Origin: a virus
Taxonomy: Duplodnaviria; Caudoviricetes
Reading direction: 5' to 3' (one strand)
Length of the DNA: 64,000 nt
Virus record (IMG/VR): IMGVR_UViG_3300032295_004079
Span: 48,984 to 112,983 of that record
Part shown: positions 1-64,000 of the stretch, piece after piece
Layout of the letters: each line of letters opens with the position of its first letter
How positions within the stretch are numbered: the first letter of the stretch is position 1
The notes under the pieces: generated by a model
Seen by the model: only the letters and a program-made list of their open reading frames with translations
The model's database searches: none
What the model was told of the DNA's origin: nothing
Made by a program: the position numbers and the translations under genes

Positions 1-84
1 TTGGGGTAGACCACCGGCTTGCAAGCGCTATTTGTCCTTTACCTAATTGCCCCGTGGATGGTTCGAATCCTCCCTCTACAGCCA
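1..84 (+). tRNA. 3' part of a tRNA-like gene cut by the window edge; isotype not assignable
   Basis: GGTTCGAATCC T-loop, then CTCTACAG-CCA; T stem has a bulge; upstream part is atypical. Confidence 0.5.
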
Positions 85-88
85 TTAT

Positions 89-162
89 TCCTCCTTAGCT
101 CAGCTGGTTAGAGCACATGACTGTTAATCATGGGGTCCTTGGTTCGAGCCCAAGAGGAGGAG
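89..162 (+). tRNA. tRNA-Asn(GTT)
   Basis: TCCTCCT/AGGAGGA acceptor; CATGA-CT-GTT-AA-TCATG anticodon arm; GGTTCGAGCC T-loop. Confidence 0.95.
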
Positions 163-167
163 CACCA

Positions 168-239
168 GCTCCTAAAGCATTGCTGGCGATGCGCATGACT
201 TGTAATCATGATAACTTGGTTCGATTCCGAGTGGGAGCT
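168..239 (+). tRNA. tRNA-Thr(TGT)
   Basis: GCTCCTA/TGGGAGC acceptor; CATGA-CT-TGT-AA-TCATG; GGTTCGATTCC. Confidence 0.93.
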
Positions 240-244
240 CAACA

Positions 245-440
245 GTACCTCGATACTTCTCATAAGAACAGTTCTGAGGTCTTATTGTGATATAAGTGAA
301 TAGCCCAAGGCATAAGCTAGAATCACACCCCTAACCACTATTCAAATGACGATTTGATTATGTTAGGGTTTTAACAACACCCTATGACGAAGGAACTCAA
401 TTGAGAACTAGAAGTAAGGGCACTATGCACATAGGGTGTT
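245..440 (+). ncRNA. Putative structured RNA(s) between tRNA-Thr and tRNA-Glu
   Basis: Stems AACACCCTATG/CATAGGGTGTT, CCCTAAC/GTTAGGG, ACCTC/GAGGT, TACTTCT/AGAAGTA; no long ORF. Confidence 0.45.
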
Positions 441-450
441 TTTTATATTT

Positions 451-522
451 GCTCGGTTCGTCTAGGGGTTAGGACGTATCCCTTTCACGGATAAAACACG
501 GGTTCGATTCCCGTATCGAGTA
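451..522 (+). tRNA. tRNA-Glu(TTC)
   Basis: GCTCGGT/ATCGAGT acceptor; TATCC-CT-TTC-AC-GGATA; GGTTCGATTCC. Confidence 0.93.
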
Positions 523-524
523 CA

Positions 525-635
525 AGATTGTAACGATTCGAAAGAATGACGGAACGGACGCTATGAATGAAATGGTAATCTTTGAAACTGTAGAAAGGAG
601 TATAAGAGAAACAAACCGTACAGACGTTACAATCT
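525..635 (+). ncRNA. Putative structured small RNA between tRNA-Glu and tmRNA
   Basis: Perfect 11-bp closing stem AGATTGTAACG/CGTTACAATCT; internal ATTC-GAAA-GAAT GNRA hairpin. Confidence 0.45.
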
Positions 636-672
636 CCCTCTTTAAAGGAGTATAGAAAGTTATTTGAAATAT

Positions 673-1049
673 GGGGTTGAAAGGTATAGATTGGCAATGT
701 AAATGAAGTAGATGATGCAAGCCGGGTTAGATGGAAATCCGTAAATACCTATCGAACAATAAGAGGCGAAGAGAAATCTTCATTCACCTTCGAAGATGCT
801 TTGGCATTCGTAGGTGCTGATTACGCTGTAGCAGCCTAATCTTTCCCGCACACATCGTGGGGTGTTAAAAAGAATGTGTACCAAGGTGGAAAAGTGATTG
901 AACCCGAAATCGAATCACCCATTGGTTGTCAGGTTTACGATGGTGAAGAACAAACCGACTATTTTGTTTATTAAGAAAAATAAACTAAGCTTGTGAATGA
1001 GTCCTTTAGTTAGTTGAGCAAGACGGCGGTTCGATTCCGCCCAACTCCA
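673..1049 (+). ncRNA. ssrA: tmRNA; tag reading frame 765-839 = GEEKSSFTFEDALAFVGADYAVAA*
   Basis: GGGGTTG/CAACTCC-A alanyl-type acceptor, 3' T-arm GGCGGTTCGATTCCGCC, internal frame ending YAVAA-TAA. Confidence 0.93.
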
Positions 1050-1067
1050 CTTTTATTATTAAAAATT

Positions 1068-1244
1068 ATGGCACTATTTAAAGATTTAAAAGAATTACAA
1101 GAAGAATTGCAATACTGGAAAGAATACGAGCCTGTAAACAATATGGGAAAATGGTATGTAAGTGTCAGAATTGATAAAATAAAAAGAAAAATTAAAGCAG
1201 TTGAAGAAGAGTTAAAGAAAAGAAAAAATAGATTGGCTACTTAA
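1068..1244 (+). CDS. Hypothetical coiled-coil protein
   Basis: ATG at 1068 lies downstream of the tmRNA end. Confidence 0.6.
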   Translation: MALFKDLKELQEELQYWKEYEPVNNMGKWYVSVRIDKIKRKIKAVEEELKKRKNRLAT

Positions 1245-1263
1245 ATCTCATTTCGTACCTTTA
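1233..1263 (+). promoter_or_regulatory. Host-type promoter TTGG-N19-TAnnTTTA; similar sites start at 1618, 3702, 4462, 6358, 34269, 43840, 56873, 58721 and 56397 on the minus strand
   Basis: Constant spacing between TTG(G) and TAnnTTTA; resembles the Bacteroidota -33 TTG / -7 TAnnTTTG consensus. Confidence 0.75.
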
Positions 1264-1276
1264 TATTATATTAAAT

Positions 1277-1360
1277 GCCGGGATGGTGGAATAGGTAGAC
1301 ACGCAAGACTTAAAATCTTGTTCGCCAACGCGAGTGCGGGTTCGATTCCCGCTCCTGGTA
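1277..1360 (+). tRNA. tRNA-Leu(TAA)
   Basis: GCCGGGA/TCCTGGT acceptor; CAAGA-CT-TAA-AA-TCTTG; long variable arm; GGTTCGATTCC. Confidence 0.95.
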
Positions 1361-1410
1361 CTATTAATAAACATATTTATATTTATAACAAACAAAAACA
1401 AACAAACAAA

Positions 1411-1587
1411 ATGAAAAAAGTAACAATGATTTTCGCTGCAGCAGTAATGTTTGCTGTAGCATCTTGTGGAGCTAAGAAAACTGAAGAAGTGGTAGTTGAC
1501 TCTGTAGCAGTTGAAGCTGACACTACTGCTGTTGATAGCGCTGCTGTTGTAGTTGCTGACAGCGCTGCTGTTGAAGCTGCTCTCTAA
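1411..1587 (+). CDS. Small Ala/Val/Asp-rich lipoprotein
   Basis: MKK + hydrophobic stretch + VASC lipobox; DSAAV repeats. Confidence 0.75.
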   Translation: MKKVTMIFAAAVMFAVASCGAKKTEEVVVDSVAVEADTTAVDSAAVVVADSAAVEAAL

Positions 1588-1613
1588 TAAAGCAGTTCAC
1601 AAGATGAATTAAG

Positions 1614-1640
1614 GAGCTTGGAGACCCAAGCTCTTTTTTT
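1614..1640 (+). terminator. Intrinsic terminator overlapping the next promoter
   Basis: GAGCTTGG-AGAC-CCAAGCTC + T tract. Confidence 0.8.
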
Positions 1641-1664
1641 TACCTTTATATAAAATAAAATGTT

Positions 1665-2162
1665 ATGATAAAAGATATTAAATATTTCTTCAAAAGAAAA
1701 TACCAACAGGTAGAACGAGTAATTGACTTCCTACCAATTATTTGGAATGGGTTCGATTTCGATTATAGCTATTCAATAGAACTGTTCAAAAAACAACTAG
1801 AAAGACAGGCTAAACTATTTGAATCAGATCCACTAAATCCAGACAGATCAAAACAAAACGCTTCACGAATTAGAACTGCAATTCAACTGATGGATAAAGT
1901 TTATAATGAGGACTACAGTATGGAATGGATAGATACCATTGAAGTAAAATATGGTTCAGAAGTATTAGACTTTTGGTTTGAAGATGCAGGTGAAGGTGAT
2001 GGTTCATCTTTTTTGAGGTTAGAATATGAGAAATGGGATAATTCAAAAGAAATTGAAAAAGTTCAGAAAAAATTATTATTAGAATCAAGAGAAAAACAAA
2101 AACGAGCACATAAGTTACTTTGGGATTTTATAGAACATAATATTCAATATTGGTGGGACTAA
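1665..2162 (+). CDS. Hypothetical phage protein
   Basis: 165-aa ORF ending WWD. Confidence 0.7.
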   Translation: MIKDIKYFFKRKYQQVERVIDFLPIIWNGFDFDYSYSIELFKKQLERQAKLFESDPLNPDRSKQNASRIRTAIQLMDKVYNEDYSMEWIDTIEVKYGSEVLDFWFEDAGEGDGSSFLRLEYEKWDNSKEIEKVQKKLLLESREKQKRAHKLLWDFIEHNIQYWWD

Positions 2163-2163
2163 T

Positions 2164-2397
2164 ATGAAACAGACAGCAATACAACAAGCCATTGTAATAG
2201 TTAGAAGTAGAATAGAGTCAATAGACGAGACTTTAATGGGTAAACATACCGCTCATCATCTTCAGCAGATTGAAAGAGTTTTATATGATTTGCTTGAGGC
2301 AGAGAAGGAGCAGATAATTGAATCTTGGTGGGATGGTTGTCAAAATTGGGATAATGAAAAAGAAGCAGAACAATACTATAATGAAACATACAAATAA
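2164..2397 (+). CDS. Hypothetical protein, KQTA...YYNET family
   Basis: Shares N- and C-terminal motifs with the next ORF. Confidence 0.65.
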   Translation: MKQTAIQQAIVIVRSRIESIDETLMGKHTAHHLQQIERVLYDLLEAEKEQIIESWWDGCQNWDNEKEAEQYYNETYK

Positions 2398-2464
2398 AAT
2401 GGTAAATATTGAATCTAACCCATTAAATGGTAATAGTTTTATGAATGATTTAAGAAATAAATAT

Positions 2465-2689
2465 ATGGAAAAGCAAACCGCAGTAGAATATTTATTTGAA
2501 CAGTTATGGGATACTCCAAAGGATAAGTTGACTTGGTACAGTATTTTATCAAAAGCTAAAGAAATGGAAGAAACCCAAACAATTAAATTTGCTTATAGTT
2601 TTTTAGATAACTGTTTTACAAAAGATGGAATTATACAAAAATCAGCGGGTGAATACTACAACGAAACCTTTAATACTAAAGAGAAATGA
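2465..2689 (+). CDS. Hypothetical protein, KQTA...YYNET family
   Basis: MEKQTAVE...EYYNETF; start chosen by paralogy. Confidence 0.6.
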   Translation: MEKQTAVEYLFEQLWDTPKDKLTWYSILSKAKEMEETQTIKFAYSFLDNCFTKDGIIQKSAGEYYNETFNTKEK

Positions 2690-3411
2690 AAACCACAGAA
2701 GAAATAGTAAATGAAATGATGGAACAAACTGATGAGATGTTAGTTGAAATCCATAAAAATCTTAGTGAGAAAATTGGAGAAGCATCCGCAGATAAATGGG
2801 TTGAGATGCTTAAAAAAATTAGAGAAAAAGAAATCGAAAGACAAACAAAATGAAACTATCAATCAACGAAGTATGGGGTCAAGTTTACTTTCTCCCGTTT
2901 ATAAAACTAACACACACACGCCAATTAAATGGTGATTTAGAATTAATTATTGGTTATCTAAAATGGGAACTAGTAATAGGAATGTAAAAGCTACAGAACA
3001 GGGGTACCAATACTGTTCTAAATGTCAAAAAGAAACTTGGCATACTCCCAAACTAGGACTGGTACGTGAAAATAGTAGAAAATGTGATGTGTGTAATAGT
3101 GTAAACCAAATAGAAAAATAATATATGGGAACTTTAGTTGCAATTGGAGTTATTTTAGTATTTACAGGTATGATATCTGTTCTCTGGGTACGAGGAATTA
3201 ATTATATGGATAAAAACCACCCAGATTATAAAGGTTATGATTTGTTTGACGAAGAAGAAGATGGCAAAGTATCTTAAAACCGCATTCATAAGGGATTTAG
3301 AAATTCAACTCCATAATGAAGAAATATCTTATGGTCGAATGCTAGAGCTAATACAAGAAGAAGTAATTAAAAATTACAAACAAGATATAAAACAAAATAA
3401 ATTATAAGGTT

Positions 3412-3699
3412 ATGGCAAAAAGATTAACACTAGCAGAAAAACAAAATTTATTCGTTGAAAATGCAATCAACAAAATGTTTGAAATTGCAGGACATGATGT
3501 CACTTACAATGATATAAAAGGTAGACAAGACAATTGGTATGCCCAATGGACTATGACCATGGATCAAAGCGAGGAGTGGAGAAAATGGGGTGTAGCTGAA
3601 ATTAAAAAACAGTTCAAATACAGTACTGTAATGGCTGAAAGAGAAATGGGAATGGTTTCTCTAATGTGGGGGTTAAAATTTAGCGATTTTAATAAATAA
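3412..3699 (+). CDS. Hypothetical protein
   Basis: AAGGTT-ATG start context. Confidence 0.65.
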   Translation: MAKRLTLAEKQNLFVENAINKMFEIAGHDVTYNDIKGRQDNWYAQWTMTMDQSEEWRKWGVAEIKKQFKYSTVMAEREMGMVSLMWGLKFSDFNK

Positions 3700-3722
3700 G
3701 CTTGGAATTCCAAGCTTTTTTT
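3699..3722 (+). terminator. Intrinsic terminator overlapping a promoter
   Basis: AGCTTGG-AATT-CCAAGCT + T tract. Confidence 0.75.
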
Positions 3723-3736
3723 CTTACATTTATATC

Positions 3737-4135
3737 ATGGAAAAAGAAACATACAAAAACAGGTACGGAGACATTTACACATTCACTCCCACAAGTGATG
3801 GTAATATCCTATGGGAAGGTAGTTTTAGCTATACACGATTTGCATGGCCCAATGACTACACAGCAGCTTACAATGCCTACCTTGAGCAAGGTGGAACTAT
3901 GCCTCTAAATGAATTCAAAAAGAAGATTCATGAATGGGATGAAGAGAAAAAAGAATATGTTATGGGTAGAGATTTGGTAAAACTGATTAAATCAGATTTA
4001 TCTAAAATTGATATGGTTGATCCTTCAGGCGGACCTTATATAGGTACAGGAATGGAATGGATGGGAAAAATTATAGTAGGTATTAAACCCCAAGAAAGTG
4101 GGTATTTGCTTATAACTGAAGATATTGAAAAATAA
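3737..4135 (+). CDS. Hypothetical phage protein
   Basis: NRYGD and VDPSGGPYI motifs. Confidence 0.7.
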   Translation: MEKETYKNRYGDIYTFTPTSDGNILWEGSFSYTRFAWPNDYTAAYNAYLEQGGTMPLNEFKKKIHEWDEEKKEYVMGRDLVKLIKSDLSKIDMVDPSGGPYIGTGMEWMGKIIVGIKPQESGYLLITEDIEK

Positions 4136-4138
4136 GTT

Positions 4139-4372
4139 ATGATAGATGTAAAAATCAGATGGAATACTAAATGTCAAGATAATCATTCCTATTGGCGTAT
4201 TTTAATTGATGGAGTTGAACATATTTGCTCAGATGTTATAATTGAAGTCCCAACATATACTACTCAGGATGAAGTGTGGGATAGTTTAAGAGATCAAGAA
4301 GTTATAAAACACCATATTAGCTGTAAAGCTAACGAAATTATTTGGAAAGGTAGTATTGTAGTTGTAAAATAA
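4139..4372 (+). CDS. Hypothetical protein
   Basis: 77-aa ORF in operon. Confidence 0.6.
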   Translation: MIDVKIRWNTKCQDNHSYWRILIDGVEHICSDVIIEVPTYTTQDEVWDSLRDQEVIKHHISCKANEIIWKGSIVVVK

Positions 4373-4526
4373 ACAAAATATGCTAGAAATTGTAAGACAC
4401 ACTTTTGGGTTGTGTGGAGAACACTCTCACCCAAATCTTTTCACTTTATTTGCAAGTGGAGTTGGATTTACGGGTATTTATTCGTACATTAAATACAAAT
4501 ATTTTACTAAAAACAAACAATAATTT

Positions 4527-4772
4527 ATGAAACAAATTCTTTATTTCACCGCTTCATGGTGTCAACCTTGCCGTATGCTAGGTCCTATTATGGAATCTGT
4601 AAAAGGACAAGTTAACTATTCAAAACTAGATATTGATGCTGAACAAGATTTAGCTATTAAATACAAAGTTAGAAGTGTACCTACTTTGGTTTTGGTTGAA
4701 AACGGTGTTGAAAAAAACAGATTAGTAGGAGTACACCAATCACCTGAAATTCTAAAATTTTATAACAGCTAA
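4527..4772 (+). CDS. Thioredoxin
   Basis: WCQPC active site, SVPT cis-Pro motif. Confidence 0.92.
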   Translation: MKQILYFTASWCQPCRMLGPIMESVKGQVNYSKLDIDAEQDLAIKYKVRSVPTLVLVENGVEKNRLVGVHQSPEILKFYNS

Positions 4773-4778
4773 TTAGTT

Positions 4779-5243
4779 ATGGGAACATTTCAATCAAGTA
4801 AGTTATTTGACGGTTATTCTACCGTCTTTAGACAATGGAAAGCAGATACTACACACTGTAAATTTTTACATGGTTATGCAGTATCCTTTAGAGTATGGTT
4901 TGAAGGTGAACTAGATGAGAGAAATTGGGTATGGGATTTTGGTGGTATGAAAAGAGCCAAAAATACAATTCAAGGTAAATCTCCTAAAGATTTTTTCACC
5001 TGGTTATTGGATCATACTATGATTATAGCTGAAGATGATCCATTTCTGGAATCATTTAAACGAATGGATGAAGCAGGAGTAGTACAACTAAGAATTTTAC
5101 CTGCTACAGGATGTGAAAAGTTTGCAGAATACCTGTATAATGTTATTAATGAATTTCTAGCAGTAGAAACTGATGGTAGAGTTAAAGCATCAAAAGTAGA
5201 AGTATATGAAAACAAAAGAAATGCAGCGAGTTATGGCAAATAG
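4779..5243 (+). CDS. queD: 6-carboxytetrahydropterin synthase (QueD/PTPS family)
   Basis: HCKFLHGY, WDFG, LDH, CE motifs. Confidence 0.88.
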   Translation: MGTFQSSKLFDGYSTVFRQWKADTTHCKFLHGYAVSFRVWFEGELDERNWVWDFGGMKRAKNTIQGKSPKDFFTWLLDHTMIIAEDDPFLESFKRMDEAGVVQLRILPATGCEKFAEYLYNVINEFLAVETDGRVKASKVEVYENKRNAASYGK

Positions 5244-5490
5244 AAAAAGTACAATAGCAGAGGTTGAACAGGAACTATATGAAGTACGTCAAAGACAATC
5301 ATTAAATAAACCAAAAAATATTCCTGATCCCGTAAAACACCCTGATCCTAAAAAACATCAACAAATTTCATTTGTTAAATCTGGAGTTAGGATTGTAGCA
5401 TGTCTTTTAGGATTTGCTGGGATGTACGAAATAGGTTTTCTAGGCTTATTTTTAGCTGAATTAATTGGGGTTTACGAGGAATTGGTTTAA
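5233..5490 (+). CDS. Hypothetical membrane protein
   Basis: C-terminal hydrophobic segments, ends AELIGVYEELV. Confidence 0.6.
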   Translation: MANRKSTIAEVEQELYEVRQRQSLNKPKNIPDPVKHPDPKKHQQISFVKSGVRIVACLLGFAGMYEIGFLGLFLAELIGVYEELV

Positions 5491-5501
5491 ATTAAAAATA
5501 C

Positions 5502-6356
5502 ATGAACAAATTAGGTAGAATTGAAGACTACAATAAGGTATTACCTATTGTAGAACTATATACAGCGGTTCAATCCGAAGGAAGTAGAGCAGGTTATCCA
5601 ACTATTATTATCCGAACCACAGGTTGTACTCACAGATGTTTCTTTGGAGAAGGAGGATGGTGCGACAGCTGGTATACAAGTATCCATCCAGAAAAAGGTA
5701 CATTTACCTTTAATGACATCATCAAAATGTATGACGCTAATCCCCACATTTCAGAAATGATGTTAACAGGCGGTGCTCCAACTATGCACCCTGCTTTAGT
5801 AAACGAACTAACACATTTCGCAAATGAAAGAAACATATTCATCACCATTGAAACTGAGGGATCGCATTTTCTCCCTACCGATTATCCTATTAATCTCGTT
5901 AGTATTTCTCCTAAGTTTGCTAATAGTGTCCCCGTTCTTGGGGCTGTTACGCCGCAAGGAAAAGTAGCAGATCAAAAGATGATCGATCAACACAACAAAC
6001 TTAGATTGAATTATGCTTCAATCGCTAGAATGATTGCATACCATGATAGCTACCATCTAAAACCAGTTATTGACAAGAATTTAGCTATTATTCCCGAATA
6101 CGAGGAATTTTTAGATGCACTAGCTGTAGAACTACAGAGCATAAGAGATGTACAAGATGCTTTCTTCTATACAGTATCTGATGTAGATGACATTCGAGAC
6201 ATGTTAAAGTTTAATACCTGGATGATGCCTGCAGGAGATGATAGACCTGCACTATTTGAATCTTATCCTGTTGTAATGAACTACTGTAGAGATAATGGCT
6301 ACAAGTTTACAGGTAGAGAACATATTATGGCTTTTGGTACTGAAAGATGTGTTTAA
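5502..6356 (+). CDS. queE: 7-carboxy-7-deazaguanine synthase (radical SAM)
   Basis: ELY.AVQSEG, RTTGCTHRC..WCDS, LTGG.P, IETEG, SISPK. Confidence 0.9.
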   Translation: MNKLGRIEDYNKVLPIVELYTAVQSEGSRAGYPTIIIRTTGCTHRCFFGEGGWCDSWYTSIHPEKGTFTFNDIIKMYDANPHISEMMLTGGAPTMHPALVNELTHFANERNIFITIETEGSHFLPTDYPINLVSISPKFANSVPVLGAVTPQGKVADQKMIDQHNKLRLNYASIARMIAYHDSYHLKPVIDKNLAIIPEYEEFLDALAVELQSIRDVQDAFFYTVSDVDDIRDMLKFNTWMMPAGDDRPALFESYPVVMNYCRDNGYKFTGREHIMAFGTERCV

Positions 6357-6406
6357 TTTGGGATCCCAAATCAGGATTCGTATATTTACAAAAAATAAGA
6401 TAGTTA

Positions 6407-7135
6407 ATGGAAAATAATAGAAAGAAAAAACACACAAATTTAGAGGTAGTACCCGTAGGGTTTGCAAATGGTATTTCAACTCAATTAGCTGCTAAACGTG
6501 CTTTGTTTGGAGAAGCAACTGAGCTAACTGAAACAGAAAAAAATGATATCATCCAAAAAGCTACTAAAGCATATGGAGAATTTTTAACTGCACTAGGTTG
6601 TGATTGGGAAAACGATCCCAATTCAGCTGATACTCCTAAACGAGTAGCTAAAGCATATGTTAATGATTTGTGGAAAGGTAGATTTTCTCCAATGTCTGAA
6701 ATTACATCTTTCCCAAGTGATGGATACGATGGAATTGTAATTGAAAGAAATATTCCACTTACTTCAATGTGTTCACACCACCACCAAACAATTGGAGGAG
6801 TAGTTCATATTGGTTACGTGGTAGGTTTGGAAGGTAGAGTGATTGGTCTTTCCAAACTAAACCGAATTGTAGAACACTTTGGTCGTAGAGGGGCAATTCA
6901 AGAACAACTTACCTCTGCAATTCACCAAGCAGTAGATAAAATTACTGAAAATAATAAAGGTGTAATTGTTACAGTTGTAGGAACACACAATTGTGTTTCA
7001 TGTCGAGGTGTTAAACATCAAGGTGCATCTATGGTGACAACAAAAGCTTCTGGCGTATTTATGGACAATAGCAACCAAGCACGCAAAGAATTTTTTGACA
7101 GCATCAAAATCAATAATGGAAACCACCCGGTATAA
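6407..7135 (+). CDS. folE: GTP cyclohydrolase I
   Basis: TPKRVAK, SMCSHHH, GLSKLNR, IQEQLT, HNCVSCRGV. Confidence 0.95.
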   Translation: MENNRKKKHTNLEVVPVGFANGISTQLAAKRALFGEATELTETEKNDIIQKATKAYGEFLTALGCDWENDPNSADTPKRVAKAYVNDLWKGRFSPMSEITSFPSDGYDGIVIERNIPLTSMCSHHHQTIGGVVHIGYVVGLEGRVIGLSKLNRIVEHFGRRGAIQEQLTSAIHQAVDKITENNKGVIVTVVGTHNCVSCRGVKHQGASMVTTKASGVFMDNSNQARKEFFDSIKINNGNHPV

Positions 7136-7136
7136 A

Positions 7137-7532
7137 ATGTTAAAAGTAGGAAATAAAATTATATTAAATTGGGAAAATGTAGGTAGTCTTGTAAATAAGA
7201 TTTGTGCTACAATTTTAAAAGATTTTCCTAATATTGACTCAATTCATGGTATCAAACGGGGGGGATTAATTCCCTCTGTTATGATATCCCATCAATTAAA
7301 TTTACCGTGGACTTACGAAATATTTCCTAATACTTTAGTAGTTGACGATATCTGTGATAGTGGTGAGACATTAACAAATTATGCAGGAGTTTACACTGCA
7401 GTTCTGGTTTACAAACCACACACATCCACTTTTAAACCTAACATATATGCCCGAGTTCATAGTGGAGATGAGTGGATTATCTACCCTTGGGAAAGTGAAA
7501 AAGCAAAACCAATTCAAGACTATAAGCTATGA
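7137..7532 (+). CDS. Type I purine phosphoribosyltransferase (Gpt-like)
   Basis: RGGLIP, VVDDICDSGETL PRPP loop, WIIYPWE. Confidence 0.88.
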   Translation: MLKVGNKIILNWENVGSLVNKICATILKDFPNIDSIHGIKRGGLIPSVMISHQLNLPWTYEIFPNTLVVDDICDSGETLTNYAGVYTAVLVYKPHTSTFKPNIYARVHSGDEWIIYPWESEKAKPIQDYKL

Positions 7533-7672
7533 AATTAGGGGATTGGTTGGAAAAGCTAATTTCTATTATTACCTTTAATCAAGGTAAAAAGATCGCAACT
7601 TACATAGCTAAACTGTTAGGTAAAGAAGATTGTGGGTGCGAGCGAAGAAAACAAAAATTAAATAATCTATAA
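7529..7672 (+). CDS. 47-aa protein with DCGC motif (absent from ORF track)
   Basis: MKLGDWLEK...GKEDCGCERRKQKLNNL; ATGA overlap with previous gene. Confidence 0.6.
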   Translation: MKLGDWLEKLISIITFNQGKKIATYIAKLLGKEDCGCERRKQKLNNL

Positions 7673-7689
7673 ACTAAAAATTAAAAGTT

Positions 7690-7896
7690 ATGATGTACTG
7701 GCAAGTAGATGTAAAACTCGAGTTTACAAATGATCGAGGTAAAGTTCAAAAAGTTACCGAAAAATATCTAGTAGAAGCATTTTCTGCAACTGAAGCAGAA
7801 GCTGTTATCTATAAAGAATTTGAAGGTGAAAGTAATTTTACAGTTGAAAAAGTAGCTAAGTCTAGAATTCTAAAAGTAATTAACATTGAACAATAA
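7690..7896 (+). CDS. DUF4494-like protein
   Basis: KVTEKYLVEAFSATEAEA pattern. Confidence 0.7.
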   Translation: MMYWQVDVKLEFTNDRGKVQKVTEKYLVEAFSATEAEAVIYKEFEGESNFTVEKVAKSRILKVINIEQ

Positions 7897-8593
7897 TAAT
7901 CTAAAGTATCTATACTGTATCCAGTATAAAACTATTGATGGTCAAGCCCACACTTTGCACCCTTGGTTTGAAACTCACCCAGATGATAGTGTAATTAAAA
8001 AAGAAATTCATAAAGTTGAAAAACTATCTAGAACTGAACCTGATTTTGTTTATTACATGGTTTATGATAAGTCTCAAGAAGTACCATTTGTAGATGAAGT
8101 AGAAAAATTTAATGCTACATTTGGTAAACCTAATAATTATAAACCTAATATTCCAAGTAGAAACGAGTGGGAGTTTGTTTACAACTTTGTTTTAGAGGAA
8201 CTAGAAGAGTATAAAGAAGCATGCGAAAGTGGAGATATCGTTGGAGTTTTAGATGCTCTTTGTGATATTACGTATGTTTCTTTAGGTAATGGAGTTATGT
8301 TGCATGGGCTTAGACGCAAAATCTTACCAGCGTATGCTGAAGTTCAAGCCTCAAACATGTCAAAATCTTGTTTAACCGAAGAAGAAGCAAGACAAACCGT
8401 AGAATTGCGCTCTAAAGAACAAGGTGAACCGTGCCATTACGAGGAAAAAGGTGATTACTATGTAGTTTATCGTACACGCGATCGCAAAGTAATGAAATCT
8501 ATTAATTATTTTAAACCTGATTTAACGCAATTCTTTAGTGTTACTGAAATGAAAGATTGCGAAACAAAACATGATTCAGATACTATAATTTAA
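7886..8593 (+). CDS. MazG-like all-alpha NTP pyrophosphohydrolase
   Basis: EELEEY, DALCDITYV, EVQASNMSK, KVMKS. Confidence 0.82.
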   Translation: MNNNNLKYLYCIQYKTIDGQAHTLHPWFETHPDDSVIKKEIHKVEKLSRTEPDFVYYMVYDKSQEVPFVDEVEKFNATFGKPNNYKPNIPSRNEWEFVYNFVLEELEEYKEACESGDIVGVLDALCDITYVSLGNGVMLHGLRRKILPAYAEVQASNMSKSCLTEEEARQTVELRSKEQGEPCHYEEKGDYYVVYRTRDRKVMKSINYFKPDLTQFFSVTEMKDCETKHDSDTII

Positions 8594-8604
8594 AAAAAAA
8601 TGTT

Positions 8605-8814
8605 ATGTTCTTAAAATGTACTAAAGGCCACCCAGGAATTCTAGAAGAAGGACAAATATATGAAGCATATATGGTCACTGAAAATGGGCATTTTCTATTA
8701 CTAGGAGTTGATCCTCCTTCACCTCATACTTGCTTTAACAAAGAAAGGTTCGTACCTATCGATATTGATGATATTAATATTGAAGAGGTATTTGAACTTA
8801 CTATGGAGCTATGA
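8605..8814 (+). CDS. Hypothetical protein
   Basis: 69-aa ORF overlapping the polymerase start. Confidence 0.55.
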   Translation: MFLKCTKGHPGILEEGQIYEAYMVTENGHFLLLGVDPPSPHTCFNKERFVPIDIDDINIEEVFELTMEL

Positions 8815-10517
8815 GTTATAAAAAATGTTATGCTACTCGATTAGGTGGAAATAAATATAAAATTCACCTATGGGATGAAGCTGGTTATGATGAGATTGAG
8901 TGGTCTAATGCAGCTTATCAAGAATGTGATGAAAGTGAATCCGAATTTAGGGGCTTGAATTATGAGCCCCTAAAACGGGTTTACAAATGGGATAAAAATA
9001 CTACCCATTTGCATTTTCATGACATGAAACCTCACCAAAAATTTCTTATTGAAAGATATAAGACAGACGATACTCCATCCAAAGGACATAGAGAACTATT
9101 TTTCGATATAGAGTGCGAAATTGGAGGTGCTTTAACTGAAGAATACATTGAAAAGGCTCCTATGCCTATTACCTCTATAGCGTATTGGGATAAAACACCA
9201 AACAAATGGGTGATTTTAATTTTGGATAAACAAAGCCAACTACAACCCTTTAAATCCGAAGATAAAGAAATTATTCCTATTGCTACCGAAAGGCAATTGC
9301 TTACTAAATTTATTGAACATTTTAGATCAATTGACCCAGACATACTAATAGGATATAACAGTGATTTCTTTGATATTCCTTACCTATACTACCGAATGTG
9401 TAATGTTTTAGGTAGTGAAGTAGCTAGTTATTTGTCTCCAATTAACCAAATAACATGCAAAAAAGGTAATGACTATTGGTATGTTGAAAACCAGTACGTT
9501 CAAATTGTAGGAGTTGAATCTTTAGACTATATGCGCTTGCATAAAAAATATAGTTGGAAAGATGAGCCATCCTGGAAACTAGATGCTATTGGAGAAAAAT
9601 ATGCAGGGTTAAATAAAATTGAATTTGATGGAAATTTGGATCAATTATTTGCCACTGACATTCACAAGTTTATAGAATATAACTTTCGTGACGTTGAAAT
9701 TCTTAAAGCGTTAGATGAAAAACTCCAATACATTGGTTTAACAAAAAACTTGGCTCATAAAGGAAAACACAACTACAGTGAAGTATACCAAAACAGTGTA
9801 ACTCAAGATGGAGCAATTTCAGCTTATTTATTAGGAAATGGTATTATCCCACCTCGTAGAGATCCAAATCCACAAAGTAAAAAGGGATATGCTGGTGGAT
9901 ATTTGTTCTGCCCTAAAGCAGGTTTGTACAAGTATATGTTTGATGAAGATTTAACTTCACTATATCCTTCAATTATTATATCTTTAAACATTGGTAAAGA
10001 AACATATACTGGAAGAATTTTAGATGCTGATGATAGAAACAATAGATTAGGTCTTGGAGATCTAAAGCAAATGGATCCAAACGAAACAGTACTGGTTGAA
10101 AATCCTAAAGGTAAGCAAGCTCGAGTAGAGATAGAAAAACTTATTAACATTATAGAAACCCAAAAATGGACTATTTCAGCTAATGGTTCTATGTTCAATA
10201 CCAACCGTGAATCTACTTTAGCAACTATATTGAAAAAGTGGTTCCAAGAACGAGTTGACTATAAAAACTTGATGAAAAAAGCATACAAATCAGGAGATAA
10301 AGAAAAAGGTGAATATTATCATTTGATGCAATACACAATGAAAATTCTACTTAACTCACTCTATGGTGCTACTGCTTTACCTTCATTTAGATATGGAATG
10401 AGCTTTTCTATCTTAAGTGAAGCTATTACATTGAGTGGATGGAGAATTATTCAAGAATCTGCTTTAGCAGCAAATCGTCACATGAACAAGGTAATTAAAG
10501 GGCAAATAACGCTATGA
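8811..10517 (+). CDS. Family B DNA polymerase, N-terminal part (exonuclease, motifs A and B)
   Basis: FFDIE, GYNSDFFDIPY, YNFRDV, DLTSLYPS, KILLNSLYG. Confidence 0.93.
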   Translation: MSYKKCYATRLGGNKYKIHLWDEAGYDEIEWSNAAYQECDESESEFRGLNYEPLKRVYKWDKNTTHLHFHDMKPHQKFLIERYKTDDTPSKGHRELFFDIECEIGGALTEEYIEKAPMPITSIAYWDKTPNKWVILILDKQSQLQPFKSEDKEIIPIATERQLLTKFIEHFRSIDPDILIGYNSDFFDIPYLYYRMCNVLGSEVASYLSPINQITCKKGNDYWYVENQYVQIVGVESLDYMRLHKKYSWKDEPSWKLDAIGEKYAGLNKIEFDGNLDQLFATDIHKFIEYNFRDVEILKALDEKLQYIGLTKNLAHKGKHNYSEVYQNSVTQDGAISAYLLGNGIIPPRRDPNPQSKKGYAGGYLFCPKAGLYKYMFDEDLTSLYPSIIISLNIGKETYTGRILDADDRNNRLGLGDLKQMDPNETVLVENPKGKQARVEIEKLINIIETQKWTISANGSMFNTNRESTLATILKKWFQERVDYKNLMKKAYKSGDKEKGEYYHLMQYTMKILLNSLYGATALPSFRYGMSFSILSEAITLSGWRIIQESALAANRHMNKVIKGQITL

Positions 10518-11473
10518 AACATTTAGAGGAAACACCTTGGTTTGTTTGTGATGAAGGAGATACTAACTTTTGTGCCTACATTGACACCGATTCTAATTAC
10601 TTTAATGCTGAACCACTTCTAAAATATCTGTACCCTGATTTTGAATCTTTTGATGATAGCAAAAAAGATGAAATACTAGAGGAAATAGCACTTAAATATC
10701 AAAATATTATAACTGAACATTATAATGTTTTAGCTAAAGAATGTTTTAATGTACCTGACTTTATTGGAGAGGAAGAACATAAACACCGTTTAGAAATGAA
10801 AACTGAGTGCGTTATCCGCTCAGCTTATTTTAGAGCCACAAGACGATACGCTCAGTGGATTACTAAAAAGGAAGGTATTACTAAAGAGGAACTAGACATT
10901 AAAGGTCTAGAGTTTATGAAAGCTAATTTCCCTCCTATCTTTGGAGAGTTCTTTAATAGCATATTAGAACAAGTACTAAAAGGTGCACAACATAAAGATA
11001 TTTTAGATCAAATTAAAACCTTTAAAAAGCAGGTACTTAACGGAGAAATACCTATTAATAAACTAGGTAACCCTACTTCAGTTAAAAAGCTAGAAAAATA
11101 CACAACCAAAAAACCTAGAGCAGGGGAAGTATTTACGCAAATAGAAAAAGGAGCACCTGCTCCTGTTCGAGCCGCAACGCGATACAATGACTTATTAAGA
11201 TTATGGGGTTTAGATAAAAAACACAATTTAATAACCATGTCTGATAAAGTTAAATGGATCTATCTAAAAGATAATTCATACAAAATAGAGGCTCTAGCAT
11301 TTCTAGATTATGATATGCCAGATAAAATTAAACAATTCCTTGATGCTTACGCTGATAAGCAACAAGTGTTTGATAGCATCCTGTTAAATAAACTTGAAGG
11401 TTTCTTTTCTGACTTAGGGTGGTCTTTAGATTTGAATCCCCATCTAAATTCATTATCTTCATTTGAAATTTAA
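10514..11473 (+). CDS. Family B DNA polymerase, C-terminal part (motif C and thumb)
   Basis: YIDTDS, RRYA, IKGLE. Confidence 0.92.
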   Translation: MKHLEETPWFVCDEGDTNFCAYIDTDSNYFNAEPLLKYLYPDFESFDDSKKDEILEEIALKYQNIITEHYNVLAKECFNVPDFIGEEEHKHRLEMKTECVIRSAYFRATRRYAQWITKKEGITKEELDIKGLEFMKANFPPIFGEFFNSILEQVLKGAQHKDILDQIKTFKKQVLNGEIPINKLGNPTSVKKLEKYTTKKPRAGEVFTQIEKGAPAPVRAATRYNDLLRLWGLDKKHNLITMSDKVKWIYLKDNSYKIEALAFLDYDMPDKIKQFLDAYADKQQVFDSILLNKLEGFFSDLGWSLDLNPHLNSLSSFEI

Positions 11474-11478
11474 AATAT

Positions 11479-12204
11479 ATGATACACAAAAATAAGTTAC
11501 TAAGTTTTATCTCTAAGTATTATCTTAATGGTTTAAATAACCAAGTCAAATGGAGAATTAAGGACAGTAAACTAATAGTTTACGGAGGAACAGCAGGTAG
11601 AGTTTGTAAGGTTGAACTAGACAATTTTCCACTAGAGGATGGAGAACTAGGGATATTTGATACCCACAAACTAAGTAAGTTAGTTTCAATCACTAGTGGT
11701 GAATTAATGATTTTAACTGAAAAAATTAAATCTATATTTACTAAACTACACCTTCAGGATGCAAATTTTAATTTAACGTATTCTTTAGCTGATGTTTTAA
11801 TCTTAGGAAAAAACACTTACTATAATGATCCTGAAAAGTGGATTGTAGAAATTGATTTGGCAACTGAAGATGTTGATAATTTAATTAAAGCTAAAAATGC
11901 GTTAGCTGATGTAGATAACATGTTAATTGCCACTAACAAGGATTTGGATGGCAATTATACGTGTGAATTTATCTTTGGAGATAACACGGGATTCTCAAAT
12001 AAAATCACGTATCAAATTACGTTAGGTTCAAACCCAATTGAAGAATTTCAAATCCCATTTGATTCAAATGTTTTAAGAGATATTTTATCTGCTAACAAAG
12101 ATCAAGACAGATGTACACTAAAGTTATCTCCTGAAGGTATTTTAAAACTAAACTTCTATTCAGATGATCTAAACAGTGAATACTTTGTAGCAAGAAACGA
12201 GTAG
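11479..12204 (+). CDS. Probable sliding clamp (gp45-like)
   Basis: Size, position between polymerase and clamp loader, LGIFD and C-terminal YFVA pattern. Confidence 0.65.
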   Translation: MIHKNKLLSFISKYYLNGLNNQVKWRIKDSKLIVYGGTAGRVCKVELDNFPLEDGELGIFDTHKLSKLVSITSGELMILTEKIKSIFTKLHLQDANFNLTYSLADVLILGKNTYYNDPEKWIVEIDLATEDVDNLIKAKNALADVDNMLIATNKDLDGNYTCEFIFGDNTGFSNKITYQITLGSNPIEEFQIPFDSNVLRDILSANKDQDRCTLKLSPEGILKLNFYSDDLNSEYFVARNE

Positions 12205-12214
12205 GCACTATATG

Positions 12215-12737
12215 TATAATAAAGTAATACAGCTGGAGCGTATTAAATTTATGTTAAACCGAGGATCCTAGGACCTCACAAACCCGTATATCTTATGAGT
12301 ACTTTATTTAATGAATTCGACATCCTATTTCACAACTTCTTCCACCCATCGAGTGGATTTCTCTCTGCCTCAACGGCAAAACAACCCCACCCTTTAAATA
12401 TCTTTTATACCGAAGACAAACTTCATTTTGAAGTTGCGTGCACCGGTCTTGCAAAAGAAGATGTAAACGTGAATATCGAAGACGATATTCTCAAAATCAG
12501 TTACAAGAAACCAGAAGAAGAAGAAACACTTCATCCTGGTACAATTTACAGAGGCTTAGCAAAACGTTCATTCGATCTAGGCTATAAAATCTCAGCAAAA
12601 TATGATTTAAGTAAAGCAGAAGCCAAACTTGAAAATGGCTTGCTTGAGATTTCTATCCCAGTATCTGAAAAAGCTAAGTCAAAAGTTTTAAAGATAAAGT
12701 AAAAAACCCCTTTGCTCCAGCGTATTACTTTATTATA
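12215..12737. repeat. 24-bp inverted repeat bracketing hsp20 (12215-12239 / 12714-12737)
   Basis: TATAATAAAGTAATAC(A)GCTGGAGC vs GCTCCAGCGTATTACTTTATTATA; one bulged base. Confidence 0.9.
12295..12702 (+). CDS. Small heat-shock protein Hsp20
   Basis: P.NI, EVACTGL, YRGLAKRSF, AKLENGLLEISIP. Confidence 0.92.
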   Translation: MSTLFNEFDILFHNFFHPSSGFLSASTAKQPHPLNIFYTEDKLHFEVACTGLAKEDVNVNIEDDILKISYKKPEEEETLHPGTIYRGLAKRSFDLGYKISAKYDLSKAEAKLENGLLEISIPVSEKAKSKVLKIK

Positions 12738-12765
12738 TTTAGGTTATATCTAAAAATAAGTTATA

Positions 12766-13083
12766 ATGATTCGAAAACGAAAAACAAATCAAACTCTTAC
12801 GGATTCAAAACTAGATCCCTTTTTTATTACTGTAGACGACTATTGTTTTACAATAAAAGAAAAAGTAACTCCAGATACTACCCACTTTAAATCAAATGGT
12901 GGAACTAAAGTATATGAACGATCTTTATTCTATTATCCTAGCTTAGATACAGCTTTAGTTAAAATCTCTGAATTAAAGGCAGGTATGGGGGATTTTAATT
13001 CTCTGGATGAATATTTAAAAAATTATGAAACTATTAAAAACGAAATAAAAGAATACACACATGAACTTAGAAGCATTATTTGA
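12766..13083 (+). CDS. Hypothetical protein
   Basis: 105-aa ORF after a promoter-like site. Confidence 0.6.
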   Translation: MIRKRKTNQTLTDSKLDPFFITVDDYCFTIKEKVTPDTTHFKSNGGTKVYERSLFYYPSLDTALVKISELKAGMGDFNSLDEYLKNYETIKNEIKEYTHELRSII

Positions 13084-13357
13084 TGCCGTTATAGTTAAAC
13101 CACAGGAAACTGAGGAAACTACATTTGGAAACATCATTGTACCAGATTTGGGTAAAGAAAAAAACGAAACTGCTATTGTTGTAGCTGCAGGACCAGGTAA
13201 GTATTCAGTTACAGGTAATTTTATCCCTAGCACTGTAAAAGTGGGAGATATAGTAGTATTGCCTACTATGGGATTTACAAAATTCCCATTTGATAACGAA
13301 GAATATTATGTAGGACCAGAAAGTCAAATTTTAGCAAGAATTAAAACTGAAGGATAA
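13061..13357 (+). CDS. groES: Co-chaperonin GroES
   Basis: LFDAVIVK, GNIIVPD, VVAAGPG, VKVGD.V. Confidence 0.93.
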   Translation: MNLEALFDAVIVKPQETEETTFGNIIVPDLGKEKNETAIVVAAGPGKYSVTGNFIPSTVKVGDIVVLPTMGFTKFPFDNEEYYVGPESQILARIKTEG

Positions 13358-14967
13358 TGGGAAAAGAAATAAATTTTGGAAACACAGCTCGTACCGAGCT
13401 AATGAAAGGAATTGATATTTTAGCGGATGCGGTTGTAACTACTTTAGGTCCTAACGGACGAAATGTTGTAATTGCTAACAATGGTATTCCACAATCTACT
13501 AAAGATGGTGTTACTGTAGCTAAATCTATTACTCTTAAAAATGCTACTCAAGAAGTAGGTGTACAACTAGTTAAACAGGCTGCTATTAAAACCGCAGAAA
13601 AAGCAGGAGACGGTACAACTACCTCTACTCTTTTAGCTAGAGAAATGGTTAGAGCAGGTTTGCAAGCTCTAAACAATGGAGAAAACGCTGTTGAAATCAA
13701 AAGAGAAATTGATAAAGCAGTTGACGCTATCGTAAAAAACCTAAGAGAAAATATCTCCGAAGATATTTCCTCTGAAGAACAACTAGAACAAATTGCTACT
13801 ATTTCCTCTAACAACGATCCTGAAACCGGAAAATTGATTGCAACCGCAATTGAAAAAGTAGGTATGGAAGGAGTAGTTCATATTGAAGAATCTAGAACTG
13901 GAGAAACATATCTTGAAACTGTAGAAGGTATGCAGTTTGACAGAGGATACAAATCTCCATATTTTGTAACCAACAACAATAACATGACTGCAGTTTTGGA
14001 AAATGCTGTAGTGTTGATTGCAGATCAAAAATTTACACAAGTAAAAGAATTGTTACCTATTCTAGAGGCAGTATCTTCACAAGGTAAATCACTTTTGATT
14101 ATTGCAGAAGATGTGGATGGTGAAGCGTTAGCTACTCTCATTGTAAACAAAATGAGAGGTATCATGAAAGTATGTGCTGTTAAAGCACCTGACTTTGGAG
14201 ACAGAAGAAAATTAATTTTAGAAGACATTGCAGTTACAACTGGTGGTCAAGTATTCTCTAAAGAAAAAGGAATGAAACTTGAGAAATTTAGTTGGGACTG
14301 GTTCGGAGAAGCAAGAACAATAACTATAGATAAAGAAACAACCACAATTGTCGATGGAAAAGGAAGAACTGAATCAATTGAAGCACGTATTGAAGAGCTA
14401 CAACAACAAATCAACAAAGCACAAACCCCGTTTGAAATTGAAAAACTCCAAGAAAGACTGGCAAAGTTCGTCGGAGGAGTAGCTATCATTCACGTAGGTG
14501 GAGCTACTGAAACAGAAATGAAGGAACTTAAGGATAGGGTAGATGATGCACTACACGCAACAAAAGCCGCTATTGAAGAAGGTATTGTACCAGGTGGTGG
14601 AGCTGCCCTATGGTATGCACGAGAAGCTCTCATGTACCCTAGTACAACAGGAGCAAAAATCGTTTACAAAGCATGTGGTAAACCATTTGAGCAAATTCTA
14701 GTAAATGCTGGATTCAGTTCAACTGAAGCCCAAATGGTAGGTTTACAACTTGATCCTTCTAACACCTGGTTAGGCTATAACATTAAGGAAGAAAAATGTG
14801 TAGACATGAAAGAAGCAGGTATCATCGATCCTACTAAAGTAACTAGAACAGCTCTACAAAACGCAGCTTCAGTTGCGGGTACTATTCTCTTAACTGAATG
14901 TACAGTTGTAGATGAACCAGAAGAAGAAAAATCAAACCATATGGACCCTATGATGGGCATGATGTAA
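13357..14967 (+). CDS. groEL: Chaperonin GroEL
   Basis: TLGPNGRNV, TKDGVTVAK, GDGTTT, KAPDFGDRRK, GIVPGGG, Met-rich tail. Confidence 0.98.
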   Translation: MGKEINFGNTARTELMKGIDILADAVVTTLGPNGRNVVIANNGIPQSTKDGVTVAKSITLKNATQEVGVQLVKQAAIKTAEKAGDGTTTSTLLAREMVRAGLQALNNGENAVEIKREIDKAVDAIVKNLRENISEDISSEEQLEQIATISSNNDPETGKLIATAIEKVGMEGVVHIEESRTGETYLETVEGMQFDRGYKSPYFVTNNNNMTAVLENAVVLIADQKFTQVKELLPILEAVSSQGKSLLIIAEDVDGEALATLIVNKMRGIMKVCAVKAPDFGDRRKLILEDIAVTTGGQVFSKEKGMKLEKFSWDWFGEARTITIDKETTTIVDGKGRTESIEARIEELQQQINKAQTPFEIEKLQERLAKFVGGVAIIHVGGATETEMKELKDRVDDALHATKAAIEEGIVPGGGAALWYAREALMYPSTTGAKIVYKACGKPFEQILVNAGFSSTEAQMVGLQLDPSNTWLGYNIKEEKCVDMKEAGIIDPTKVTRTALQNAASVAGTILLTECTVVDEPEEEKSNHMDPMMGMM

Positions 14968-14970
14968 GTT

Positions 14971-15234
14971 ATGGAAAAAAAGGTTGTTGAAAAAAACATC
15001 AGAATCGCTCGGAGAATACCTCCGGGCGATAGATGGAAACTAGAAATAGAGGAAGGTAAGGAAAAAATCCATGGTTCTTTAACTGAAGCTTTAGAAGCAT
15101 ATATGGTACTAACTGGCTTTAGAGGTGAATATAGACTTGCCCCTATGAAAAGTGAGTTGTATATTATACAAAGTGAAGAACAAGAAATAAAACCTGTACC
15201 TGAAAAGAAATACTCTATTTATGGCGAATACTAA
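14971..15234 (+). CDS. Hypothetical protein
   Basis: RIPPGDRW motif ORF. Confidence 0.6.
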   Translation: MEKKVVEKNIRIARRIPPGDRWKLEIEEGKEKIHGSLTEALEAYMVLTGFRGEYRLAPMKSELYIIQSEEQEIKPVPEKKYSIYGEY

Positions 15235-16162
15235 AGAACATAGTTTATTTGTAGAAAAATATCGTCCTTCCAAACTAGAAAATTATGTGGGTAATGAGCA
15301 TCTCAAATCCACAATTTCTAAATACCTGGAACAAAACGATATTCAAAATCTTATATTTTATGGTCAAGCAGGAGGTGGTAAAACAACCTTAGCTAAATTA
15401 ATCGTTCAAAATCTTAATTGCGATTACCTGTATATCAATGCTTCAGATGAAAGAGGTATTGAAACTATACGAGATAAAGTATCAGGATTTGCAAGTGTTG
15501 CTTCTTTTAAACCATTAAAAGTGGTTATATTGGATGAGGCAGATTTCTTAACCATTAATGCTCAAGCCTCACTTCGCAATGTAATTGAAACATTCTCTCG
15601 TACTACACGTTTTATAATGACTTGTAACTTTGTAGAGCGTATTATAGATCCTCTACAATCAAGATGTCAGGTAATTAAAATTGTACCTCCATCTAAAGGT
15701 GAAGTAGCTGCTCATATTGCAGGCATTATGGAAAAAGAGGGGGTTTCATTTGAACGTGAAGATCTAAAAACTATTGTAAACCAATTTTATCCTGATTTAC
15801 GTAAATGTCTTAATACTATTCAGTTATCGATTGCACATGATAAAGTAAAAGGTGAAGACGATAAATGGCTTAGAATAGATAAATCAATACTTGTATCTTC
15901 TAACTACATAGATAAAGTAATTGATGAATTAAAAAAACCAAAACCATATTTTAACAACATTCGACAAACGATTGCGGATTCAAATGTGGAAGATTTTGAT
16001 GAATTATTTAGAGCATTATACGAAAAAGCTTCCGAATATTTACCTAATAAGGAAGGGACAGTAGCCATGCTAGTAAATGATCATCAATACAAAGCTAATT
16101 TTCGTATTGATAAGGAAATTAACGTTATGAGTTTAATACAAAATCTAATAAACAACAAATAA
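15221..16162 (+). CDS. Clamp loader AAA+ subunit (gp44/RFC-like)
   Basis: VEKYRP, GQAGGGKTT, INASDERG, ILDEAD, SRC. Confidence 0.95.
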   Translation: MANTKEHSLFVEKYRPSKLENYVGNEHLKSTISKYLEQNDIQNLIFYGQAGGGKTTLAKLIVQNLNCDYLYINASDERGIETIRDKVSGFASVASFKPLKVVILDEADFLTINAQASLRNVIETFSRTTRFIMTCNFVERIIDPLQSRCQVIKIVPPSKGEVAAHIAGIMEKEGVSFEREDLKTIVNQFYPDLRKCLNTIQLSIAHDKVKGEDDKWLRIDKSILVSSNYIDKVIDELKKPKPYFNNIRQTIADSNVEDFDELFRALYEKASEYLPNKEGTVAMLVNDHQYKANFRIDKEINVMSLIQNLINNK

Positions 16163-16164
16163 AA

Positions 16165-16401
16165 ATGGAACAACCACAACTTAACATTGACCTAAAAAAC
16201 ACCACAGGAATTCAAAATTCTGAAGGTGGGAGTGTATTTCAACAAGGTCTTATCCTAAGAAAGATCTCTAAATTTATTGCAGGTACACCTGAAGATGCAA
16301 TTCTTCCAATCCCTGTATTTTATGATCCTCATACATTCAAAATCTTTGGAGAAGCACTACCAAAAGAATTGCGTGAAGAACTTAAAGACGAAAGCATTTA
16401 A
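16165..16401 (+). CDS. Hypothetical protein
   Basis: 78-aa ORF in operon. Confidence 0.6.
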   Translation: MEQPQLNIDLKNTTGIQNSEGGSVFQQGLILRKISKFIAGTPEDAILPIPVFYDPHTFKIFGEALPKELREELKDESI

Positions 16402-16814
16402 TGAAAAACGTTTTTGATTGGTTAAAGGAAATCAATTCTACAAAATCCCATCCTGATACATTTACCAATCAGGATTGGGATATTTGGAATTCTTACATGG
16501 TACATCGATTCCTAAGTATGAATCCAGATTATATAGAATTGGTAAATGAAGTTCAAACATTACCCCCATCCAACAAAAAACAAATATATTCAATTTATAG
16601 AGAATATATTCCTAAAAACAACAAATGGTCTAAATATGTTAAATCTAGCAGTAAAGAATTTGATAAAGATCTAGTCTTACAGCTAAAAAAACACTTTAAT
16701 GTTTCTATTCGAGAAATAAAAGACTATTTAAAGATTTTAGATAAAAAAGAAGTACAAAGTATTTTAAATAAACAAGGTTTAGAAGAAAAAGAAATTAAAA
16801 AATTATTAAAATGA
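16401..16814 (+). CDS. Probable clamp loader small subunit (gp62-like)
   Basis: FDWLKEI, YMVHRFLSM, KWSKY; near gp44-like gene. Confidence 0.7.
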   Translation: MKNVFDWLKEINSTKSHPDTFTNQDWDIWNSYMVHRFLSMNPDYIELVNEVQTLPPSNKKQIYSIYREYIPKNNKWSKYVKSSSKEFDKDLVLQLKKHFNVSIREIKDYLKILDKKEVQSILNKQGLEEKEIKKLLK

Positions 16815-17038
16815 AACCAGAATTGTACGACATGCTCTTTACCCAAGCGATGGCCGAAAGAAGCAAAGCAATGTTAACTCTTAATCTATTATCTGAACAT
16901 CCTGCGGGTATTGGAGACCATTCAACTAAAGATTTCTATAATAACGCTGAAGAAGCTCTAGCTATGCTAGTGGATGCAGATGATAAAATTGAAGCATTGC
17001 AAAAATATTTTAAATCTAAATCTAAATCTATAATCTAA
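16811..17038 (+). CDS. Hypothetical protein
   Basis: PAGIGDHS motif. Confidence 0.6.
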   Translation: MKPELYDMLFTQAMAERSKAMLTLNLLSEHPAGIGDHSTKDFYNNAEEALAMLVDADDKIEALQKYFKSKSKSII

Positions 17039-17274
17039 TGAGCGATTCTATAACTGCTTACCACGATAGAGAAAGAGATAGACAGGACAAATATGTTCAG
17101 TCTGTAAAAGAAAAATTTGAACAGCGTTCACAAACTGGAATTAAAAAATATAATACTACTCTAGAAAGAGAAGATCTAGATTTCCTAGACTGGTTAAATC
17201 ACCTCCAGGAAGAACTAATGGATGCTACTTTGTACATAGAAAAACTAAAAGATTTTGCCCAAAAAACTACCTAA
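17038..17274 (+). CDS. Small helical protein, possibly NTP-pyrophosphatase-like
   Basis: GIKKYNTTL...WLNHLQEELMDATLY. Confidence 0.5.
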   Translation: MSDSITAYHDRERDRQDKYVQSVKEKFEQRSQTGIKKYNTTLEREDLDFLDWLNHLQEELMDATLYIEKLKDFAQKTT

Positions 17275-18223
17275 AATAGTTAAAGAAATTCAAAAAGCTA
17301 CTCCACCACCTGTGAACTATGCTTACCAAAAAGGAATTTCTTTCTCTCAACTAACCATATTCAACAACTGTCCTCACAGATGGAAACTGCAGTATAAGGA
17401 TAGAATTAAGGTATTTACTTCCTCTATCCATACTGTATTTGGTACCGCAATGCACGAGGCTATCCAAAAATATTTGGATGTAATGTATGCTAGCAGTGGG
17501 GCTGAAGCCGATAGACTAGACCTAGTAGAAATATTTCAGGAAAAGTTTGTTGGAGAATATAAAGCTCAATACACATCAAACAATAAACAACATTTTTCCT
17601 CAGCAGAGGAAATGAGAGAGTTTTTTGATGATGGAGTAGAAATCTTAAACTGGTTAAAGAAAAAACGAAACAAGTACTTCTCTAGAAAAGGATGGTACCT
17701 AGTAGGTTGTGAGATACCTATCGTAATTCAGCCAAATAAAATGTATAATAACGTATTATACAATGGATTTTTAGATGTTGTGATGTACCACGAACCAACT
17801 AATACATTTAAAATTCTCGACATAAAAACAAGTACTAGTGGATGGAGAGATAAGGAAAAGAAGGACGAAAACAAGCAATTCCAGCTAATACTATACAAAC
17901 ATTTCTTTTCAGAACAATACAATGTCCCTATTGACAACATTGAAGTAGAATTCTTTATTGTTAAACGGAAAGTAATGGATTGGGACGATGAGAAAATTTT
18001 ATCTCCACATCAAGCTTACAGAGTGCAAACATTTGTTCCGGCTAGTGGGAAAATCAAAATAACTAAGGCTAAAGAAGCTTTAAATAATTTTATAAAAAAA
18101 TGTTTTAATACCTCTGGAGAAATAAGGGAAGAAGAATATCCAAAAGTTGTAAGTAAATGGAATTGTTTGTATTGTCCTTTTAAAGAAGATAAGGATAATT
18201 GCGGAGAAGGCATTATTTTCTAA
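17255..18223 (+). CDS. PD-(D/E)XK Cas4/RecB-like exonuclease
   Basis: SFSQL, CP, FGTAMHE, GFLD, LDIKTS, QL..Y, C-terminal CLYCPF...C. Confidence 0.85.
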   Translation: MPKKLPKIVKEIQKATPPPVNYAYQKGISFSQLTIFNNCPHRWKLQYKDRIKVFTSSIHTVFGTAMHEAIQKYLDVMYASSGAEADRLDLVEIFQEKFVGEYKAQYTSNNKQHFSSAEEMREFFDDGVEILNWLKKKRNKYFSRKGWYLVGCEIPIVIQPNKMYNNVLYNGFLDVVMYHEPTNTFKILDIKTSTSGWRDKEKKDENKQFQLILYKHFFSEQYNVPIDNIEVEFFIVKRKVMDWDDEKILSPHQAYRVQTFVPASGKIKITKAKEALNNFIKKCFNTSGEIREEEYPKVVSKWNCLYCPFKEDKDNCGEGIIF

Positions 18224-18234
18224 TCTTTAGTATA

Positions 18235-18242
18235 TATTTATA
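18235..18242 (+). promoter_or_regulatory. TATTTATA putative late-promoter motif (also 1374, 56472, 60839, 63934)
   Basis: Recurs just upstream of operon starts that lack the TTGG box. Confidence 0.5.
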
Positions 18243-18285
18243 ATATATAAGTATATTAATATTCACTAAAACAATTATTTAAATT

Positions 18286-18468
18286 ATGGCTAAAGACCTA
18301 ACTTTAACAAGCGTAAAAATTCAAACAGATTTGTTTGAAAATTTTAAAATTGAGTGCGTAAAACGAAAATTTAGTTTTCAAAAACTTGCCGATCGAGCTA
18401 TTTATTTGTATCTTACGGATGAAGATTTTCGTAAAAAAATTACAAACCAAAACCTTACCGAACTTTAA
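18286..18468 (+). CDS. Small ribbon-helix-helix-like protein
   Basis: LTSVKI strand followed by two predicted helices. Confidence 0.5.
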   Translation: MAKDLTLTSVKIQTDLFENFKIECVKRKFSFQKLADRAIYLYLTDEDFRKKITNQNLTEL

Positions 18469-18477
18469 AAATAAAAT

Positions 18478-19914
18478 ATGAATAAAAGTTTTGATTATAT
18501 CCCAAAGGATAAAAGAAAAAAAATCGTTTTAATTTGTGATGACATTAGAGTTCATTCTGGAGTAGCAACAGTTGCTAGAGAAATTGTTACTCACACTTGT
18601 CATCATTTTAATTGGGTTAATATTGGGGGTGCTATTAATCACCCAGATAAAGGTAAAAAATTAGACTTAAGCGCAGATAGTAATAAAATAGCAGAAATTG
18701 AAGATTCATATGTTATGATGTATCCTACTAATGGATATGGTGATGCTGATTTTTTACGTCAGGTAATTAAAATAGAAAAACCTGATGCTATAATGTTAAT
18801 TACAGACCCTAGATATTTTGTATGGTTATTTAACATTGAGCAAGAAATTAGAAAAAATATCCCAATTACATATTTGAACATTTGGGATGACTATCCTGCT
18901 CCTATGTACAATAGACCTTATTATGAGGCTTGTGATTTGTTGATGGGCATTTCAAAACAAACTGTTAATATTAACCAACTAGTTTTAGGTGATAAAGGTA
19001 AAAATAAAGTATTTAGATATATTCCTCACGGTTTAAATCATAATGTTTATAAACCAGTAGAGGAAAATGATCCTGAATTAAAGAAATTTAAGAAAGAATT
19101 TTTTGGAAATGACAACCCAGATTTTGTTCTATTCTTTAATTCCCGTAATATTAGAAGAAAACAAATCCCAGATGCAATGTTAGCATTTAGAGCATTTTTA
19201 GATAGTTTACCTAAAGAAAAAGCTGATAAATGCCAAATGGTATTACATACTGAAATTGTAAGTGAGCACGGTACAGATTTAGCAAAAGTTAAAGAGTATT
19301 TCTTTAATGAAAATTACCCTAATGCTATCAAGTTTTCTACTCAAAAATTATCTTCAATTCAACTTAACTATTTGTACAATATCGCAGATGCTCAAATATT
19401 GTTAACTTCTAACGAAGGATGGGGTTTAACTATTACAGAGGCAATTTTAGCAGGTACTCCTATTATTGCTAACGTTACAGGTGGTATGCAAGATCAAATG
19501 AGATTTGAAAATAAAGATGGAAAATGGTTTACTCCAACCGCAGACTTTCCTTCAAACCACAATGGAACACTAACTAAACATGGAGAATGGGCATTTCCAG
19601 TTTATCCAACCTCTAGATCAATCCAAGGTTCTCCCCAAACTCCTTATATTTTTGATGATAGATGTAAATGGGAAGATGCAACTGAAAGAATTAAAGAAAT
19701 TTATAACTTGCCTAGAGCTGAACGTAAAGCAAGAGGATTAAAAGGTAGAGAATGGGCAATTGAAGAAGCAGGATTTACCTCAGAAAAACAGGCCGAAAGA
19801 GTTATGGAAGCATTTAATGAGTTATTTTCTACTTGGAAACCTAAAGAAAAGTACGAGATTACTAATGCTACAGAGTATAAAGGAAAGTTTTTACCACATA
19901 AAATTTATTATTAA
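18478..19914 (+). CDS. Glycosyltransferase, GT-B/GT4
   Basis: HSGVA, RNIRRKQ, NEGWGL...EA..AGTP. Confidence 0.88.
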   Translation: MNKSFDYIPKDKRKKIVLICDDIRVHSGVATVAREIVTHTCHHFNWVNIGGAINHPDKGKKLDLSADSNKIAEIEDSYVMMYPTNGYGDADFLRQVIKIEKPDAIMLITDPRYFVWLFNIEQEIRKNIPITYLNIWDDYPAPMYNRPYYEACDLLMGISKQTVNINQLVLGDKGKNKVFRYIPHGLNHNVYKPVEENDPELKKFKKEFFGNDNPDFVLFFNSRNIRRKQIPDAMLAFRAFLDSLPKEKADKCQMVLHTEIVSEHGTDLAKVKEYFFNENYPNAIKFSTQKLSSIQLNYLYNIADAQILLTSNEGWGLTITEAILAGTPIIANVTGGMQDQMRFENKDGKWFTPTADFPSNHNGTLTKHGEWAFPVYPTSRSIQGSPQTPYIFDDRCKWEDATERIKEIYNLPRAERKARGLKGREWAIEEAGFTSEKQAERVMEAFNELFSTWKPKEKYEITNATEYKGKFLPHKIYY

Positions 19915-21206
19915 TGAACAAACCAGTTTTTGTAATTAGCAGCCCCTATGACACTTATTCAGGATATGGGGCTAGAGCTAGAGATATTATTCAAGCAATT
20001 TTAAATCTAGACAAATATGATGTAAAACTTTTACCTCAAAGATGGGGAAGTACTGCTTGGGGATTTTGTGAAGATAATCCTGAATGGAACCATCTCCATC
20101 AATACAGATTAGATTCCCCTACTTTAAATAGCAAACCTGACATTTGGATGCAGATTACTATTCCAAATGAATTTCAATCAGTTGGAAAATACAATATTGG
20201 GGTAACAGCTGGAATTGAATCTAATTTATGTAAAGCTGAATGGATTGAGGGTTTGAATAGAATGGATAGGAATTGGGTTTCTTCTAATTTTGCAAAACAT
20301 ACCTTTGAAAATAGCAAATACGAAAGGAGGAATACTCAAACTAATAATATTGAAGGGTATGTCCAACTAGAAAAACCAGTTGAAGTAGTATTTGAAGGAG
20401 CAAATTTAGATGTTTATAAATCTATTGAACCTAAAGAAATCAAAACTATTAATTTAGATGAAATTAAAGAATCTTTTTGTTACTTGTTTGTAGGTCATTG
20501 GATGAATGGTGATTTTGGACATGATAGAAAAAATGTATCTTTGTTAATTAAATCTTTTTATGAAGTATTTAAAGACAAACCCCAAAAACCAGCTTTAATT
20601 TTAAAAGCCTCAATTGGTATTGCCTCTTACATTAGTCGAGATGAAATTTTAGATAGAATTAAAATTATCAGAGAATCTGTAAATTCTACTAATTTGCCTA
20701 ACATTTATGTTCTAAACGGAGAATTTAGTGATGGGGAAATGAATGAACTGTATAACCACCCTAAAGTAAAAGCTATGTTGTCTTTTACTAAAGGAGAAGG
20801 ATTTGGAAGACCTTTACTAGAGTTTAGTTTAACAGGTAAACCTATTATAGCCTCAGGATGGTCGGGTCATACAGATTTTTTAAAACAAAATCTAAGTACC
20901 CTAATTTCAGGAGAACTAGAAAATGTTCACCCTAGTGCGGCTAATGATTGGTTAATTAAAGAAAGTAAATGGTTTAAACCTAGTACGGTTGAAATTGGAA
21001 GACACCTAAAAGATTCATATGCTAAATACAAACAATATGTTTTAGGAGGAAAACAACAAAAACAATATTCTAAAAGTAATTTTAGCTTTGAAAAAATGCA
21101 AGAATTAATTTCTACCATTTTAGAAAAAAGTGTTCCTGACTTTCCAAAACAAGTAGAATTGGTGTTACCCAAAATCGAATTTTCAAAACTTAAAAAAATA
21201 GAATAA
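19914..21206 (+). CDS. Glycosyltransferase, GT-B/GT4
   Basis: SGYG, DRKN, GEGFGRPLLE, SGWSGH.DF. Confidence 0.88.
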   Translation: MNKPVFVISSPYDTYSGYGARARDIIQAILNLDKYDVKLLPQRWGSTAWGFCEDNPEWNHLHQYRLDSPTLNSKPDIWMQITIPNEFQSVGKYNIGVTAGIESNLCKAEWIEGLNRMDRNWVSSNFAKHTFENSKYERRNTQTNNIEGYVQLEKPVEVVFEGANLDVYKSIEPKEIKTINLDEIKESFCYLFVGHWMNGDFGHDRKNVSLLIKSFYEVFKDKPQKPALILKASIGIASYISRDEILDRIKIIRESVNSTNLPNIYVLNGEFSDGEMNELYNHPKVKAMLSFTKGEGFGRPLLEFSLTGKPIIASGWSGHTDFLKQNLSTLISGELENVHPSAANDWLIKESKWFKPSTVEIGRHLKDSYAKYKQYVLGGKQQKQYSKSNFSFEKMQELISTILEKSVPDFPKQVELVLPKIEFSKLKKIE

Positions 21207-21207
21207 T

Positions 21208-21651
21208 ATGCAATATGATAATTTAACAGAATGTAGTAGGTGTGGCAGTGATGCTTGCTATATTCAAGAAATTACTTCTGAAATCAAACTAGAATTTTGT
21301 TATGGATGTGGATTTCAGTCTCATTCACTAATGAAACCAGGAACTGAATTCTTTACTGAACAGTTAGCTTTACTTCCAGATTTATACAAATCTTTGCTAG
21401 AGGAAGAGGAAGAAACAGGTAAAGTTTGGATGCCATCTTTTATCAATGTAGCAGAAAAAGGAATGGTATTTGCAGATGGAACAGGTAGAGACAATTGGAG
21501 ATGGGCTGGGGTAAAATCAGTACCTGTTTCTAAAGAAGAAAAGAAAAAATACAAAGATTCAAAGTATAGAGCAGACATGTCTACAATAAAACATTTTGGA
21601 GAACGTGACTTTATGGAGGCTTTATCGTATATTCAAGTGTTACCTGAATAA
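21208..21651 (+). CDS. Zn-ribbon hypothetical protein
   Basis: CSRC...CYGCG. Confidence 0.6.
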   Translation: MQYDNLTECSRCGSDACYIQEITSEIKLEFCYGCGFQSHSLMKPGTEFFTEQLALLPDLYKSLLEEEEETGKVWMPSFINVAEKGMVFADGTGRDNWRWAGVKSVPVSKEEKKKYKDSKYRADMSTIKHFGERDFMEALSYIQVLPE

Positions 21652-21658
21652 AAAAAAC

Positions 21659-21997
21659 ATGCAAAGATTTCTAGAAAAAATATCTTGGAAATTTAGAAGA
21701 ATTAATATAACTTTTTCCCCTCTCCATATTGACTGGAGTGGGGCATCAAGCTATTTTAGTTTTAGTATCTTCAAAATAGCATATAATCTTAGAGCTTATT
21801 CATTAGTTGAAGTAGTTTTACTACTGCCCAATAAAACAACACATAAACATTTTTATGTATATTCCTGGGATTTTTTGTTTTTGAGAGGATATTTACTATA
21901 TTTAAGTGATAGTTTATCTGATAAGAAGGTTTGGAACAGAAATAAATTGACTAGTTGGGATAAGTTTAGATTAAAAATTTTAAACAAAATACTATGA
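21659..21997 (+). CDS. Hypothetical protein
   Basis: Fills gap in operon; start uncertain. Confidence 0.45.
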   Translation: MQRFLEKISWKFRRINITFSPLHIDWSGASSYFSFSIFKIAYNLRAYSLVEVVLLLPNKTTHKHFYVYSWDFLFLRGYLLYLSDSLSDKKVWNRNKLTSWDKFRLKILNKIL

Positions 21998-22620
21998 AGA
22001 TTTCATATGCAATAACAGTAAAGGATGAATTAATTGAGTTAGATAGACTTTTATTTAAACTTGAAAATCACAAAAGAGATAAGGATGAAATTGTAGTTGT
22101 GTACGATAGTGCAAATGGGAGAGAAAATGTAAATCAATATTTAAGAGCTAAAACAGTCAATAAAAGTTTTTTTAGATGGCATGCCTTTGAATTCAAAAAT
22201 GATTTTTCGGAATTAAAAAATTATTTAACCAAACAATGTACTGGTGATTATATTTTTCAAATAGATGCCGATGAAATCCCACATGAATATCTAATTTCAA
22301 TATTACCCACCATACTAGAGTCAAACCTTGAAACCGAAGTATATCTAACACCAAGAGTTAACACTGTAGAAGATATTACCCAAGACCACATTCAAAAATG
22401 GGGATGGAGAGTGGATGAAAAAGGATGGATCAATTATCCTGATTACCAATGGAGAATTTGGAAAAACAAACCTGAAATAAAGTGGATAAATAAAGTTCAT
22501 GAAAGGTTGGATGGGTTTAAAACTTATGTAGCTTTACCACCACAAGAAGAATTTTCTTTATATCACCCAAAAACTATAGAAAAACAAGAAAAACAAAACA
22601 ATTATTATAATACACTATGA
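21994..22620 (+). CDS. Glycosyltransferase, GT2
   Basis: ISYAITV, QIDADE, VHE. Confidence 0.88.
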   Translation: MKISYAITVKDELIELDRLLFKLENHKRDKDEIVVVYDSANGRENVNQYLRAKTVNKSFFRWHAFEFKNDFSELKNYLTKQCTGDYIFQIDADEIPHEYLISILPTILESNLETEVYLTPRVNTVEDITQDHIQKWGWRVDEKGWINYPDYQWRIWKNKPEIKWINKVHERLDGFKTYVALPPQEEFSLYHPKTIEKQEKQNNYYNTL

Positions 22621-23759
22621 AAAAAGTATGGTATGCCCCTAATAAACTAGAAGCTTATGGGGAAGAAGAAATAAAAGCAGTTGAACAATGTCTTCGAGAC
22701 GGTTGGTTAGCAGGTTTTGGCCCACGTTCTATTGAATTTGAAGAAAAAATTGCAAAAGAATTTGGGAAAAAATTTGGTGTATTTGTAAATTCTGGCTCAT
22801 CTGCTTGTTTACTTGCTATTGCATCCATGGATTTACCTAAAGGATCTAAAATCATTACTCCTGCCTGTACGTTTTCAACTACACTGGCTCCTATTATCCA
22901 ACTTGGATACAAGCCAGTATTTGTAGATGTGGGATTGAATGATTATGTAGCAGATATTGAACAAGTAGTAAATGCTATTACAGAAGAAGTAAAAGCTATT
23001 ATGTTACCTAATCTAATTGGAAACAAACCAAACTGGAAGCTTTTAAGACAAATTCTTAAAAATATGAATAGAGAAGATATTGTTCTCATTGAAGATTCAG
23101 CTGATACAGTAACTGAAACTCTAGAATCAGATATCTCAACTACTAGTTTTTATGCTTCTCACGTTATTACAGCAGGCGGAATGGGAGGAATGGTAATGTT
23201 TAATGACGAAAAATATGTTAAACGTGCTTTAATGTTTAGAGATTGGGGTCGTATTGGAGATAATAGCGAAGATATGAGCGAACGTTTTGCACATGATGTT
23301 GATGGTTTGCCTTATGACTATAAGTTCTTATATGGTGTTTTAGGATATAACATGAAGTGTAGTGAAATGAGTGCTGCATTTGGCTTAGTACAACTAGAAC
23401 GTTTCCAAACCTTTAAAAACAAACGTAGAGATAATATCAAGAGATATCTAGAAAACCTTAAAGATGTTAAAGAACTTATTTTACCTGACGATAGTATAGA
23501 ACCTAACTGGCTTGCTATTCCCCTTCAAACTGAACGTAGACTAGAATTGCTTAATTTCTTGGAAAGTAATAATATTCAAACTAGAGTTACATTTGCAGGT
23601 AATGTTACTAGACACCCTATTTACAGAGAATATCTACAAGAATTCAAAAATTCAGATCTAATAATGAAAAACGGATTTTTGTTAGGTGCTCATCATGGGA
23701 TGGATCTAGATGATGTAGATTATGTTTGTGATAAAATTAAAGAATTCTTTAATCAATGA
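22617..23759 (+). CDS. DegT/RfbH-family PLP enzyme, His-type (3-dehydratase-like)
   Basis: VNSGSSA, SFYASHVIT with His at the PLP-Lys position, FRDWGR, GYN. Confidence 0.8.
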   Translation: MKKVWYAPNKLEAYGEEEIKAVEQCLRDGWLAGFGPRSIEFEEKIAKEFGKKFGVFVNSGSSACLLAIASMDLPKGSKIITPACTFSTTLAPIIQLGYKPVFVDVGLNDYVADIEQVVNAITEEVKAIMLPNLIGNKPNWKLLRQILKNMNREDIVLIEDSADTVTETLESDISTTSFYASHVITAGGMGGMVMFNDEKYVKRALMFRDWGRIGDNSEDMSERFAHDVDGLPYDYKFLYGVLGYNMKCSEMSAAFGLVQLERFQTFKNKRRDNIKRYLENLKDVKELILPDDSIEPNWLAIPLQTERRLELLNFLESNNIQTRVTFAGNVTRHPIYREYLQEFKNSDLIMKNGFLLGAHHGMDLDDVDYVCDKIKEFFNQ

Positions 23760-24172
23760 TACAATATTTCTCTAAAATAGATCCCCAAAAACTACTGCAT
23801 GTGGTAGTTAGAAAAGAAGATTTAACTCCTGGGAGAGTAGAAGTAGTACCTGAAGATAATTTTATCCAATGTGCTCTTCTTAATATGGAAAAAGGTAAAA
23901 CTTTTAAACCACACAGACATATCTTTAAAGAGAGAACTAGAAATGTTATAGCTCAAGAGAGTTGGATTGTGGTTCAAGGTAGTGTAAAATGTACTTTTTA
24001 TGATCTAGATAATTCAGTACTAGTTGAACCTATCCTAAACCCAGGAGATGCTTCTTTTACACTAGAAGGAGGACATACCTACACTATTTTAGAAGACAAC
24101 ACTTTGGTGTATGAATACAAAACAGGACCTTATGAAGGTCAGGCTTTAGATAAAATATTTTTAAATGACTAA
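23756..24172 (+). CDS. Cupin (WbuC-like)
   Basis: PHRH, QE, GGH, YEYKTGPY. Confidence 0.7.
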   Translation: MIQYFSKIDPQKLLHVVVRKEDLTPGRVEVVPEDNFIQCALLNMEKGKTFKPHRHIFKERTRNVIAQESWIVVQGSVKCTFYDLDNSVLVEPILNPGDASFTLEGGHTYTILEDNTLVYEYKTGPYEGQALDKIFLND

Positions 24173-24677
24173 GGATATTTTTATTCACAAAGATGCAGAA
24201 TTCAAAATAGATCCTGTAATGGGGGATCATATTGCAATTGATAAAGGGGTGTATTGTACCGTTAATATTACAATCGGAGAATACACCCATATCTCCCCAT
24301 ATGTTACTATTATTGGTGGAAAAAACGCGTACTTCTACAGTAATGGTTTCAATAATATAATGGCGGGTGCACGAATTATCTGTGGATCAGACAGATTTGA
24401 TGGTTCGGGATTATTTGGAGCTATGATTCCAAATGAATTTAAAGGTAAACAAATTATGAAACCTGTAGTAATGGAAAAATTTTCTAACATAGGAACTAAT
24501 GCTATTGTTTTACCTGGTTCTACTTTAAGAGAAGGAGTACTTTTAGCCGCGGGAAGTTTACTAATGGGTGATACTGAAGCTTGGGGTGTGTATAAGGGCA
24601 ATCCTGCTGTTTTAGTTAAAAAAATAGATCCAACACTTACAAAACAAAAATATAATGAACTTTCAAGCCGTAACTGA
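24165..24677 (+). CDS. Hexapeptide-repeat acyltransferase
   Basis: IG...I repeats, IGTNAIVLPG, GNPA. Confidence 0.85.
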   Translation: MTKDIFIHKDAEFKIDPVMGDHIAIDKGVYCTVNITIGEYTHISPYVTIIGGKNAYFYSNGFNNIMAGARIICGSDRFDGSGLFGAMIPNEFKGKQIMKPVVMEKFSNIGTNAIVLPGSTLREGVLLAAGSLLMGDTEAWGVYKGNPAVLVKKIDPTLTKQKYNELSSRN

Positions 24678-25242
24678 ATTTGAAAATAAATTAGCTGAGT
24701 TTTTTGGTTCTCCTTATGCTATAGCTACAGATTGTTGTACTCATGGGGTTGAATTATCTTTAAGGTACACAAAAGCTAAAGTTATAGAGGTTCCAAAACA
24801 TACTTACTTGTCTATTCCTTTTTTAGCTGATAAACTAAATATAGAACTAAAATGGAAAGATGATAACTGGAAAGATTATTATTATCTAACCGATAAAGTT
24901 ATTGACGCAGCTGTGCTTTGGAAGAAAAATAGCTATATTCCTGGAACTTACATGAGTATCTCATTTCAGTACCAAAAACACTTGTCTTTGGGAAGAGGTG
25001 GTGTTATATTAACAGATGATAAAAATGCAGCTGAGGAATTAAAAAAGATGAGCTATGATGGTAGATTACCTAACATACCCTGGAGAGAACAAGATATAAC
25101 AACCATGGGGTACCATTATTACATGACCCCAGAAACCGCCCAATTAGGGTTGAATAAACTAGAAAATGCAATTAATTCCCAACCTAGACAATGGGTTGTA
25201 GAAGATTGGCCTAATTTAACTAACATGAAAATTTTTAAATAA
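24655..25242 (+). CDS. Short DegT-like PLP aminotransferase
   Basis: DAA, SFQYQKHL, GGVILTDD, YDGR. Confidence 0.72.
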   Translation: MNFQAVTEFENKLAEFFGSPYAIATDCCTHGVELSLRYTKAKVIEVPKHTYLSIPFLADKLNIELKWKDDNWKDYYYLTDKVIDAAVLWKKNSYIPGTYMSISFQYQKHLSLGRGGVILTDDKNAAEELKKMSYDGRLPNIPWREQDITTMGYHYYMTPETAQLGLNKLENAINSQPRQWVVEDWPNLTNMKIFK

Positions 25243-26216
25243 TGAAAAAAGCTTTTATTACAGGTATAGGGGGACAAGATGGTTCTTATCTAGCAGAATA
25301 TCTCTTAGATTTAGGGTATGAAGTCCATGGAATTATTAGAAGAAATTCTACTCCTGAACATCAACAATCTCGATTAGATGGGATAAGAACTAATCCAAAT
25401 CTTCATATATCTTATGGTGATTTACTAGATATTTCAGGTATTGAACGTCTACTATCTCAAATCCAACCTGATGAGATTTATAATTTAGCAGCCCAATCTC
25501 ACGTGAGAATTAGTTTTGAAATTCCACAATTTACAATCCAAGCTAATGCTTTAGGAGTAGTTAATGTACTGGAAGCTATGAAAAATAACTGCCCAAATGC
25601 TAAATTTTATCAAGCAAGTTCCTCTGAAATGTTTGGTAGTGCTGTAGATGAAGATGGTTTTCAAAGAGAAACTACTAGGATGAATCCTGTATCTCCATAT
25701 GGATGTGCAAAAGTATTTGGTTATAATATAGTTCGTAACTATAGAAATGCCTATAATTTACATTTATCAAATGGTATTTTGTTTAACCATGAATCTCCTC
25801 GTAGAGGTTCTAACTTTGTAACCAATAAAGTAGTTAAAGCAGCCATAAGAATTAGCTTAGGCCTTCAGGATAAATTAGAATTAGGTAACTTAGATGCTTA
25901 TAGAGATTGGGGTCACTCAAAAGATTATATTAAGGCTATGCATTTAATTTTACAACAACCTAACCCTGGAGATTGGGTAGTAGCTACAGGTGAAACTCGT
26001 TCTGTGAGAGATATGTGTAAATATGTTTTTGAAAAACTAAATCTTAACTATGAAGATTATATTGTTCAAAATCAAAAATTCCTCCGTCCTGAAGAATTAA
26101 AATACCTAAAAGGAGATTCTACTAGAATAAGAGAACTAGGATGGAAACCTGAATATACTTTCGAAAGTATGATGGACGAAATGATTGAATTTTGGGTTAA
26201 GTATTATAATAAATGA
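25242..26216 (+). CDS. gmd: GDP-mannose 4,6-dehydratase
   Basis: GQDGSYLAE, AAQSHV, QASSSE, SPYGCAK, FNHESPRRG, RDWG. Confidence 0.96.
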   Translation: MKKAFITGIGGQDGSYLAEYLLDLGYEVHGIIRRNSTPEHQQSRLDGIRTNPNLHISYGDLLDISGIERLLSQIQPDEIYNLAAQSHVRISFEIPQFTIQANALGVVNVLEAMKNNCPNAKFYQASSSEMFGSAVDEDGFQRETTRMNPVSPYGCAKVFGYNIVRNYRNAYNLHLSNGILFNHESPRRGSNFVTNKVVKAAIRISLGLQDKLELGNLDAYRDWGHSKDYIKAMHLILQQPNPGDWVVATGETRSVRDMCKYVFEKLNLNYEDYIVQNQKFLRPEELKYLKGDSTRIRELGWKPEYTFESMMDEMIEFWVKYYNK

Positions 26217-27091
26217 GCAATTATATAACTTTAAAAGAAATGGGGTCTTCTGGGGGGCTATGCTCCCAACTCCAAATTTTTGCCTCACTAGTAGCAGTTG
26301 CAAAAGCAAATAATTTAAAAATTGCATTTTCTGAAAACATGATTAAAAATCATGGAGTAGGTATCCGAATATTTGATTTATTAGATTTATCCTCAGAATA
26401 TGAATTAAAACCTGAAGAATTTTTTAGTAATTTTAGAGATAAACATATTAATTTTCATACCACAAGATATGATGAAAGTTTATTTAATCTAGAATCAGGA
26501 TTTAATTATAACTTAGTTGGAAGATTTGATTTATACACTTATTGGTATAATAGTGTTGGAGAAAAAGTATCAAAATGGGAATACCAACCAGAACTAAAAA
26601 TCCAAGCGCAAGAAAGATTAGATCAAATAAAAAAATACTTTGGTAATGATAAACCCTTAGTTAGTATTCATATTAGAAGAGGAGATTATTTGCTCCCCCA
26701 ATATTCTTTTTGTATATTAGACCATGAATATTACACTAAAGCTATAGTAGATCATTTTCTACCTATAGAAGATTATAACTTTGTAGTTTTTTCTAATGAT
26801 ATAGAATTTGCTAAAAATCTATTTGTTGGTGACAATATATGGTTTGTAGATCCTATTGGAGGAGAAAAAATATGCACCGATTCAGAAAAAGAAGATTTAA
26901 CACTTTTAAGTTTGTGTGATCATCACATTATAAGTAATAGTTCGTATCCTTGGTGGGGTGCGTATTTAAGTAAAAATAAAGATAAAAAAATTATATGCCC
27001 CACAAATTATTTAAAATCTTACCACCAGTCATCTTGGATAAACGGAAATTGGTATCCTCCTAACTGGTTTAACATTAATAACAAAACTTAA
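26213..27091 (+). CDS. GT11 alpha-1,2-fucosyltransferase-like
   Basis: HIRRGDY, FSND, SNSSYPWWGAYL. Confidence 0.88.
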   Translation: MSNYITLKEMGSSGGLCSQLQIFASLVAVAKANNLKIAFSENMIKNHGVGIRIFDLLDLSSEYELKPEEFFSNFRDKHINFHTTRYDESLFNLESGFNYNLVGRFDLYTYWYNSVGEKVSKWEYQPELKIQAQERLDQIKKYFGNDKPLVSIHIRRGDYLLPQYSFCILDHEYYTKAIVDHFLPIEDYNFVVFSNDIEFAKNLFVGDNIWFVDPIGGEKICTDSEKEDLTLLSLCDHHIISNSSYPWWGAYLSKNKDKKIICPTNYLKSYHQSSWINGNWYPPNWFNINNKT

Positions 27092-27093
27092 TT

Positions 27094-28044
27094 ATGAATA
27101 AAATAGTATATGTTACAGGTTGTCTAGGATTTATTGGTTCCTATGTAACCCGCAAATGCCTAGAAAGAGGTTGGTACGTAAGAGGAATTGATAAGATAAC
27201 TTATGCCTCTAACCCTAATTTGTTATATGAATTTCTCGAATATCCTAATTTTGTATTTGAAGAAAAAGATATTAATGACATTGAATTTCTTTATGAATGT
27301 GATTATTTCATAAACACAGCTGCTGAAACGCATGTAGGAAATTCAATTGTGAAAAGTGAAGATTTTCTCTATTCTAATGTAAACGGAGTATACCATATTC
27401 TTGAATTACTTAGGAATTATCGCCAAGAAAGCTCTACTCTTCCTACTTTTATCCACTTCAGTACAGATGAGGTTTATGGAGATATTGAAAATGGATCACA
27501 CGGAGAAAAAGATATATTAAAACCATCTAACCCATATGCTGCAACAAAGGCAGCAGCAGATCAACTTATATTAGCGTGGGCCCGCACTTATAGTTTACCT
27601 TATGTTATTTTACGTCCTACTAACAACTATGGTATTGGTCAGTATGTTGAAAAACTTATCCCTAAGTCTGTTAAGTTTTTATCACTAGACAGAAAAATTC
27701 CTCTCCATAATGGTGGAACCCCCATTAGAAATTGGCTAAACGCTGATGATACAGCTGAAGCTGTAATGGTTGTTATTGATAACAAAGTCCAAAATGAAAT
27801 TTTTAACATTTGTGGTGGATTTGAACAAAGTAATTTGGAAACTGTAAGTAAAATTATTAATTTAATGTTGCCGAATGAAAATGTAGATGACCATTTAGAT
27901 CTGCATATTGTAAGAGTAGGTCAAGATATAAGATATGCTTTAGATGATTCTAAATTGAGAGCATTAGGTTGGTCTCCTAAAAAAATATTTGACCAAGAAC
28001 TTCCTAAAATTGTAGAATATTATAAAAATAACTTTATTTGGTAA
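27094..28044 (+). CDS. rfbB: dTDP-glucose 4,6-dehydratase-like
   Basis: GCLGFIGS, AAETHV, STDEVYG, NPYAATK, NNYG, EKLIP. Confidence 0.88.
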   Translation: MNKIVYVTGCLGFIGSYVTRKCLERGWYVRGIDKITYASNPNLLYEFLEYPNFVFEEKDINDIEFLYECDYFINTAAETHVGNSIVKSEDFLYSNVNGVYHILELLRNYRQESSTLPTFIHFSTDEVYGDIENGSHGEKDILKPSNPYAATKAAADQLILAWARTYSLPYVILRPTNNYGIGQYVEKLIPKSVKFLSLDRKIPLHNGGTPIRNWLNADDTAEAVMVVIDNKVQNEIFNICGGFEQSNLETVSKIINLMLPNENVDDHLDLHIVRVGQDIRYALDDSKLRALGWSPKKIFDQELPKIVEYYKNNFIW

Positions 28045-28844
28045 TGAACAACAGAGAATTTAAATGTGTTAAGATTTTAACAGATCTTATTGAAAACGAA
28101 GGATTAGTTGGTATTAAAACTAGTTTTGAAGACGAAGGAGCTTTATTTAATGAAACTATTCGTTTAAAAGAAATTTGCAACCAATCTAAAACCAAAATTA
28201 CTTTAAAGATTGGTGGACCTGAAGCTATTCGAGATTTGAAAGATTCAATGGTGATTGGAGTAAAGGGAATTGTTGCACCTATGGTAGAATCAGATTTTGG
28301 GCTCAGAAAATTTGTCCAAGCTACTAAAACTTATATCCCTGAAGATGTACGTTCTTCTCTTCAACTTAGTATTAATGTTGAAACCGCTACTGCTGTATCT
28401 AACATCGAAAAAATGGTAGCTACTTCTGAAGTAGAAGATTTGTACGGAATTACTGTAGGACGTGTAGATTTGGTTTCGTCTTTAGGAAAAGATCGTAATT
28501 ATGTAAATAGTGATGAAGTCTACAATATGGCTAAAACTGTTTTTACCCATGCTAAAGAAAAAGGATTAAAAGCTTGTTTAGGTGGAGCAATTTCTACAGA
28601 TTCCCTCCCATTTTTGAAGAAATTGAATTCTGAAGGATTGCTAGATAAGTTTGAGACTCGTTATGCAATGTTTGATCCTTCAATTACTTTAAAAAATCTA
28701 TCTAGAGCTTTATCTAAAGCCCAAATGTTTGAGTATGAATGGTTAATGGCAAAATATGAATTATATAGTTCAATGGCTAACCAAGATATCAAACGAATCC
28801 AAATGATCCAAGATCGTATCAATCAGTCTATGACATTTAAATAA
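28038..28844 (+). CDS. HpcH/HpaI aldolase / citrate-lyase-beta family protein
   Basis: KIGGPEA..D, APMVES, INVET, GRVDL. Confidence 0.75.
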   Translation: MVMNNREFKCVKILTDLIENEGLVGIKTSFEDEGALFNETIRLKEICNQSKTKITLKIGGPEAIRDLKDSMVIGVKGIVAPMVESDFGLRKFVQATKTYIPEDVRSSLQLSINVETATAVSNIEKMVATSEVEDLYGITVGRVDLVSSLGKDRNYVNSDEVYNMAKTVFTHAKEKGLKACLGGAISTDSLPFLKKLNSEGLLDKFETRYAMFDPSITLKNLSRALSKAQMFEYEWLMAKYELYSSMANQDIKRIQMIQDRINQSMTFK

Positions 28845-28845
28845 A

Positions 28846-29481
28846 ATGGATATTTTATTAACAGGAGGATCTAGGGGTATAGGAAAAAGTATTAAAGATT
28901 TATTTGAATCTCGTGGTCATAATGTATATTCCCCCACCAGAGAAGAATTAGATCTTTCTAAACCTATATCCCTACCCAAATGTGAGTTTGATATTGTTAT
29001 TAATAATGCTGGGGTAAATTTTCTAAAATCTATTTTAGATATAGATAATGATGAAATAATGAGGATTAATTATACCTCCCCATTAGAAATAATCCAGCAA
29101 TGTCTCCCTTATATGATTTCCAGAGAATATGGTAGAATAATTAACATAGGAAGTATTTGGATTGATTTAGCTAAACCTAAAAGGCTAGCATATAGTGCCA
29201 GTAAAAATGCTTTACATTCTTTAACTAAAGCCCTTACAGCCGAATATGCCCATAAAGGAATTCTTTCCAATACAATTTCACCAGGATTTATTTCTACCGA
29301 TTTAACTTACCAAAATAATAGTACAGAACAATTAACTGCTCTGCAACACAATATACCTGTAGGTAGATTGGGATTGCCTGAAGAGGTAGCAAAATTAGTA
29401 TATCAATTGACAGTTGATAATACTTACATTGCGGGGCAAAATATCAAAATAGATGGAGGATACTCATGCACAATTTATTAA
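28846..29481 (+). CDS. SDR oxidoreductase
   Basis: TGGSRGIG, NNAG, YSASK, IDGG. Confidence 0.92.
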   Translation: MDILLTGGSRGIGKSIKDLFESRGHNVYSPTREELDLSKPISLPKCEFDIVINNAGVNFLKSILDIDNDEIMRINYTSPLEIIQQCLPYMISREYGRIINIGSIWIDLAKPKRLAYSASKNALHSLTKALTAEYAHKGILSNTISPGFISTDLTYQNNSTEQLTALQHNIPVGRLGLPEEVAKLVYQLTVDNTYIAGQNIKIDGGYSCTIY

Positions 29482-30482
29482 ATATACCTTCTAAAGTTAA
29501 TAATTATACTTTAGGTTTTGTTGATTCTATTTCTGAGATTGAAGATCTTATAGATCAAAGCAATACTATAACTATTATAGATCACAATGTTAGTGAATTA
29601 TATCCTAATTTAAATCGTGATAATAATATAGTTTTAGTTTGCAATGAAAATTCTAAAACCTTAGAAGGAACTGCTTTATTAATATCTAATTTAATAAATC
29701 TAAAAGTTAATATTAAAACCAAACTAGTGGTTATAGGGGGAGGAATACTACAAGACTTAGTAGGATTTAGTGCTTCAATATACGCTCGTGGGATTGAATA
29801 TATTCTTGTTCCTACTACTTTACTTGCTCAAACTGATAGTTGTGTTGGTGGAAAAACATCAATTAATTTTGATTCTAGAAAAAACTTAATAGGTACCTTT
29901 TATCCCCCTACAAGTATAGTAATTTGTACTAAATTTTTAGATACTTTATCTCCTTTAGATTACATAAGCGGGTTGGGAGAAATATATAAATTTCACATTC
30001 TCCAAAATAAAACTCCTTATTTTTCTCCTAATTCTAATATAGAGTCTATGATTTTAGATAGTCTTAAATATAAAGTAGATATCTTATCAAGAGATGAATT
30101 TGATAAAGGAGAACGTAAGTTTTTAAATTTTGGTCATACTTTCGGCCATGCTTTAGAATCTACATCTAATCATGAAATACCTCACGGAATAGCGGTTATA
30201 TTAGGAAGTATGCTTGCAGTAAAGTTATCCAATAACTTAGGGTATAAAGTAGATAACTATGATTGTATCATTGAAAAAGGAATAGATTTAATACAAAAAA
30301 CTAATATTAACTTTGATTCTAAGTGGTTTGATTTTGATTCTTTAATGGAAATAGTAAAATCTGATAAAAAAAGTACAGGAAAATTAACAATGGTATTAAT
30401 AGATGATAAGCCTTTTTTGGAAAACGTTGAAGACGTTAGTATATTAAAGGAAACATTAAAACAAATTTATGAGAGTATCTGA
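29466..30482 (+). CDS. 3-dehydroquinate-synthase-family sugar phosphate cyclase
   Basis: GGG...D, PTTLLAQTDS.VGGKT, GE..K, LNFGHTFGHALE, HG.AV. Confidence 0.88.
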   Translation: MHNLLNIPSKVNNYTLGFVDSISEIEDLIDQSNTITIIDHNVSELYPNLNRDNNIVLVCNENSKTLEGTALLISNLINLKVNIKTKLVVIGGGILQDLVGFSASIYARGIEYILVPTTLLAQTDSCVGGKTSINFDSRKNLIGTFYPPTSIVICTKFLDTLSPLDYISGLGEIYKFHILQNKTPYFSPNSNIESMILDSLKYKVDILSRDEFDKGERKFLNFGHTFGHALESTSNHEIPHGIAVILGSMLAVKLSNNLGYKVDNYDCIIEKGIDLIQKTNINFDSKWFDFDSLMEIVKSDKKSTGKLTMVLIDDKPFLENVEDVSILKETLKQIYESI

Positions 30483-32199
30483 TTATGTAATCCAATTTCT
30501 TAGAGACAATTACGGAGTAGACACTATATTCACAGTTTCTGGAGGTGGGTGTATATTTTTAATTGATTCCTTAGGTAGTACTGAAGGAGTAAAATATGTA
30601 GCTACTCACCACGAGCAAGCTGCTTCTATTGCTGCTGAAGGTTATGCTAGAATGAATGATAAATTAGGAGCATGTATTGTTACCAGTGGGCCCGGTGGCA
30701 CAAATGCTATAACCGGAACTCTTTGTAGTTGGTTAGATTCTATACCTGTTATCACAATTAGTGGACAGGTAAATAAAGAAATGACTACTAATTACACTAA
30801 GTTACCTCTAAGACAGCTAGGAGACCAAGAATTTGATATCATTCAGTCTGTTAAAAACATGACTAAATACGCGATCCAGGTAAATGATCCTTTAGAAATT
30901 AGATATCATCTAGAAAAAGCATGCACTTTAGCTACTACAGGAAGACCAGGACCAGTTTGGATTGATATTCCACTAAATGTCCAATCTGTGGATATTGATC
31001 CCAATTCCCTAATAGGATGGGAAGAAACTATTGATATTCCATCTCCTTCACAATCTCAAATAAATTTGGTTTTAGAAAAATGGAAACAGGCTAAAAAACC
31101 TCTTATGATTGTGGGAAATGGAGTTAGATTAAGTAAGGGTATTAAAGAACTTTATTCTCTTTTATCTAAGACAAATATACCTGTTATATCTGCTGTAAAT
31201 GGAAATGATATTGTAAATAATGATTATGAATATTATTGCGGCAGATTTGGCACCCATGCACAAATAGGAGCTAATAATTTGTTAAGCGAGTGTGATTTTC
31301 TTCTTACAGTAGGCAGTAGACTGTATGTTCGACAAACTGGTTATAACTTTGAGGGGTTTGCAAAACAAGCTTATAAAATCCATATTGATGTAGACCAATC
31401 AGAACTAGATAAACCCACTCTTTTTACTGATTTGAAAATCCATTCAGATGCTAAATTGTTTCTGTCTAATTTATTAGGTTACTCACTACCATCTACTTCT
31501 CCTGAATGGTTGGAAGAATGTTCAAAATGGGCTTCTGCTCCTAAAGTATTGGACAGACATAGATCTAATAAAGATTATGTAAGTCACTATGCCTTCATAG
31601 AAACTTTATCTAAGGTAAAACCCAAAAATATGCATGTAATAACTAGTGATGGATCTGCTAATGTAGTTACAATGCAAGTAATGGATCTTGAAGGGGAACA
31701 AAGACTAATTACTAATACAGGATGTGCTCCTATGGGATATGGTCTACCAGCAGCTTTAGGTGCCTCTACTCACCACGAAGTAATTTGTATAGAAGGAGAT
31801 GGAAGTTTACACTTAAATGTTCATGAGTTACAAACTATGAAACATTATAATCTTCCTATCAAACTTATATTATTAAATAATGATGGATATACTTCTATTA
31901 AAATATCTCAAAAAACTTTCTTTAATGGTAAATTCGTAGCATCTGAAAAAAATAGTGGAGTATCATTTCCAAATTTTGAAAAATTAATAAAAGCTTATGA
32001 TTTACCATATTTTAGCATCAAAACTAATGGTAAAGCTGAAGATGTTTTGAATGAATTCTTTTCACTAGATGGACCCGCGGTTTGTGAAGTATTTACTGAT
32101 CCTAACGAGTACCATGAACCTAAAGTTGTAGCTTCTTTAGATAAAAATGGAAAATTCATTCCTGGAGAACTAAAAAATATTCAATGGCTAGAATCTTAA
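30469..32199 (+). CDS. ThDP-dependent acetolactate-synthase-like (YerE-like) enzyme
   Basis: HHEQAA, TSGPGGTN, LRQLGDQE, GRPGPVW, GDGS...NN. Confidence 0.88.
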   Translation: MRVSDYVIQFLRDNYGVDTIFTVSGGGCIFLIDSLGSTEGVKYVATHHEQAASIAAEGYARMNDKLGACIVTSGPGGTNAITGTLCSWLDSIPVITISGQVNKEMTTNYTKLPLRQLGDQEFDIIQSVKNMTKYAIQVNDPLEIRYHLEKACTLATTGRPGPVWIDIPLNVQSVDIDPNSLIGWEETIDIPSPSQSQINLVLEKWKQAKKPLMIVGNGVRLSKGIKELYSLLSKTNIPVISAVNGNDIVNNDYEYYCGRFGTHAQIGANNLLSECDFLLTVGSRLYVRQTGYNFEGFAKQAYKIHIDVDQSELDKPTLFTDLKIHSDAKLFLSNLLGYSLPSTSPEWLEECSKWASAPKVLDRHRSNKDYVSHYAFIETLSKVKPKNMHVITSDGSANVVTMQVMDLEGEQRLITNTGCAPMGYGLPAALGASTHHEVICIEGDGSLHLNVHELQTMKHYNLPIKLILLNNDGYTSIKISQKTFFNGKFVASEKNSGVSFPNFEKLIKAYDLPYFSIKTNGKAEDVLNEFFSLDGPAVCEVFTDPNEYHEPKVVASLDKNGKFIPGELKNIQWLES

Positions 32200-32951
32200 T
32201 TACAGGTGGGAATGGTTATATAGCTCAAGCTATTTATACTTCATTAAAAAACGAACATAATATAATTTTAATTACTAGAAAAGATTTTGATTTAACAGAT
32301 TCTGAGTTAACAAACCAATGGTTTAAGAATAAATACTTTGATGTTGTAATCCACACTGCAGTAGTAGGGGGAAATAGATTAAAACCTGAAGATAAAACTA
32401 TCACTGAATTTAATCTTAAAATGTGGAGTAATCTTTTAAATAACAGATCTCATTTCTCCCAGCTAATACACTTTGGATCAGGAGCTGAATTATACATGCA
32501 AGATACACCTTACGGTATGAGCAAACATATTATAGCTGAGAATATTAAAAAAGAATCTAATTTTGCAAACTTAAGGATATTTGCTGTTTTTGATGAAAAT
32601 GAATTAGAAAGAAGATTTATTATCTCTAACATTAGAAGATACATAAATAAAGAACCAATGGTAATCCATCAAGATAAATTTATGGACTTTATTTACATGG
32701 AAGATTTGGTTTCGTTAGTTAAGTTTAGTATCTTACACCCCTCAATAAATTTAATAGACTGTTGCTACCAAGAAAAATGCAAACTATCAGATATAGCAAA
32801 AATAATAAATAATTTATCTGATTATCAAGTTCCCATAGAAGTTTCTTCTAAAGGATTAGCTTCATCTTATACAGGTATTTATAGTGAATTGGGAGTAAAA
32901 TTTATAGGATTAGAAAAAGCAATTAAACAAATTTATGAAAAACTCAATTAG
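32184..32951 (+). CDS. NAD-dependent epimerase/reductase
   Basis: TGGNGYIA, DFDLTD, HTAVVGG, YGMSK. Confidence 0.85.
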   Translation: MARILITGGNGYIAQAIYTSLKNEHNIILITRKDFDLTDSELTNQWFKNKYFDVVIHTAVVGGNRLKPEDKTITEFNLKMWSNLLNNRSHFSQLIHFGSGAELYMQDTPYGMSKHIIAENIKKESNFANLRIFAVFDENELERRFIISNIRRYINKEPMVIHQDKFMDFIYMEDLVSLVKFSILHPSINLIDCCYQEKCKLSDIAKIINNLSDYQVPIEVSSKGLASSYTGIYSELGVKFIGLEKAIKQIYEKLN

Positions 32952-34263
32952 TTTCTGCATAGCCTCAGCTAAAAATGAAAAATATTATACTTTAGGAGTA
33001 TTAAAAAGTTTAGAAGAAAATACTAATTTTTCAGAACATGAAGCTATTATATTTATTGACTCTGACAATCAAGATACTTATGAAGCTCTTTTAGAATATA
33101 GAAAAAATAAACCAAACATTAAAATACATAGAAATACTACAGGTTTTCCTATTGGAAGTCAACGTAATGTTTCAATAATGTTTGCCCATGCATCTAAGGA
33201 AGTTGTAATTTATTTACAATCAGATATGGTTGTTTGTCCAGATTTTGATAAATATTTTTTAGAGGCTTTAGATAATAACAAAAATAGAATTATAAGTGCT
33301 GCTAGAATTGAACCTCCTCTTCACCCTGCATCTCCCGAAAAAATAGTAAAAGATTTTGGATTATCTCCTGAAGAATTTAAATATCAAGAATTTTACCAAT
33401 TTGCTAGAGATTTGCAAAAAGAGAATAGACCATTGATGGATGGACATTTTGCTCCTTTTGGGTGTTTCAAAGAAACTTATTTTAATGTAATTGGTGGATT
33501 TGATACCCAATTTCGTTGTTCTAGAGAAGATTCTGACTTTATTATTAGATTAAAATCTCTTAATTTAGAGACTTACCAAAGTTGGAATGCTTGTGTTTAC
33601 CATTATACTTGTGTATCATCTCGAGGAAATGATTGGTATAAACAAACTACCTCAGCTGAAATTAAAAATGAATGGCAATCAAAAGCAGATCAAGAGGAAT
33701 TAAAAAGATTTATCCGTAAGTGGGGATATTTTGGACATGACTATAGACCTAAGTATCAAACTACCTTAGTACTTGATATTAATACTGCCCCTAATTTAAA
33801 TTTTTTAATTCAAATTGAACCTTATTTTGATAAAATTGTTTTAAACGAAAAACCTGTTATTGATGTATTAATTTCATCCGTAAAATATGAAAGTTATTAT
33901 TTTGCTAATAAAAGATGGGGGTATACCCAAGAACATTGGGATAACATAAGACATAAATTTATGGGTCCTGATCTTAGGGAAAAATTTATTTATACTGATG
34001 ATTATTCTTTTGATGATCATATTGTAGTAAAAACGGACTTACATTCTTTACATAAAAATTCAAAATCTGAAGAAGTGCAGCAATTTATACAAAATTATAA
34101 TTTAATGTTTTATAATTTATTAACAACTTCTCCTGAAAATTATAAAGGTAAGTATCAAATAAATTGTTTTGAGGTTAAAATAAATGAATTAATTGATTCA
34201 AACCTAACTCATTTGAATACTCAACAATATCTTTTTGACACAAATGAATTTATTTTTAATTAA
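32935..34263 (+). CDS. Glycosyltransferase, GT2
   Basis: QSDM, GGFD..F, EDSD, VYH, FIRKWG. Confidence 0.82.
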   Translation: MKNSISFCIASAKNEKYYTLGVLKSLEENTNFSEHEAIIFIDSDNQDTYEALLEYRKNKPNIKIHRNTTGFPIGSQRNVSIMFAHASKEVVIYLQSDMVVCPDFDKYFLEALDNNKNRIISAARIEPPLHPASPEKIVKDFGLSPEEFKYQEFYQFARDLQKENRPLMDGHFAPFGCFKETYFNVIGGFDTQFRCSREDSDFIIRLKSLNLETYQSWNACVYHYTCVSSRGNDWYKQTTSAEIKNEWQSKADQEELKRFIRKWGYFGHDYRPKYQTTLVLDINTAPNLNFLIQIEPYFDKIVLNEKPVIDVLISSVKYESYYFANKRWGYTQEHWDNIRHKFMGPDLREKFIYTDDYSFDDHIVVKTDLHSLHKNSKSEEVQQFIQNYNLMFYNLLTTSPENYKGKYQINCFEVKINELIDSNLTHLNTQQYLFDTNEFIFN

Positions 34264-34326
34264 AACTCTTGGCTCCTCCAGTTTTATTTCTTATATTTAT
34301 AAAATAATTTACCAGAAGTAAAAAAT

Positions 34327-35205
34327 ATGAAAGCTTTAGTAACTGGGGGAGCAGGATTTATAGGAACAAATTTAATAAAAAAGTTATTAAATGAAGGATA
34401 TAGAGTAATTAGCATAGATAACTACAAATCAGGATTTGAATCTAATCATGTAAGTGGATGTCATTACTTTAATGGAGATATTAGGGACATTGAGGATTAT
34501 TCATTATTGGAACCAGATATTGTTTTTCATTTAGCGGCTATAGCTCGAATCCAACCTTCTTTTTTAGATCCTAAAGATTATTTTATTACCAATGTTAATG
34601 GTAGTTTAAATTTAATTCATTGGTGTGCCCAAAACAATATTCCATTGGTGTATGCTGGTTCTTCTTCAAAATATAGTGGAAGATTTAAGAACCCATACAC
34701 TTTCTCTAAAGATATAGGAGAAGATATTGTTACTCTTTACCAACAACATTATAATTTGAAAGCCTCTATTACTCGATTTTATAATGTTTATGGCCCACAC
34801 CAACTTGAAGAAGGGGGATATAGTACTGTTATTGGCATATGGTTAAAAGCTTTTAGAGAAGGGAAACCATTGTTAGTGACTGGGGATGGTGAGCAAAGAA
34901 GAGATTTTACCCATGTTTATGATATTGTAGAAGCTCTATATAAAATAGGAGACCAAAATGCTTGGGGGTATGAATTTGAATTAGGAAGAGGAGTTAATTA
35001 TTCCCTAAACGAATTAGTTAAACTAACAAATTCAATCCCTGAGTATATCTCTGCACGACCTGGAGAAGCAAGAGAAACACTAAATACTGACACACTTGCA
35101 AAAGAAATATTAGGATGGGAACCAAAAATAAACATCGAAAGTTATATTAAAAATGAATTTAACAATCAAAAAATCAAAAACAATGGAAATGATCCCTTGT
35201 TCTAA
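34327..35205 (+). CDS. NAD-dependent sugar epimerase/dehydratase
   Basis: TGGAGFIG, HLAA, PYTFSK, RFYNVYGP, GDGEQRRDF. Confidence 0.9.
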   Translation: MKALVTGGAGFIGTNLIKKLLNEGYRVISIDNYKSGFESNHVSGCHYFNGDIRDIEDYSLLEPDIVFHLAAIARIQPSFLDPKDYFITNVNGSLNLIHWCAQNNIPLVYAGSSSKYSGRFKNPYTFSKDIGEDIVTLYQQHYNLKASITRFYNVYGPHQLEEGGYSTVIGIWLKAFREGKPLLVTGDGEQRRDFTHVYDIVEALYKIGDQNAWGYEFELGRGVNYSLNELVKLTNSIPEYISARPGEARETLNTDTLAKEILGWEPKINIESYIKNEFNNQKIKNNGNDPLF

Positions 35206-35509
35206 ATGCGGCAACAACATGCCTGAACTTAGAAAAATTAAATTTGGGTATGATTTTTGTATCCAATGTTCAGACAAATACAATCTAATAGGTAAAAAAA
35301 GAGCAATTACTGTTCAAATGGGAGAAGGCGACCATACCTGGAATGAAACTATCATTATGAGCGAAAAAGATTTTCTAGAATATGAAAAGCAAGAAGAATT
35401 GGCTTTACAATTAGCAGGGAAAAGAAAAACTCATAAAGCAGAATTTCTTTCATTTGAGGAAGAAAATATTGTTCCTGAAAGATTAGTTGTTAATCCTAAA
35501 GAAGACTAA
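35183..35509 (+). CDS. Zn-finger hypothetical protein
   Basis: CSKC...CIQC. Confidence 0.6.
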   Translation: MEMIPCSKCGNNMPELRKIKFGYDFCIQCSDKYNLIGKKRAITVQMGEGDHTWNETIIMSEKDFLEYEKQEELALQLAGKRKTHKAEFLSFEEENIVPERLVVNPKED

Positions 35510-35511
35510 AA

Positions 35512-36147
35512 GTGCCTCAACCTAAACCACTAAGCAAAGCCATGATTGTGGCTGCGCATGCTAAAACCCAATCCAATTTAGCAGCTGCGCGTTATTTGCA
35601 TGTTTCATATCAACATTACCGAAAGTTTGCTAAAATATACACAGATGAAGCAACAGGTAAAAGTTTATTTGATTTACATAAAAATCAATGTGGTAAAGGC
35701 ATTCCTAAATTTTTAAAACAAAGCAAAAAAGAACCTGCGCTTCTAGATATTATAGAAGGAAGAGTAGCATCATCTCACTTCCAACCTGCCAAACTTAAGT
35801 ACAGAATGATAGAGCAGGGATATTTATCAGAGGAATGTGCCCAATGCAAATTTAAAGAACGTAGGGTTCTTGATTATAAAATACCTTTACTTTTACATTT
35901 TAAAGACGGAAATAATTCAAATTGGTCTTTAGAAAATGTAGAGTTACTTTGTTATAATCATTATTTCCTACTAGTTGGGGACATATTCAACGAAAAAGAT
36001 CTTAAATATATTGAATCACATCAAGAACAGTACGGAATTTCAGATGCTGTAAGTTGGGAAGTGGATGATTACCACCTCCAAAGATTAAAAGAATTAGGTT
36101 TACATAATGATGAAGATGATGTTAACCAGTATATTTCAAGAATATGA
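35512..36147 (+). CDS. HNH-like nuclease-domain protein
   Basis: CAQC...LHFKDGN..N...ENVELLCYNH. Confidence 0.65.
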   Translation: MPQPKPLSKAMIVAAHAKTQSNLAAARYLHVSYQHYRKFAKIYTDEATGKSLFDLHKNQCGKGIPKFLKQSKKEPALLDIIEGRVASSHFQPAKLKYRMIEQGYLSEECAQCKFKERRVLDYKIPLLLHFKDGNNSNWSLENVELLCYNHYFLLVGDIFNEKDLKYIESHQEQYGISDAVSWEVDDYHLQRLKELGLHNDEDDVNQYISRI

Positions 36148-36303
36148 ATTTAGATGATAAACATAAAAGAATAAAAGAAGACTATGGTAAAATAAAATCC
36201 TCCCACCTTGAAAGATTAGGAACAACAATGTTGAAAAACGAAGAAAAGTTCCGTAAATTAAAAGACAAAAAAATTAATAACAACTTTCTTAAACATTTTT
36301 GAT

Positions 36304-36642
36304 ATGAAATTTAAACATCATTTAGTTTACGATAATTCACATGAAATTGAATATATGTTGGAAGGAGGAGATTATAATTTATCACGTTTAGTAGTAGACA
36401 CCACTCTTGAAAATCTTACAACAAGAAAAAAAGTAATACCCATAGTTTCAATATACGCACAGGAAGAAGAAATGTTTTGGGATCTTACATTAGATAGAGA
36501 AGATATGGAAGAGACCTTAAGCAAAAATCTCAGCATAATGGAAAAATTTGAAGATTATGAGAGATGTCAGGAAATAGTTAATGGTATAAAGTTTATTCAA
36601 AGTAAAAAAAGTAATGGCAACAAAACAAAAAGTAAGCGTTAG
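36304..36642 (+). CDS. Hypothetical protein with UVR-like end
   Basis: EKFEDYERC. Confidence 0.6.
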   Translation: MKFKHHLVYDNSHEIEYMLEGGDYNLSRLVVDTTLENLTTRKKVIPIVSIYAQEEEMFWDLTLDREDMEETLSKNLSIMEKFEDYERCQEIVNGIKFIQSKKSNGNKTKSKR

Positions 36643-36757
36643 CTCGTTTGCACCCAAAAGAACAAAAGTTTCAAGACCTGGAGTGCATGCTAAAACTAAA
36701 AATTCTAGCACTAAGCACAACAAAAACTACGCTAAAGCTTATAGAGGACAAGGATAA
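36614..36757 (+). CDS. 47-aa highly basic protein ending KAYRGQG (absent from ORF track)
   Basis: Translated by hand; no Asp/Glu. Confidence 0.65.
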   Translation: MATKQKVSVSSFAPKRTKVSRPGVHAKTKNSSTKHNKNYAKAYRGQG

Positions 36758-36765
36758 ACATCTTT

Positions 36766-36861
36766 TTGTTTTCTTTACAATTTTTTAATAATCTTTTTGC
36801 AGAAAGCCTCTCGCGAAATGGTAGGCTTTCTGCTTTTTTGTTCGTAAATTTACACTGTTGA
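36766..36861 (+). repeat. Fixed-geometry cassette copy 1 (degenerate box A; terminator 36799-36840)
   Basis: TTGTT-N5-TACAA, GAAAGCC, CGTAAATTTACACTGTTGA at conserved offsets. Confidence 0.75.
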
Positions 36862-36883
36862 AAAATTAAGAAATATCAAAACT

Positions 36884-37165
36884 ATGAGAAATAAAAACCA
36901 ATCAATCTATAGAGCAATAGAAGAATTGCGTAAGATGAGTAATGCAGGATTAATAGACGGAGATGATTTCTTGCTTGTGTTCCTTAGACTAAAGAACCAA
37001 CTCCAACCAGAACAACCACTATCTTCTTCACTAACATTAGCAGATTTGGAATGCTACGATTTCCAATATTATGTAGGCCACATTGCTGATATGGATGGGG
37101 ATGGATGGGTTAATCAAGAAACAGCAGAATTAGTTTTGTTAGAATATAATGCAGGTGTAAGATGA
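36884..37165 (+). CDS. Hypothetical acidic protein
   Basis: First ORF after cassette 1. Confidence 0.6.
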   Translation: MRNKNQSIYRAIEELRKMSNAGLIDGDDFLLVFLRLKNQLQPEQPLSSSLTLADLECYDFQYYVGHIADMDGDGWVNQETAELVLLEYNAGVR

Positions 37166-37491
37166 TAAAATATAAACACACACATTCACATTTACCCCCA
37201 GTTCTATTTACTTCTATCTTTAATGGTAAAAAATATATTGTACCTGGATGGAAAGAAGTTCACCCTAATACTACACTAGAAAATATTGAATGGGTAAAAG
37301 AAAAAGTAGTAGTTAAAAAAACAGAAATTGAAACATTCGAGTTCCCATCCTCAAGTGGTAATGAAGTTTATATTGCTAAAAAATATACTAACCCCAATGG
37401 ATCTATTAAATTTAGCTGCAACTGCCCTGGTGTATGGCGCTCAGCTGATAGAAGATGTAAACATATAAAATCATTAGAAATAAATGGCTAG
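37162..37491 (+). CDS. SWIM zinc-finger protein
   Basis: SCNCP...RCKH. Confidence 0.75.
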   Translation: MIKYKHTHSHLPPVLFTSIFNGKKYIVPGWKEVHPNTTLENIEWVKEKVVVKKTEIETFEFPSSSGNEVYIAKKYTNPNGSIKFSCNCPGVWRSADRRCKHIKSLEING

Positions 37492-37717
37492 ATCAAGCGA
37501 AAGACTTAAAGCATCAGTTGGGGTAGTATTTACAACTTCTACTCAAGCAAACCCTAAATATAAAATTAAGGTATTCAAAAATAAAACAGTAGATGAGTTA
37601 CTGGATTGCAACTTTGAAACTCCTGGTATCCCTCTAAAAGCGGACATTAAAGAGATGGTAGTGGGAGATAATCTTATAAATATGTTAAAAACAAAGTATA
37701 AGATTAAAGCTGCTTAG
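37484..37717 (+). CDS. Hypothetical protein
   Basis: 77-aa ORF. Confidence 0.55.
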   Translation: MARSSERLKASVGVVFTTSTQANPKYKIKVFKNKTVDELLDCNFETPGIPLKADIKEMVVGDNLINMLKTKYKIKAA

Positions 37718-37824
37718 TATTTATTATAAAATGTTTGCTTCTACTCTCATCTCACTTTTATGTCTTATTGTGGTAATATCTATAATAAAAAAAAGACAAG
37801 AAAAACGAATTAATTGGTAATCCT

Positions 37825-38349
37825 ATGAGCAGCTATTCCACTTTATTAGTACCTATTTTAGAACAATTACTTGTAAAAGAAATTGGTGAGGCAAGTATTC
37901 CTCCTTTAAAATGGGAACAATTAACCCCCACTAGATTTAGATTTGAAATTTATATTGAAGATGAGTTTAATTATGTACAAGTAGAATTTGAAAGAGGGGG
38001 TGGTGCTGCAAAAGAATTTTTTCTTCCACCTGCTTATAGAAATATAAAATCTTTTTATAATGTAGGTTTTGATATTGATGGAACAGAGACCCAATATGCA
38101 AAAACTAAACTAAAAACTTTATTACAAATTATGTCTACAATGGTAGATATAGTGAAGTTTTTTATAAAAACCAGACAACCTGATGCCTTATCTTTTATGG
38201 CTACAGAAAAAAATAGGGATAGTAATAATATGCAAAAATCAAACTTATATCAGGCATTTATAAAAAAAGGAATAAGCTCTATACCAGGTTATACTAGTGA
38301 TACTTATAGAGATTCTTATCTTGTTGTAAAAAATTCAATATCCCGCTAA
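37825..38349 (+). CDS. Hypothetical protein; 3' end lies inside cassette 2
   Basis: 174-aa ORF. Confidence 0.65.
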   Translation: MSSYSTLLVPILEQLLVKEIGEASIPPLKWEQLTPTRFRFEIYIEDEFNYVQVEFERGGGAAKEFFLPPAYRNIKSFYNVGFDIDGTETQYAKTKLKTLLQIMSTMVDIVKFFIKTRQPDALSFMATEKNRDSNNMQKSNLYQAFIKKGISSIPGYTSDTYRDSYLVVKNSISR

Positions 38350-38419
38350 ACTTTTTGCAGAAAGCCTCTTGCTAAAAATTTGGCTACCCGAGAAACCGTT
38401 CGTAGATTTACATTGTTGA
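38324..38419 (+). repeat. Cassette copy 2
   Basis: TTGTA-N5-TTCAA, GAAAGCC, TTGG, CGTAGATTTACATTGTTGA. Confidence 0.85.
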
Positions 38420-38457
38420 TTTAAAACGGATACAAAAACAAAAAAAAAATAACGGTT

Positions 38458-39228
38458 ATGGAAAAGCAATTACTACACACCTGTCTTTACAAAGCAAAGC
38501 AGTCTTTCAAATTAGGAAACGAAGAATCAGCTCGTGATTTTTGCGACTTAGGAATCGCTTATATTGCTGATAAAAGATTAGACGGATATGGTCCTGAGGA
38601 TTTGATTGAAGGAATTAAAGTGGATTTGTGGTTGGAAAGATTTTGGATGTTTTTGGAAAATAAAAATTTGTTAATGTAATGGGAGAAAAGAGAGGTAATA
38701 CCGGAAAATTAGAAAACCCGTACAACGATAATGGTGTTCTAGAAGTATACCACGAAGAAATAGAACAGTGGATTAGAGTAACTTCTCGAGAATTTAGATC
38801 TTGGGGAGGAAAAAGAAGAATAACAGAGTACAGGTATCCCTATAGACAACCTACAGAGATAAGTATGTATGAATATACGGGTCCCGTATTTGAATATCTT
38901 ACAAATAAAATTATAAATAAACCAAGTAAAGGAGTAAACGGATCTCGTCCTAAATCTCAATCTACATACAGTGAAAGAATTTGATATTATGAAAGGTGAA
39001 ATTGAAGTAAGCAAAAGAAAAGCTGCATTTGCTGAACTAAAAGATTGGTGTATAATGTCTGTTACTTCTAAAGAAAAAAACAATACTGATTTTTTGGAGG
39101 TAACTGAATGGACAAATGGAGAAGGATATGATATTCACATCTCAGATAGTTCAGGAGAAAGAAAATTTGATTTAACCTGGGGTCAATTTAAAGCGCTTAA
39201 AGCATGTATAAAAAAAATAGATAAATAA
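38458..39228 (+). other. Three small hypothetical ORFs (38458-38679, 38679-38984, 38971-39228)
   Basis: Abutting ORFs downstream of cassette 2. Confidence 0.6.
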
Positions 39229-39350
39229 AATGGAAATCAGAACATTAGAATCAGACACACGAATGCGATTTTTCTTGGGGAATAATCCTCTGGGAGAAAT
39301 GGTAAAAATTGTATCAAAAGAGTGTAAAAGAATTGAAAAAAAGAAGGGTT

Positions 39351-40031
39351 ATGGAAAACAAATTCAAAACAAAGGATAATAGACCTTTGAGTCAAAAAGT
39401 AGGATATTTTTTAGAAGGACTACTATTTTGGAGAGGTAGACCTAAAGGAATGATTTATACTAGAGATATAGACTGGGATGATATTCGTGGAATATTTTTT
39501 CCAGATGGTTTTGAAGAAAAGTATGGCTACTTAGGATCTGTTCCTTATAATGAAGATAGTGAGGTATTTAAAGCTATGTATCCACTTATTTTGGCTATGG
39601 ATTATGAAGCTAGACCCAAATGGTGTCCAAGATGGTTTTTGAGATTTTTACATTTGTTTGGTAACGATAAATCAATTGTTAGAGTTAGAAACTTTACCTT
39701 ACATAATCTATTTAGAAAACTTACAAAAGGTATTATGATTTGGGATTACAAAACCAAATGGGAATGGTATGATTTGAGAATATCTATTTCTGCTCCTAAA
39801 CATTTACAGGATTTAGCAGATGCTATTGAAAAGGATTTCTATTCTAGAGGTAGACAAGAAGAAATAGTAGACCAAATCAAAAAACTAGATCCTAAAGCTA
39901 AGATTATGATGGGAAGTGTTGATTTGCTTGTTAAACAATATAATGAACTTGTAAGTAAGAAATCAGAGCAGAAAAAATCTCTCAAAAAAATAATGAAAGA
40001 AGATGAAGACCTGGGTCTATATGATAATTAA
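39351..40031 (+). CDS. Hypothetical protein
   Basis: GGTT-ATG start at 39351. Confidence 0.65.
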   Translation: MENKFKTKDNRPLSQKVGYFLEGLLFWRGRPKGMIYTRDIDWDDIRGIFFPDGFEEKYGYLGSVPYNEDSEVFKAMYPLILAMDYEARPKWCPRWFLRFLHLFGNDKSIVRVRNFTLHNLFRKLTKGIMIWDYKTKWEWYDLRISISAPKHLQDLADAIEKDFYSRGRQEEIVDQIKKLDPKAKIMMGSVDLLVKQYNELVSKKSEQKKSLKKIMKEDEDLGLYDN

Positions 40032-40140
40032 AGTTCTGGTATTACTATTAGTGTTGATCGCGTAATAATCTTATAATATGTGTTTAAATGGTTCAAATAA
40101 TTGCTTAGGTAGTTATAAGTGAACTAACTTAAACACATTT

Positions 40141-42615
40141 ATGAGATTATTTTTTTTATTTTTGTTATTCCCAATTTTAACATTTGGTCAAGTAACAATA
40201 AAAGGTAAAACTAAGTCAAAATCCGAAGACATCTATTTTGCCCACGTAACTTTCAAAGATATAAATGGTAATACATTTACTACTATATCAAACGAAAATG
40301 CAGATTACCAAATCCAACTCAAAGCAGGTACCTACCAAGTAAAAGCAACTTATATTGGTTACGGTGATTACGTAACAGATATAAATCTAACTTCAGATAC
40401 AACATTTGATGTAATATTTGAAGAAAGTAGTACTGAGTTATCAGAAGTTACTGTACAAGCAATAGCTCAAAAAACAACTGAAATTTTAGTTGTGAAAACA
40501 ATACGAGACAATAGTGTTGTATCAGACGGAATATCAACTGAATTTATTAAAAAAACACCTGATAGAAATGCAGGGGATGCTCTAAAAAGAGTAAGTGGCG
40601 TAACAATCCAAAACGATAAATTTGTTCTAGTAAGAGGATTAGCAGACCGCTACAATTCAGCTATACTTAATAAAACTTTATTACCATCAACCGAACCCGA
40701 CAGAAGAGCATTTTCATTTGATATAATTCCTACCTCACTAATAGATAACATTATAGTTTCTAAATCATCAGCAGCTAATTTACCAGGTGATTGGAGTGGG
40801 GGATTAGTTCAAATCACAACCAAAGAAGTATCAGACAATTTCTTTAATATATCTTTGGGGAGTGGATGGGGTTCAGTTTCAACTTTTAGAGATTTTAAGT
40901 TAGTTCAAGCTACTAAATTCCCATCCCTCTTCCCATCTACCTACAAATATAGAATTAGTGGAAATGGGGATAAAAGGGCGTATACAAAACTAATTGGTAA
41001 TCCAAAAGAAACAAATTTAAGTACGATACCTAATCTAAATGGGGGAATATCTTTCGGATATAATAAAAACAAATTTAGTGCTTTATACAGCTCCACAACT
41101 CGGAATACATATATCCTAAACTACATTGACCGAAAAGATTACCAATCATCAACCGAATTAGCTTATGATTATAAAGATGTTTTGTATGCACAACGCTTTT
41201 CTACAAATAATTTATTTAACTTAACTTATTTAGGTCAAAACAAATATAGTTGGAAAACATTAGTAAATTATCAAGCAGAAAACACTTATTTAACAAGAGA
41301 GGGAGACAATTTTGATAACGTACAAAACGTTTTAAGTACTGCCTCAAACCACATTAACAATGTTGTAGTTAATTCTCAATTAGATGGAAAGATTAGAACG
41401 TGGGATTTTAATTTAGGCTACAATTTTATATTCAGAGAACAACCAGATTATAGAATAAATCCAATTACTAAATCCCTGGGTGTAAATGAGCCTTATCAAA
41501 CGGCTTGGAGAGATACGTATCGGTTTTGGAGCGCAATGGAGGAAAATAGTCTTAGTGGCAATGTAAATAAAGAGTTGGGTAAGATAAAAGTAGGGGGTGG
41601 TTATTTGAAAAAGATTAGAGGGTTTAATGCAAGAGTATTTCGTTATCAGTCTGTAGACATTATGGATGAAATAACAAATAATACCGATAGATACACTGCG
41701 GATTTTGATTTGGCTAACTTGTACACCATGTATGAGAATGATTGGGGGAAATGGAAAATTAACACGGGTCTACGTGGAGAATACAATTTATTTAATGTAG
41801 CAACAGCAGATTTTAGTGGTTCTAAAGTAAATGTAAATAGAGAGTATTTAGATGTGCTTCCTTCACTTAACTTGTCGTATAATGAGGAGAAAACAAAATA
41901 TAGATTTTCTTTGAGTAAAACTTTGGCAAGACCTGAATTTAGAGAAGTAGCTAATTTTGCTTATTATGATTTTGTAAGAAATGCTCAAATATTGGGAAAT
42001 TCTAATTTAGAAAAATCAGATGTGTACAATTTGGATTTAAAATATGAATTTTATCCAACAATTGGAGAAAATATTTCATTTTCGGTATTTGGTAAGAATT
42101 TTATTAGACCAATAGAGCAAGTTGTAGCAGATGGTTCAGTTCCTTCGAATTTGTTGTTAACTTATACAAACCCTGAATCAGCTGTTTTGTATGGTACAGA
42201 ATTGGAAATTAGAAAGAAAATAGTGGAATGGATTGATGTTTACAGTAACATTTCAGTAATGAATTCTGAAGTTAATGTGAATGGGGAAAAGAGACAATTG
42301 CAAGGACAATCTAATTATGTAGTAAATACTGGAATAAACATAAATAAAAAGAATGAAACGCTTAATATAACTTACAATAGAGTAGGAGATAGAATATCGG
42401 CTGTTGGATTTCAAGGTTATCCTGATATTTTTGAAAATAGCAGAGATGTATTGGATATTACATTCTTACATAAGTTAAAGAATGGAGAAGTAAAATTAGC
42501 AATAGGAGATATATTTGCTCAACCATCAGTTTATTACCAAAAAGCACAAAATAGAAATTTAATTAGAACAAATAACGAACAAACTATTTCATTAACCTTA
42601 AACTTAAACTTATGA
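40141..42615 (+). CDS. TonB-dependent outer-membrane receptor with carboxypeptidase-regulatory-like N-domain
   Basis: Signal peptide, ATYIGY, L.EV.V, plug DALKRVSGV..VRGL.DRY, RPEFRE, GNSNL, alternating beta-strand C-terminus. Confidence 0.92.
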   Translation: MRLFFLFLLFPILTFGQVTIKGKTKSKSEDIYFAHVTFKDINGNTFTTISNENADYQIQLKAGTYQVKATYIGYGDYVTDINLTSDTTFDVIFEESSTELSEVTVQAIAQKTTEILVVKTIRDNSVVSDGISTEFIKKTPDRNAGDALKRVSGVTIQNDKFVLVRGLADRYNSAILNKTLLPSTEPDRRAFSFDIIPTSLIDNIIVSKSSAANLPGDWSGGLVQITTKEVSDNFFNISLGSGWGSVSTFRDFKLVQATKFPSLFPSTYKYRISGNGDKRAYTKLIGNPKETNLSTIPNLNGGISFGYNKNKFSALYSSTTRNTYILNYIDRKDYQSSTELAYDYKDVLYAQRFSTNNLFNLTYLGQNKYSWKTLVNYQAENTYLTREGDNFDNVQNVLSTASNHINNVVVNSQLDGKIRTWDFNLGYNFIFREQPDYRINPITKSLGVNEPYQTAWRDTYRFWSAMEENSLSGNVNKELGKIKVGGGYLKKIRGFNARVFRYQSVDIMDEITNNTDRYTADFDLANLYTMYENDWGKWKINTGLRGEYNLFNVATADFSGSKVNVNREYLDVLPSLNLSYNEEKTKYRFSLSKTLARPEFREVANFAYYDFVRNAQILGNSNLEKSDVYNLDLKYEFYPTIGENISFSVFGKNFIRPIEQVVADGSVPSNLLLTYTNPESAVLYGTELEIRKKIVEWIDVYSNISVMNSEVNVNGEKRQLQGQSNYVVNTGININKKNETLNITYNRVGDRISAVGFQGYPDIFENSRDVLDITFLHKLKNGEVKLAIGDIFAQPSVYYQKAQNRNLIRTNNEQTISLTLNLNL

Positions 42616-43808
42616 AAAAACTATTATTAATTATCTTAGCATTTGGAGTATTCAGCTGTGAAACTGAATTAGGGGGAGAAGATGGTGTTATTGGGGTTCC
42701 AACTACAACAACACTTTCGGGTAATATCAACACAACTACAACTTTAACTTCTGATAAAGTTTGGACACTAAAAGGATATGTTTACGTAACAGATGGAGCA
42801 AAGTTAATTATTCAACCTGGAACTGTAATAGTTTCTGATATAGCTGAAAAAGGAGCATTGTGTATTGAAAGAGGAGCACAAATCATAGCAGAGGGAACAG
42901 CTACTAAACCAATTGTGTTTACTTCAGGTAAGCCTGCTGGAGAGCGAGCACCTGGTGATTGGGGAGGTATTATTATATTAGGAAGAGCAAAGACTAATCG
43001 TTCTTCTGAACCTACTATTGAAGGTGGAATAGGTAGAGCTTTTGGTGGAACAAATGATGCTGATAATAGTGGTGTATTAAAGTATGTACGAATTGAATAT
43101 GCTGGAATTGCTGCTATGCCAAACTCTGAAATTAATGCCTTAACATTAGGAGGTGTTGGAAATGGAACAGTAATTGAAAATGTTCAAACTGTATATGCTA
43201 ATGACGATGCGTTTGAATTTTTTGGCGGAACAGTAAATGCTAAAAATTTATATGCTTATGCTACAGCAGATGATGATTTTGATTTTGATTTTGGCTATAC
43301 AGGAACTATTACTAATGGGGTAGCTAAAAGAGACCCTCAATTTGTAGATAGTGGAGATGCAGGCAATGGAGTTGAATGTGATAATGATGGAACAGGTTCT
43401 TCTGCTCAACCAACAACTCATCCTAAGTTGCTTAATATGATTTTAGTTGGTCCTAACGTATCTTCTGCTTTAGCTAACCACAATTTAGGATTAAGATTTA
43501 GAAGAGCAACTCAATTTACAATGAAAAATAGTGTTGTATGGGGTTGGATGAAAGGTGGATTAAGTTTAGAAAGTAATGAAACAGCTCAATTTGTAAAAGA
43601 TGGAGTTTCAGTATTTGAAAACAATTCAGTAGGAACATTTAATCCATCTCTAAATTTTATCAGCAGAGCAACTACAATTTTAACAAATGATCAGCTTAAA
43701 ACACTAGCTTTAAGCAAAAACAACAAAGAAGTAAATGTAGTAATACCTGAATTGGATAAACCAATTTGGATAAATGGGTGGACGAGATTTCCATCAAAAG
43801 GAAATTAA
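42612..43808 (+). CDS. Beta-helix-like lipoprotein partner of the TonB receptor
   Basis: FSC lipobox; PGDWGG, DNSGVLKYVRIEYAG, DDAFEFFGG, DDDFDFD. Confidence 0.8.
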   Translation: MKKLLLIILAFGVFSCETELGGEDGVIGVPTTTTLSGNINTTTTLTSDKVWTLKGYVYVTDGAKLIIQPGTVIVSDIAEKGALCIERGAQIIAEGTATKPIVFTSGKPAGERAPGDWGGIIILGRAKTNRSSEPTIEGGIGRAFGGTNDADNSGVLKYVRIEYAGIAAMPNSEINALTLGGVGNGTVIENVQTVYANDDAFEFFGGTVNAKNLYAYATADDDFDFDFGYTGTITNGVAKRDPQFVDSGDAGNGVECDNDGTGSSAQPTTHPKLLNMILVGPNVSSALANHNLGLRFRRATQFTMKNSVVWGWMKGGLSLESNETAQFVKDGVSVFENNSVGTFNPSLNFISRATTILTNDQLKTLALSKNNKEVNVVIPELDKPIWINGWTRFPSKGN

Positions 43809-43810
43809 AT

Positions 43811-43838
43811 AAAGAGGAGCTATTTAGCTCCTTTTTTA
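43811..43838 (+). terminator. Intrinsic terminator
   Basis: AGGAGCTA-TT-TAGCTCCT + T tract. Confidence 0.8.
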
Positions 43839-43889
43839 TTTGGAAAACTGGAGAAGGGATCGTATATTTACAACTGTAAATAAAATTAT

Positions 43890-44861
43890 ATGCACAATAT
43901 AGACGAAGAATACAGACAACTCCTAATGGATATTCTAATTAATGGAGTTAAAAAAGAAGACAGAACCGGAACCGGTACACAATCAGTATTTGGTAGACAG
44001 ATTCGTCATTCAATGAGTGAAGGATTTCCTTTACTTACAACCAAGAAAATGGCTTGGAAATCTATAGTAACAGAATTGCTTTGGTTTCTTAGAGGTGATT
44101 CTGATATTAGATTTCTGTGGGAAAGCAACTGTACAATTTGGGACGGTGATTGGTATAAGCGGTATAAAACTACTTGTTCTGAACCATACACATTAGAAGA
44201 GGTTAAACAGAAAGTAAAAGAAGGTGGCCATTATTTCCACGATTCAATGTTTGATATGGGACCAATCTACGGTAAGCAATGGAGACAGTGGAATTACCAA
44301 AGTAAGAAGAACCATTATGTTATGGCAGGTCAACCTACTCATTATAGTATTAATATTGACCAAATTATAAATCTAATCTCTGAACTTAAATCAAATCCTG
44401 ATAGTAGAAGATTAATGGTATCAGCTTGGAATGTAGGTGAACTAGATAAAATGGTTCTTCCTCCTTGCCATTATGGATTCCAAGTTTATACACAAGAAAG
44501 AGAAGGTAAACGATATATTTCTTTAATGTGGAATCAACGTTCAGTAGATACATTCTTGGGATTACCGTTTAATATTGCTTCCTATGCTTTGCTATTAGAG
44601 ATTATAGCTAAAGAAGTAAATATGATACCTGATGAAATAATTGGGAATTTAGGAGATGTTCACTTATATTTAGATCATATTGAACAAGCAAAAGAACAAA
44701 TTAGTAGAAAACCATTTGAATTACCTAAATTAAAAATGAATCCTATATTCTTAGCTAATTTGGAACATAAATCATTTGATGAAGCTATTAATGGAGTAGT
44801 TAGTTTTGAATTAGAAAATTATCAATCACACCCTGCTATTAAAGCACCTTTATCTAACTAA
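43890..44861 (+). CDS. thyA: Thymidylate synthase
   Basis: DRTGTGT, ELLWFL.G, GPIYGKQWR, LPPCH, QRSVD.FLG.PFN. Confidence 0.97.
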   Translation: MHNIDEEYRQLLMDILINGVKKEDRTGTGTQSVFGRQIRHSMSEGFPLLTTKKMAWKSIVTELLWFLRGDSDIRFLWESNCTIWDGDWYKRYKTTCSEPYTLEEVKQKVKEGGHYFHDSMFDMGPIYGKQWRQWNYQSKKNHYVMAGQPTHYSINIDQIINLISELKSNPDSRRLMVSAWNVGELDKMVLPPCHYGFQVYTQEREGKRYISLMWNQRSVDTFLGLPFNIASYALLLEIIAKEVNMIPDEIIGNLGDVHLYLDHIEQAKEQISRKPFELPKLKMNPIFLANLEHKSFDEAINGVVSFELENYQSHPAIKAPLSN

Positions 44862-44864
44862 GTT

Positions 44865-45161
44865 ATGACATACGAAAATTTTGCAAGTATAGTAGAAACA
44901 TTACAAAAACAAAGTGATTTAGTAAATGATTTATACTCTAAGAAGGTAGACTTAATTGATTTTGCAGATCCTTATGACGGTATCATTCGTATTTTACTAA
45001 CAGAAGTTTATACTGCAGAAGGTTACGATTGGTTTTCTTGGTTCTGTTATGAAAATGATTTTGGAACAGGAAGATTGGATGCTAATGATGAAAATGGACC
45101 TATCTGCTATGATGTAAAATCTCTTTGGGAGTTTTTGGAAACTAATTACAATAAATCATGA
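44865..45161 (+). CDS. Hypothetical protein
   Basis: DWFSWFCYENDFG motif. Confidence 0.6.
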   Translation: MTYENFASIVETLQKQSDLVNDLYSKKVDLIDFADPYDGIIRILLTEVYTAEGYDWFSWFCYENDFGTGRLDANDENGPICYDVKSLWEFLETNYNKS

Positions 45162-45697
45162 GAAAATTCTTAATTTTACTAACCCTACTTACTTTTATTA
45201 CAGGTACTATAGGTGTCTCTAAATCTGCAGAAGATAATCTTAGACTTCTAATAGAAGAATATGAGGGCATAAAGTTAAAGGCTTATAGATGTCCTAAAGG
45301 AGTACCTACTATAGGAATTGGATCTACAAGATATGAGGATGGTAGTAAGGTTAAATTGGGGGATGAAATATCTCTTGAATATGCTGAAGTGTTATATGAA
45401 AGAGAAGTAGATAAGGTAAGAAAGGAAGTTGATCAGTTAGTTATCCCTAATCTAAATAAGAACCAAGAAGATGCTTTAGTTAGTTTTGCTTACAATGTAG
45501 GTATTAATGCTTTTAAATCTTCAACTTTATTAGAAAAAGTAAATAAAGATCCAAGAAGCAATTCTATAAAAAGAGAATTTATGAAATGGACAACTTCAGG
45601 AGGTAGAAGACTTAAAGGACTTGTTAAAAGAAGAAAAGCAGAAGTTGATTTATATTTCTTAAAAACACCAAACTATGCAAATAGTTCTAACTCTTAA
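45158..45697 (+). CDS. GH24 lysozyme with N-terminal signal/SAR segment
   Basis: EG..LKAYRCP.GVPTIG.G, ALVSFAYNVG, GLVKRR.AE. Confidence 0.9.
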   Translation: MRKFLILLTLLTFITGTIGVSKSAEDNLRLLIEEYEGIKLKAYRCPKGVPTIGIGSTRYEDGSKVKLGDEISLEYAEVLYEREVDKVRKEVDQLVIPNLNKNQEDALVSFAYNVGINAFKSSTLLEKVNKDPRSNSIKREFMKWTTSGGRRLKGLVKRRKAEVDLYFLKTPNYANSSNS

Positions 45698-46151
45698 TAA
45701 AGATATTGCTCCACATATAGCAGATTTGATACTTGATGGAAAACTTGAGGGAGGTTATTCAATCGACTACGCTTTAAATGCACTTGTATCATTTCTAAAT
45801 GGAAGAGAAATTATTATTTACAATTTCACAAAATATTTTTGGTTGGACAATAGATGGAGTGGATATAAGATTGATAATTATGGAACAAAAATAGTAATAA
45901 ATTTTATTTAATAAATGCTACACTTAGAAGAAAAAGTAAAAGATCAAATTTACAATATAATTTTAAAATCAAACGGTATTATAGTAGGTGAATTTGTTAA
46001 AGTAGATGGGTTCTATTATTTCGCTGAAAATGATAGTAGAACTTGGGGATTATGGTCACAGGAGTTTTTAAAGAGTTTGGTATCTGAATTAGAATTACTA
46101 AACAAAGAAGTAAATGATGCCATAAAAGCAGATTACATAAATTTTCAATAA
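45675..46151 (+). other. Two small hypothetical ORFs (45675-45911, 45915-46151)
   Basis: ORF track. Confidence 0.55.
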
Positions 46152-46155
46152 ATAA

Positions 46156-46251
46156 TTGCAAGATTTTCAATAAGCACGCGAACTGCTTAGCGAAAGTTCC
46201 TCGCCGAAAGCTTGGCTTTCGGCTTTTTTGTTCGTAGATTTACATTGTTGA
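46156..46251 (+). repeat. Cassette copy 3 (terminator hairpin 46203-46230)
   Basis: TTGCA-AGATT-TTCAA, CGCGAACTGCTTAGCGAAAG, TTGG, CGTAGATTTACATTGTTGA. Confidence 0.92.
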
Positions 46252-46271
46252 TTTAAACAAAAATAATGGTT

Positions 46272-47267
46272 ATGAAAAAATTAGATGAATTAGTAGCAGA
46301 TAAGAATTATATACATGTTAGTTACTATGGTAACATTAGAACTACATTTAGATATATAGGTAAAACAGATTCAAAAAGACACGCCATCGTTATATTAGAT
46401 GGTAAAGAAGAAGGAGTTAAATCATTCCTTATTCCAACAGATCAAATTATTGAATATTAATATAAAAAAATAAAGGTTATGAACAAAACTGAAATTAAAA
46501 GACAAATCAATTATCGATTCTATCAGTACGTAAATAATAATTTCCCGGAATATGAAATTGATGGTGGAGAAGGAAATGGAAGAATATATTTGGTACCAAA
46601 AGAAGGTGATAGTAGAAATGATAATTCAATTGAATATCACCAATCCAGACATGATTTAGTTTGCCTTAATTATGCGTCTAAAAAAACACATGAAGACGTA
46701 GCTAAAATGCAATCTTATGTCTCAAATAATATTATTCCATTCATAAACTTATGTCTCAAATAATATTATGACACCTAAAGAAAAAGCAGAAGAGTTGGTA
46801 CATAAGTTTAAAAAGTATTCTTATTATCCAAAAACAAATAATGATATGTTATTTGTAAATGAACTTAATAATAATGCCAAACAATGTGCATTGATAGCAG
46901 CAGATGAAATATTAAGTGATTATAAAAATTATTTGTTGCATGAAAATACAGAATATAAGGGTTTAATGTATTGGAAACAAGTTAAACAAGAAATCGAAAA
47001 ACTATGACACAACAAACTGCAGAAAATAACTTACACGAATGGTTTTGGTTATTTAAACACAAATTAGTAGATGAATTCCCTGAATACCAACCAACATTTG
47101 ATTATATAGTAGAGAGTGCAGATGGGGATGGGGTATTGTATGAAGTAATGGAATTTGCTTATAGATACTTGCAAGTAGAAGCAGCATTGAGAGGTGGAGA
47201 AGATAATCTAACCATCACTAACTATTTGAAGGCTTTAGATTACGGGTATGACGAATGGAAAAAATAA
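46272..47267 (+). other. Four small hypothetical ORFs (46272-46460, 46479-46763, 46768-47007, 47004-47267)
   Basis: GGTT-ATG starts; 46768 carries MTPKEKA...AKQCALIA pattern. Confidence 0.6.
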
Positions 47268-47275
47268 AATTCTGT

Positions 47276-47407
47276 TTGAAAGACCTGCAAAGAGCGCGCG
47301 AACTGTTTCGCGAATGCTCCTTGCGTCTTGCTTGGCTTCCTGAGGAATTCAGCGTAAATTTACAGTGTTGAGCGTTTAGGCTCAATTGATATAACACGGT
47401 GTTATAT
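47276..47407 (+). repeat. Cassette copy 4 with two leader hairpins
   Basis: TTGAA-AGACC-TGCAA ... CGTAAATTTACAGTGTTGA; ATATAACAC-G-GTGTTATAT. Confidence 0.92.
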
Positions 47408-47436
47408 TATATAATAAAAAATAAATAATAATGGTT

Positions 47437-48204
47437 ATGAAAAGTGTAATTGAAAATCAAATCCAAGAAGTAAAACAGAAAATATCATTTCTAGATCAGA
47501 AAGTAGAAATTATTAATAAAACTTATCAAGATTTAGAATCTGCATTTATTACTCCATTTTTGGAACAATATAATATCGTATCTGAAGAGTGTTTTTTGAG
47601 ATATGCATATGATACATTTACAATTTGTGCTCTAAAAGATGGTATCTATAGAGAAGAATTGGTTAGTTTTAGAATTCATATGCCATCCTATTCTTTTGGA
47701 GAAGAAAGAGAGAGAGTTATTTCAACTTCTTTCTATTCTACAAATACAAGTGGTGAATTTGAATTGAATAGAATGGTTATTATTGGTAGAGTAGGTCAAA
47801 TGTTACTTGATAATAAAAGTGATATTCTTTCAGGTTGGGATATTCTAATGAAAAATCGTAGTAATGAAACCGAAGAGGTTTATCGTGAAATTGGTATTCT
47901 AGAAAAAGAATTACGTGAACTAAAATTATCTCTAAGAGAAATTGAAAAAGAAGAAATGTATAATATCCTTAGTGAAGGAGTACATTTCAAAATGGATGAT
48001 CTTGTAACATTAGATATCAATAATAAAGAATCTAGATATCTCTCTTATATTAAATTGTTATCTACTAAAAACAAATCAGTAGTTGTAAAATATATTGGTC
48101 ATAGAGATGAAGATTTTACTACAGCAACTGTTAGATTAATGCATTTAGAAAGATTTATTATCAGATATTCTAATCTACTAGCTCCAAAAGAAGTATTAGC
48201 TTAA
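47437..48204 (+). CDS. Hypothetical coiled-coil protein
   Basis: GGTT-ATG start. Confidence 0.65.
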   Translation: MKSVIENQIQEVKQKISFLDQKVEIINKTYQDLESAFITPFLEQYNIVSEECFLRYAYDTFTICALKDGIYREELVSFRIHMPSYSFGEERERVISTSFYSTNTSGEFELNRMVIIGRVGQMLLDNKSDILSGWDILMKNRSNETEEVYREIGILEKELRELKLSLREIEKEEMYNILSEGVHFKMDDLVTLDINNKESRYLSYIKLLSTKNKSVVVKYIGHRDEDFTTATVRLMHLERFIIRYSNLLAPKEVLA

Positions 48205-48867
48205 TATATTGTAAAACTTAAATATAAAAAACTATGGTTATCAACATTATTCAGAAAGTATTAGGTAAATCAAAAGGTATTTCTAGGGAAGGTGATCTAA
48301 AACCTAAAGGTGTAAAATATACTATTAGGGGGGATTATGGTTTTAATGAAACGTTTGAACATATTTTTAGAGAACGACTAAAGAGCTAAATATGAGAACT
48401 GAAAGAGATATTATGTTATTAATTGTTGAATTGGAGAATTGGATTTCACAAATTAAGAGAGAAAATCCTAATGATGGAGATATTGCTATATTGATAGCGA
48501 ATGAAAAAATTAATGTACTAAAATGGGTGTTAGATGATATTTAAAGAATATGATCAGGCAGTTATATACGCTGCTCTAAATGATATAAAAGGTTATCATG
48601 TAGCAGGGAATAAAAAAGGTGGATGGTTAATATTAAAAGGAAATAAAGTAGTAAAAATAAAAAATGTCTAAACTAAAAAAGGGAGATACAGTACGATTCC
48701 CATTTGCTGGGACTATTCATATAGGTACATTTGAAGGTATTACAGAGGTAGAATATGGTTCAGTAAAAAGAACTTACTATAAATGCAAAACAGCAGAAGG
48801 TACTGTGTATCCTGTTGACAAGTCTTTAGTAAGTAAAATTTAAACTAACAATTTTTTTACATTTTTT

Positions 48868-48963
48868 TTGAAGCAATTTCAAGGAACACGCAAACTGTTT
48901 CGTGAAAGTTCCATGCAAAATTTTTGGAAAACCGAAGTTTTCAGCGTAGATTTACATTGTTGA
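48868..48963 (+). repeat. Cassette copy 5
   Basis: TTGAA-GCAAT-TTCAA ... CGTAGATTTACATTGTTGA. Confidence 0.92.
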
Positions 48964-49016
48964 GTTACAGGTTAACGAAACGTAAATAAATATATAAAAT
49001 ATAAATAATAAAGGTT

Positions 49017-49436
49017 ATGAGAGGAATACAATTATTTCAGATTAGAAAATCCAATAATAAGTTTGATCCTAAGTATTTAATGAATGATAACGACGAGTTA
49101 TTTGTTGTAGAATATAATGGTTATCATATTACTATAATTAGACATAAGTTTTGGGATAATACATACCAATCAAATTTAAGAATAATTAAAGATGGAAGTC
49201 AATTGGTGGATGGAGAACCTAACGAATATGGAGTAAGTTGTGCTCTATGGATCCAACAAATATCTTCCAAAAATCCAGGAAAAACTGAAGAAAAACTGAT
49301 ATTAAAAGCTAAAGCTATTATTGATAGGTTAGATGAAAATGGAAGAGGGAATTTATGTCTATGTAATAGAGGTAATATAATTGAAGATCCTAATATAATT
49401 GCAGAATTTGCAAAGTACGCGCAAACTGTTTCGTAA
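49017..49436 (+). CDS. Hypothetical protein; stop codon lies inside cassette 6
   Basis: ORF track. Confidence 0.6.
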   Translation: MRGIQLFQIRKSNNKFDPKYLMNDNDELFVVEYNGYHITIIRHKFWDNTYQSNLRIIKDGSQLVDGEPNEYGVSCALWIQQISSKNPGKTEEKLILKAKAIIDRLDENGRGNLCLCNRGNIIEDPNIIAEFAKYAQTVS

Positions 49437-49533
49437 AAATTCCACGTAATTTTGTTGGAGAACTGAGGGAACGTTCGTAGATTTACATTGTTGTACGTTT
49501 AAAGCGTACGCATGGTATAACACGGTGTTATAC
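49399..49533 (+). repeat. Cassette copy 6 with leader hairpins
   Basis: TTGCA-GAATT-TGCAA ... GTATAACAC-G-GTGTTATAC. Confidence 0.92.
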
Positions 49534-49562
49534 GATAGAATAAAAATTAAATAATAAAGGTT

Positions 49563-50073
49563 ATGTTAAATAAAGAAACATTAAACACATTAGAAAAAAC
49601 ATTTGGTCCATTCCTTATAGATAAAGTTTGGGGTGGCAGTAATACACCATTTCTTAGATTTGGTTATTGGAGACGAGTAGATGTAAATCAACTCCAATCT
49701 ATTATTGGTAATGAGATTATCATCAAAGAAGATAATTTAGATGATGATGATTGTGGTACATTATTTTCTTACAAAATGTTTGAACGATATAAAGGATAAT
49801 AATATGAAAACATTTAAAGATTTAGTATTCAAACCACACCCATTAGGTAGTGGAATACAAGCTGTTATGCATTTTGAAAAGGGATACGGTGTAAGTGTAG
49901 TACAAACTCCTTATTCATATGGTGGTAAAATGGGATTATATGAAATCGCTGTTATAGACAGTGAAGGAGAAGTAGTATATGATACTCCAGTAGCTGATGG
50001 TGTAATTGGCTATCTCAGAGAAGAAGATGTTACTGAAGGAATGAGGAGAATTCAATTGTTGGAAATATCATAA
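49563..50073 (+). other. Two hypothetical ORFs (49563-49799, 49804-50073)
   Basis: Second has F..GYGVSVV...SYGG..GLYEIAV pattern. Confidence 0.6.
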
Positions 50074-50081
50074 TATTATTT

Positions 50082-50177
50082 TTGCAAGATTTTCAATAAA
50101 CGCGCAAACTGTTTCGCGAAAGTTCCACGTGCAAAATTTGGAGAAGCGAGAAATCGTTCGTAGATTTACATTGTTGA
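50082..50177 (+). repeat. Cassette copy 7
   Basis: TTGCA-AGATT-TTCAA, CGCAAACTGTTTCGCGAAAG. Confidence 0.92.
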
Positions 50178-50239
50178 TTTGAGTTATGAAGTATTAAATC
50201 AATAGTATTATATCATTTAACATATATAAAATAAAGGTT

Positions 50240-51132
50240 ATGAAAGCAGATATCAGAATTACAGCGCAGTATTATGAAAATTATGGTGATACTAATACTC
50301 CGTATTGGAAACCAAAAGGTGGTACCGAGTTTATTATCAAGGGAGTAGATCCCGATCCTGTTATGTTTGCTGCTCCTGGTGAGGCTGATAAGGCTATTGA
50401 AAACCTATTATATGAGTATTCTAATAGCCATGCTAAATATACTCTGATTGATTGGGAATTCATATTTAGTGAACCTATTGAATTGGATAAGGATAATTTC
50501 CTATGGGAAATGGGGATTGATGAGAATCCAGGTCCAGGTATGTTCATAAATGAAGATGATGAGGAGTGGAAAAAATAATTGATATATAATTAAATAAAAA
50601 AATAAAGGTTATGTTAGAAAAACTAAAAAACACACTTTCAGAACAAGTTATTGATATCTTTACTTTTAGGGCTGAAGATCTTTACGATATGTCAGAGGAA
50701 TTTTATCAAGATCATTATAGTAATATGGGATCGGTATTATATAATGTTCAAAAACACCAAACTCTCAAATCACTAATTGAAGCTCTATATGACTATGAGT
50801 TTGATTATATTGGAATTGATAGTGATGAGATGGTAGATGAGTTATTAGAATCAGTATTTGAATTAAGTAAATAATAAAATATAAAGGTTATGTTAAAGCA
50901 AAATAAAAGAGAACCGTTACTAAAGAACTATCGAGGACAATACCGATACCTCTTCAACTGGAAGAGTGGAGGGTTCAATGATATATGGGCTGAGAATTTA
51001 GTAGAGTTCAAGAAGAAACTAAAGAGAGAGTATCCGGGATCAGAGTCACAAGTAGATTATAGTACACTACACAAAGCTACTCTTACACGAAGTAGGGAGT
51101 GGGATAGAATTGGTAATATGTGGTGGGACTAA
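50240..51132 (+). other. Three hypothetical ORFs (50240-50578, 50611-50874, 50890-51132)
   Basis: Each starts ATAAAGGTTATG. Confidence 0.65.
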
Positions 51133-51150
51133 CAAAGTACTTAAGTTAAA

Positions 51151-51282
51151 TTGTTGTATTTGCAAGGAGCGCGCGAACTGTTTCGCGAATGCTCCTTGTT
51201 ACTTGCTTGGAGAAGCAAAAAATCGTTCGTAAATTTATATTGTTGAGCGTTTAAGCTTCAATTAGTATAACATGGTGTTATA
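51151..51282 (+). repeat. Cassette copy 8 with leader hairpins
   Basis: TTGTT-GTATT-TGCAA ... TATAACA-TGG-TGTTATA. Confidence 0.9.
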
Positions 51283-51611
51283 TTATAATATAATAAGGTA
51301 AATAATAATGGTTATGGAAGATATGATAACAGTACAAATCCTGAAAAATGGTCAACCACTTAAAGAGTTTAAGTGTGAAGAGAAGAAGTTACATATAACA
51401 TTTGCTACAGCTCATTCTATAGCAGGTGGATTATGGAATGGTGTGGATGCATTTAGTGTAAAAATAAATAAATAAGATTATGACACACAGCGATATTTTA
51501 GATTTAATCGATACATTAATCCAATATAAATCTGGTAATGTAACAAATAAGGGATTAGAAGAGGCATTAGAAGAAGCATTAAATAAATTAAAAAAATAAA
51601 TAATAAAGGTT

Positions 51612-51851
51612 ATGATAACATTTGATGAATTAAAAAACGTATTACTACAGGGAGAGATTGAAGTTGAATCCGATAATCCACTATTTGTAGGAGAAGAATA
51701 TGCCGAATTAATAACCGGATTGCATGTTGAATTTAATGATGCAAAGACATTATTAGATCTAATTCGTATCTATGAAGATAGAGGTTTTGATACATACGAA
51801 GCAAATGAGATTATAATTAATACACTATTGCAATTAGCAACACTTAAATAA
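51612..51851 (+). CDS. Small acidic protein, paralog of 52352-52594
   Basis: MITFDELK...RGFDTYEA..II. Confidence 0.7.
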   Translation: MITFDELKNVLLQGEIEVESDNPLFVGEEYAELITGLHVEFNDAKTLLDLIRIYEDRGFDTYEANEIIINTLLQLATLK

Positions 51852-51863
51852 ATAATAAAAGTT

Positions 51864-52193
51864 ATGTCTACAAGATCTAAAATTGGTATCGAAAATAATA
51901 ATGGAACAGTTAGTGCAATATACTGTCACTGGGATGGTTATCCAGATAATAATGGTAAAATACTAAAAGAATATTATAGTGATAGAGATAAGCTACAACA
52001 GTTACTTGAATTGGGAGATATTAGTGTATTAAAAGAGGATTTAGGTAAAGTGGAAGCATATCATAGAGATTTGTGTAAGACATATTATCCACCTATAGAA
52101 TATAGAAATATAGATTCGTTTAGTAAACAATTTGGATTTGAATATGGATATGTGTTTACTAAAAATGGTGAATGGTTAACATTTGAAGGTTAA
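51864..52193 (+). CDS. Hypothetical phage protein
   Basis: MSTRS.IG...IYCHWDGYP motif. Confidence 0.7.
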   Translation: MSTRSKIGIENNNGTVSAIYCHWDGYPDNNGKILKEYYSDRDKLQQLLELGDISVLKEDLGKVEAYHRDLCKTYYPPIEYRNIDSFSKQFGFEYGYVFTKNGEWLTFEG

Positions 52194-52194
52194 A

Positions 52195-52326
52195 TTGCAA
52201 GATTTTCAAAGATTGCGCAAACTGTTTAGCGAATGCCTCATGCGCAAAATTTGGTTTACTGAAGAATTGTTCGTAGATTTACACTGTTGAGCGTTTAAGC
52301 TTCAATTGGTATGGCATGGTGTTATA
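52195..52326 (+). repeat. Cassette copy 9 with leader hairpins
   Basis: TTGCA-AGATT-TTCAA ... TATGGCA-TGG-TGTTATA. Confidence 0.92.
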
Positions 52327-52351
52327 TCATATAGAATATAAAATAAAGGTT

Positions 52352-52594
52352 ATGGTAACATTTGATGAATTAAAAGCATTAATTATTAAAAGCGAAACCT
52401 CATTATCTATTTGGGGGGATGTATTACAAGAAGAGGAATTTGAATTGTATGTTAAGGGTGTAGAAAATGAAGTTTACAAGTGTAATAGTATAGGAGCTAT
52501 TATTTCATTTTATGACAGACAAGGATATGATACAGTAGATGCATATAATATCATTTTAGATACAGTAATGAATAATTCAACCTTAAATAAATAA
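52352..52594 (+). CDS. Small acidic protein, paralog of 51612-51851
   Basis: MVTFDELK...QGYDTVDA..II. Confidence 0.7.
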   Translation: MVTFDELKALIIKSETSLSIWGDVLQEEEFELYVKGVENEVYKCNSIGAIISFYDRQGYDTVDAYNIILDTVMNNSTLNK

Positions 52595-52602
52595 TAAAAG
52601 TT

Positions 52603-53649
52603 ATGGCATTACCATTTAATTTAACATCCGTTCTATCCGCTAGACAAATAGAAGGATATGATATTATTGAAAAAGCATTCCCAGTTATCAGTAAGTGGAG
52701 TGGTAGAGAAGTTACAATAACAGATGCTATATATGTGGCACTAAGTGATGTTATGTCAGATTTTGAAGATTGGCCTGAAGATCAGGGGTTTGGTAGTTCA
52801 GATATGACGTTTGCTAAAAAATCGTTTATTGATACTATGATTAATATGGCTAATCTAAGTAATGAATATAAAACAGATTTTAAACCATTTCTTAAAGTAG
52901 TTCAAAAATAATAAATAATAAAGGTTATGGCTCATACAACATTGAATCTAGAGCAATTTACAGAATTGATAAAAGATGTTAAATTCACTCCCGCTCAAAA
53001 TAAAATAGTAAATCGTCTTATCAAGGGAGATCAATTATGGTTATTAAATTCTCATAGAATGAGTGGTGGTGAGTATATGTGGAGAACTAAATATTCATCT
53101 AATCCTGAACATGCAGGCCATGTATACAAGGCATTTTGGAATATCCAATATGTAATTAGAAAACAAAAAGGTATTGAAGTAGATTTTTCAATATTCTTCT
53201 ATAGAGATTAAATTTAAATAAATAAAGATATGAACAAACAACAATACAGTACAATCATTCTAAATACACTCCCTATTCTACTGTGTGTGGGAGTAATAAT
53301 TGCATTTAGTTCCCCGGGACGTGATATAACAATGTGGGATATAATGGTAGGGATAGTCGTGGGTTACTATTCAGGAATAATCGTGTATAAAAATAAAAAT
53401 AAATAAATCCAGCATATGAATAATACTACTAACACAACAACGTATAACGGATGGAGCAATTGGGACACGTGGAATACCTACAATTGGATAACGGATGATG
53501 AGCTAATGTATCGTCGAGCTGCTCGCTCAACAGATGCTAATCACCTATATGAAACAATGGTAAATTATATTACACGAGTGAATGATGGAATTGATATTGA
53601 TAATGTTAATTGGGTGGAGCTATATGATGCGTTTAATGAGGGTGTGTAA
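52603..53649 (+). other. Hypothetical ORFs (52603-52911, 52927-53211, 53416-53649)
   Basis: Last has YNGWSNWDTW...VNW.E pattern. Confidence 0.6.
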
Positions 53650-54141
53650 TAAAGCAACACACATGTTGTTTCGATGCATCGAAACTTTCATTTAGATATA
53701 ACGGAACTATAATTTAGGCCCAACATAACTAATGTTTAGGTGTATGGTAACACAAGTGTGGACAACGGAATATAAGTGGGGGTATGAGTGGTAGAAGTTT
53801 CGAGTAATCTAAAAGTAATGGTATAGTATGTGGAACGGGATAGGTATGGTGTTGGGGATAGGGAGAGATAAGTATTAACCTACTCACATCGCTAGCAAAC
53901 CTATTCTAAACCTCTTCTAAAGTATATACACGAATTGCACTATTTGCAAAAAACACATATAAAAATTGCAAATAAGAAGAAAGCTCACCTATACCAATTG
54001 CACTATTTGCAAAGTTTAATTTAATTTATATGTAAAAAAATGGAAAACCAAACAAAAAGACAAAAACAAATTGAATTTTCTGAAAAAGTTGCTTTAATAA
54101 GTGGCGTTCTTTTTATTTTAACTGTAATTTTTTTAATTTTT

Positions 54142-54271
54142 TTGTAAAATTTTCAAAAAACATATTAACCATTTGTTGAAAGCCTCATGTGAAACGCTTG
54201 GAGACCTGAGGATCTATTCGTAAATTTACGGTGTTGATTTAGGTTAACGATTATATAACATGGTGTTATAT
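54142..54271 (+). repeat. Cassette copy 10 with leader hairpins
   Basis: TTGTA-AAATT-TTCAA ... CGTAAATTTACGGTGTTGA; ATATAACA-TGG-TGTTATAT. Confidence 0.88.
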
Positions 54272-54293
54272 GATAATATAAATAATAATGGTT

Positions 54294-54890
54294 ATGAATA
54301 ATAAGAAAATTGAAGGTTTTGGTGTAATGGCAGTTGAATTTAACTTGGTTAAGAAGTTGAATAATGGTGGTTTGGGTAAGGAAACACGTTTTGTATATAA
54401 TGGTACTGAATATATTCTAAGTAAACATACCTATGGTGATGGTGATGTATTATATTCCATCCATAATAAAATGTCAAGTATGAATATAGATAAAGTTACT
54501 TCCCGTTATATTAGCTTATACAGTTATGATATGATGAGTCAAAGAACCAGCTTTAAACTACCTGTGGATAGTCTGATGGTGTTGATTGATGATGAGAAGG
54601 AATATAATGAAAAATACCCCCAGTACCTAACACCTAATCACCCAAGCATGGTTAAATAATATAAATAATAAGTTATGAATCGTTATATGAAATTTAAAAT
54701 TGAAAGAGAAACTAGGTGGGATGCTAGTAAAATGGATAGCGTAACCAAGTATTTTATTTGGGCGGGTAGCCAATGTCTAGCCTTAGTTAATACTGAAGCT
54801 GAAGCTATAGTAATGTATGATAAAATTAAGTCCAACTATATTAAAGGTGAGACTGTAGTGATACTAGAAGAGGATATTGAGATAAAATAA
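54294..54890 (+). other. Two hypothetical ORFs (54294-54659, 54675-54890)
   Basis: GGTT/AGTT-ATG starts. Confidence 0.6.
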
Positions 54891-54898
54891 TATAATAT

Positions 54899-54987
54899 AG
54901 TCAGGTGGTGTAAGGGTAGCACTCGGTGAAGTAGACGCAGTAATGTAGTCCCAATCCGTAGCACAGGTTCGAATCCTGTCCTGACTA
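54899..54987 (+). ncRNA. tRNA-like RNA with degenerate anticodon arm (possible pseudo-tRNA-Tyr GTA)
   Basis: AGTCAGG/CCTGACT acceptor, GTGT/GCAC D arm, ACAGG-TTCGAAT-CCTGT T arm; U33 missing. Confidence 0.7.
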
Positions 54988-55371
54988 CGACAGTTAGATA
55001 CAAGTCTTTGGTAGTTCTTAGATAAGTATACTATGCGTGAGGTGGTTTTATAACTTTCCACCAGCTGGTCCAAAACTAAAAGTTATTACAGGTTTAATAA
55101 AGGGGTAAGGGAAAGGCCAACTATCGAGTACCTTACAACCTACTGTAGATCTAGTCAGGTAGTTTTAAAATGGGGTATTCCGTATGGGGTACCCCTACCT
55201 GTGTCCGTACTTACGCATATATTATTTGGCCGGTATGCCGTATATATTATGTAAATATGCCCATACGCGTAGGTATCCATATATGCGTGGGTGCCGGGAA
55301 AAGGATTGTAGGTGTACAAATATAGCTTCTAACCCTTTCCACCCCGACCAATATATACAAATATCCCAAAT

Positions 55372-55403
55372 AAAAAAATGGCCCCCATAAAGGGGGCCTT
55401 TTT
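55372..55403. terminator. Probable bidirectional terminator at the convergence of + and - units
   Basis: A tract, GGCCCCC-ATAAA-GGGGGCC, T tract. Confidence 0.75.
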
Positions 55404-55492
55404 CCATTTTACCCATTTTGGAAAAAAAACATAAAGCGGCAACCTTCTTTTTTAAAAAACCTTTTTGGGTATGGAAAGTATATACAAAAAAA

Positions 55493-55888
55493 TCAGTACT
55501 CGTTACTAGCAGCAATACGCGTTACGTATTTTTTAACCATTATCACATCTTGAACTAAACCCCTAACAGTTTCATTATTAGATTTTTTATCAAACTCATA
55601 GTTTAATCTTACGGTTTCTACCTTTTCATTTAAGGTACGTAAAGTAGAGGGGATATCCACGTCTTTTTCAAAACCATTGTTTTTAAGAATAGTTCGCATT
55701 TGTTCAATCTCCACATATAGATCTAAGTATTTTTGATCCAGTTGTTTAAAACCCACTTCTAACTCTTTTAGAGATCTTTCCAAAGTATCTTTCCCACTAA
55801 AGCTTTTTTCTGCTGCTTTAACAATACCCAGGACAGCTAACATCCCAAATGAAACTCCTAATGTAAATACTAATACCAATGTTGCCAT
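55493..55888 (-). CDS. Membrane-anchored coiled-coil protein
   Basis: N-terminal TM then heptad pattern. Confidence 0.65.
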   Translation of the reverse strand: MATLVLVFTLGVSFGMLAVLGIVKAAEKSFSGKDTLERSLKELEVGFKQLDQKYLDLYVEIEQMRTILKNNGFEKDVDIPSTLRTLNEKVETVRLNYEFDKKSNNETVRGLVQDVIMVKKYVTRIAASNEY

Positions 55889-55894
55889 ATTTTT

Positions 55895-56197
55895 TTATTT
55901 AAATAAAGTTTTTTCAATTTCTTTTATATTCGTAGATTGTACTCTTTCTTTTTCCTTCCCACCTACAAAATAAACCAAGGTGGGATAATATTCAATATCG
56001 TAATAATCAGCCGTGCTTTCAAATCTATCTCCATCCAGAAACATAAATTCTACATCCGTGTGAACCTGTTCAAGTAATGGAATAACAATTTCGGTTAATT
56101 TTTTACATGCTGAGCATGTGGGGGAGCCAAATACAACTACGGCTTTTTCTACTTGCCGTGTATAGTTTTGTAGTGGAAAACTTTTTACGTGAATCAT
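55895..56197 (-). CDS. Thioredoxin-like protein
   Basis: CSAC, YPTL. Confidence 0.8.
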   Translation of the reverse strand: MIHVKSFPLQNYTRQVEKAVVVFGSPTCSACKKLTEIVIPLLEQVHTDVEFMFLDGDRFESTADYYDIEYYPTLVYFVGGKEKERVQSTNIKEIEKTLFK

Positions 56198-56202
56198 AAT
56201 TC

Positions 56203-56349
56203 CTAAAAAGCTAAAGCCCCAATTAATACCCCAATTGACATGGATCCTAGTACTAACCTCATCCCGTATCTTAAATCTTCATCTTTAATTGTGTTGGGAA
56301 TCGCCCACGTTGCCAACGTTGCCCAACCCATAATTAGTAATGCGTTCAT
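56203..56349 (-). CDS. Small two-TM membrane protein
   Basis: MNALLIMG... downstream of minus-strand promoter 56397-56366. Confidence 0.55.
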   Translation of the reverse strand: MNALLIMGWATLATWAIPNTIKDEDLRYGMRLVLGSMSIGVLIGALAF

Positions 56350-56493
56350 AATTGTGTTTTTTGATTTAAATATAATAATGTTTTTTACGGGTGGCAAGTT
56401 ATTTTTGAAAAGATAGTAAGGAACGTATATACGGATAAAGGGGAGTGGTGTGGTAAAGCTGGCATTGCTAATATTTATAATTAAAATATACGA

Positions 56494-56844
56494 ATGGCAT
56501 CTTATACTTCAAACCGATTAAGTGGAGCAGGTGCTCCAATTGAAGCTTTAACAGGAGGAACTACTTATACTTTTACTATAGCTTCACCCGCAACAGGTTC
56601 AACATATTTTACGTTAGAAACCGTTAGAAATCCATTAGGCTTTTATGGTTCAACGTCTGCCACTACCGCAAGGGGAACATTTGGAAGTTTAACTAATGTA
56701 ACGGGATTAGTTTCTTCATCCTATATTTTTTCTGTTGTAGTAAATCAAGGAGGAGGTTCCTTTACTTTTACTCCGGCTGCTAATGTTGCCGCTAGTGGAT
56801 CTTTTTTAAGAGGAACAGGTGGGATTTCTTTAACTATTTCTTAA
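56494..56844 (+). CDS. Thr/Ser/Gly-rich probable virion protein
   Basis: Composition; TATTTATA upstream. Confidence 0.55.
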   Translation: MASYTSNRLSGAGAPIEALTGGTTYTFTIASPATGSTYFTLETVRNPLGFYGSTSATTARGTFGSLTNVTGLVSSSYIFSVVVNQGGGSFTFTPAANVAASGSFLRGTGGISLTIS

Positions 56845-56946
56845 AAGCTTTCAAAAGTACTCCACAGGCAGCTTGGCTCCACAGGAAGCCTATCGTATAT
56901 TTATGGTGTTGTTAATGGTTACAACAATAAAAAACAAATAAAAGTT

Positions 56947-57750
56947 ATGCTAAATCTACAAAATTCCGAGTTCAAAACATTAGAACAAATCCGATCAATC
57001 GCTCCTTCAATTTTCACAAATCATGGAGCTAAAGGTACTTCCGAAAAGTACTCTCACATCCCTACCGACCGAGTAATCCGAGATATGGAGCTTCTAGGAT
57101 GGGGAGTTGCAGATGCTAAAGAAGTTAAAGCACGTAAAAATGCAGGTTACCAAAAACATTTAGTTGTATTCAGAAATCCTGATGTTGTTATCAATGGTGC
57201 AGATAATGATACAGTTTTCCCTCAAATTCTATTAACTAACTCACACGATGGTAAAAATAGCTTTGTTTTTACTGCTGGATTGTTTAGAATGATTTGTGAG
57301 AATGGTTTGGTTGTTTCAACTGAGCAGTTTGATGAAATTAAGGTTCGTCATATGGGTTATGATTTTGAAAAATTGCAAGATACAATCAAAAAATTGGTTG
57401 AAAATCTTCCTCTAACAGTAGAGGCAATGAACCAAATGGTTAACACTGAATTGGAACAAGATCAAATTGTATCTTTAGCTAAAGATTTGTTGGATCTAAG
57501 AGTTGAAAATAGCAAAAATACATACGATATTAATGCTATTGAAGCTATTTTAACTCCTCAAAGAAACCAAGATATGGGAACTGATTTGTGGAAGGTGTTT
57601 AATCGAATCCAAGAAAATATTCTTGAAGGAAATTTTGATTATCAAACACTTAAGGGTAAATCCCGAAGTGCTAGAAAAATCAAGAACTTCCAACAAGATT
57701 TGGAATTGAATAAAAAGATGTTTTCTAAGGCTTTAGAGTATGCTAATTAA
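56947..57750 (+). CDS. DUF932 family protein
   Basis: APSIF, SEKY..IPT, NSHDG..SF, GLFRMICENG, DLW.VFN.IQE. Confidence 0.85.
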   Translation: MLNLQNSEFKTLEQIRSIAPSIFTNHGAKGTSEKYSHIPTDRVIRDMELLGWGVADAKEVKARKNAGYQKHLVVFRNPDVVINGADNDTVFPQILLTNSHDGKNSFVFTAGLFRMICENGLVVSTEQFDEIKVRHMGYDFEKLQDTIKKLVENLPLTVEAMNQMVNTELEQDQIVSLAKDLLDLRVENSKNTYDINAIEAILTPQRNQDMGTDLWKVFNRIQENILEGNFDYQTLKGKSRSARKIKNFQQDLELNKKMFSKALEYAN

Positions 57751-57751
57751 A

Positions 57752-57780
57752 AAGAAGGGGGGTTAAACCCCCTCTATTTA
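57752..57780 (+). terminator. Intrinsic terminator
   Basis: AGGGGG-GTTAAA-CCCCCT. Confidence 0.65.
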
Positions 57781-57786
57781 AATTTT

Positions 57787-58269
57787 ATGAAAAAAATTAC
57801 TCTTGAACAAGCTGCAAAATATGTTCCTTTAGATGATGACTTAGTAAATAGAGAACTTCATAAAGCTTCTTATTATGCTCTAAGTCCACATCCTAATCCT
57901 GAAATGGCTAGTAAAGGTTGGGAAAAAGTAACTTACTATTTACCTCGAAAAACTGATAGTTATATTAATAGAGGAGAAGGTAATCAATGGATTTATATCC
58001 TCTCAAACCCTACTATTCCAAATGCCCTAAAAATAGGATATACCAATTTAACCCCAGAGTTAAGAGCAAAACAAATATCATCTTCTACCGGGGTAGTAGT
58101 ACCTTTCAAAGTAGAATGGGCTTTTAGATGTTTTGATGGAAATTTGATGGAAAGTGAAGTACATGAAACTTTAAAGGAATATAGAATAAGCAATCAAAGA
58201 GAATTTTTCCAAGTAGATTTGGAGGAAGCTAAAAATATTATTACCTTAATCGGGGAAAAATATACCTAA
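57787..58269 (+). CDS. GIY-YIG / T5orf172-domain protein
   Basis: WIYILSN, LKIGYT, R...I, TGV..PF, E..VH, REFF. Confidence 0.85.
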   Translation: MKKITLEQAAKYVPLDDDLVNRELHKASYYALSPHPNPEMASKGWEKVTYYLPRKTDSYINRGEGNQWIYILSNPTIPNALKIGYTNLTPELRAKQISSSTGVVVPFKVEWAFRCFDGNLMESEVHETLKEYRISNQREFFQVDLEEAKNIITLIGEKYT

Positions 58270-58304
58270 CAGTATTTATGATTGCAAATATGACAATCTT
58301 TTAA

Positions 58305-58715
58305 ATGATTCCTAAAGATAATATATTTAGTTTATTTCAAAATGAGGATACTATAGAAGTTTACGAAAACTTTATGGATAATCCTTATGTTAAAATAGGG
58401 ATGTTTAATAAAATTATTAGAAATAACACGGTATTTAACATAAAATTTAAAAAATTTTTAGATAGTGTTGACCCAAATTATGACAAAGAGTATATAGATT
58501 CTTCTTCTAGATTTATAACATTTAATAGAGCGTTTTTTTATATCAAAGATATTGATGTGGGAAACCAACAACATATTGATGCTTTAAAATGTCATGATTT
58601 TGAGGGTTTAATATTAAATTTAGATTCCTCCATATCTTTTTTTGAAAAAGGAGAAGAATACGAAAAGTGTAGCCACTTATTTAAAATTAAAAAACTTGTT
58701 GAAGAGTCTTTATAG
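58305..58715 (+). CDS. Hypothetical protein with UVR-like end
   Basis: FEKGEEYEKC. Confidence 0.6.
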   Translation: MIPKDNIFSLFQNEDTIEVYENFMDNPYVKIGMFNKIIRNNTVFNIKFKKFLDSVDPNYDKEYIDSSSRFITFNRAFFYIKDIDVGNQQHIDALKCHDFEGLILNLDSSISFFEKGEEYEKCSHLFKIKKLVEESL

Positions 58716-58846
58716 ACAACTTGACTCCCCCATCTCTCTTGATTAACTTTATATCACGGGATTTAAAGAAATGAGAGAAAGGGAGGAGAAGGGAAGGAGG
58801 GGGAATAGAACCCGGGGAGTAGGAAATATAAATAAATAAAATAAAA

Positions 58847-59044
58847 ATGAGAAATCGAAGCTTAATGCAAAAGAAAGTAGAATATCTTGAATCTACTTTA
58901 ATCAATCTACAACGTATTGTTAAAACACAAGAACCAATAGAAGTTTATATCCAAAATATTGAAAAAGGGTTAGATGTTATTGAAGATTTAAAGAGTATGA
59001 TAGAGGCCGAACCTTTATCGCCTAATGAAGTAAATAAATTTTAA
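58847..59044 (+). CDS. Hypothetical protein
   Basis: 65-aa ORF. Confidence 0.55.
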   Translation: MRNRSLMQKKVEYLESTLINLQRIVKTQEPIEVYIQNIEKGLDVIEDLKSMIEAEPLSPNEVNKF

Positions 59045-59060
59045 ATTAATATAAAGGGTT

Positions 59061-59846
59061 ATGAAATTAACAGCTGAACAAATCCAAGGTAATTGGAATG
59101 AATTTTTGAAAAATATTGATCTATATATTTCTTCTCCTAGAAAAGAAAAATTATTGGCGTTCTATAAAAAATATGAAGACAGGTTGGTTTTAATGCCTGC
59201 CGCTCATAAAAAAGAATACCATAACGCATTTCCTGGAGGGTATGTAGAGCATGTTAATAGAGTAGTACAAGCTGCTATTAAATTATATTCATTATGGGAA
59301 GAGTTTGAAGCAGATATGTCAACCTTTACTACTGAAGAGTTGGTGTTTTCTGCTATTAACCATGATTTAGGTAAAATGGGTGATGAAAACCATGAATCAT
59401 ACATCCCCCAGACAGATCAATGGAGAAAAGATAAATTAGGAGAAGATTATATGTTTAACAACCAACTCCCATTTTCTTCCGTTCCAGATAGAGGATTATT
59501 CCTACTCCAGTCTCATGGTATCCAATATACCTTTAATGAGATGGTAGCTATTCAGACACATGATGGATTATATGATGAGGGTAATAAAAAGTATTTATTA
59601 AACTTTATGCCCGAACAAAAACCTAGAACTTGTCTACCATATATTCTACACCAGGCAGACTTATTGGCTGCAAGAGTAGAATTTGAAAAAGAATGGTTGC
59701 CTAAATTTAAAGAGAAAAAACAAGATAATTTGGAGGAGCCAAAAAAGAGTTTTACATTGAATAATAAAACTAAAACTAATGTAAAAACCAAAGCTCTAGG
59801 TAGTTTATCTAGCGTAGGTTTAAAAAATATGTTAGACGATTTGTAA
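59061..59846 (+). CDS. HD-domain phosphohydrolase
   Basis: YHNAFPGGYVEH, HDLGK, HDG, HQAD. Confidence 0.85.
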   Translation: MKLTAEQIQGNWNEFLKNIDLYISSPRKEKLLAFYKKYEDRLVLMPAAHKKEYHNAFPGGYVEHVNRVVQAAIKLYSLWEEFEADMSTFTTEELVFSAINHDLGKMGDENHESYIPQTDQWRKDKLGEDYMFNNQLPFSSVPDRGLFLLQSHGIQYTFNEMVAIQTHDGLYDEGNKKYLLNFMPEQKPRTCLPYILHQADLLAARVEFEKEWLPKFKEKKQDNLEEPKKSFTLNNKTKTNVKTKALGSLSSVGLKNMLDDL

Positions 59847-59847
59847 T

Positions 59848-60114
59848 ATGATAGAAACTATAATAATTTTAGGAATAATGGTCGTGGTCTTAGGATACAC
59901 GACCATCAACCTTCTGGTCAAAAATGAAAAAGCTGAAGATATAATTGTCTCTCAACAAAAATATATCTCATCAATTTCAGAAATAATTAAAAATTCTGAA
60001 AAAAGAATAAAAGAAATAGACGAGAAAGAAATTTTTAAATCTGATGACGAAATTGGTTGGTTTTTTAACGAACTTAAAAAAATCCAAAATATTCTCTCTC
60101 AGTACAAAAACTAA
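59848..60114 (+). CDS. Membrane-anchored hypothetical protein
   Basis: N-terminal TM; DDEIGWFF. Confidence 0.6.
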   Translation: MIETIIILGIMVVVLGYTTINLLVKNEKAEDIIVSQQKYISSISEIIKNSEKRIKEIDEKEIFKSDDEIGWFFNELKKIQNILSQYKN

Positions 60115-60120
60115 ATTTTT

Positions 60121-60822
60121 ATGATAAAAAAACGAAATAAAAAAAGTAAGAATTATTTTACCCAAGAAACCGAAGATTATATTGTATTATATAATAATTC
60201 AAAGGATTTTGAAGAAAGAAGTAGGATATACGAGAGACATATTCACTATGCTTTTTTTAAATTAACCCAAAATATAATTCACACTTTCAAATTTTACCAT
60301 ACCGAAGTAGAGGAATTAGAACATCTACAACATGAAATAATTACCTTCTTATTATCCAAAATTCATTTATTTGATCCATCCAGAGGAGCTAAAGCATATT
60401 CTTATTTTGGAACTATTGTTAAGAGATGGCTTATATTATATAATACTAAAAATTATAATAAAAAAGTAAATAAAACGGAAATTGGTGAATTAGACAAAGA
60501 AGGTACTTCACATTTTTATACTTTAGAAGATAATTCTAAAAACGAACTAGACAAGTATATAGATTTATATGTTGAACATTGTACCAAAAATATATATAAC
60601 TTTTTTCCTAAAAAAAATGATGCCCAAGTAGCAGATGCAATACTTGAAATTTTTAGAAATAGAGAAAATTTAGAGATTTTTAATAAAAAAGCACTTTACA
60701 TCTACATCCGAGAAATAATTGATGTTAAAACCCCTAAAATAACTAAAATATCTAATCAATTATACGATATTTTTAAAACTAACTATGTTTTTTATCTTGA
60801 AAACGGATACGCTAAATTTTAA
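60121..60822 (+). CDS. Phage sigma factor (gp55-like, probably late)
   Basis: NYFT, region-2-like FDPSRGAKAYSYFGTIVKR. Confidence 0.72.
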   Translation: MIKKRNKKSKNYFTQETEDYIVLYNNSKDFEERSRIYERHIHYAFFKLTQNIIHTFKFYHTEVEELEHLQHEIITFLLSKIHLFDPSRGAKAYSYFGTIVKRWLILYNTKNYNKKVNKTEIGELDKEGTSHFYTLEDNSKNELDKYIDLYVEHCTKNIYNFFPKKNDAQVADAILEIFRNRENLEIFNKKALYIYIREIIDVKTPKITKISNQLYDIFKTNYVFYLENGYAKF

Positions 60823-60855
60823 GTTTTTTTTATATCTATATTTATAACAAAAATT

Positions 60856-61200
60856 ATGGGATCCTTAGATAATGTAGTATTTGGTAAAAAGAAATTTTCG
60901 GATATTTTAAGCGAAATATACGATAACCAAAAACGTAAAGAAAAACAAATATCAGGATTAATTGCTGAATTAAAGCCTCTCATTAGTGATATAGGAGATG
61001 CTACCTTAATTGTTCCACTCATTAAAGAATATTTGGAAATTGGCGTTAAAAACGACGAACAATTAATTAAAATGGCTACTATCATACAGCGTGCGATGAA
61101 TAGTAGTAGTGGTGAAGAATCGATGGGGATTACCGAGGAAGAAAAACAACAATTAATGGAAGAATTAGAAAAAATTAATTCTGATAAGAATAAAAAATGA
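60856..61200 (+). CDS. Hypothetical protein
   Basis: VPLIKEYLEI.VKND.QL.K. Confidence 0.6.
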   Translation: MGSLDNVVFGKKKFSDILSEIYDNQKRKEKQISGLIAELKPLISDIGDATLIVPLIKEYLEIGVKNDEQLIKMATIIQRAMNSSSGEESMGITEEEKQQLMEELEKINSDKNKK

Positions 61201-62465
61201 TAGGAAGTAAATTTGGATTTGCAGGACAAAACCAACCCTACTCCCCAGATTCTTCTTTAGCTATTATAAATAGAAGAATTGAGGATTTAGCTAATAAATT
61301 AATTCCTGCTAGAGTAATTGATGTCATTTTAGATGAAACCCACCCTGATTTTGTAAATTTGGGAGAATGGAATAGTATTGGTATTATAAAATATGAATTA
61401 ATTAATTCCCTTGAAGGAGAACAGGTTATTAATAAAATAGCTAAACCTCTACTAGCAAACATTAAAACTTTTCCATTAAAAAATGAAATTGTATTTTTAA
61501 TAAGACTCCCTGATACAGATTCATTGAGTAATTTAACAGATAATGAGACATATTATTATCTAACGTTAATATCAATGTGGAATCATCCTCACCATAATGC
61601 TTACCCCAACCCTTTAAATGGTAATAATATATCTGAATCTCAAAGAAAAGACTATAAATCTATAGAGGAGGGAAATATACGAAGAGTAACAGATAATTCT
61701 ACAGAAATAAATCTAAATTCTACTAATAATAGTGGAGGAAAATTTGTTGAACGAATTAACATCCACCCTATTTTACCATTTACGGGGGATAACATATTTG
61801 AAGGAAGATTTGGAAATAGTATTAGATTAGGTAGTACTGTTAGATCTAAAAGTCAATATCAAAACAATTGGTCTACTTCAGGAAATGAAGGTGATCCTAT
61901 TATTATAATAAGAAATGGTCAACCAATAAATTCTTCAGATGAAGGATGGTTACCTACAGTAGAAAATATAAATAATGATTTATCTTCCATTTATTTTACT
62001 TCTACTCAAAAACTTCCAATAAGTGTATCAAGCACAAATTACACAGGGATACGCAGTGAATATACACCAATATTTCCTCAGTCTTATAATTTGCCCCAAG
62101 TAATACTAAATTCGGGTAGATTATTGTTGAATTCTACAACTGATAGTATTTTATTATCTTCTAGAAAAGTTATAGCATTATCTGCTATTGAAGATATTGG
62201 ATTAAGTTCTAGAGGAAATATAAGTTTATCAACTAAAGGCATAAGATTAGGTGGATCTGAAGCAAATGAATCTTTAATAATGGGTGATAGTTTTATAACT
62301 CAATTTAACGTATTATTAGATTCTTTATCTCTTTTGTGTGAAGCTTTAACTACTGAGCCTGTTTTAAAAAGTACTCCGTTAGTAGCTGTAGGGCTTAATA
62401 ATACTATTAAAGCTATTAAAAACGTATCTAGTACCTTTACTTCCAAAATTTCTAAAACATTGTAA
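61197..62465 (+). CDS. Probable baseplate hub/spike (gp5-like) protein
   Basis: P...E.V, GD.IFEGRFGNSIRLGS, QVILNSGRL..NS. Confidence 0.6.
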   Translation: MIGSKFGFAGQNQPYSPDSSLAIINRRIEDLANKLIPARVIDVILDETHPDFVNLGEWNSIGIIKYELINSLEGEQVINKIAKPLLANIKTFPLKNEIVFLIRLPDTDSLSNLTDNETYYYLTLISMWNHPHHNAYPNPLNGNNISESQRKDYKSIEEGNIRRVTDNSTEINLNSTNNSGGKFVERINIHPILPFTGDNIFEGRFGNSIRLGSTVRSKSQYQNNWSTSGNEGDPIIIIRNGQPINSSDEGWLPTVENINNDLSSIYFTSTQKLPISVSSTNYTGIRSEYTPIFPQSYNLPQVILNSGRLLLNSTTDSILLSSRKVIALSAIEDIGLSSRGNISLSTKGIRLGGSEANESLIMGDSFITQFNVLLDSLSLLCEALTTEPVLKSTPLVAVGLNNTIKAIKNVSSTFTSKISKTL

Positions 62466-62467
62466 AA

Positions 62468-63928
62468 ATGGGAGAAAATACTCTACTTGCTTTAGCTACA
62501 TCTTATCTTCTTACAGAAGAAGGGAAAAAGCTTGTTGATGGAGGGTTAGATATATCATCTCTTAAATCTCAACTCCAAAATCAATTAAGATCTGTTGCAG
62601 ATTCTACTAATTCTGAAGGAATTGGTTCAAAACCTAATGCAACCCGAGAAGAAAGAAAAAAAATAAGACAAGAAAAAAGACAAGTACAAAAAGATCAAAT
62701 ACAAGAAAAAAAAGATCAAGCAAACCAATATATACCTGAATTAAAAAGTTTTAACATTAAAGGAAGAATATACGATAAAAAAGAAAATCTTCCATTACAA
62801 GGTGTAAAAATAGAAATATTAATTGAAGAACCTGTTTATTTAAAATTAGATGAACAAGGATATTCTACTTCAACTTTAGAAGATGGAACTTTTGAAATTA
62901 ATGTAAAGTTACCTATATTACCTATTGATCAAAAAATTCTTCTACAACCTAAATTTTTATATACTAAAAATGGATACCTCCCAGGAACTCAAGAAATTTT
63001 AACACTTGATAGAGAAGTAAAAACAGATTTAAATCTTTATCCTCTAGTAAATTTAGAAACAGCAGGTAAAGAAGAACTAGCATCTTTAATAAACTCAGCT
63101 AATAGTAAAATACAAGAGGTAAATGCTATAGCTTTAAATCTCCCTGATAAAATAGTAGTAGCTAGGAGAAAAGCTATAATGAATGTTGTAAGTATAATTC
63201 AAACTCGATTATTTCCATTAGCTTTATCTTTATTGCTTGCATTTGGAATTACTAAGTTAACTCAAAAAAATCAAAAAATATGTCCTACTCGAAATTTATT
63301 ATTAAGTAATATAGCTAAAAGAAATAGGATAGTAAAACAATTAAACCAAATATTTGTTTCTGTTGCTTTAAATACAGCTTTAGCTACAGCACTTACACTT
63401 ATAGCTAACCAATTTAGAGCAGGAAGAATACAAATAGCTTCCTTACCTATCCCTTTAATTACCCAACCCTATTCTACAGTTTCAGGATTACAACAAATAG
63501 AAGCAGCACTTAAAGAATTAGAAGAACAAAATAAGGATTTAAACCGTCAGATATTAATTGCTTTAATATTTTTAGTAGCATCTCTAATTATAATATTAGC
63601 TTTACTAAAGGGTATAGATGAATTAACCCAAGAATGTGCCCAAGAAGAAAATATAAGTTTAGAACCTATATCTCAAGAACTAACAAGTTTAACAAACGAA
63701 ACTAGTGAAGAAGGAATAGTTAGTGTAAATCAAATAAATGGATTTACTTTAGAAGTACAAACTATTGATCAAAATGCAGTAGGTAACTTAAAAAGAAGAC
63801 AAGCAGTTGGTAAAAATTCACAAGGTATTGTACTAGTTAAAGGAGACCCATCATTTAGCTCTAGTGATCAAATATTAATTAACGAACTAGCATTTTATAT
63901 TCAATCAAATAATTTAAAAGCATTCTAA
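62468..63928 (+). CDS. Hypothetical, probably virion/baseplate-associated protein
   Basis: Position; carboxypeptidase-regulatory-like strand IKGRIYD...PLQGV. Confidence 0.5.
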   Translation: MGENTLLALATSYLLTEEGKKLVDGGLDISSLKSQLQNQLRSVADSTNSEGIGSKPNATREERKKIRQEKRQVQKDQIQEKKDQANQYIPELKSFNIKGRIYDKKENLPLQGVKIEILIEEPVYLKLDEQGYSTSTLEDGTFEINVKLPILPIDQKILLQPKFLYTKNGYLPGTQEILTLDREVKTDLNLYPLVNLETAGKEELASLINSANSKIQEVNAIALNLPDKIVVARRKAIMNVVSIIQTRLFPLALSLLLAFGITKLTQKNQKICPTRNLLLSNIAKRNRIVKQLNQIFVSVALNTALATALTLIANQFRAGRIQIASLPIPLITQPYSTVSGLQQIEAALKELEEQNKDLNRQILIALIFLVASLIIILALLKGIDELTQECAQEENISLEPISQELTSLTNETSEEGIVSVNQINGFTLEVQTIDQNAVGNLKRRQAVGKNSQGIVLVKGDPSFSSSDQILINELAFYIQSNNLKAF

Positions 63929-64000
63929 AACCATATTTATAACATATACTAATATTATGAAATTAGACATATTAAGAAAAATCATTAGAGAAGAAGTAAA

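Follow-up and report, generated by a model that had tools for sequence, protein, structure and literature searches.

Results and Discussion

A five-gene block in the glycan island of a freshwater phage

The window, by which we mean the whole stretch of 64,000 nucleotides analyzed here, comes from a 113-kb contig of an uncultured T4-like freshwater phage. It contains a glycan island, and a block of five genes is embedded in that island and translationally coupled to it. The five genes and their relevant neighbors are listed in Table 1. The original prediction described five overlapping or abutting genes, and all five open reading frames are present on the plus strand where it placed them, with Pfam families that agree and with junctions that are either a gap of 1 nt or overlaps of 14 to 17 nt. 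The aldolase frame had been drawn from 28038 to 28844; the gene itself stands, but its start is most likely the ATG at 28044, which shares one base with the upstream TAA stop (TAATG) and yields a protein of 266 amino acids, the length seen in homologs.

Table 1. Genes of the block and its neighbors in the window
Feature	Coordinates	Strand	Basis
PMP/PLP-dependent NDP-4-keto-6-deoxyhexose 3-dehydratase, E1/ColD family	22617..23759	+	Pfam DegT, PDB hits
GMD (4,6-dehydratase)	25242-26216		profile match
RmlB-like NDP-hexose 4,6-dehydratase	27094..28044	+	TIGR01181
HpcH/HpaI-fold class II (metal-dependent) aldolase	28044..28844	+	PF03328, AlphaFold/Foldseek
Short classical SDR, FabG-like ketoreductase, 211 aa	28846..29481	+	Pfam adh_short_C2
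DHQS-like NAD+/metal enzyme	29466..30482	+	Pfam DHQ_synthase domains, TIGR04425
YerE-like ThDP-dependent carboligase	30469..32199	+	three ThDP-enzyme domains, JanthE match
Extended-SDR reductase, RmlD-like N-terminus	32184..32951	+	Pfam Epimerase, RmlD_sub_bind
GT2 glycosyltransferase	32935..34263	+	Pfam Glycos_transf_2

The original prediction named 4,6- and 3-dehydratases upstream of the block; two of the former and one of the latter are present, and all three genes are real. Other genes for shikimate or branched-chain amino acid synthesis had been said to be absent, which held for the families that we tried: the 113-kb contig (about 69% complete) yielded no DAHP synthase, no chorismate synthase, no type II dehydroquinase, and no small subunit of acetolactate synthase (ALS_ss_C). 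We counted this absence in favor of a sugar pathway. No nucleotidylyltransferase was found in the same, about 69% complete, contig either, and this counts against that reading.

Enzymes of the acceptor side and the carboligase

The RmlB-like protein scored 280 bits against TIGR01181 (dTDP-glucose 4,6-dehydratase), below the cut-off of 365, and only 52 bits against the CDP-type dehydratase model. Its homologs, with 61% to 71% identity, lie immediately 5' of the aldolase gene in most related viral contigs. Judged by its family, this enzyme would supply the 4-keto-6-deoxy precursor of the acceptor. The 3-dehydratase matches Pfam DegT (E = 3e-73), and its closest PDB structures are E1 (E1/RfbH family; 3bcx/3bb8, E = 1e-56) followed by ColD (1e-40). 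Its motif SFYASHVIT aligns with SFYPAHHIT of E1, such that an active-site His replaces Lys. The Cys-rich stretch of E1 is missing and there is no Fe-S cysteine motif, which makes the enzyme ColD-like. Close homologs stand immediately 5' of the cassette in the related loci L084, L121, and L159.

The ThDP enzyme has the three ThDP-enzyme domains (Pfam), a GDG...NN motif, and the glutamate of an HHEQ motif. Its closest PDB structure is JanthE (8rph), with 367 bits over residues 3-565 and thus near full length. The runner-up, 5ahk (247 bits), we take to be PpYerE, a structure reportedly described by Hampel et al. 2018; true AHAS structures score about 215 bits. The protein falls below every equivalog cut-off for acetolactate synthase (352.8 bits vs 538 for TIGR00118). 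On these alignments it is a YerE-like carboligase, nearer to the YerE-like structures than to AHAS. JanthE is itself a YerE-like enzyme, with a CDG ThDP motif and a physiological substrate that is not known (PMC12188165), whereas the enzyme in the window carries the canonical GDG.

Downstream, the reductase matches Pfam Epimerase (E = 6e-16) and also RmlD_sub_bind, with GxxGxxG and YxxxK intact. In every type-1 locus it is found 3' of the ThDP gene (40% to 54% identity), and we propose that this extended SDR is a YerF-like enzyme that reduces the C1' ketone of the branch. A 17-nt overlap joins the GT2 gene to that of the reductase; GT2 homologs (35% to 59% identity) come after the reductase in many related contigs, and this GT2 is a candidate transferase for the branched sugar.

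The aldolase, the short SDR, and the DHQS-like enzyme

The aldolase is very divergent, with about 15% identity to solved aldolases. It matches Pfam HpcH_HpaI (PF03328, E = 2e-14), and a Foldseek search with its AlphaFold model (pLDDT 95.5) returned HpcH/HpaI/YfaU aldolases as top hits (E = 1e-10, TM about 0.6). The Glu and Asp metal-ligand motifs align with YfaU and are invariant in 27 homologs; judging by alignment order, an invariant Lys seems to replace the catalytic Arg of HpaI/YfaU. We propose from the modeled fold that this enzyme may make the 2-keto-3-deoxy acid precursor of the side chain. The short SDR (adh_short_C2, E = 8e-34) has the motifs TGGSRGIG, NNAG, and YxxxK. It is always paired with the DHQS-like gene and immediately precedes it in viral loci of type 1, an arrangement that some bacterial loci share.

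The DHQS-like protein has the fold and the NAD+/metal site of AroB, and it keeps the AroB-invariant columns in which the catalytic motifs lie. The retained columns presumably correspond to R130, D146, K152, N162, E194, K197, K250, R264, N268, H271, H275, H287, and K356 of A. nidulans DHQS and, we assume, include its phosphate- and carboxylate-contacting residues. Both DHQ_synthase domains are found by Pfam (N-terminal E = 1e-35, C-terminal E = 3e-27), and DHQS gives the best PDB score (150 bits), followed by DOIS (106), ValA (81), and DDGS-like structures (65).

Several features nonetheless set the protein apart from AroB. It resides in a glycan operon without shikimate genes, and it scores 250.4 bits against the aroB model TIGR01357, below the equivalog cut-off of 305. 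Its top-scoring model is TIGR04425, an NCBIfam family of AroB-related, putative cyclizing sugar phosphate phospholyases, at 319.6 bits, yet this too is below the cut-off of 400; the same model gives about 230 bits with the housekeeping AroB of Rhodopseudomonas. In a tree with 63 stand-alone bacterial AroB-like proteins, the DHQS-like proteins from viral and bacterial cassettes separate into a clade of their own. The family also differs throughout at five otherwise AroB-invariant positions (G96Q, S126C, G132S, Q147P, and E242I/V). In the literature that we searched, we found no description of a role for this enzyme and its SDR partner.

Conservation of the cassette in viruses and bacteria

About 40 viral contigs in IMG/VR share the order HpcH-SDR-DHQS-ThDP-reductase (45% to 83% identity), and because the same order recurs so often, the block is not a chance juxtaposition. 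Its usual companions are an RmlB-like 4,6-dehydratase, a His-type 3-dehydratase, and a GT2. The SDR, DHQS-like, and ThDP genes likewise lie next to each other in several bacterial phyla, often with overlaps and in varying order. The bacterial versions have an HMGL-like aldolase in place of the type found in the window, together with an added FGGY kinase, as would be expected if the substrate of the DHQS-like enzyme were a phosphorylated 2-keto-3-deoxy acid.

A probable caryophyllose-type pathway

A published scheme covers acyl-branched sugars, including yersiniose (YerE/YerF), erwiniose (ErwE/F/I/J), gastriose, and caryophyllose (Steitz et al. 2022, PMC9306805). In this scheme, an aldolase provides a functionalized 2-oxo acid, a YerE-like ThDP enzyme joins it to an NDP-4-keto-3,6-dideoxyhexose, and a reductase acts on the branch ketone. 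The window matches this scheme with a YerE-like enzyme and the dehydratases for the acceptor, and it has candidates for the aldolase and the reductase. The two differ in that the window's aldolase has the HpcH fold, whereas ErwI is a BphI-type aldolase with an acetaldehyde dehydrogenase, and in that the scheme gives no step to a DHQS-like enzyme or an SDR partner, both of which the window contains.

The closest bacterial counterpart is the caryophyllose sub-locus of the lipooligosaccharide (LOS) cluster of Mycobacterium marinum, MMAR_2329 to MMAR_2336. Going by annotation names, both loci encode a DHQS-family and an aldolase/citrate-lyase-family protein, a ThDP-binding protein and a GT2, as well as a 3-dehydratase and a 4,6-dehydratase (PMC12395582). 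MMAR_2329 is annotated "3-dehydroquinate synthase family" (supplementary table, PMC12395582), MMAR_2331 belongs to the aldolase/citrate-lyase family, to which Pfam also assigns the aldolase in the window, and the GT2 MMAR_2333 adjoins the ThDP gene (PMC12395582). Deletion mutants of MMAR_2331-2333 (aldolase-family, ThDP, and GT2) did not incorporate caryophyllose into LOS (PMC9306805). The phage locus differs from that of M. marinum in several respects: it is phage-borne, its 4,6-dehydratase is RmlB-like (dTDP-type) rather than CDP-type, its 3-dehydratase does not have the Fe-S motif of RfbH/E1, and its contig yielded no nucleotidylyltransferase.

We favor the reading that the phage block provides the side-chain half of a pathway of the caryophyllose type (YerE type) to a long-branched 3,6-dideoxyhexose, and consider this reasonably probable. 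The DHQS and acetolactate synthase look-alikes are then probably sugar enzymes rather than amino-acid enzymes. The suggestion that a YerE-like enzyme builds a C4-branched higher-carbon sugar on an NDP-4-keto-3,6-dideoxysugar is well supported by the PDB ranking, the two kinds of dehydratase, the synteny, the published scheme, and the M. marinum locus. A wholly new pathway, as had also been suggested, is not what we find, since caryophyllose in M. marinum provides a known bacterial counterpart.

The route could run as follows. The RmlB-like 4,6-dehydratase would act on host NDP-glucose, and the His-type 3-dehydratase would then give the NDP-4-keto-3,6-dideoxyhexose. The HpcH-fold aldolase may join pyruvate and a phosphorylated aldehyde, most simply erythrose 4-phosphate, into a 3-deoxy-2-ulosonate phosphate. 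We propose that the DHQS-like enzyme is a phosphate-eliminating, terminal deoxygenating enzyme, which would carry out a transient NAD+ oxidation and then beta-eliminate phosphate without ring closure; its partner SDR would reduce the resulting ketone to leave an omega-deoxy 2-oxo acid that ends in a methyl group. The YerE-like enzyme would decarboxylate this 2-oxo acid and attach its chain at the ketone on C4 of the NDP-sugar, after which the extended SDR may reduce the C1' ketone and the adjoining GT2 transfer the sugar.

If this is true, "aroB" and "ilvB" calls inside the glycan islands of phages and giant viruses are mis-annotated sugar enzymes, and large freshwater phages possess the full pathway for a branched deoxysugar of 12 carbons that has so far come from few bacteria. 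This would also suggest that virions or infected cells carry glycans made by the phage. The cassette would offer a compact, conserved, and soluble-looking gene set for studying the origin of the methyl end in the caryophyllose side chain.

A broader prediction, tentative and in our judgment somewhat short of probable, is that the DHQS-like proteins of the cassette make up a distinct family in which DHQS chemistry stops after phosphate elimination. Together with the SDR, such an enzyme would deoxygenate a 3-deoxy-2-ulosonate, whose terminal phosphate ester would end up as a methyl group. The family would provide side-chain donors for caryophyllose-type sugars and, in a second, widespread phage module, precursors of CMP-activated amino/deoxy ulosonic acids, and phages would build their own glycans from both.

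Alternative explanations

The DHQS-like enzyme could instead be a genuine cyclase. Together with the aldolase and the SDR, it would then place a quinate- or cyclitol-like carbocycle in the glycan, and the ThDP enzyme would use pyruvate (for a yersiniose-type C2 branch) or take a carbocyclic ketone as its acceptor. The DHQS catalytic and binding residues are all retained, the top NCBIfam model is named for a cyclizing enzyme, and cyclic ketones are in vitro substrates of YerE-like enzymes (PMC12247030). We still regard this as unlikely. A cyclized product would no longer be a 2-oxo acid, and the conserved aldolase could not feed the ThDP enzyme, although the two are linked by the M. marinum deletion mutants as well as by the published scheme. 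The M. marinum locus has a DHQS-family gene, yet its LOS, to our knowledge, contains caryophyllose and no carbocycle. The DHQS-like protein also sits in a clade apart from AroB, and the solved DOIS, EEVS, and DDGS structures all score below DHQS. The original prediction had allowed for either a branched or a carbocyclic sugar; the branched form is the better supported, and the carbocycle fits less well because the cyclized product is not a 2-oxo acid and because the sole organism with both this parts list and a solved glycan has a linear branch with a methyl end. It is very improbable that the genes are ordinary auxiliary metabolic genes, that is, aroB for aromatic and ilvB for branched-chain amino acids: the strong matches to the aroB and acetolactate synthase models that suggest this stay below the curated cut-offs (250 vs 305 and 353 vs 538), the DHQS-like protein does not group with AroB, the ThDP enzyme is nearer to YerE-like enzymes, the partner genes sought in the contig were not found, and the block is coupled to the glycan island.

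Two unrelated pathways might also have come to lie side by side, with the ThDP enzyme and reductase making a short-branched sugar and the aldolase, SDR, and DHQS-like enzyme making a modified ulosonic acid or another component. In type-3 loci the SDR and DHQS-like genes are paired without a ThDP enzyme, so YerE-like enzymes are not their only partners; such pairs stand beside a CMP-ulosonate-type cytidylyltransferase, a class-III aminotransferase, and a SIS-domain protein in at least 25 viral loci. For the window itself, two separate pathways are quite unlikely: no cytidylyltransferase for an ulosonic acid was found in its glycan island, and the SDR, DHQS-like, and ThDP genes remain adjacent across the roughly 40 viral contigs and the several bacterial phyla.

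Results and Discussion

The cassette and its upstream partners

The five genes that the original prediction read as one cassette were recovered as open reading frames at the expected positions. Pfam and NCBIfam assigned them, in order, to the HpcH/HpaI aldolase family, a classical FabG-like SDR, the 3-dehydroquinate synthase (DHQS) fold, a three-domain ThDP enzyme, and an extended SDR (here called the reductase). All genes in the region lie on the + strand, and adjacent cassette genes are separated by a 1-nt gap or overlap by 14 to 17 nt. The cassette is also joined to its neighbors: the stop codon of the upstream RmlB-like gene and the likely aldolase ATG have one base in common (TAATG at 28042-28046), and the start of a GT2 gene overlaps the 3' end of the reductase gene. 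The ATG at 28044 is probably the aldolase start, in agreement with homologs of 265 to 268 aa, while TTG 28038, the start proposed by the ORF finder, is probably unused. A consensus scan of the region for promoters and terminators yielded a site count not above that of shuffled sequence.

Features discussed in this section, in window positions unless preceded by a locus label
Feature	Position	Remark
His-type 3-dehydratase	22617-23759	380 aa, DegT family
ORF considered as an FdtA-like ketoisomerase	23756-24172	Rejected; no meaningful Pfam or PDB match
DegT-like protein	24655-25242	195 aa
GDP-mannose 4,6-dehydratase, then GT11 gene	25242-27091	
RmlB-like 4,6-dehydratase	27094-28044	
HpcH-type aldolase	28044-28844 (probable start)	
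SDR	28846-29481	211 aa
DHQS-like protein	29466-30482	
ThDP enzyme	30469-32199	
Reductase	32184-32951	
GT2 gene	32935-34263	
TonB-dependent-receptor-like protein	40141-43808	824 aa
Ruminococcaceae MAG locus	L016:5293-16996	Nucleotidyltransferase, E1-like DegT, ThDP, SDR, DHQS-like, FGGY kinase, HMGL-like aldolase, GT2, epimerase, 4,6-dehydratase
Second phage module	L143:4108-14387	

Among PDB entries, the ThDP enzyme matched 8rph best (367 bits, nearly full length), followed by 5AHK, which we take to be the PpYerE of Hampel et al. (2018), at 247 bits and true acetohydroxyacid synthases at about 215 bits. The top entry, 8rph, is JanthE, a YerE-like carboligase that accepts ketones (PMC12188165). 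The predicted aldolase model (pLDDT 95.5) matched the class II pyruvate aldolases HpcH, HpaI, YfaU, and GarL (E about 1e-10, TM about 0.6). A Glu and an Asp matched to the YfaU metal ligands in the alignment are invariant among its homologs, and, from alignment order, an invariant Lys seems to occupy the position of the catalytic Arg. The SDR carries TGxxxGIG, NNAG, and YxxxK motifs, and the reductase carries GxxGxxG and YxxxK.

In a tree of DHQS-like proteins, all of the cassette-linked members, viral and bacterial, formed a clade apart from 63 stand-alone bacterial AroB-like proteins. Five AroB-conserved positions hold family-specific residues in the cassette proteins. The window protein keeps every AroB-invariant column that could be mapped by motif to the ligand-contacting residues of A. 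nidulans DHQS, so its substrate is probably a phosphorylated 3-deoxy-ulosonate resembling DAHP; the sequence fits a reaction with ring closure as well as one without.

Immediately upstream of the cassette are the RmlB-like gene, a GT11 gene, a GDP-mannose 4,6-dehydratase, an acyltransferase, genes for a DegT-like and a DegT-family protein, and several glycosyltransferases. The predicted 3-dehydratase among them was borne out by the 380-aa DegT-family protein, which in the PDB matched two 3-dehydratases best, E1 at E 1e-56 and ColD at E 1e-40. Its sequence places it with ColD as a reductase-independent enzyme, because His replaces the Schiff-base Lys of aminotransferases and the Cys-rich Fe-S stretch of E1 is absent. 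It could also serve a colitose-like route.

Conservation in viruses and bacteria

Database relatives of the DHQS-like protein number in the thousands; the best 120 are 62-99% identical, and almost all of these have 337-338 aa. In IMG/VR, 80 loci were identified, and the cassette order in them was checked by tblastn with the window proteins. The order aldolase-SDR-DHQS-like-ThDP-reductase is kept in about 40 viral contigs, with identities of 64-83%, 56-72%, 46-69%, 62-79%, and 40-54%, respectively. Most cassette-bearing viral loci have an RmlB-like gene immediately upstream and a DegT-family gene close by, and a GT2 gene often follows. A looser cassette is present in a giant-virus MAG contig (L144, IMGVR GVMAG-M-3300023184-184; aldolase 44%, DHQS-like 38%, ThDP 34%, reductase 36%), which also encodes a 65% homolog of the window 3-dehydratase.

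In bacteria, the SDR, DHQS-like, and ThDP genes are linked in other orders in loci from Lachnospiraceae, Ruminococcaceae, Eubacterium, Methylacidiphilales, and Actinomycetota. The Ruminococcaceae MAG locus in the table and four more (L004, L006, L007, and L026) have an FGGY kinase and an HMGL-like aldolase instead of the HpcH-type aldolase. Among the matches listed by a scan of genome contigs with generic AroB motifs, most were housekeeping AroB proteins (30-40% identity), and at least a few came from cassette-bearing bacterial loci.

We also considered Rhodopseudomonas, since a branched-sugar cluster has been named in R. palustris (Steitz et al. 2022, PMC9306805). No homolog of the window aldolase was found in 19 Rhodopseudomonas genomes at E 1e-8. 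Three of these genomes (G014, G008, and G018; loci L169, L170, and L171) have a second DHQS-like gene scoring about 170 bits on TIGR04425 and 28-30% identical to that of the window. These genes sit among GT4 genes and an SDR, one of them with an RmlB-like gene, and lack a ThDP enzyme or aldolase nearby. The Rhodopseudomonas loci neither helped nor hurt the pathway reading developed below.

A probable caryophyllose-type pathway and its alternatives

A 1,3,4,5-tetrahydroxyhexyl chain ending in a methyl group forms the branch of caryophyllose. For long-branched sugars in general, synthesis proceeds in three steps: an aldolase makes a 2-oxo acid, a YerE-like enzyme adds it to CDP-4-keto-3,6-dideoxyglucose, and reduction of the branch ketone follows (Steitz et al. 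2022, PMC9306805). By annotation names, the caryophyllose sub-locus of Mycobacterium marinum has the same parts list as the window. We consider it fairly likely that the cassette is a phage member of this known type of pathway. The original prediction had proposed a new route to a branched or carbocyclic sugar; a C4-branched higher-carbon sugar is supported, a carbocyclic product is less likely, and the bacterial counterpart is already known. The literature searched yielded no role in LOS synthesis for a DHQS-family gene and nothing on TIGR04425.

For caryophyllose, the branch donor would be 3,7-dideoxyheptulosonic acid, and the 7-phosphate of such an acid would come from pyruvate and erythrose 4-phosphate. 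The DHQS-like enzyme would use NAD+ to oxidize the carbon beside the one bearing the phosphomethyl group and would then beta-eliminate phosphate. These are the first two DHQS steps, which mirror the oxidation and elimination of sugar 4,6-dehydratases. Reduction by the SDR after elimination would leave a methyl group. We infer this sequence of oxidation, elimination, and reduction, which would put all six conserved genes into one line. A phosphorylated acid would also account for the kinase in the bacterial variants with a different aldolase.

If the DHQS-like enzyme were instead a true cyclase, the product would be a carbocycle. This seems unlikely, as the ThDP enzyme requires a 2-oxo acid, which cyclization would destroy and the linear route preserves. 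That two unrelated pathways lie side by side here is suggested by a second phage module, present in at least 25 viral loci, which pairs an SDR with a DHQS-like gene but has no ThDP enzyme. In loci of the window type, however, the ThDP gene is always adjacent, and this reading is also quite improbable. The second module occurs at L143 and in some 25 further viral loci (L123-L161). Its CMP-ulosonate-type cytidylyltransferase (CTP_transf_3) carries a fused cupin domain, and its other genes encode an E1-like DegT, an RmlB-like dehydratase, a GT29-like protein, a GmhA-sized SIS protein, a class-III aminotransferase, and sialyltransferase-like or MptE-like proteins; it likewise lacks the aldolase. 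Its product may be a CMP-activated modified ulosonic acid.

Ordinary aroB and ilvB functions for the DHQS-like and ThDP genes are scarcely credible. The ThDP enzyme falls below every acetolactate synthase (ALS) cut-off, and searches of the 113-kb contig for DAHP synthase, type II dehydroquinase, chorismate synthase, and the ALS small subunit gave no match. The absence of other shikimate and branched-chain amino acid genes, seen in the window by the original prediction, held across the contig for the families searched.

Surrounding genes and possible host

The source is an IMG/VR viral contig of 113 kb, estimated to be 69% complete, and the window covers its bases 48984-112983. No nucleotidylyltransferase was found in this contig. 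The GDP-mannose 4,6-dehydratase scored 387 bits, just missing the cut-off of 415; together with the GT11 fucosyltransferase-family gene that follows, it suggests that one branch of the island is separate and concerns a GDP-6-deoxyhexose. The shorter DegT-like protein, only half the length of an aminotransferase, keeps a Lys in an SFQYQKH motif and is conserved in three of the compared loci (L082, L083, and L149). The acyltransferase gene preceding it encodes a protein whose top PDB matches are 3vbi-series entries, deposited as galactoside O-acetyltransferase.

The T4-type replication genes of the window are represented by a split DNA polymerase, a clamp loader, GroEL, a thymidylate-synthase homolog, and QueE. 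Downstream of the cassette, the phage encodes an outer-membrane protein that resembles TonB-dependent receptors and contains a CarboxypepD_reg domain; this protein fits a Bacteroidota host.

Follow-up and report, generated by a model that had tools for sequence, protein, structure and literature searches.

Ten promoter cassettes in a single rigid register as probable regulator-docking modules and recombination substrates in an uncultured freshwater phage

The DNA analyzed here is a window of 64,000 nucleotides from an uncultured freshwater virus record of 112,983 bp that is approximately 69% complete. Between 36.7 and 54.3 kb, the window carries all ten copies of a repeated cassette, each situated between + strand open reading frames (ORFs) and followed by a leader of 19–73 nt. 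Pfam placed twenty ORFs of this region in no family except for one sub-threshold match, and no GenBank phage matched the region in a near-identity search. Each cassette consists of two upstream dyads, termed box A and box B, and a putative promoter with elements at −33 and −7 relative to a predicted transcription start site (TSS). Columns are counted from offset 0, the start of box A. The cassettes and related features are as follows.

6357 to 6390: promoter with the same core, without boxes A and B
36766 to 36861, + strand: cassette copy 1; box A degenerate, TAGG at −33, predicted TSS 36857, first ORF from 36884; terminator-like hairpin with a T-run in columns 33–75
37825 to 38349: ORF upstream of copy 2, ending within the cassette at column 25
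38324 to 38419, + strand: cassette copy 2; predicted TSS 38415, first ORF from 38458
43839 to 43872, + strand: promoter with the same core (TTTGG-N17-CGTATATTTAC), without boxes A and B, preceding thyA
46156 to 46251, + strand: cassette copy 3; predicted TSS 46247; intrinsic-terminator-like hairpin at 46203–46223 plus T-run, between −33 and −7
46260 to 54296, + strand: span of start-codon repeats AAWRGTTATG (AATAAWGGTTATG), of which there are 19 in the genome and 15 in 36000–55400
47276 to 47371, + strand: cassette copy 4; box B a perfect palindrome (CGCGAA-CTGT-TTCGCG), predicted TSS 47367, leader with two hairpins
48868 to 48963, + strand: cassette copy 5, a match to the weight matrix
49017 to 49436: ORF upstream of copy 6, ending within the cassette at column 37
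49399 to 49494, + strand: cassette copy 6; AAAAA at +36, predicted TSS 49490
50082 to 50177, + strand: cassette copy 7; top matrix score (135.7 bits), predicted TSS 50173
51151 to 51246, + strand: cassette copy 8, a match to the weight matrix
52195 to 52290, + strand: cassette copy 9; predicted TSS 52286, true start codon of its first gene probably at 52352
53935 to 54013, no strand assigned: two lone perfect box A dyads (TTGCACTATTTGCAA) at 53935 and 53998, without a promoter
53967: TTGCAA half-site between the lone dyads, without a promoter
54142 to 54237, + strand: cassette copy 10; box B degenerate, predicted TSS 54233, leader hairpin, first ORF from 54288
56872 to 56911: promoter with the same core, without boxes A and B
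Genome position 45865, before the window: promoter with the same core, without boxes A and B

The two lone dyads and their half-site lie inside a non-coding island of 490 bp that precedes copy 10. Separately, Rfam identifies a tRNA at 54899–54987.

An earlier note on this DNA had listed ten copies, and all are present at the starts it gave, on the + strand and in a single register. The offsets it reported hold as well: TTG-N9-CAA is found at offset 0 in all ten copies, GAAWG at +36, TTGG at +56 and CGTARATTTAYNNTGTTG at +77, with two departures: copy 6 reads AAAAA instead of GAAWG, and copy 1 reads TAGG instead of TTGG. Box B (CGCRAACTGTTTMGCGAA), attributed to most copies, is clear in copies 3–9 and degenerate in copies 1, 2 and 10. 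An ungapped position weight matrix (PWM) scan, which the note had suggested, yields the same ten copies from the whole record; with 100 columns applied to both strands of the 112,983 bp, they score 88–136 bits, and no further match on either strand exceeds 10 bits. The +77 motif taken alone has 10 exact matches and 2 more at up to two mismatches (chance expectation at that tolerance, 0.32). As the record is incomplete, further copies may exist. The cassettes had been thought to delimit units of 1–4 genes, which needs correcting: the units comprise 1–5 ORFs, apart from that between copies 2 and 3, which has approximately 13.

The right half of the cassette (columns 56–95) was likened to Bacteroidota sigma-A promoters, and on sequence grounds its −33 and −7 geometry fits. 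This core promoter faces the downstream ORFs and has TTG at −35 to −33 in nine of the ten copies, a 20-nt spacer and TAnATTTA at −12 to −5 in every copy. In Flavobacterium psychrophilum, the −7 box TAnnTTTG spans −12 to −5 (PMC9723704), and this position sets +1 at column 91 and the TTG at −35 to −33. Transcription would probably start at the G of TGTTG, which opens a 5ʹ-terminal leader hairpin in 7 of 10 copies. The −7 box agrees with the TAnnTTTG consensus at seven of eight positions, the last G being replaced by A in all copies. Since four promoters with the same core lack boxes A and B, these boxes mark a subclass.

The final A of the −7 box recurs in every promoter of the phage, and the ORF at 60121–60822 encodes a probable sigma-70-family-like protein, a weak assignment (Foldseek E 0.2–4); this leaves some doubt about recognition by host sigma-A. 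The promoters might instead be read with this phage protein, making the cassettes a middle or late class, and the uniform TAnATTTA(C/T) in place of TAnnTTTG is in keeping with that idea. It is nonetheless quite unlikely, given the uncertain sigma assignment and the −33 TTG, 20-nt spacer and −7 geometry, which follow the host-type consensus. Moreover, a better candidate target for such a factor is a second promoter class, nATATTTATAA, which precedes structural genes and has no −33 TTGG where checked (the tail-sheath promoter).

Upstream of the core promoter, box A is a TTG-N9-CAA dyad centered near −84 from the predicted TSS, and box B is a CGCGAA-N4-TTCGCG dyad centered near −62.5 and followed by GAAnG-N3-C-N2-G. 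The cassette had been called indel-free, and this is true well outside the window: among public viral and metagenome contigs, 99 distinct copies align ungapped over columns 1–90 (MAFFT), and three collection scans using gapped patterns with ±6 and ±3 bp of slack returned one total length among true copies. The unit formed by boxes A and B lies at offset 0 in 92 of 93 distinct copies. In the single exception, one sequence found in two samples, the entire upstream module (columns 0–44) is displaced by exactly 11 bp, which centers box A at −73. When cassettes are compared with those of relatives, the net length change is 0 in 29 of 31 comparisons, and the other two are BLAST gaps at the left edge only; in two relatives, 1 nt is missing between the −7 box and TGTTG. 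The BLAST gap-opening count also places 8 gaps inside cassettes, which are compensating pairs or edge artefacts without real length change. Leaders of the relatives compared have 8.9 gap openings per kb. Conservation within the upstream half is concentrated at particular positions, with 15 invariant columns versus 2.6 expected under an even spread of mismatches, a number that none of 5,000 shuffles reaches. All copies come from one closely related group of phages, so the register may partly reflect shared descent.

Position-specific conservation of this kind could arise at the level of RNA, as read-through from upstream operons would transcribe the boxes, which might then act as a terminator, attenuator, processing site or 3ʹ-end stabilizer. 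Some copies do have suitable structures: copies 1 and 3 each contain a terminator-like hairpin with a T-run, and box B of copies 4 and 8 folds into a hairpin of −19 to −22 kcal/mol, without a T-run. However, the T-run is missing from most copies, and the hairpins of copies 1 and 3, the only two of the ten that are terminator-like, fall in columns 33–75, outside boxes A and B. RNAalifold found 0 consensus pairs in alignments of 44 and of 99 copies, and Rfam matched the cassettes to no family. Furthermore, over half of the copies leave the central pair of box B unpaired, and pairing within the palindromes, at 80.7% versus 78.3% in shuffles, indicates little covariation. A role in RNA is thus very unlikely, and position-specific conservation without covariation in RNA structure leads us to read the upstream half as a DNA-level operator.

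In a sister lineage, this core promoter is joined to a different 19-bp palindrome, ATTTAGAATnATTCTAAAT, which does not occur beyond chance in the present window. Relative to the predicted TSS, its center takes just two positions 10 bp apart, −65.5 in 17 distinct copies and −55.5 in 4. Judged by sequence and predicted TSS, dyad position is limited to one helical face in both lineages, at offset 0 or +11 in one and at −65.5 or −55.5 in the other. A different dyad at two positions suggests that lineage-specific operators locked in helical phase are clade-wide. The rigid upstream phasing that the earlier note ascribed to a multi-protein DNA complex is real, and it resembles protein-binding DNA in its position-specific conservation, lack of structural covariation, 11-bp shift and twofold placement of the sister dyad.

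Searches for the gene of a regulator were negative. No DNA-binding family emerged when 39 ORFs of the region and its surroundings were compared with Pfam and 10 with PHROGs, or when models for HTH_3, HTH_17 and sigma regions r2 and r4 were applied to the whole, approximately 69%-complete record, in which HTH_3, HTH_17 and sigma region r4 had no match. The A+B composite gave 61 scattered single hits and no cassette in 185,579 species genomes, consistent with chance, and a literature search on repeated promoters in Flavobacterium phages yielded nothing relevant. The missing regulator fits a plain analogue of the PeSL (promoter-early stem-loop) cassettes of T4-type phages, namely a strong constitutive early promoter and recombination substrate whose upstream part would be conserved through contacts with RNA polymerase (UP-element-like, alpha-CTD) or through gene conversion among copies. 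T4-type PeSLs conserve approximately 100 bp including an upstream region (PMC2839356), and chimeric copies, described below, show that the repeats recombine. In the present cassettes, however, the upstream motifs are dyads containing G+C rather than A/T tracts, and gene conversion would give uniform rather than position-specific conservation. Moreover, a plain promoter accounts poorly for the four same-core promoters without boxes, and common polymerase contacts do not predict that the sister lineage combines this core with another dyad at two sites separated by 10 bp. We therefore regard this simpler reading as unlikely, and favor an operator.

The PeSL analogy drawn in the earlier note stands with respect to recombination, and the gene-order comparison it proposed reveals rearranged order among relatives. 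Relatives L047 and L095 carry a chimera of the left half of copy 5 and the right half of copy 6 and lack the intervening 139-aa ORF; in L047, copy 8 is additionally joined to a copy-5-type leader by a crossover in columns 77–95. A further chimera is found at L095:8036, and in relative L162 an inserted segment is flanked by two copy-3-type cassettes. The region is mosaic in 9 relatives, whereas four relatives cover the stretch at 55.2–62.3 kb and are collinear there at 83–90% identity. Both the chimeric cassettes and the reordering of genes fit homologous, PeSL-like shuffling. The cassettes were also said to organize the region, which is overstated: changes bounded by these repeats do occur, but start-codon repeats are the commoner breakpoints, holding 57 of 130 synteny block ends compared with 34 for cassettes and their leaders, which occupy 9% of the sequence.

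The same note had offered an integron-like site as an alternative, in which a recombinase would cut at a fixed point of the cassette and capture or excise units of 1–4 genes. Small gene sets do lie between repeats, and in some relatives the difference amounts to exactly one such unit. Crossovers, however, are found in columns 25–49, 60–77 and 77–95 and also at the leader/ATG, and such varied positions indicate that exchange is homologous and not site-specific; most breakpoints fall outside the cassettes, at start-codon repeats. The approximately 69%-complete record contains no match to tyrosine recombinase (PF00589) and, for serine recombinase (PF00239), only a 12-bit fragment containing a stop codon. 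Additionally, there is no conserved attC-like fold, and every unit has its own promoter, unlike integron cassettes, which lack promoters and depend on a shared Pc. On this evidence from an incomplete record, the integron-like reading is not supported and is very improbable.

The cassettes are best explained, with reasonable though incomplete confidence, as regulator-docking, host-type promoter modules that start ten ORFan operons and double as recombination substrates. Each copy would be a complete transcription-start module of a lytic myovirus with a Bacteroidota (Flavobacterium-type) host, in which columns 56–95 serve as a promoter of the host sigma-A type and columns 0–47 as a DNA-level operator array in the same helical register. 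Most likely, one face of this DNA is bound by a sequence-specific factor, which is predicted to co-regulate the ten ORFan operons as a single temporal class. The different dyad of the sister lineage makes it probable that the phage itself encodes this factor. An activator-dependent promoter is a reasonable reading, and activation is slightly favored over repression or shut-off. Because approximately 100–160 bp are common to all copies, the cassettes are also substrates for ordinary homologous recombination, and together with the start-codon repeats they would insert, delete and reorder small genes among related phages. It is conceivable, more tentatively, that the freshwater Bacteroidota myovirus clade as a whole maintains a dedicated transcription class, in which lineage-specific regulators on phase-locked dyads switch host-type promoters on or off.

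In T4-type coliphages, small early genes are already known to be shuffled by repeated promoter cassettes, and PeSL cassettes have been described in RB49/phi1, T4/PST and KVP40/nt-1 (Arbiol et al. 2010, PMC2839356; Comeau et al. 2014, PMC4122927). Like these, the present cassette is a conserved intergenic repeat of approximately 100 bp around a host-type promoter, precedes ORFans in a hyperplastic region, and marks places where close relatives gain, lose or replace genes and chimeric repeats remain; a hairpin sometimes lies between the −35 and −10 equivalents, here in copies 1 and 3. Unlike PeSLs, its host-type promoter is of the Bacteroidota −33/−7 kind, just 2 of 10 copies have a terminator-like stem-loop, the upstream part consists of two G+C-containing dyads in rigid register rather than an A/T-rich tract, and shuffling also involves start-codon repeats. 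What is new is the phased operator, a 45-bp upstream array held in one exact register in approximately 100 natural copies. The variant shifted by a full turn and the sister palindrome at two positions amount to a natural spacing mutagenesis series. The pattern points to regulator-dependent transcription in Bacteroidota phages, and boxes A and B and the ATTTAGAATnATTCTAAAT dyad provide defined DNA baits for finding the regulators. With integron attC sites, the cassettes share the separation of small gene units, and they differ in having no integrase in the approximately 69%-complete record, no attC fold and no single crossover point, and in supplying each unit with its own promoter.

To our knowledge, no transcription regulator or operator has been characterized in Bacteroidota phages. 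At Class I activator-dependent promoters of E. coli, CRP-type sites are centered near −61.5, −72.5 and −82.5. Similarly, the dyads described here lie upstream of the −35 equivalent, and their permitted positions, counted from the predicted TSS, are one helical turn apart; the host phylum differs in its sigma-A and promoter geometry, and the activator is hypothesized, repression being only slightly less probable. In the phi29 p4/p6 nucleoprotein switch and at T4 MotA/AsiA middle promoters, a phage-encoded factor acting on phased promoter sites imposes a common temporal program. The proposed phage-encoded factor would likewise act on phased sites in a set of promoters, without homology to these systems in sequence or protein. 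The T4 MotA box replaces the −35 element, whereas the present cassettes keep the −33 element and carry their sites further upstream. We suggest that a new gene could acquire the correct timing simply by recombining behind a cassette. If so, the operators would serve as portable homology through which new ORFan genes plug straight into a regulon, in a MotA-like or CRP-class-I-like system undescribed for any phage of this phylum.

The ~95-bp element is most likely a promoter-plus-operator cassette, and it also serves as a PeSL-like recombination substrate, PeSLs being the promoter-early stem-loop repeats that shuffle small ORFs in T4-type phages. With 100 nt from each start laid side by side, the ten copies share one register, confirming the original observation: TTG-N9-CAA (box A) at offset 0, GAAWG at +36, TTGG at +56 and CGTARATTTAYNNTGTTG at +77, the exceptions being AAAAA at +36 in copy 6 and TAGG at +56 in copy 1. 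Box B, the palindrome CGCGAA-CTGT-TTCGCG, had been assigned to most copies; it is clear in copies 3 to 9 and degenerate in copies 1, 2 and 10. The position weight matrix scan that the earlier note proposed recovered exactly the same ten copies (88–136 bits) on both strands of the 112,983-bp record and no further match above 10 bits. The +77 motif yields 10 exact matches and 2 at two or fewer mismatches, against a chance expectation of 0.32 at that tolerance.

The phage record, a linear IMG/VR viral contig that is ~69% complete, encodes a tail sheath, a DnaB-like helicase, ribonucleotide reductase, DNA polymerase, GroEL and QueE, with genes on the + strand almost throughout. Features in and around the variable region are as follows (window coordinates).

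35542-36147, + strand: HNH endonuclease-like ORF, on one side of the variable region
40141-43808, + strand: TonB-dependent-receptor-like outer-membrane protein (Plug and beta-barrel domains), then a 398-aa ORF
54899-54988, + strand: tRNA-like gene, 90 nt (ARAGORN: tRNA-Tyr, anticodon GTA; Rfam tRNA, 44 bits)
55895-56197, - strand: thioredoxin gene, in a small minus-strand block right after the variable region
57787-58269, + strand: T5orf172 (GIY-YIG-type) ORF, on the other side of the variable region
60121-60822, + strand: probable sigma-70-like ORF, 233 aa, weak Pfam Sigma70_r2 match

The tRNA-like gene marks the end of the cassette region, with a bidirectional terminator further on at 55380-55398. 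The related contig L105 is without both the receptor-like gene and the 398-aa ORF, 40059 being joined there to 43878.

The indel-free spacing reported for the ten copies extends well beyond this phage. Two gapped patterns, allowing slack of ±6 and ±3 bp between box A, box B, -33 and -7, were run against viral and metagenome collections and returned a single total length among true copies, which come mostly from freshwater-lake samples. Two 56-nt matches to these patterns are unrelated in sequence. Columns 1-90 of a MAFFT alignment of 99 copies are free of gaps. The +77 motif retrieved nine related IMG/VR contigs with several cassettes each. Compared with relatives' cassettes, net length change was 0 in 29 of 31 cases; in the other two, BLAST gaps fall at the cassette left edge only, and the copies are in register when aligned without gaps. 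The leaders next to the cassettes show 8.9 gap openings per kb. The A/B unit stands at offset 0 in 92 of 93 distinct copies, the sole exception (L015:4292, also found in L018, both related contigs) having lost 11 nt at columns 45-55, so that its intact columns 0-44 lie exactly one helical turn nearer the promoter. In two relatives one nucleotide is missing between the -7 box and TGTTG.

The right half of the cassette can be read against the transcription start site map of F. psychrophilum, in which the sigma-A -7 box TAnnTTTG occupies -12 to -5 (PMC9723704). Applied to TA(R)ATTTA at columns 79-86, this geometry predicts +1 at column 91, the G of TGTTG, and the TTG conserved at columns 56-58 falls at -35 to -33, leaving a 20-nt spacer. 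Each of the ten copies is closely followed by a + strand ORF, the leader between them measuring 19-73 nt. Seven of the leaders open with a hairpin that pairs the invariant GTTGA (5ʹ arm) with a 3ʹ arm that varies by leader type. Additionally, the genome contains four predicted promoters with the core TTGG-N17-yGTAyATTTA and no upstream boxes: one precedes thyA, one follows queE, one precedes the DUF932 gene at 56947 and one lies ahead of the window.

The upstream half has the features of an operator. Mean identity over columns 0-54 is 62% among the ten window copies, and 15 columns are invariant versus 2.6 expected if mismatches were spread evenly, a number reached in 0 of 5000 shuffles. The conserved positions are these.

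Box A dyad: T0 T1 G2, T10, C12 A13 A14
Columns 25-32: A25 A26 C27 T28, T31 T32
Columns 36-47: G36 A37 A38, G40, C44, G47

RNAalifold predicted no pair in either the 44-copy or the 99-copy set, and palindrome pairing across boxes A and B reaches 80.7% of cells versus 78.3% in shuffles, which argues that the boxes are sequence motifs read on duplex DNA. In over half of the copies the central box B pair does not form; judged by the aligned copies, neither dyad behaves like an RNA or DNA hairpin under selection. Relative to the predicted +1, box A is centred at about -84 and box B at -62.5, a distance of 21.5 bp or two helical turns. Box A also occurs alone: a 490-bp non-coding island (53650-54140), after a terminator-like palindrome at 53668-53685, holds a G-rich tract, beyond which come two perfect box A dyads that stand alone, spaced 63 bp apart and enclosing a half-site. 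Three relatives lack a 35-aa membrane-like ORF that lies inside this island (54040-54147). A box-A-like dyad, TTGTAAGATTTTCAAG, lies on the - strand at 36421 within ORF 36304-36642, 345 bp upstream of copy 1; it scores 21 bits, a level at which ~0.1 matches would arise by chance in this genome.

More distant, sister-lineage phages, fetched via the DUF932 protein (56947-57750; 57-61% identity), have promoters that share this phage's core (TTTGG-N17-yGTAyATTyA) and its start-codon context, without boxes A and B. In place of the boxes is a perfect 19-bp palindrome, ATTTAGAATnATTCTAAAT, which occurs 3-4 times per 10-20 kb in the viral contigs L262-L276 and L315. Every time, 10 or 20 nt separate it from the downstream -33 of such a promoter; 17 distinct copies are centred at -65.5 and 4 at -55.5, with no other position in use. 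This dyad is not above chance in the window, and the A+B composite gave only 61 scattered chance matches in 185,579 species-representative bacterial and archaeal genomes. A lineage-specific operator kept on one helix face of a shared core is what a co-evolving regulator-operator pair predicts; neither a generic polymerase contact nor mere repeat homogenisation predicts it. A search for the regulator gene in the phage record, itself ~69% complete, yielded none that could be named. The activator-dependent promoter offered by the earlier note is a plausible candidate reading, and repression through the operator, for early shut-off, may apply instead. What is new is the rigid, helically phased operator array, together with its lineage-specific counterpart.

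The ORF at 60121-60822 probably encodes a sigma-70-family factor. A 24-sequence alignment contains a region-2-like motif of the type FDPxxGxKAYSYFGTIVKRWLI, the AlphaFold model has an N-terminal domain with pLDDT 70-86, and the top Foldseek matches are nearly all sigma factors, at E-values of only 0.2-4. Conservation is extreme: there are more than 7,900 homologues, the 120 best matches being 75-95% identical. As a candidate target of this protein, a third promoter-like class, nATATTTATAA, is more likely than the cassettes. Its members occur genome-wide, 20-45 nt ahead of many genes, both structural and other (for example at 1372-1388, 18233, 34292, 56470, 60837 and 63932 in the window, and at the tail sheath gene, which lies upstream of the window). 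The class is without a -33 TTGG at the one promoter checked, that of the tail sheath, and may be the late class, recognised by this sigma-like protein.

Gene order in the nine relatives bears out the proposed shuffling. The 46-55 kb stretch is a mosaic with genuine rearrangements of gene order, while the four relatives that extend across 55.2-62.3 kb are collinear there, with 83-90% identity. The cassettes had been credited with organising the region, which is an overstatement, since they are neither the sole nor the main breakpoints. Among 130 block ends, 57 fall at start-codon repeats of cassette-less genes (11% of the sequence) versus 34 in cassettes or leaders (9%) and 14 inside genes (70%). 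The start-codon repeat (stereotyped context AATAAWGGTTATG; AAWRGTTATG), the commonest synteny breakpoint among relatives, occurs 19 times in the genome, 15 of them in the variable region (46260-54296). Pairs of these repeats exactly bound single ORFs, for example 46768-47007 and 51612-51851, that some phages have and others lack. Where a block ends at a gene boundary, the cause may in some cases be divergence past recognition, not exchange.

Exchange within cassettes is evident in chimeras. A fusion of copy 5 (left half) with copy 6 (right half), crossing over at columns 25-49 and lacking the intervening 139-aa ORF, is present in L047, L095 and several lake contigs. L047 also joins copy 8 to a copy-5-type leader (columns 77-95), and L095:8036 switches partner at about columns 60-77. 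Furthermore, metagenome contig L162 (Ga0164292_10184444) has two copy-3-type cassettes 641 bp apart around an inserted lysozyme-like segment, which duplicates part of the lysozyme gene region (45232-45656) at 78% identity, the layout expected from single-crossover integration of a cassette-bearing unit. The integron-like site that the earlier note had offered as its second reading is rejected: crossovers fall at several positions, there is no attC-like fold, no tyrosine or serine recombinase was found in the ~69% complete record, and every unit has its own promoter. The homologous PeSL model (PMC2839356) fits the varied crossovers, the absent recombinase and the promoter carried by each unit.
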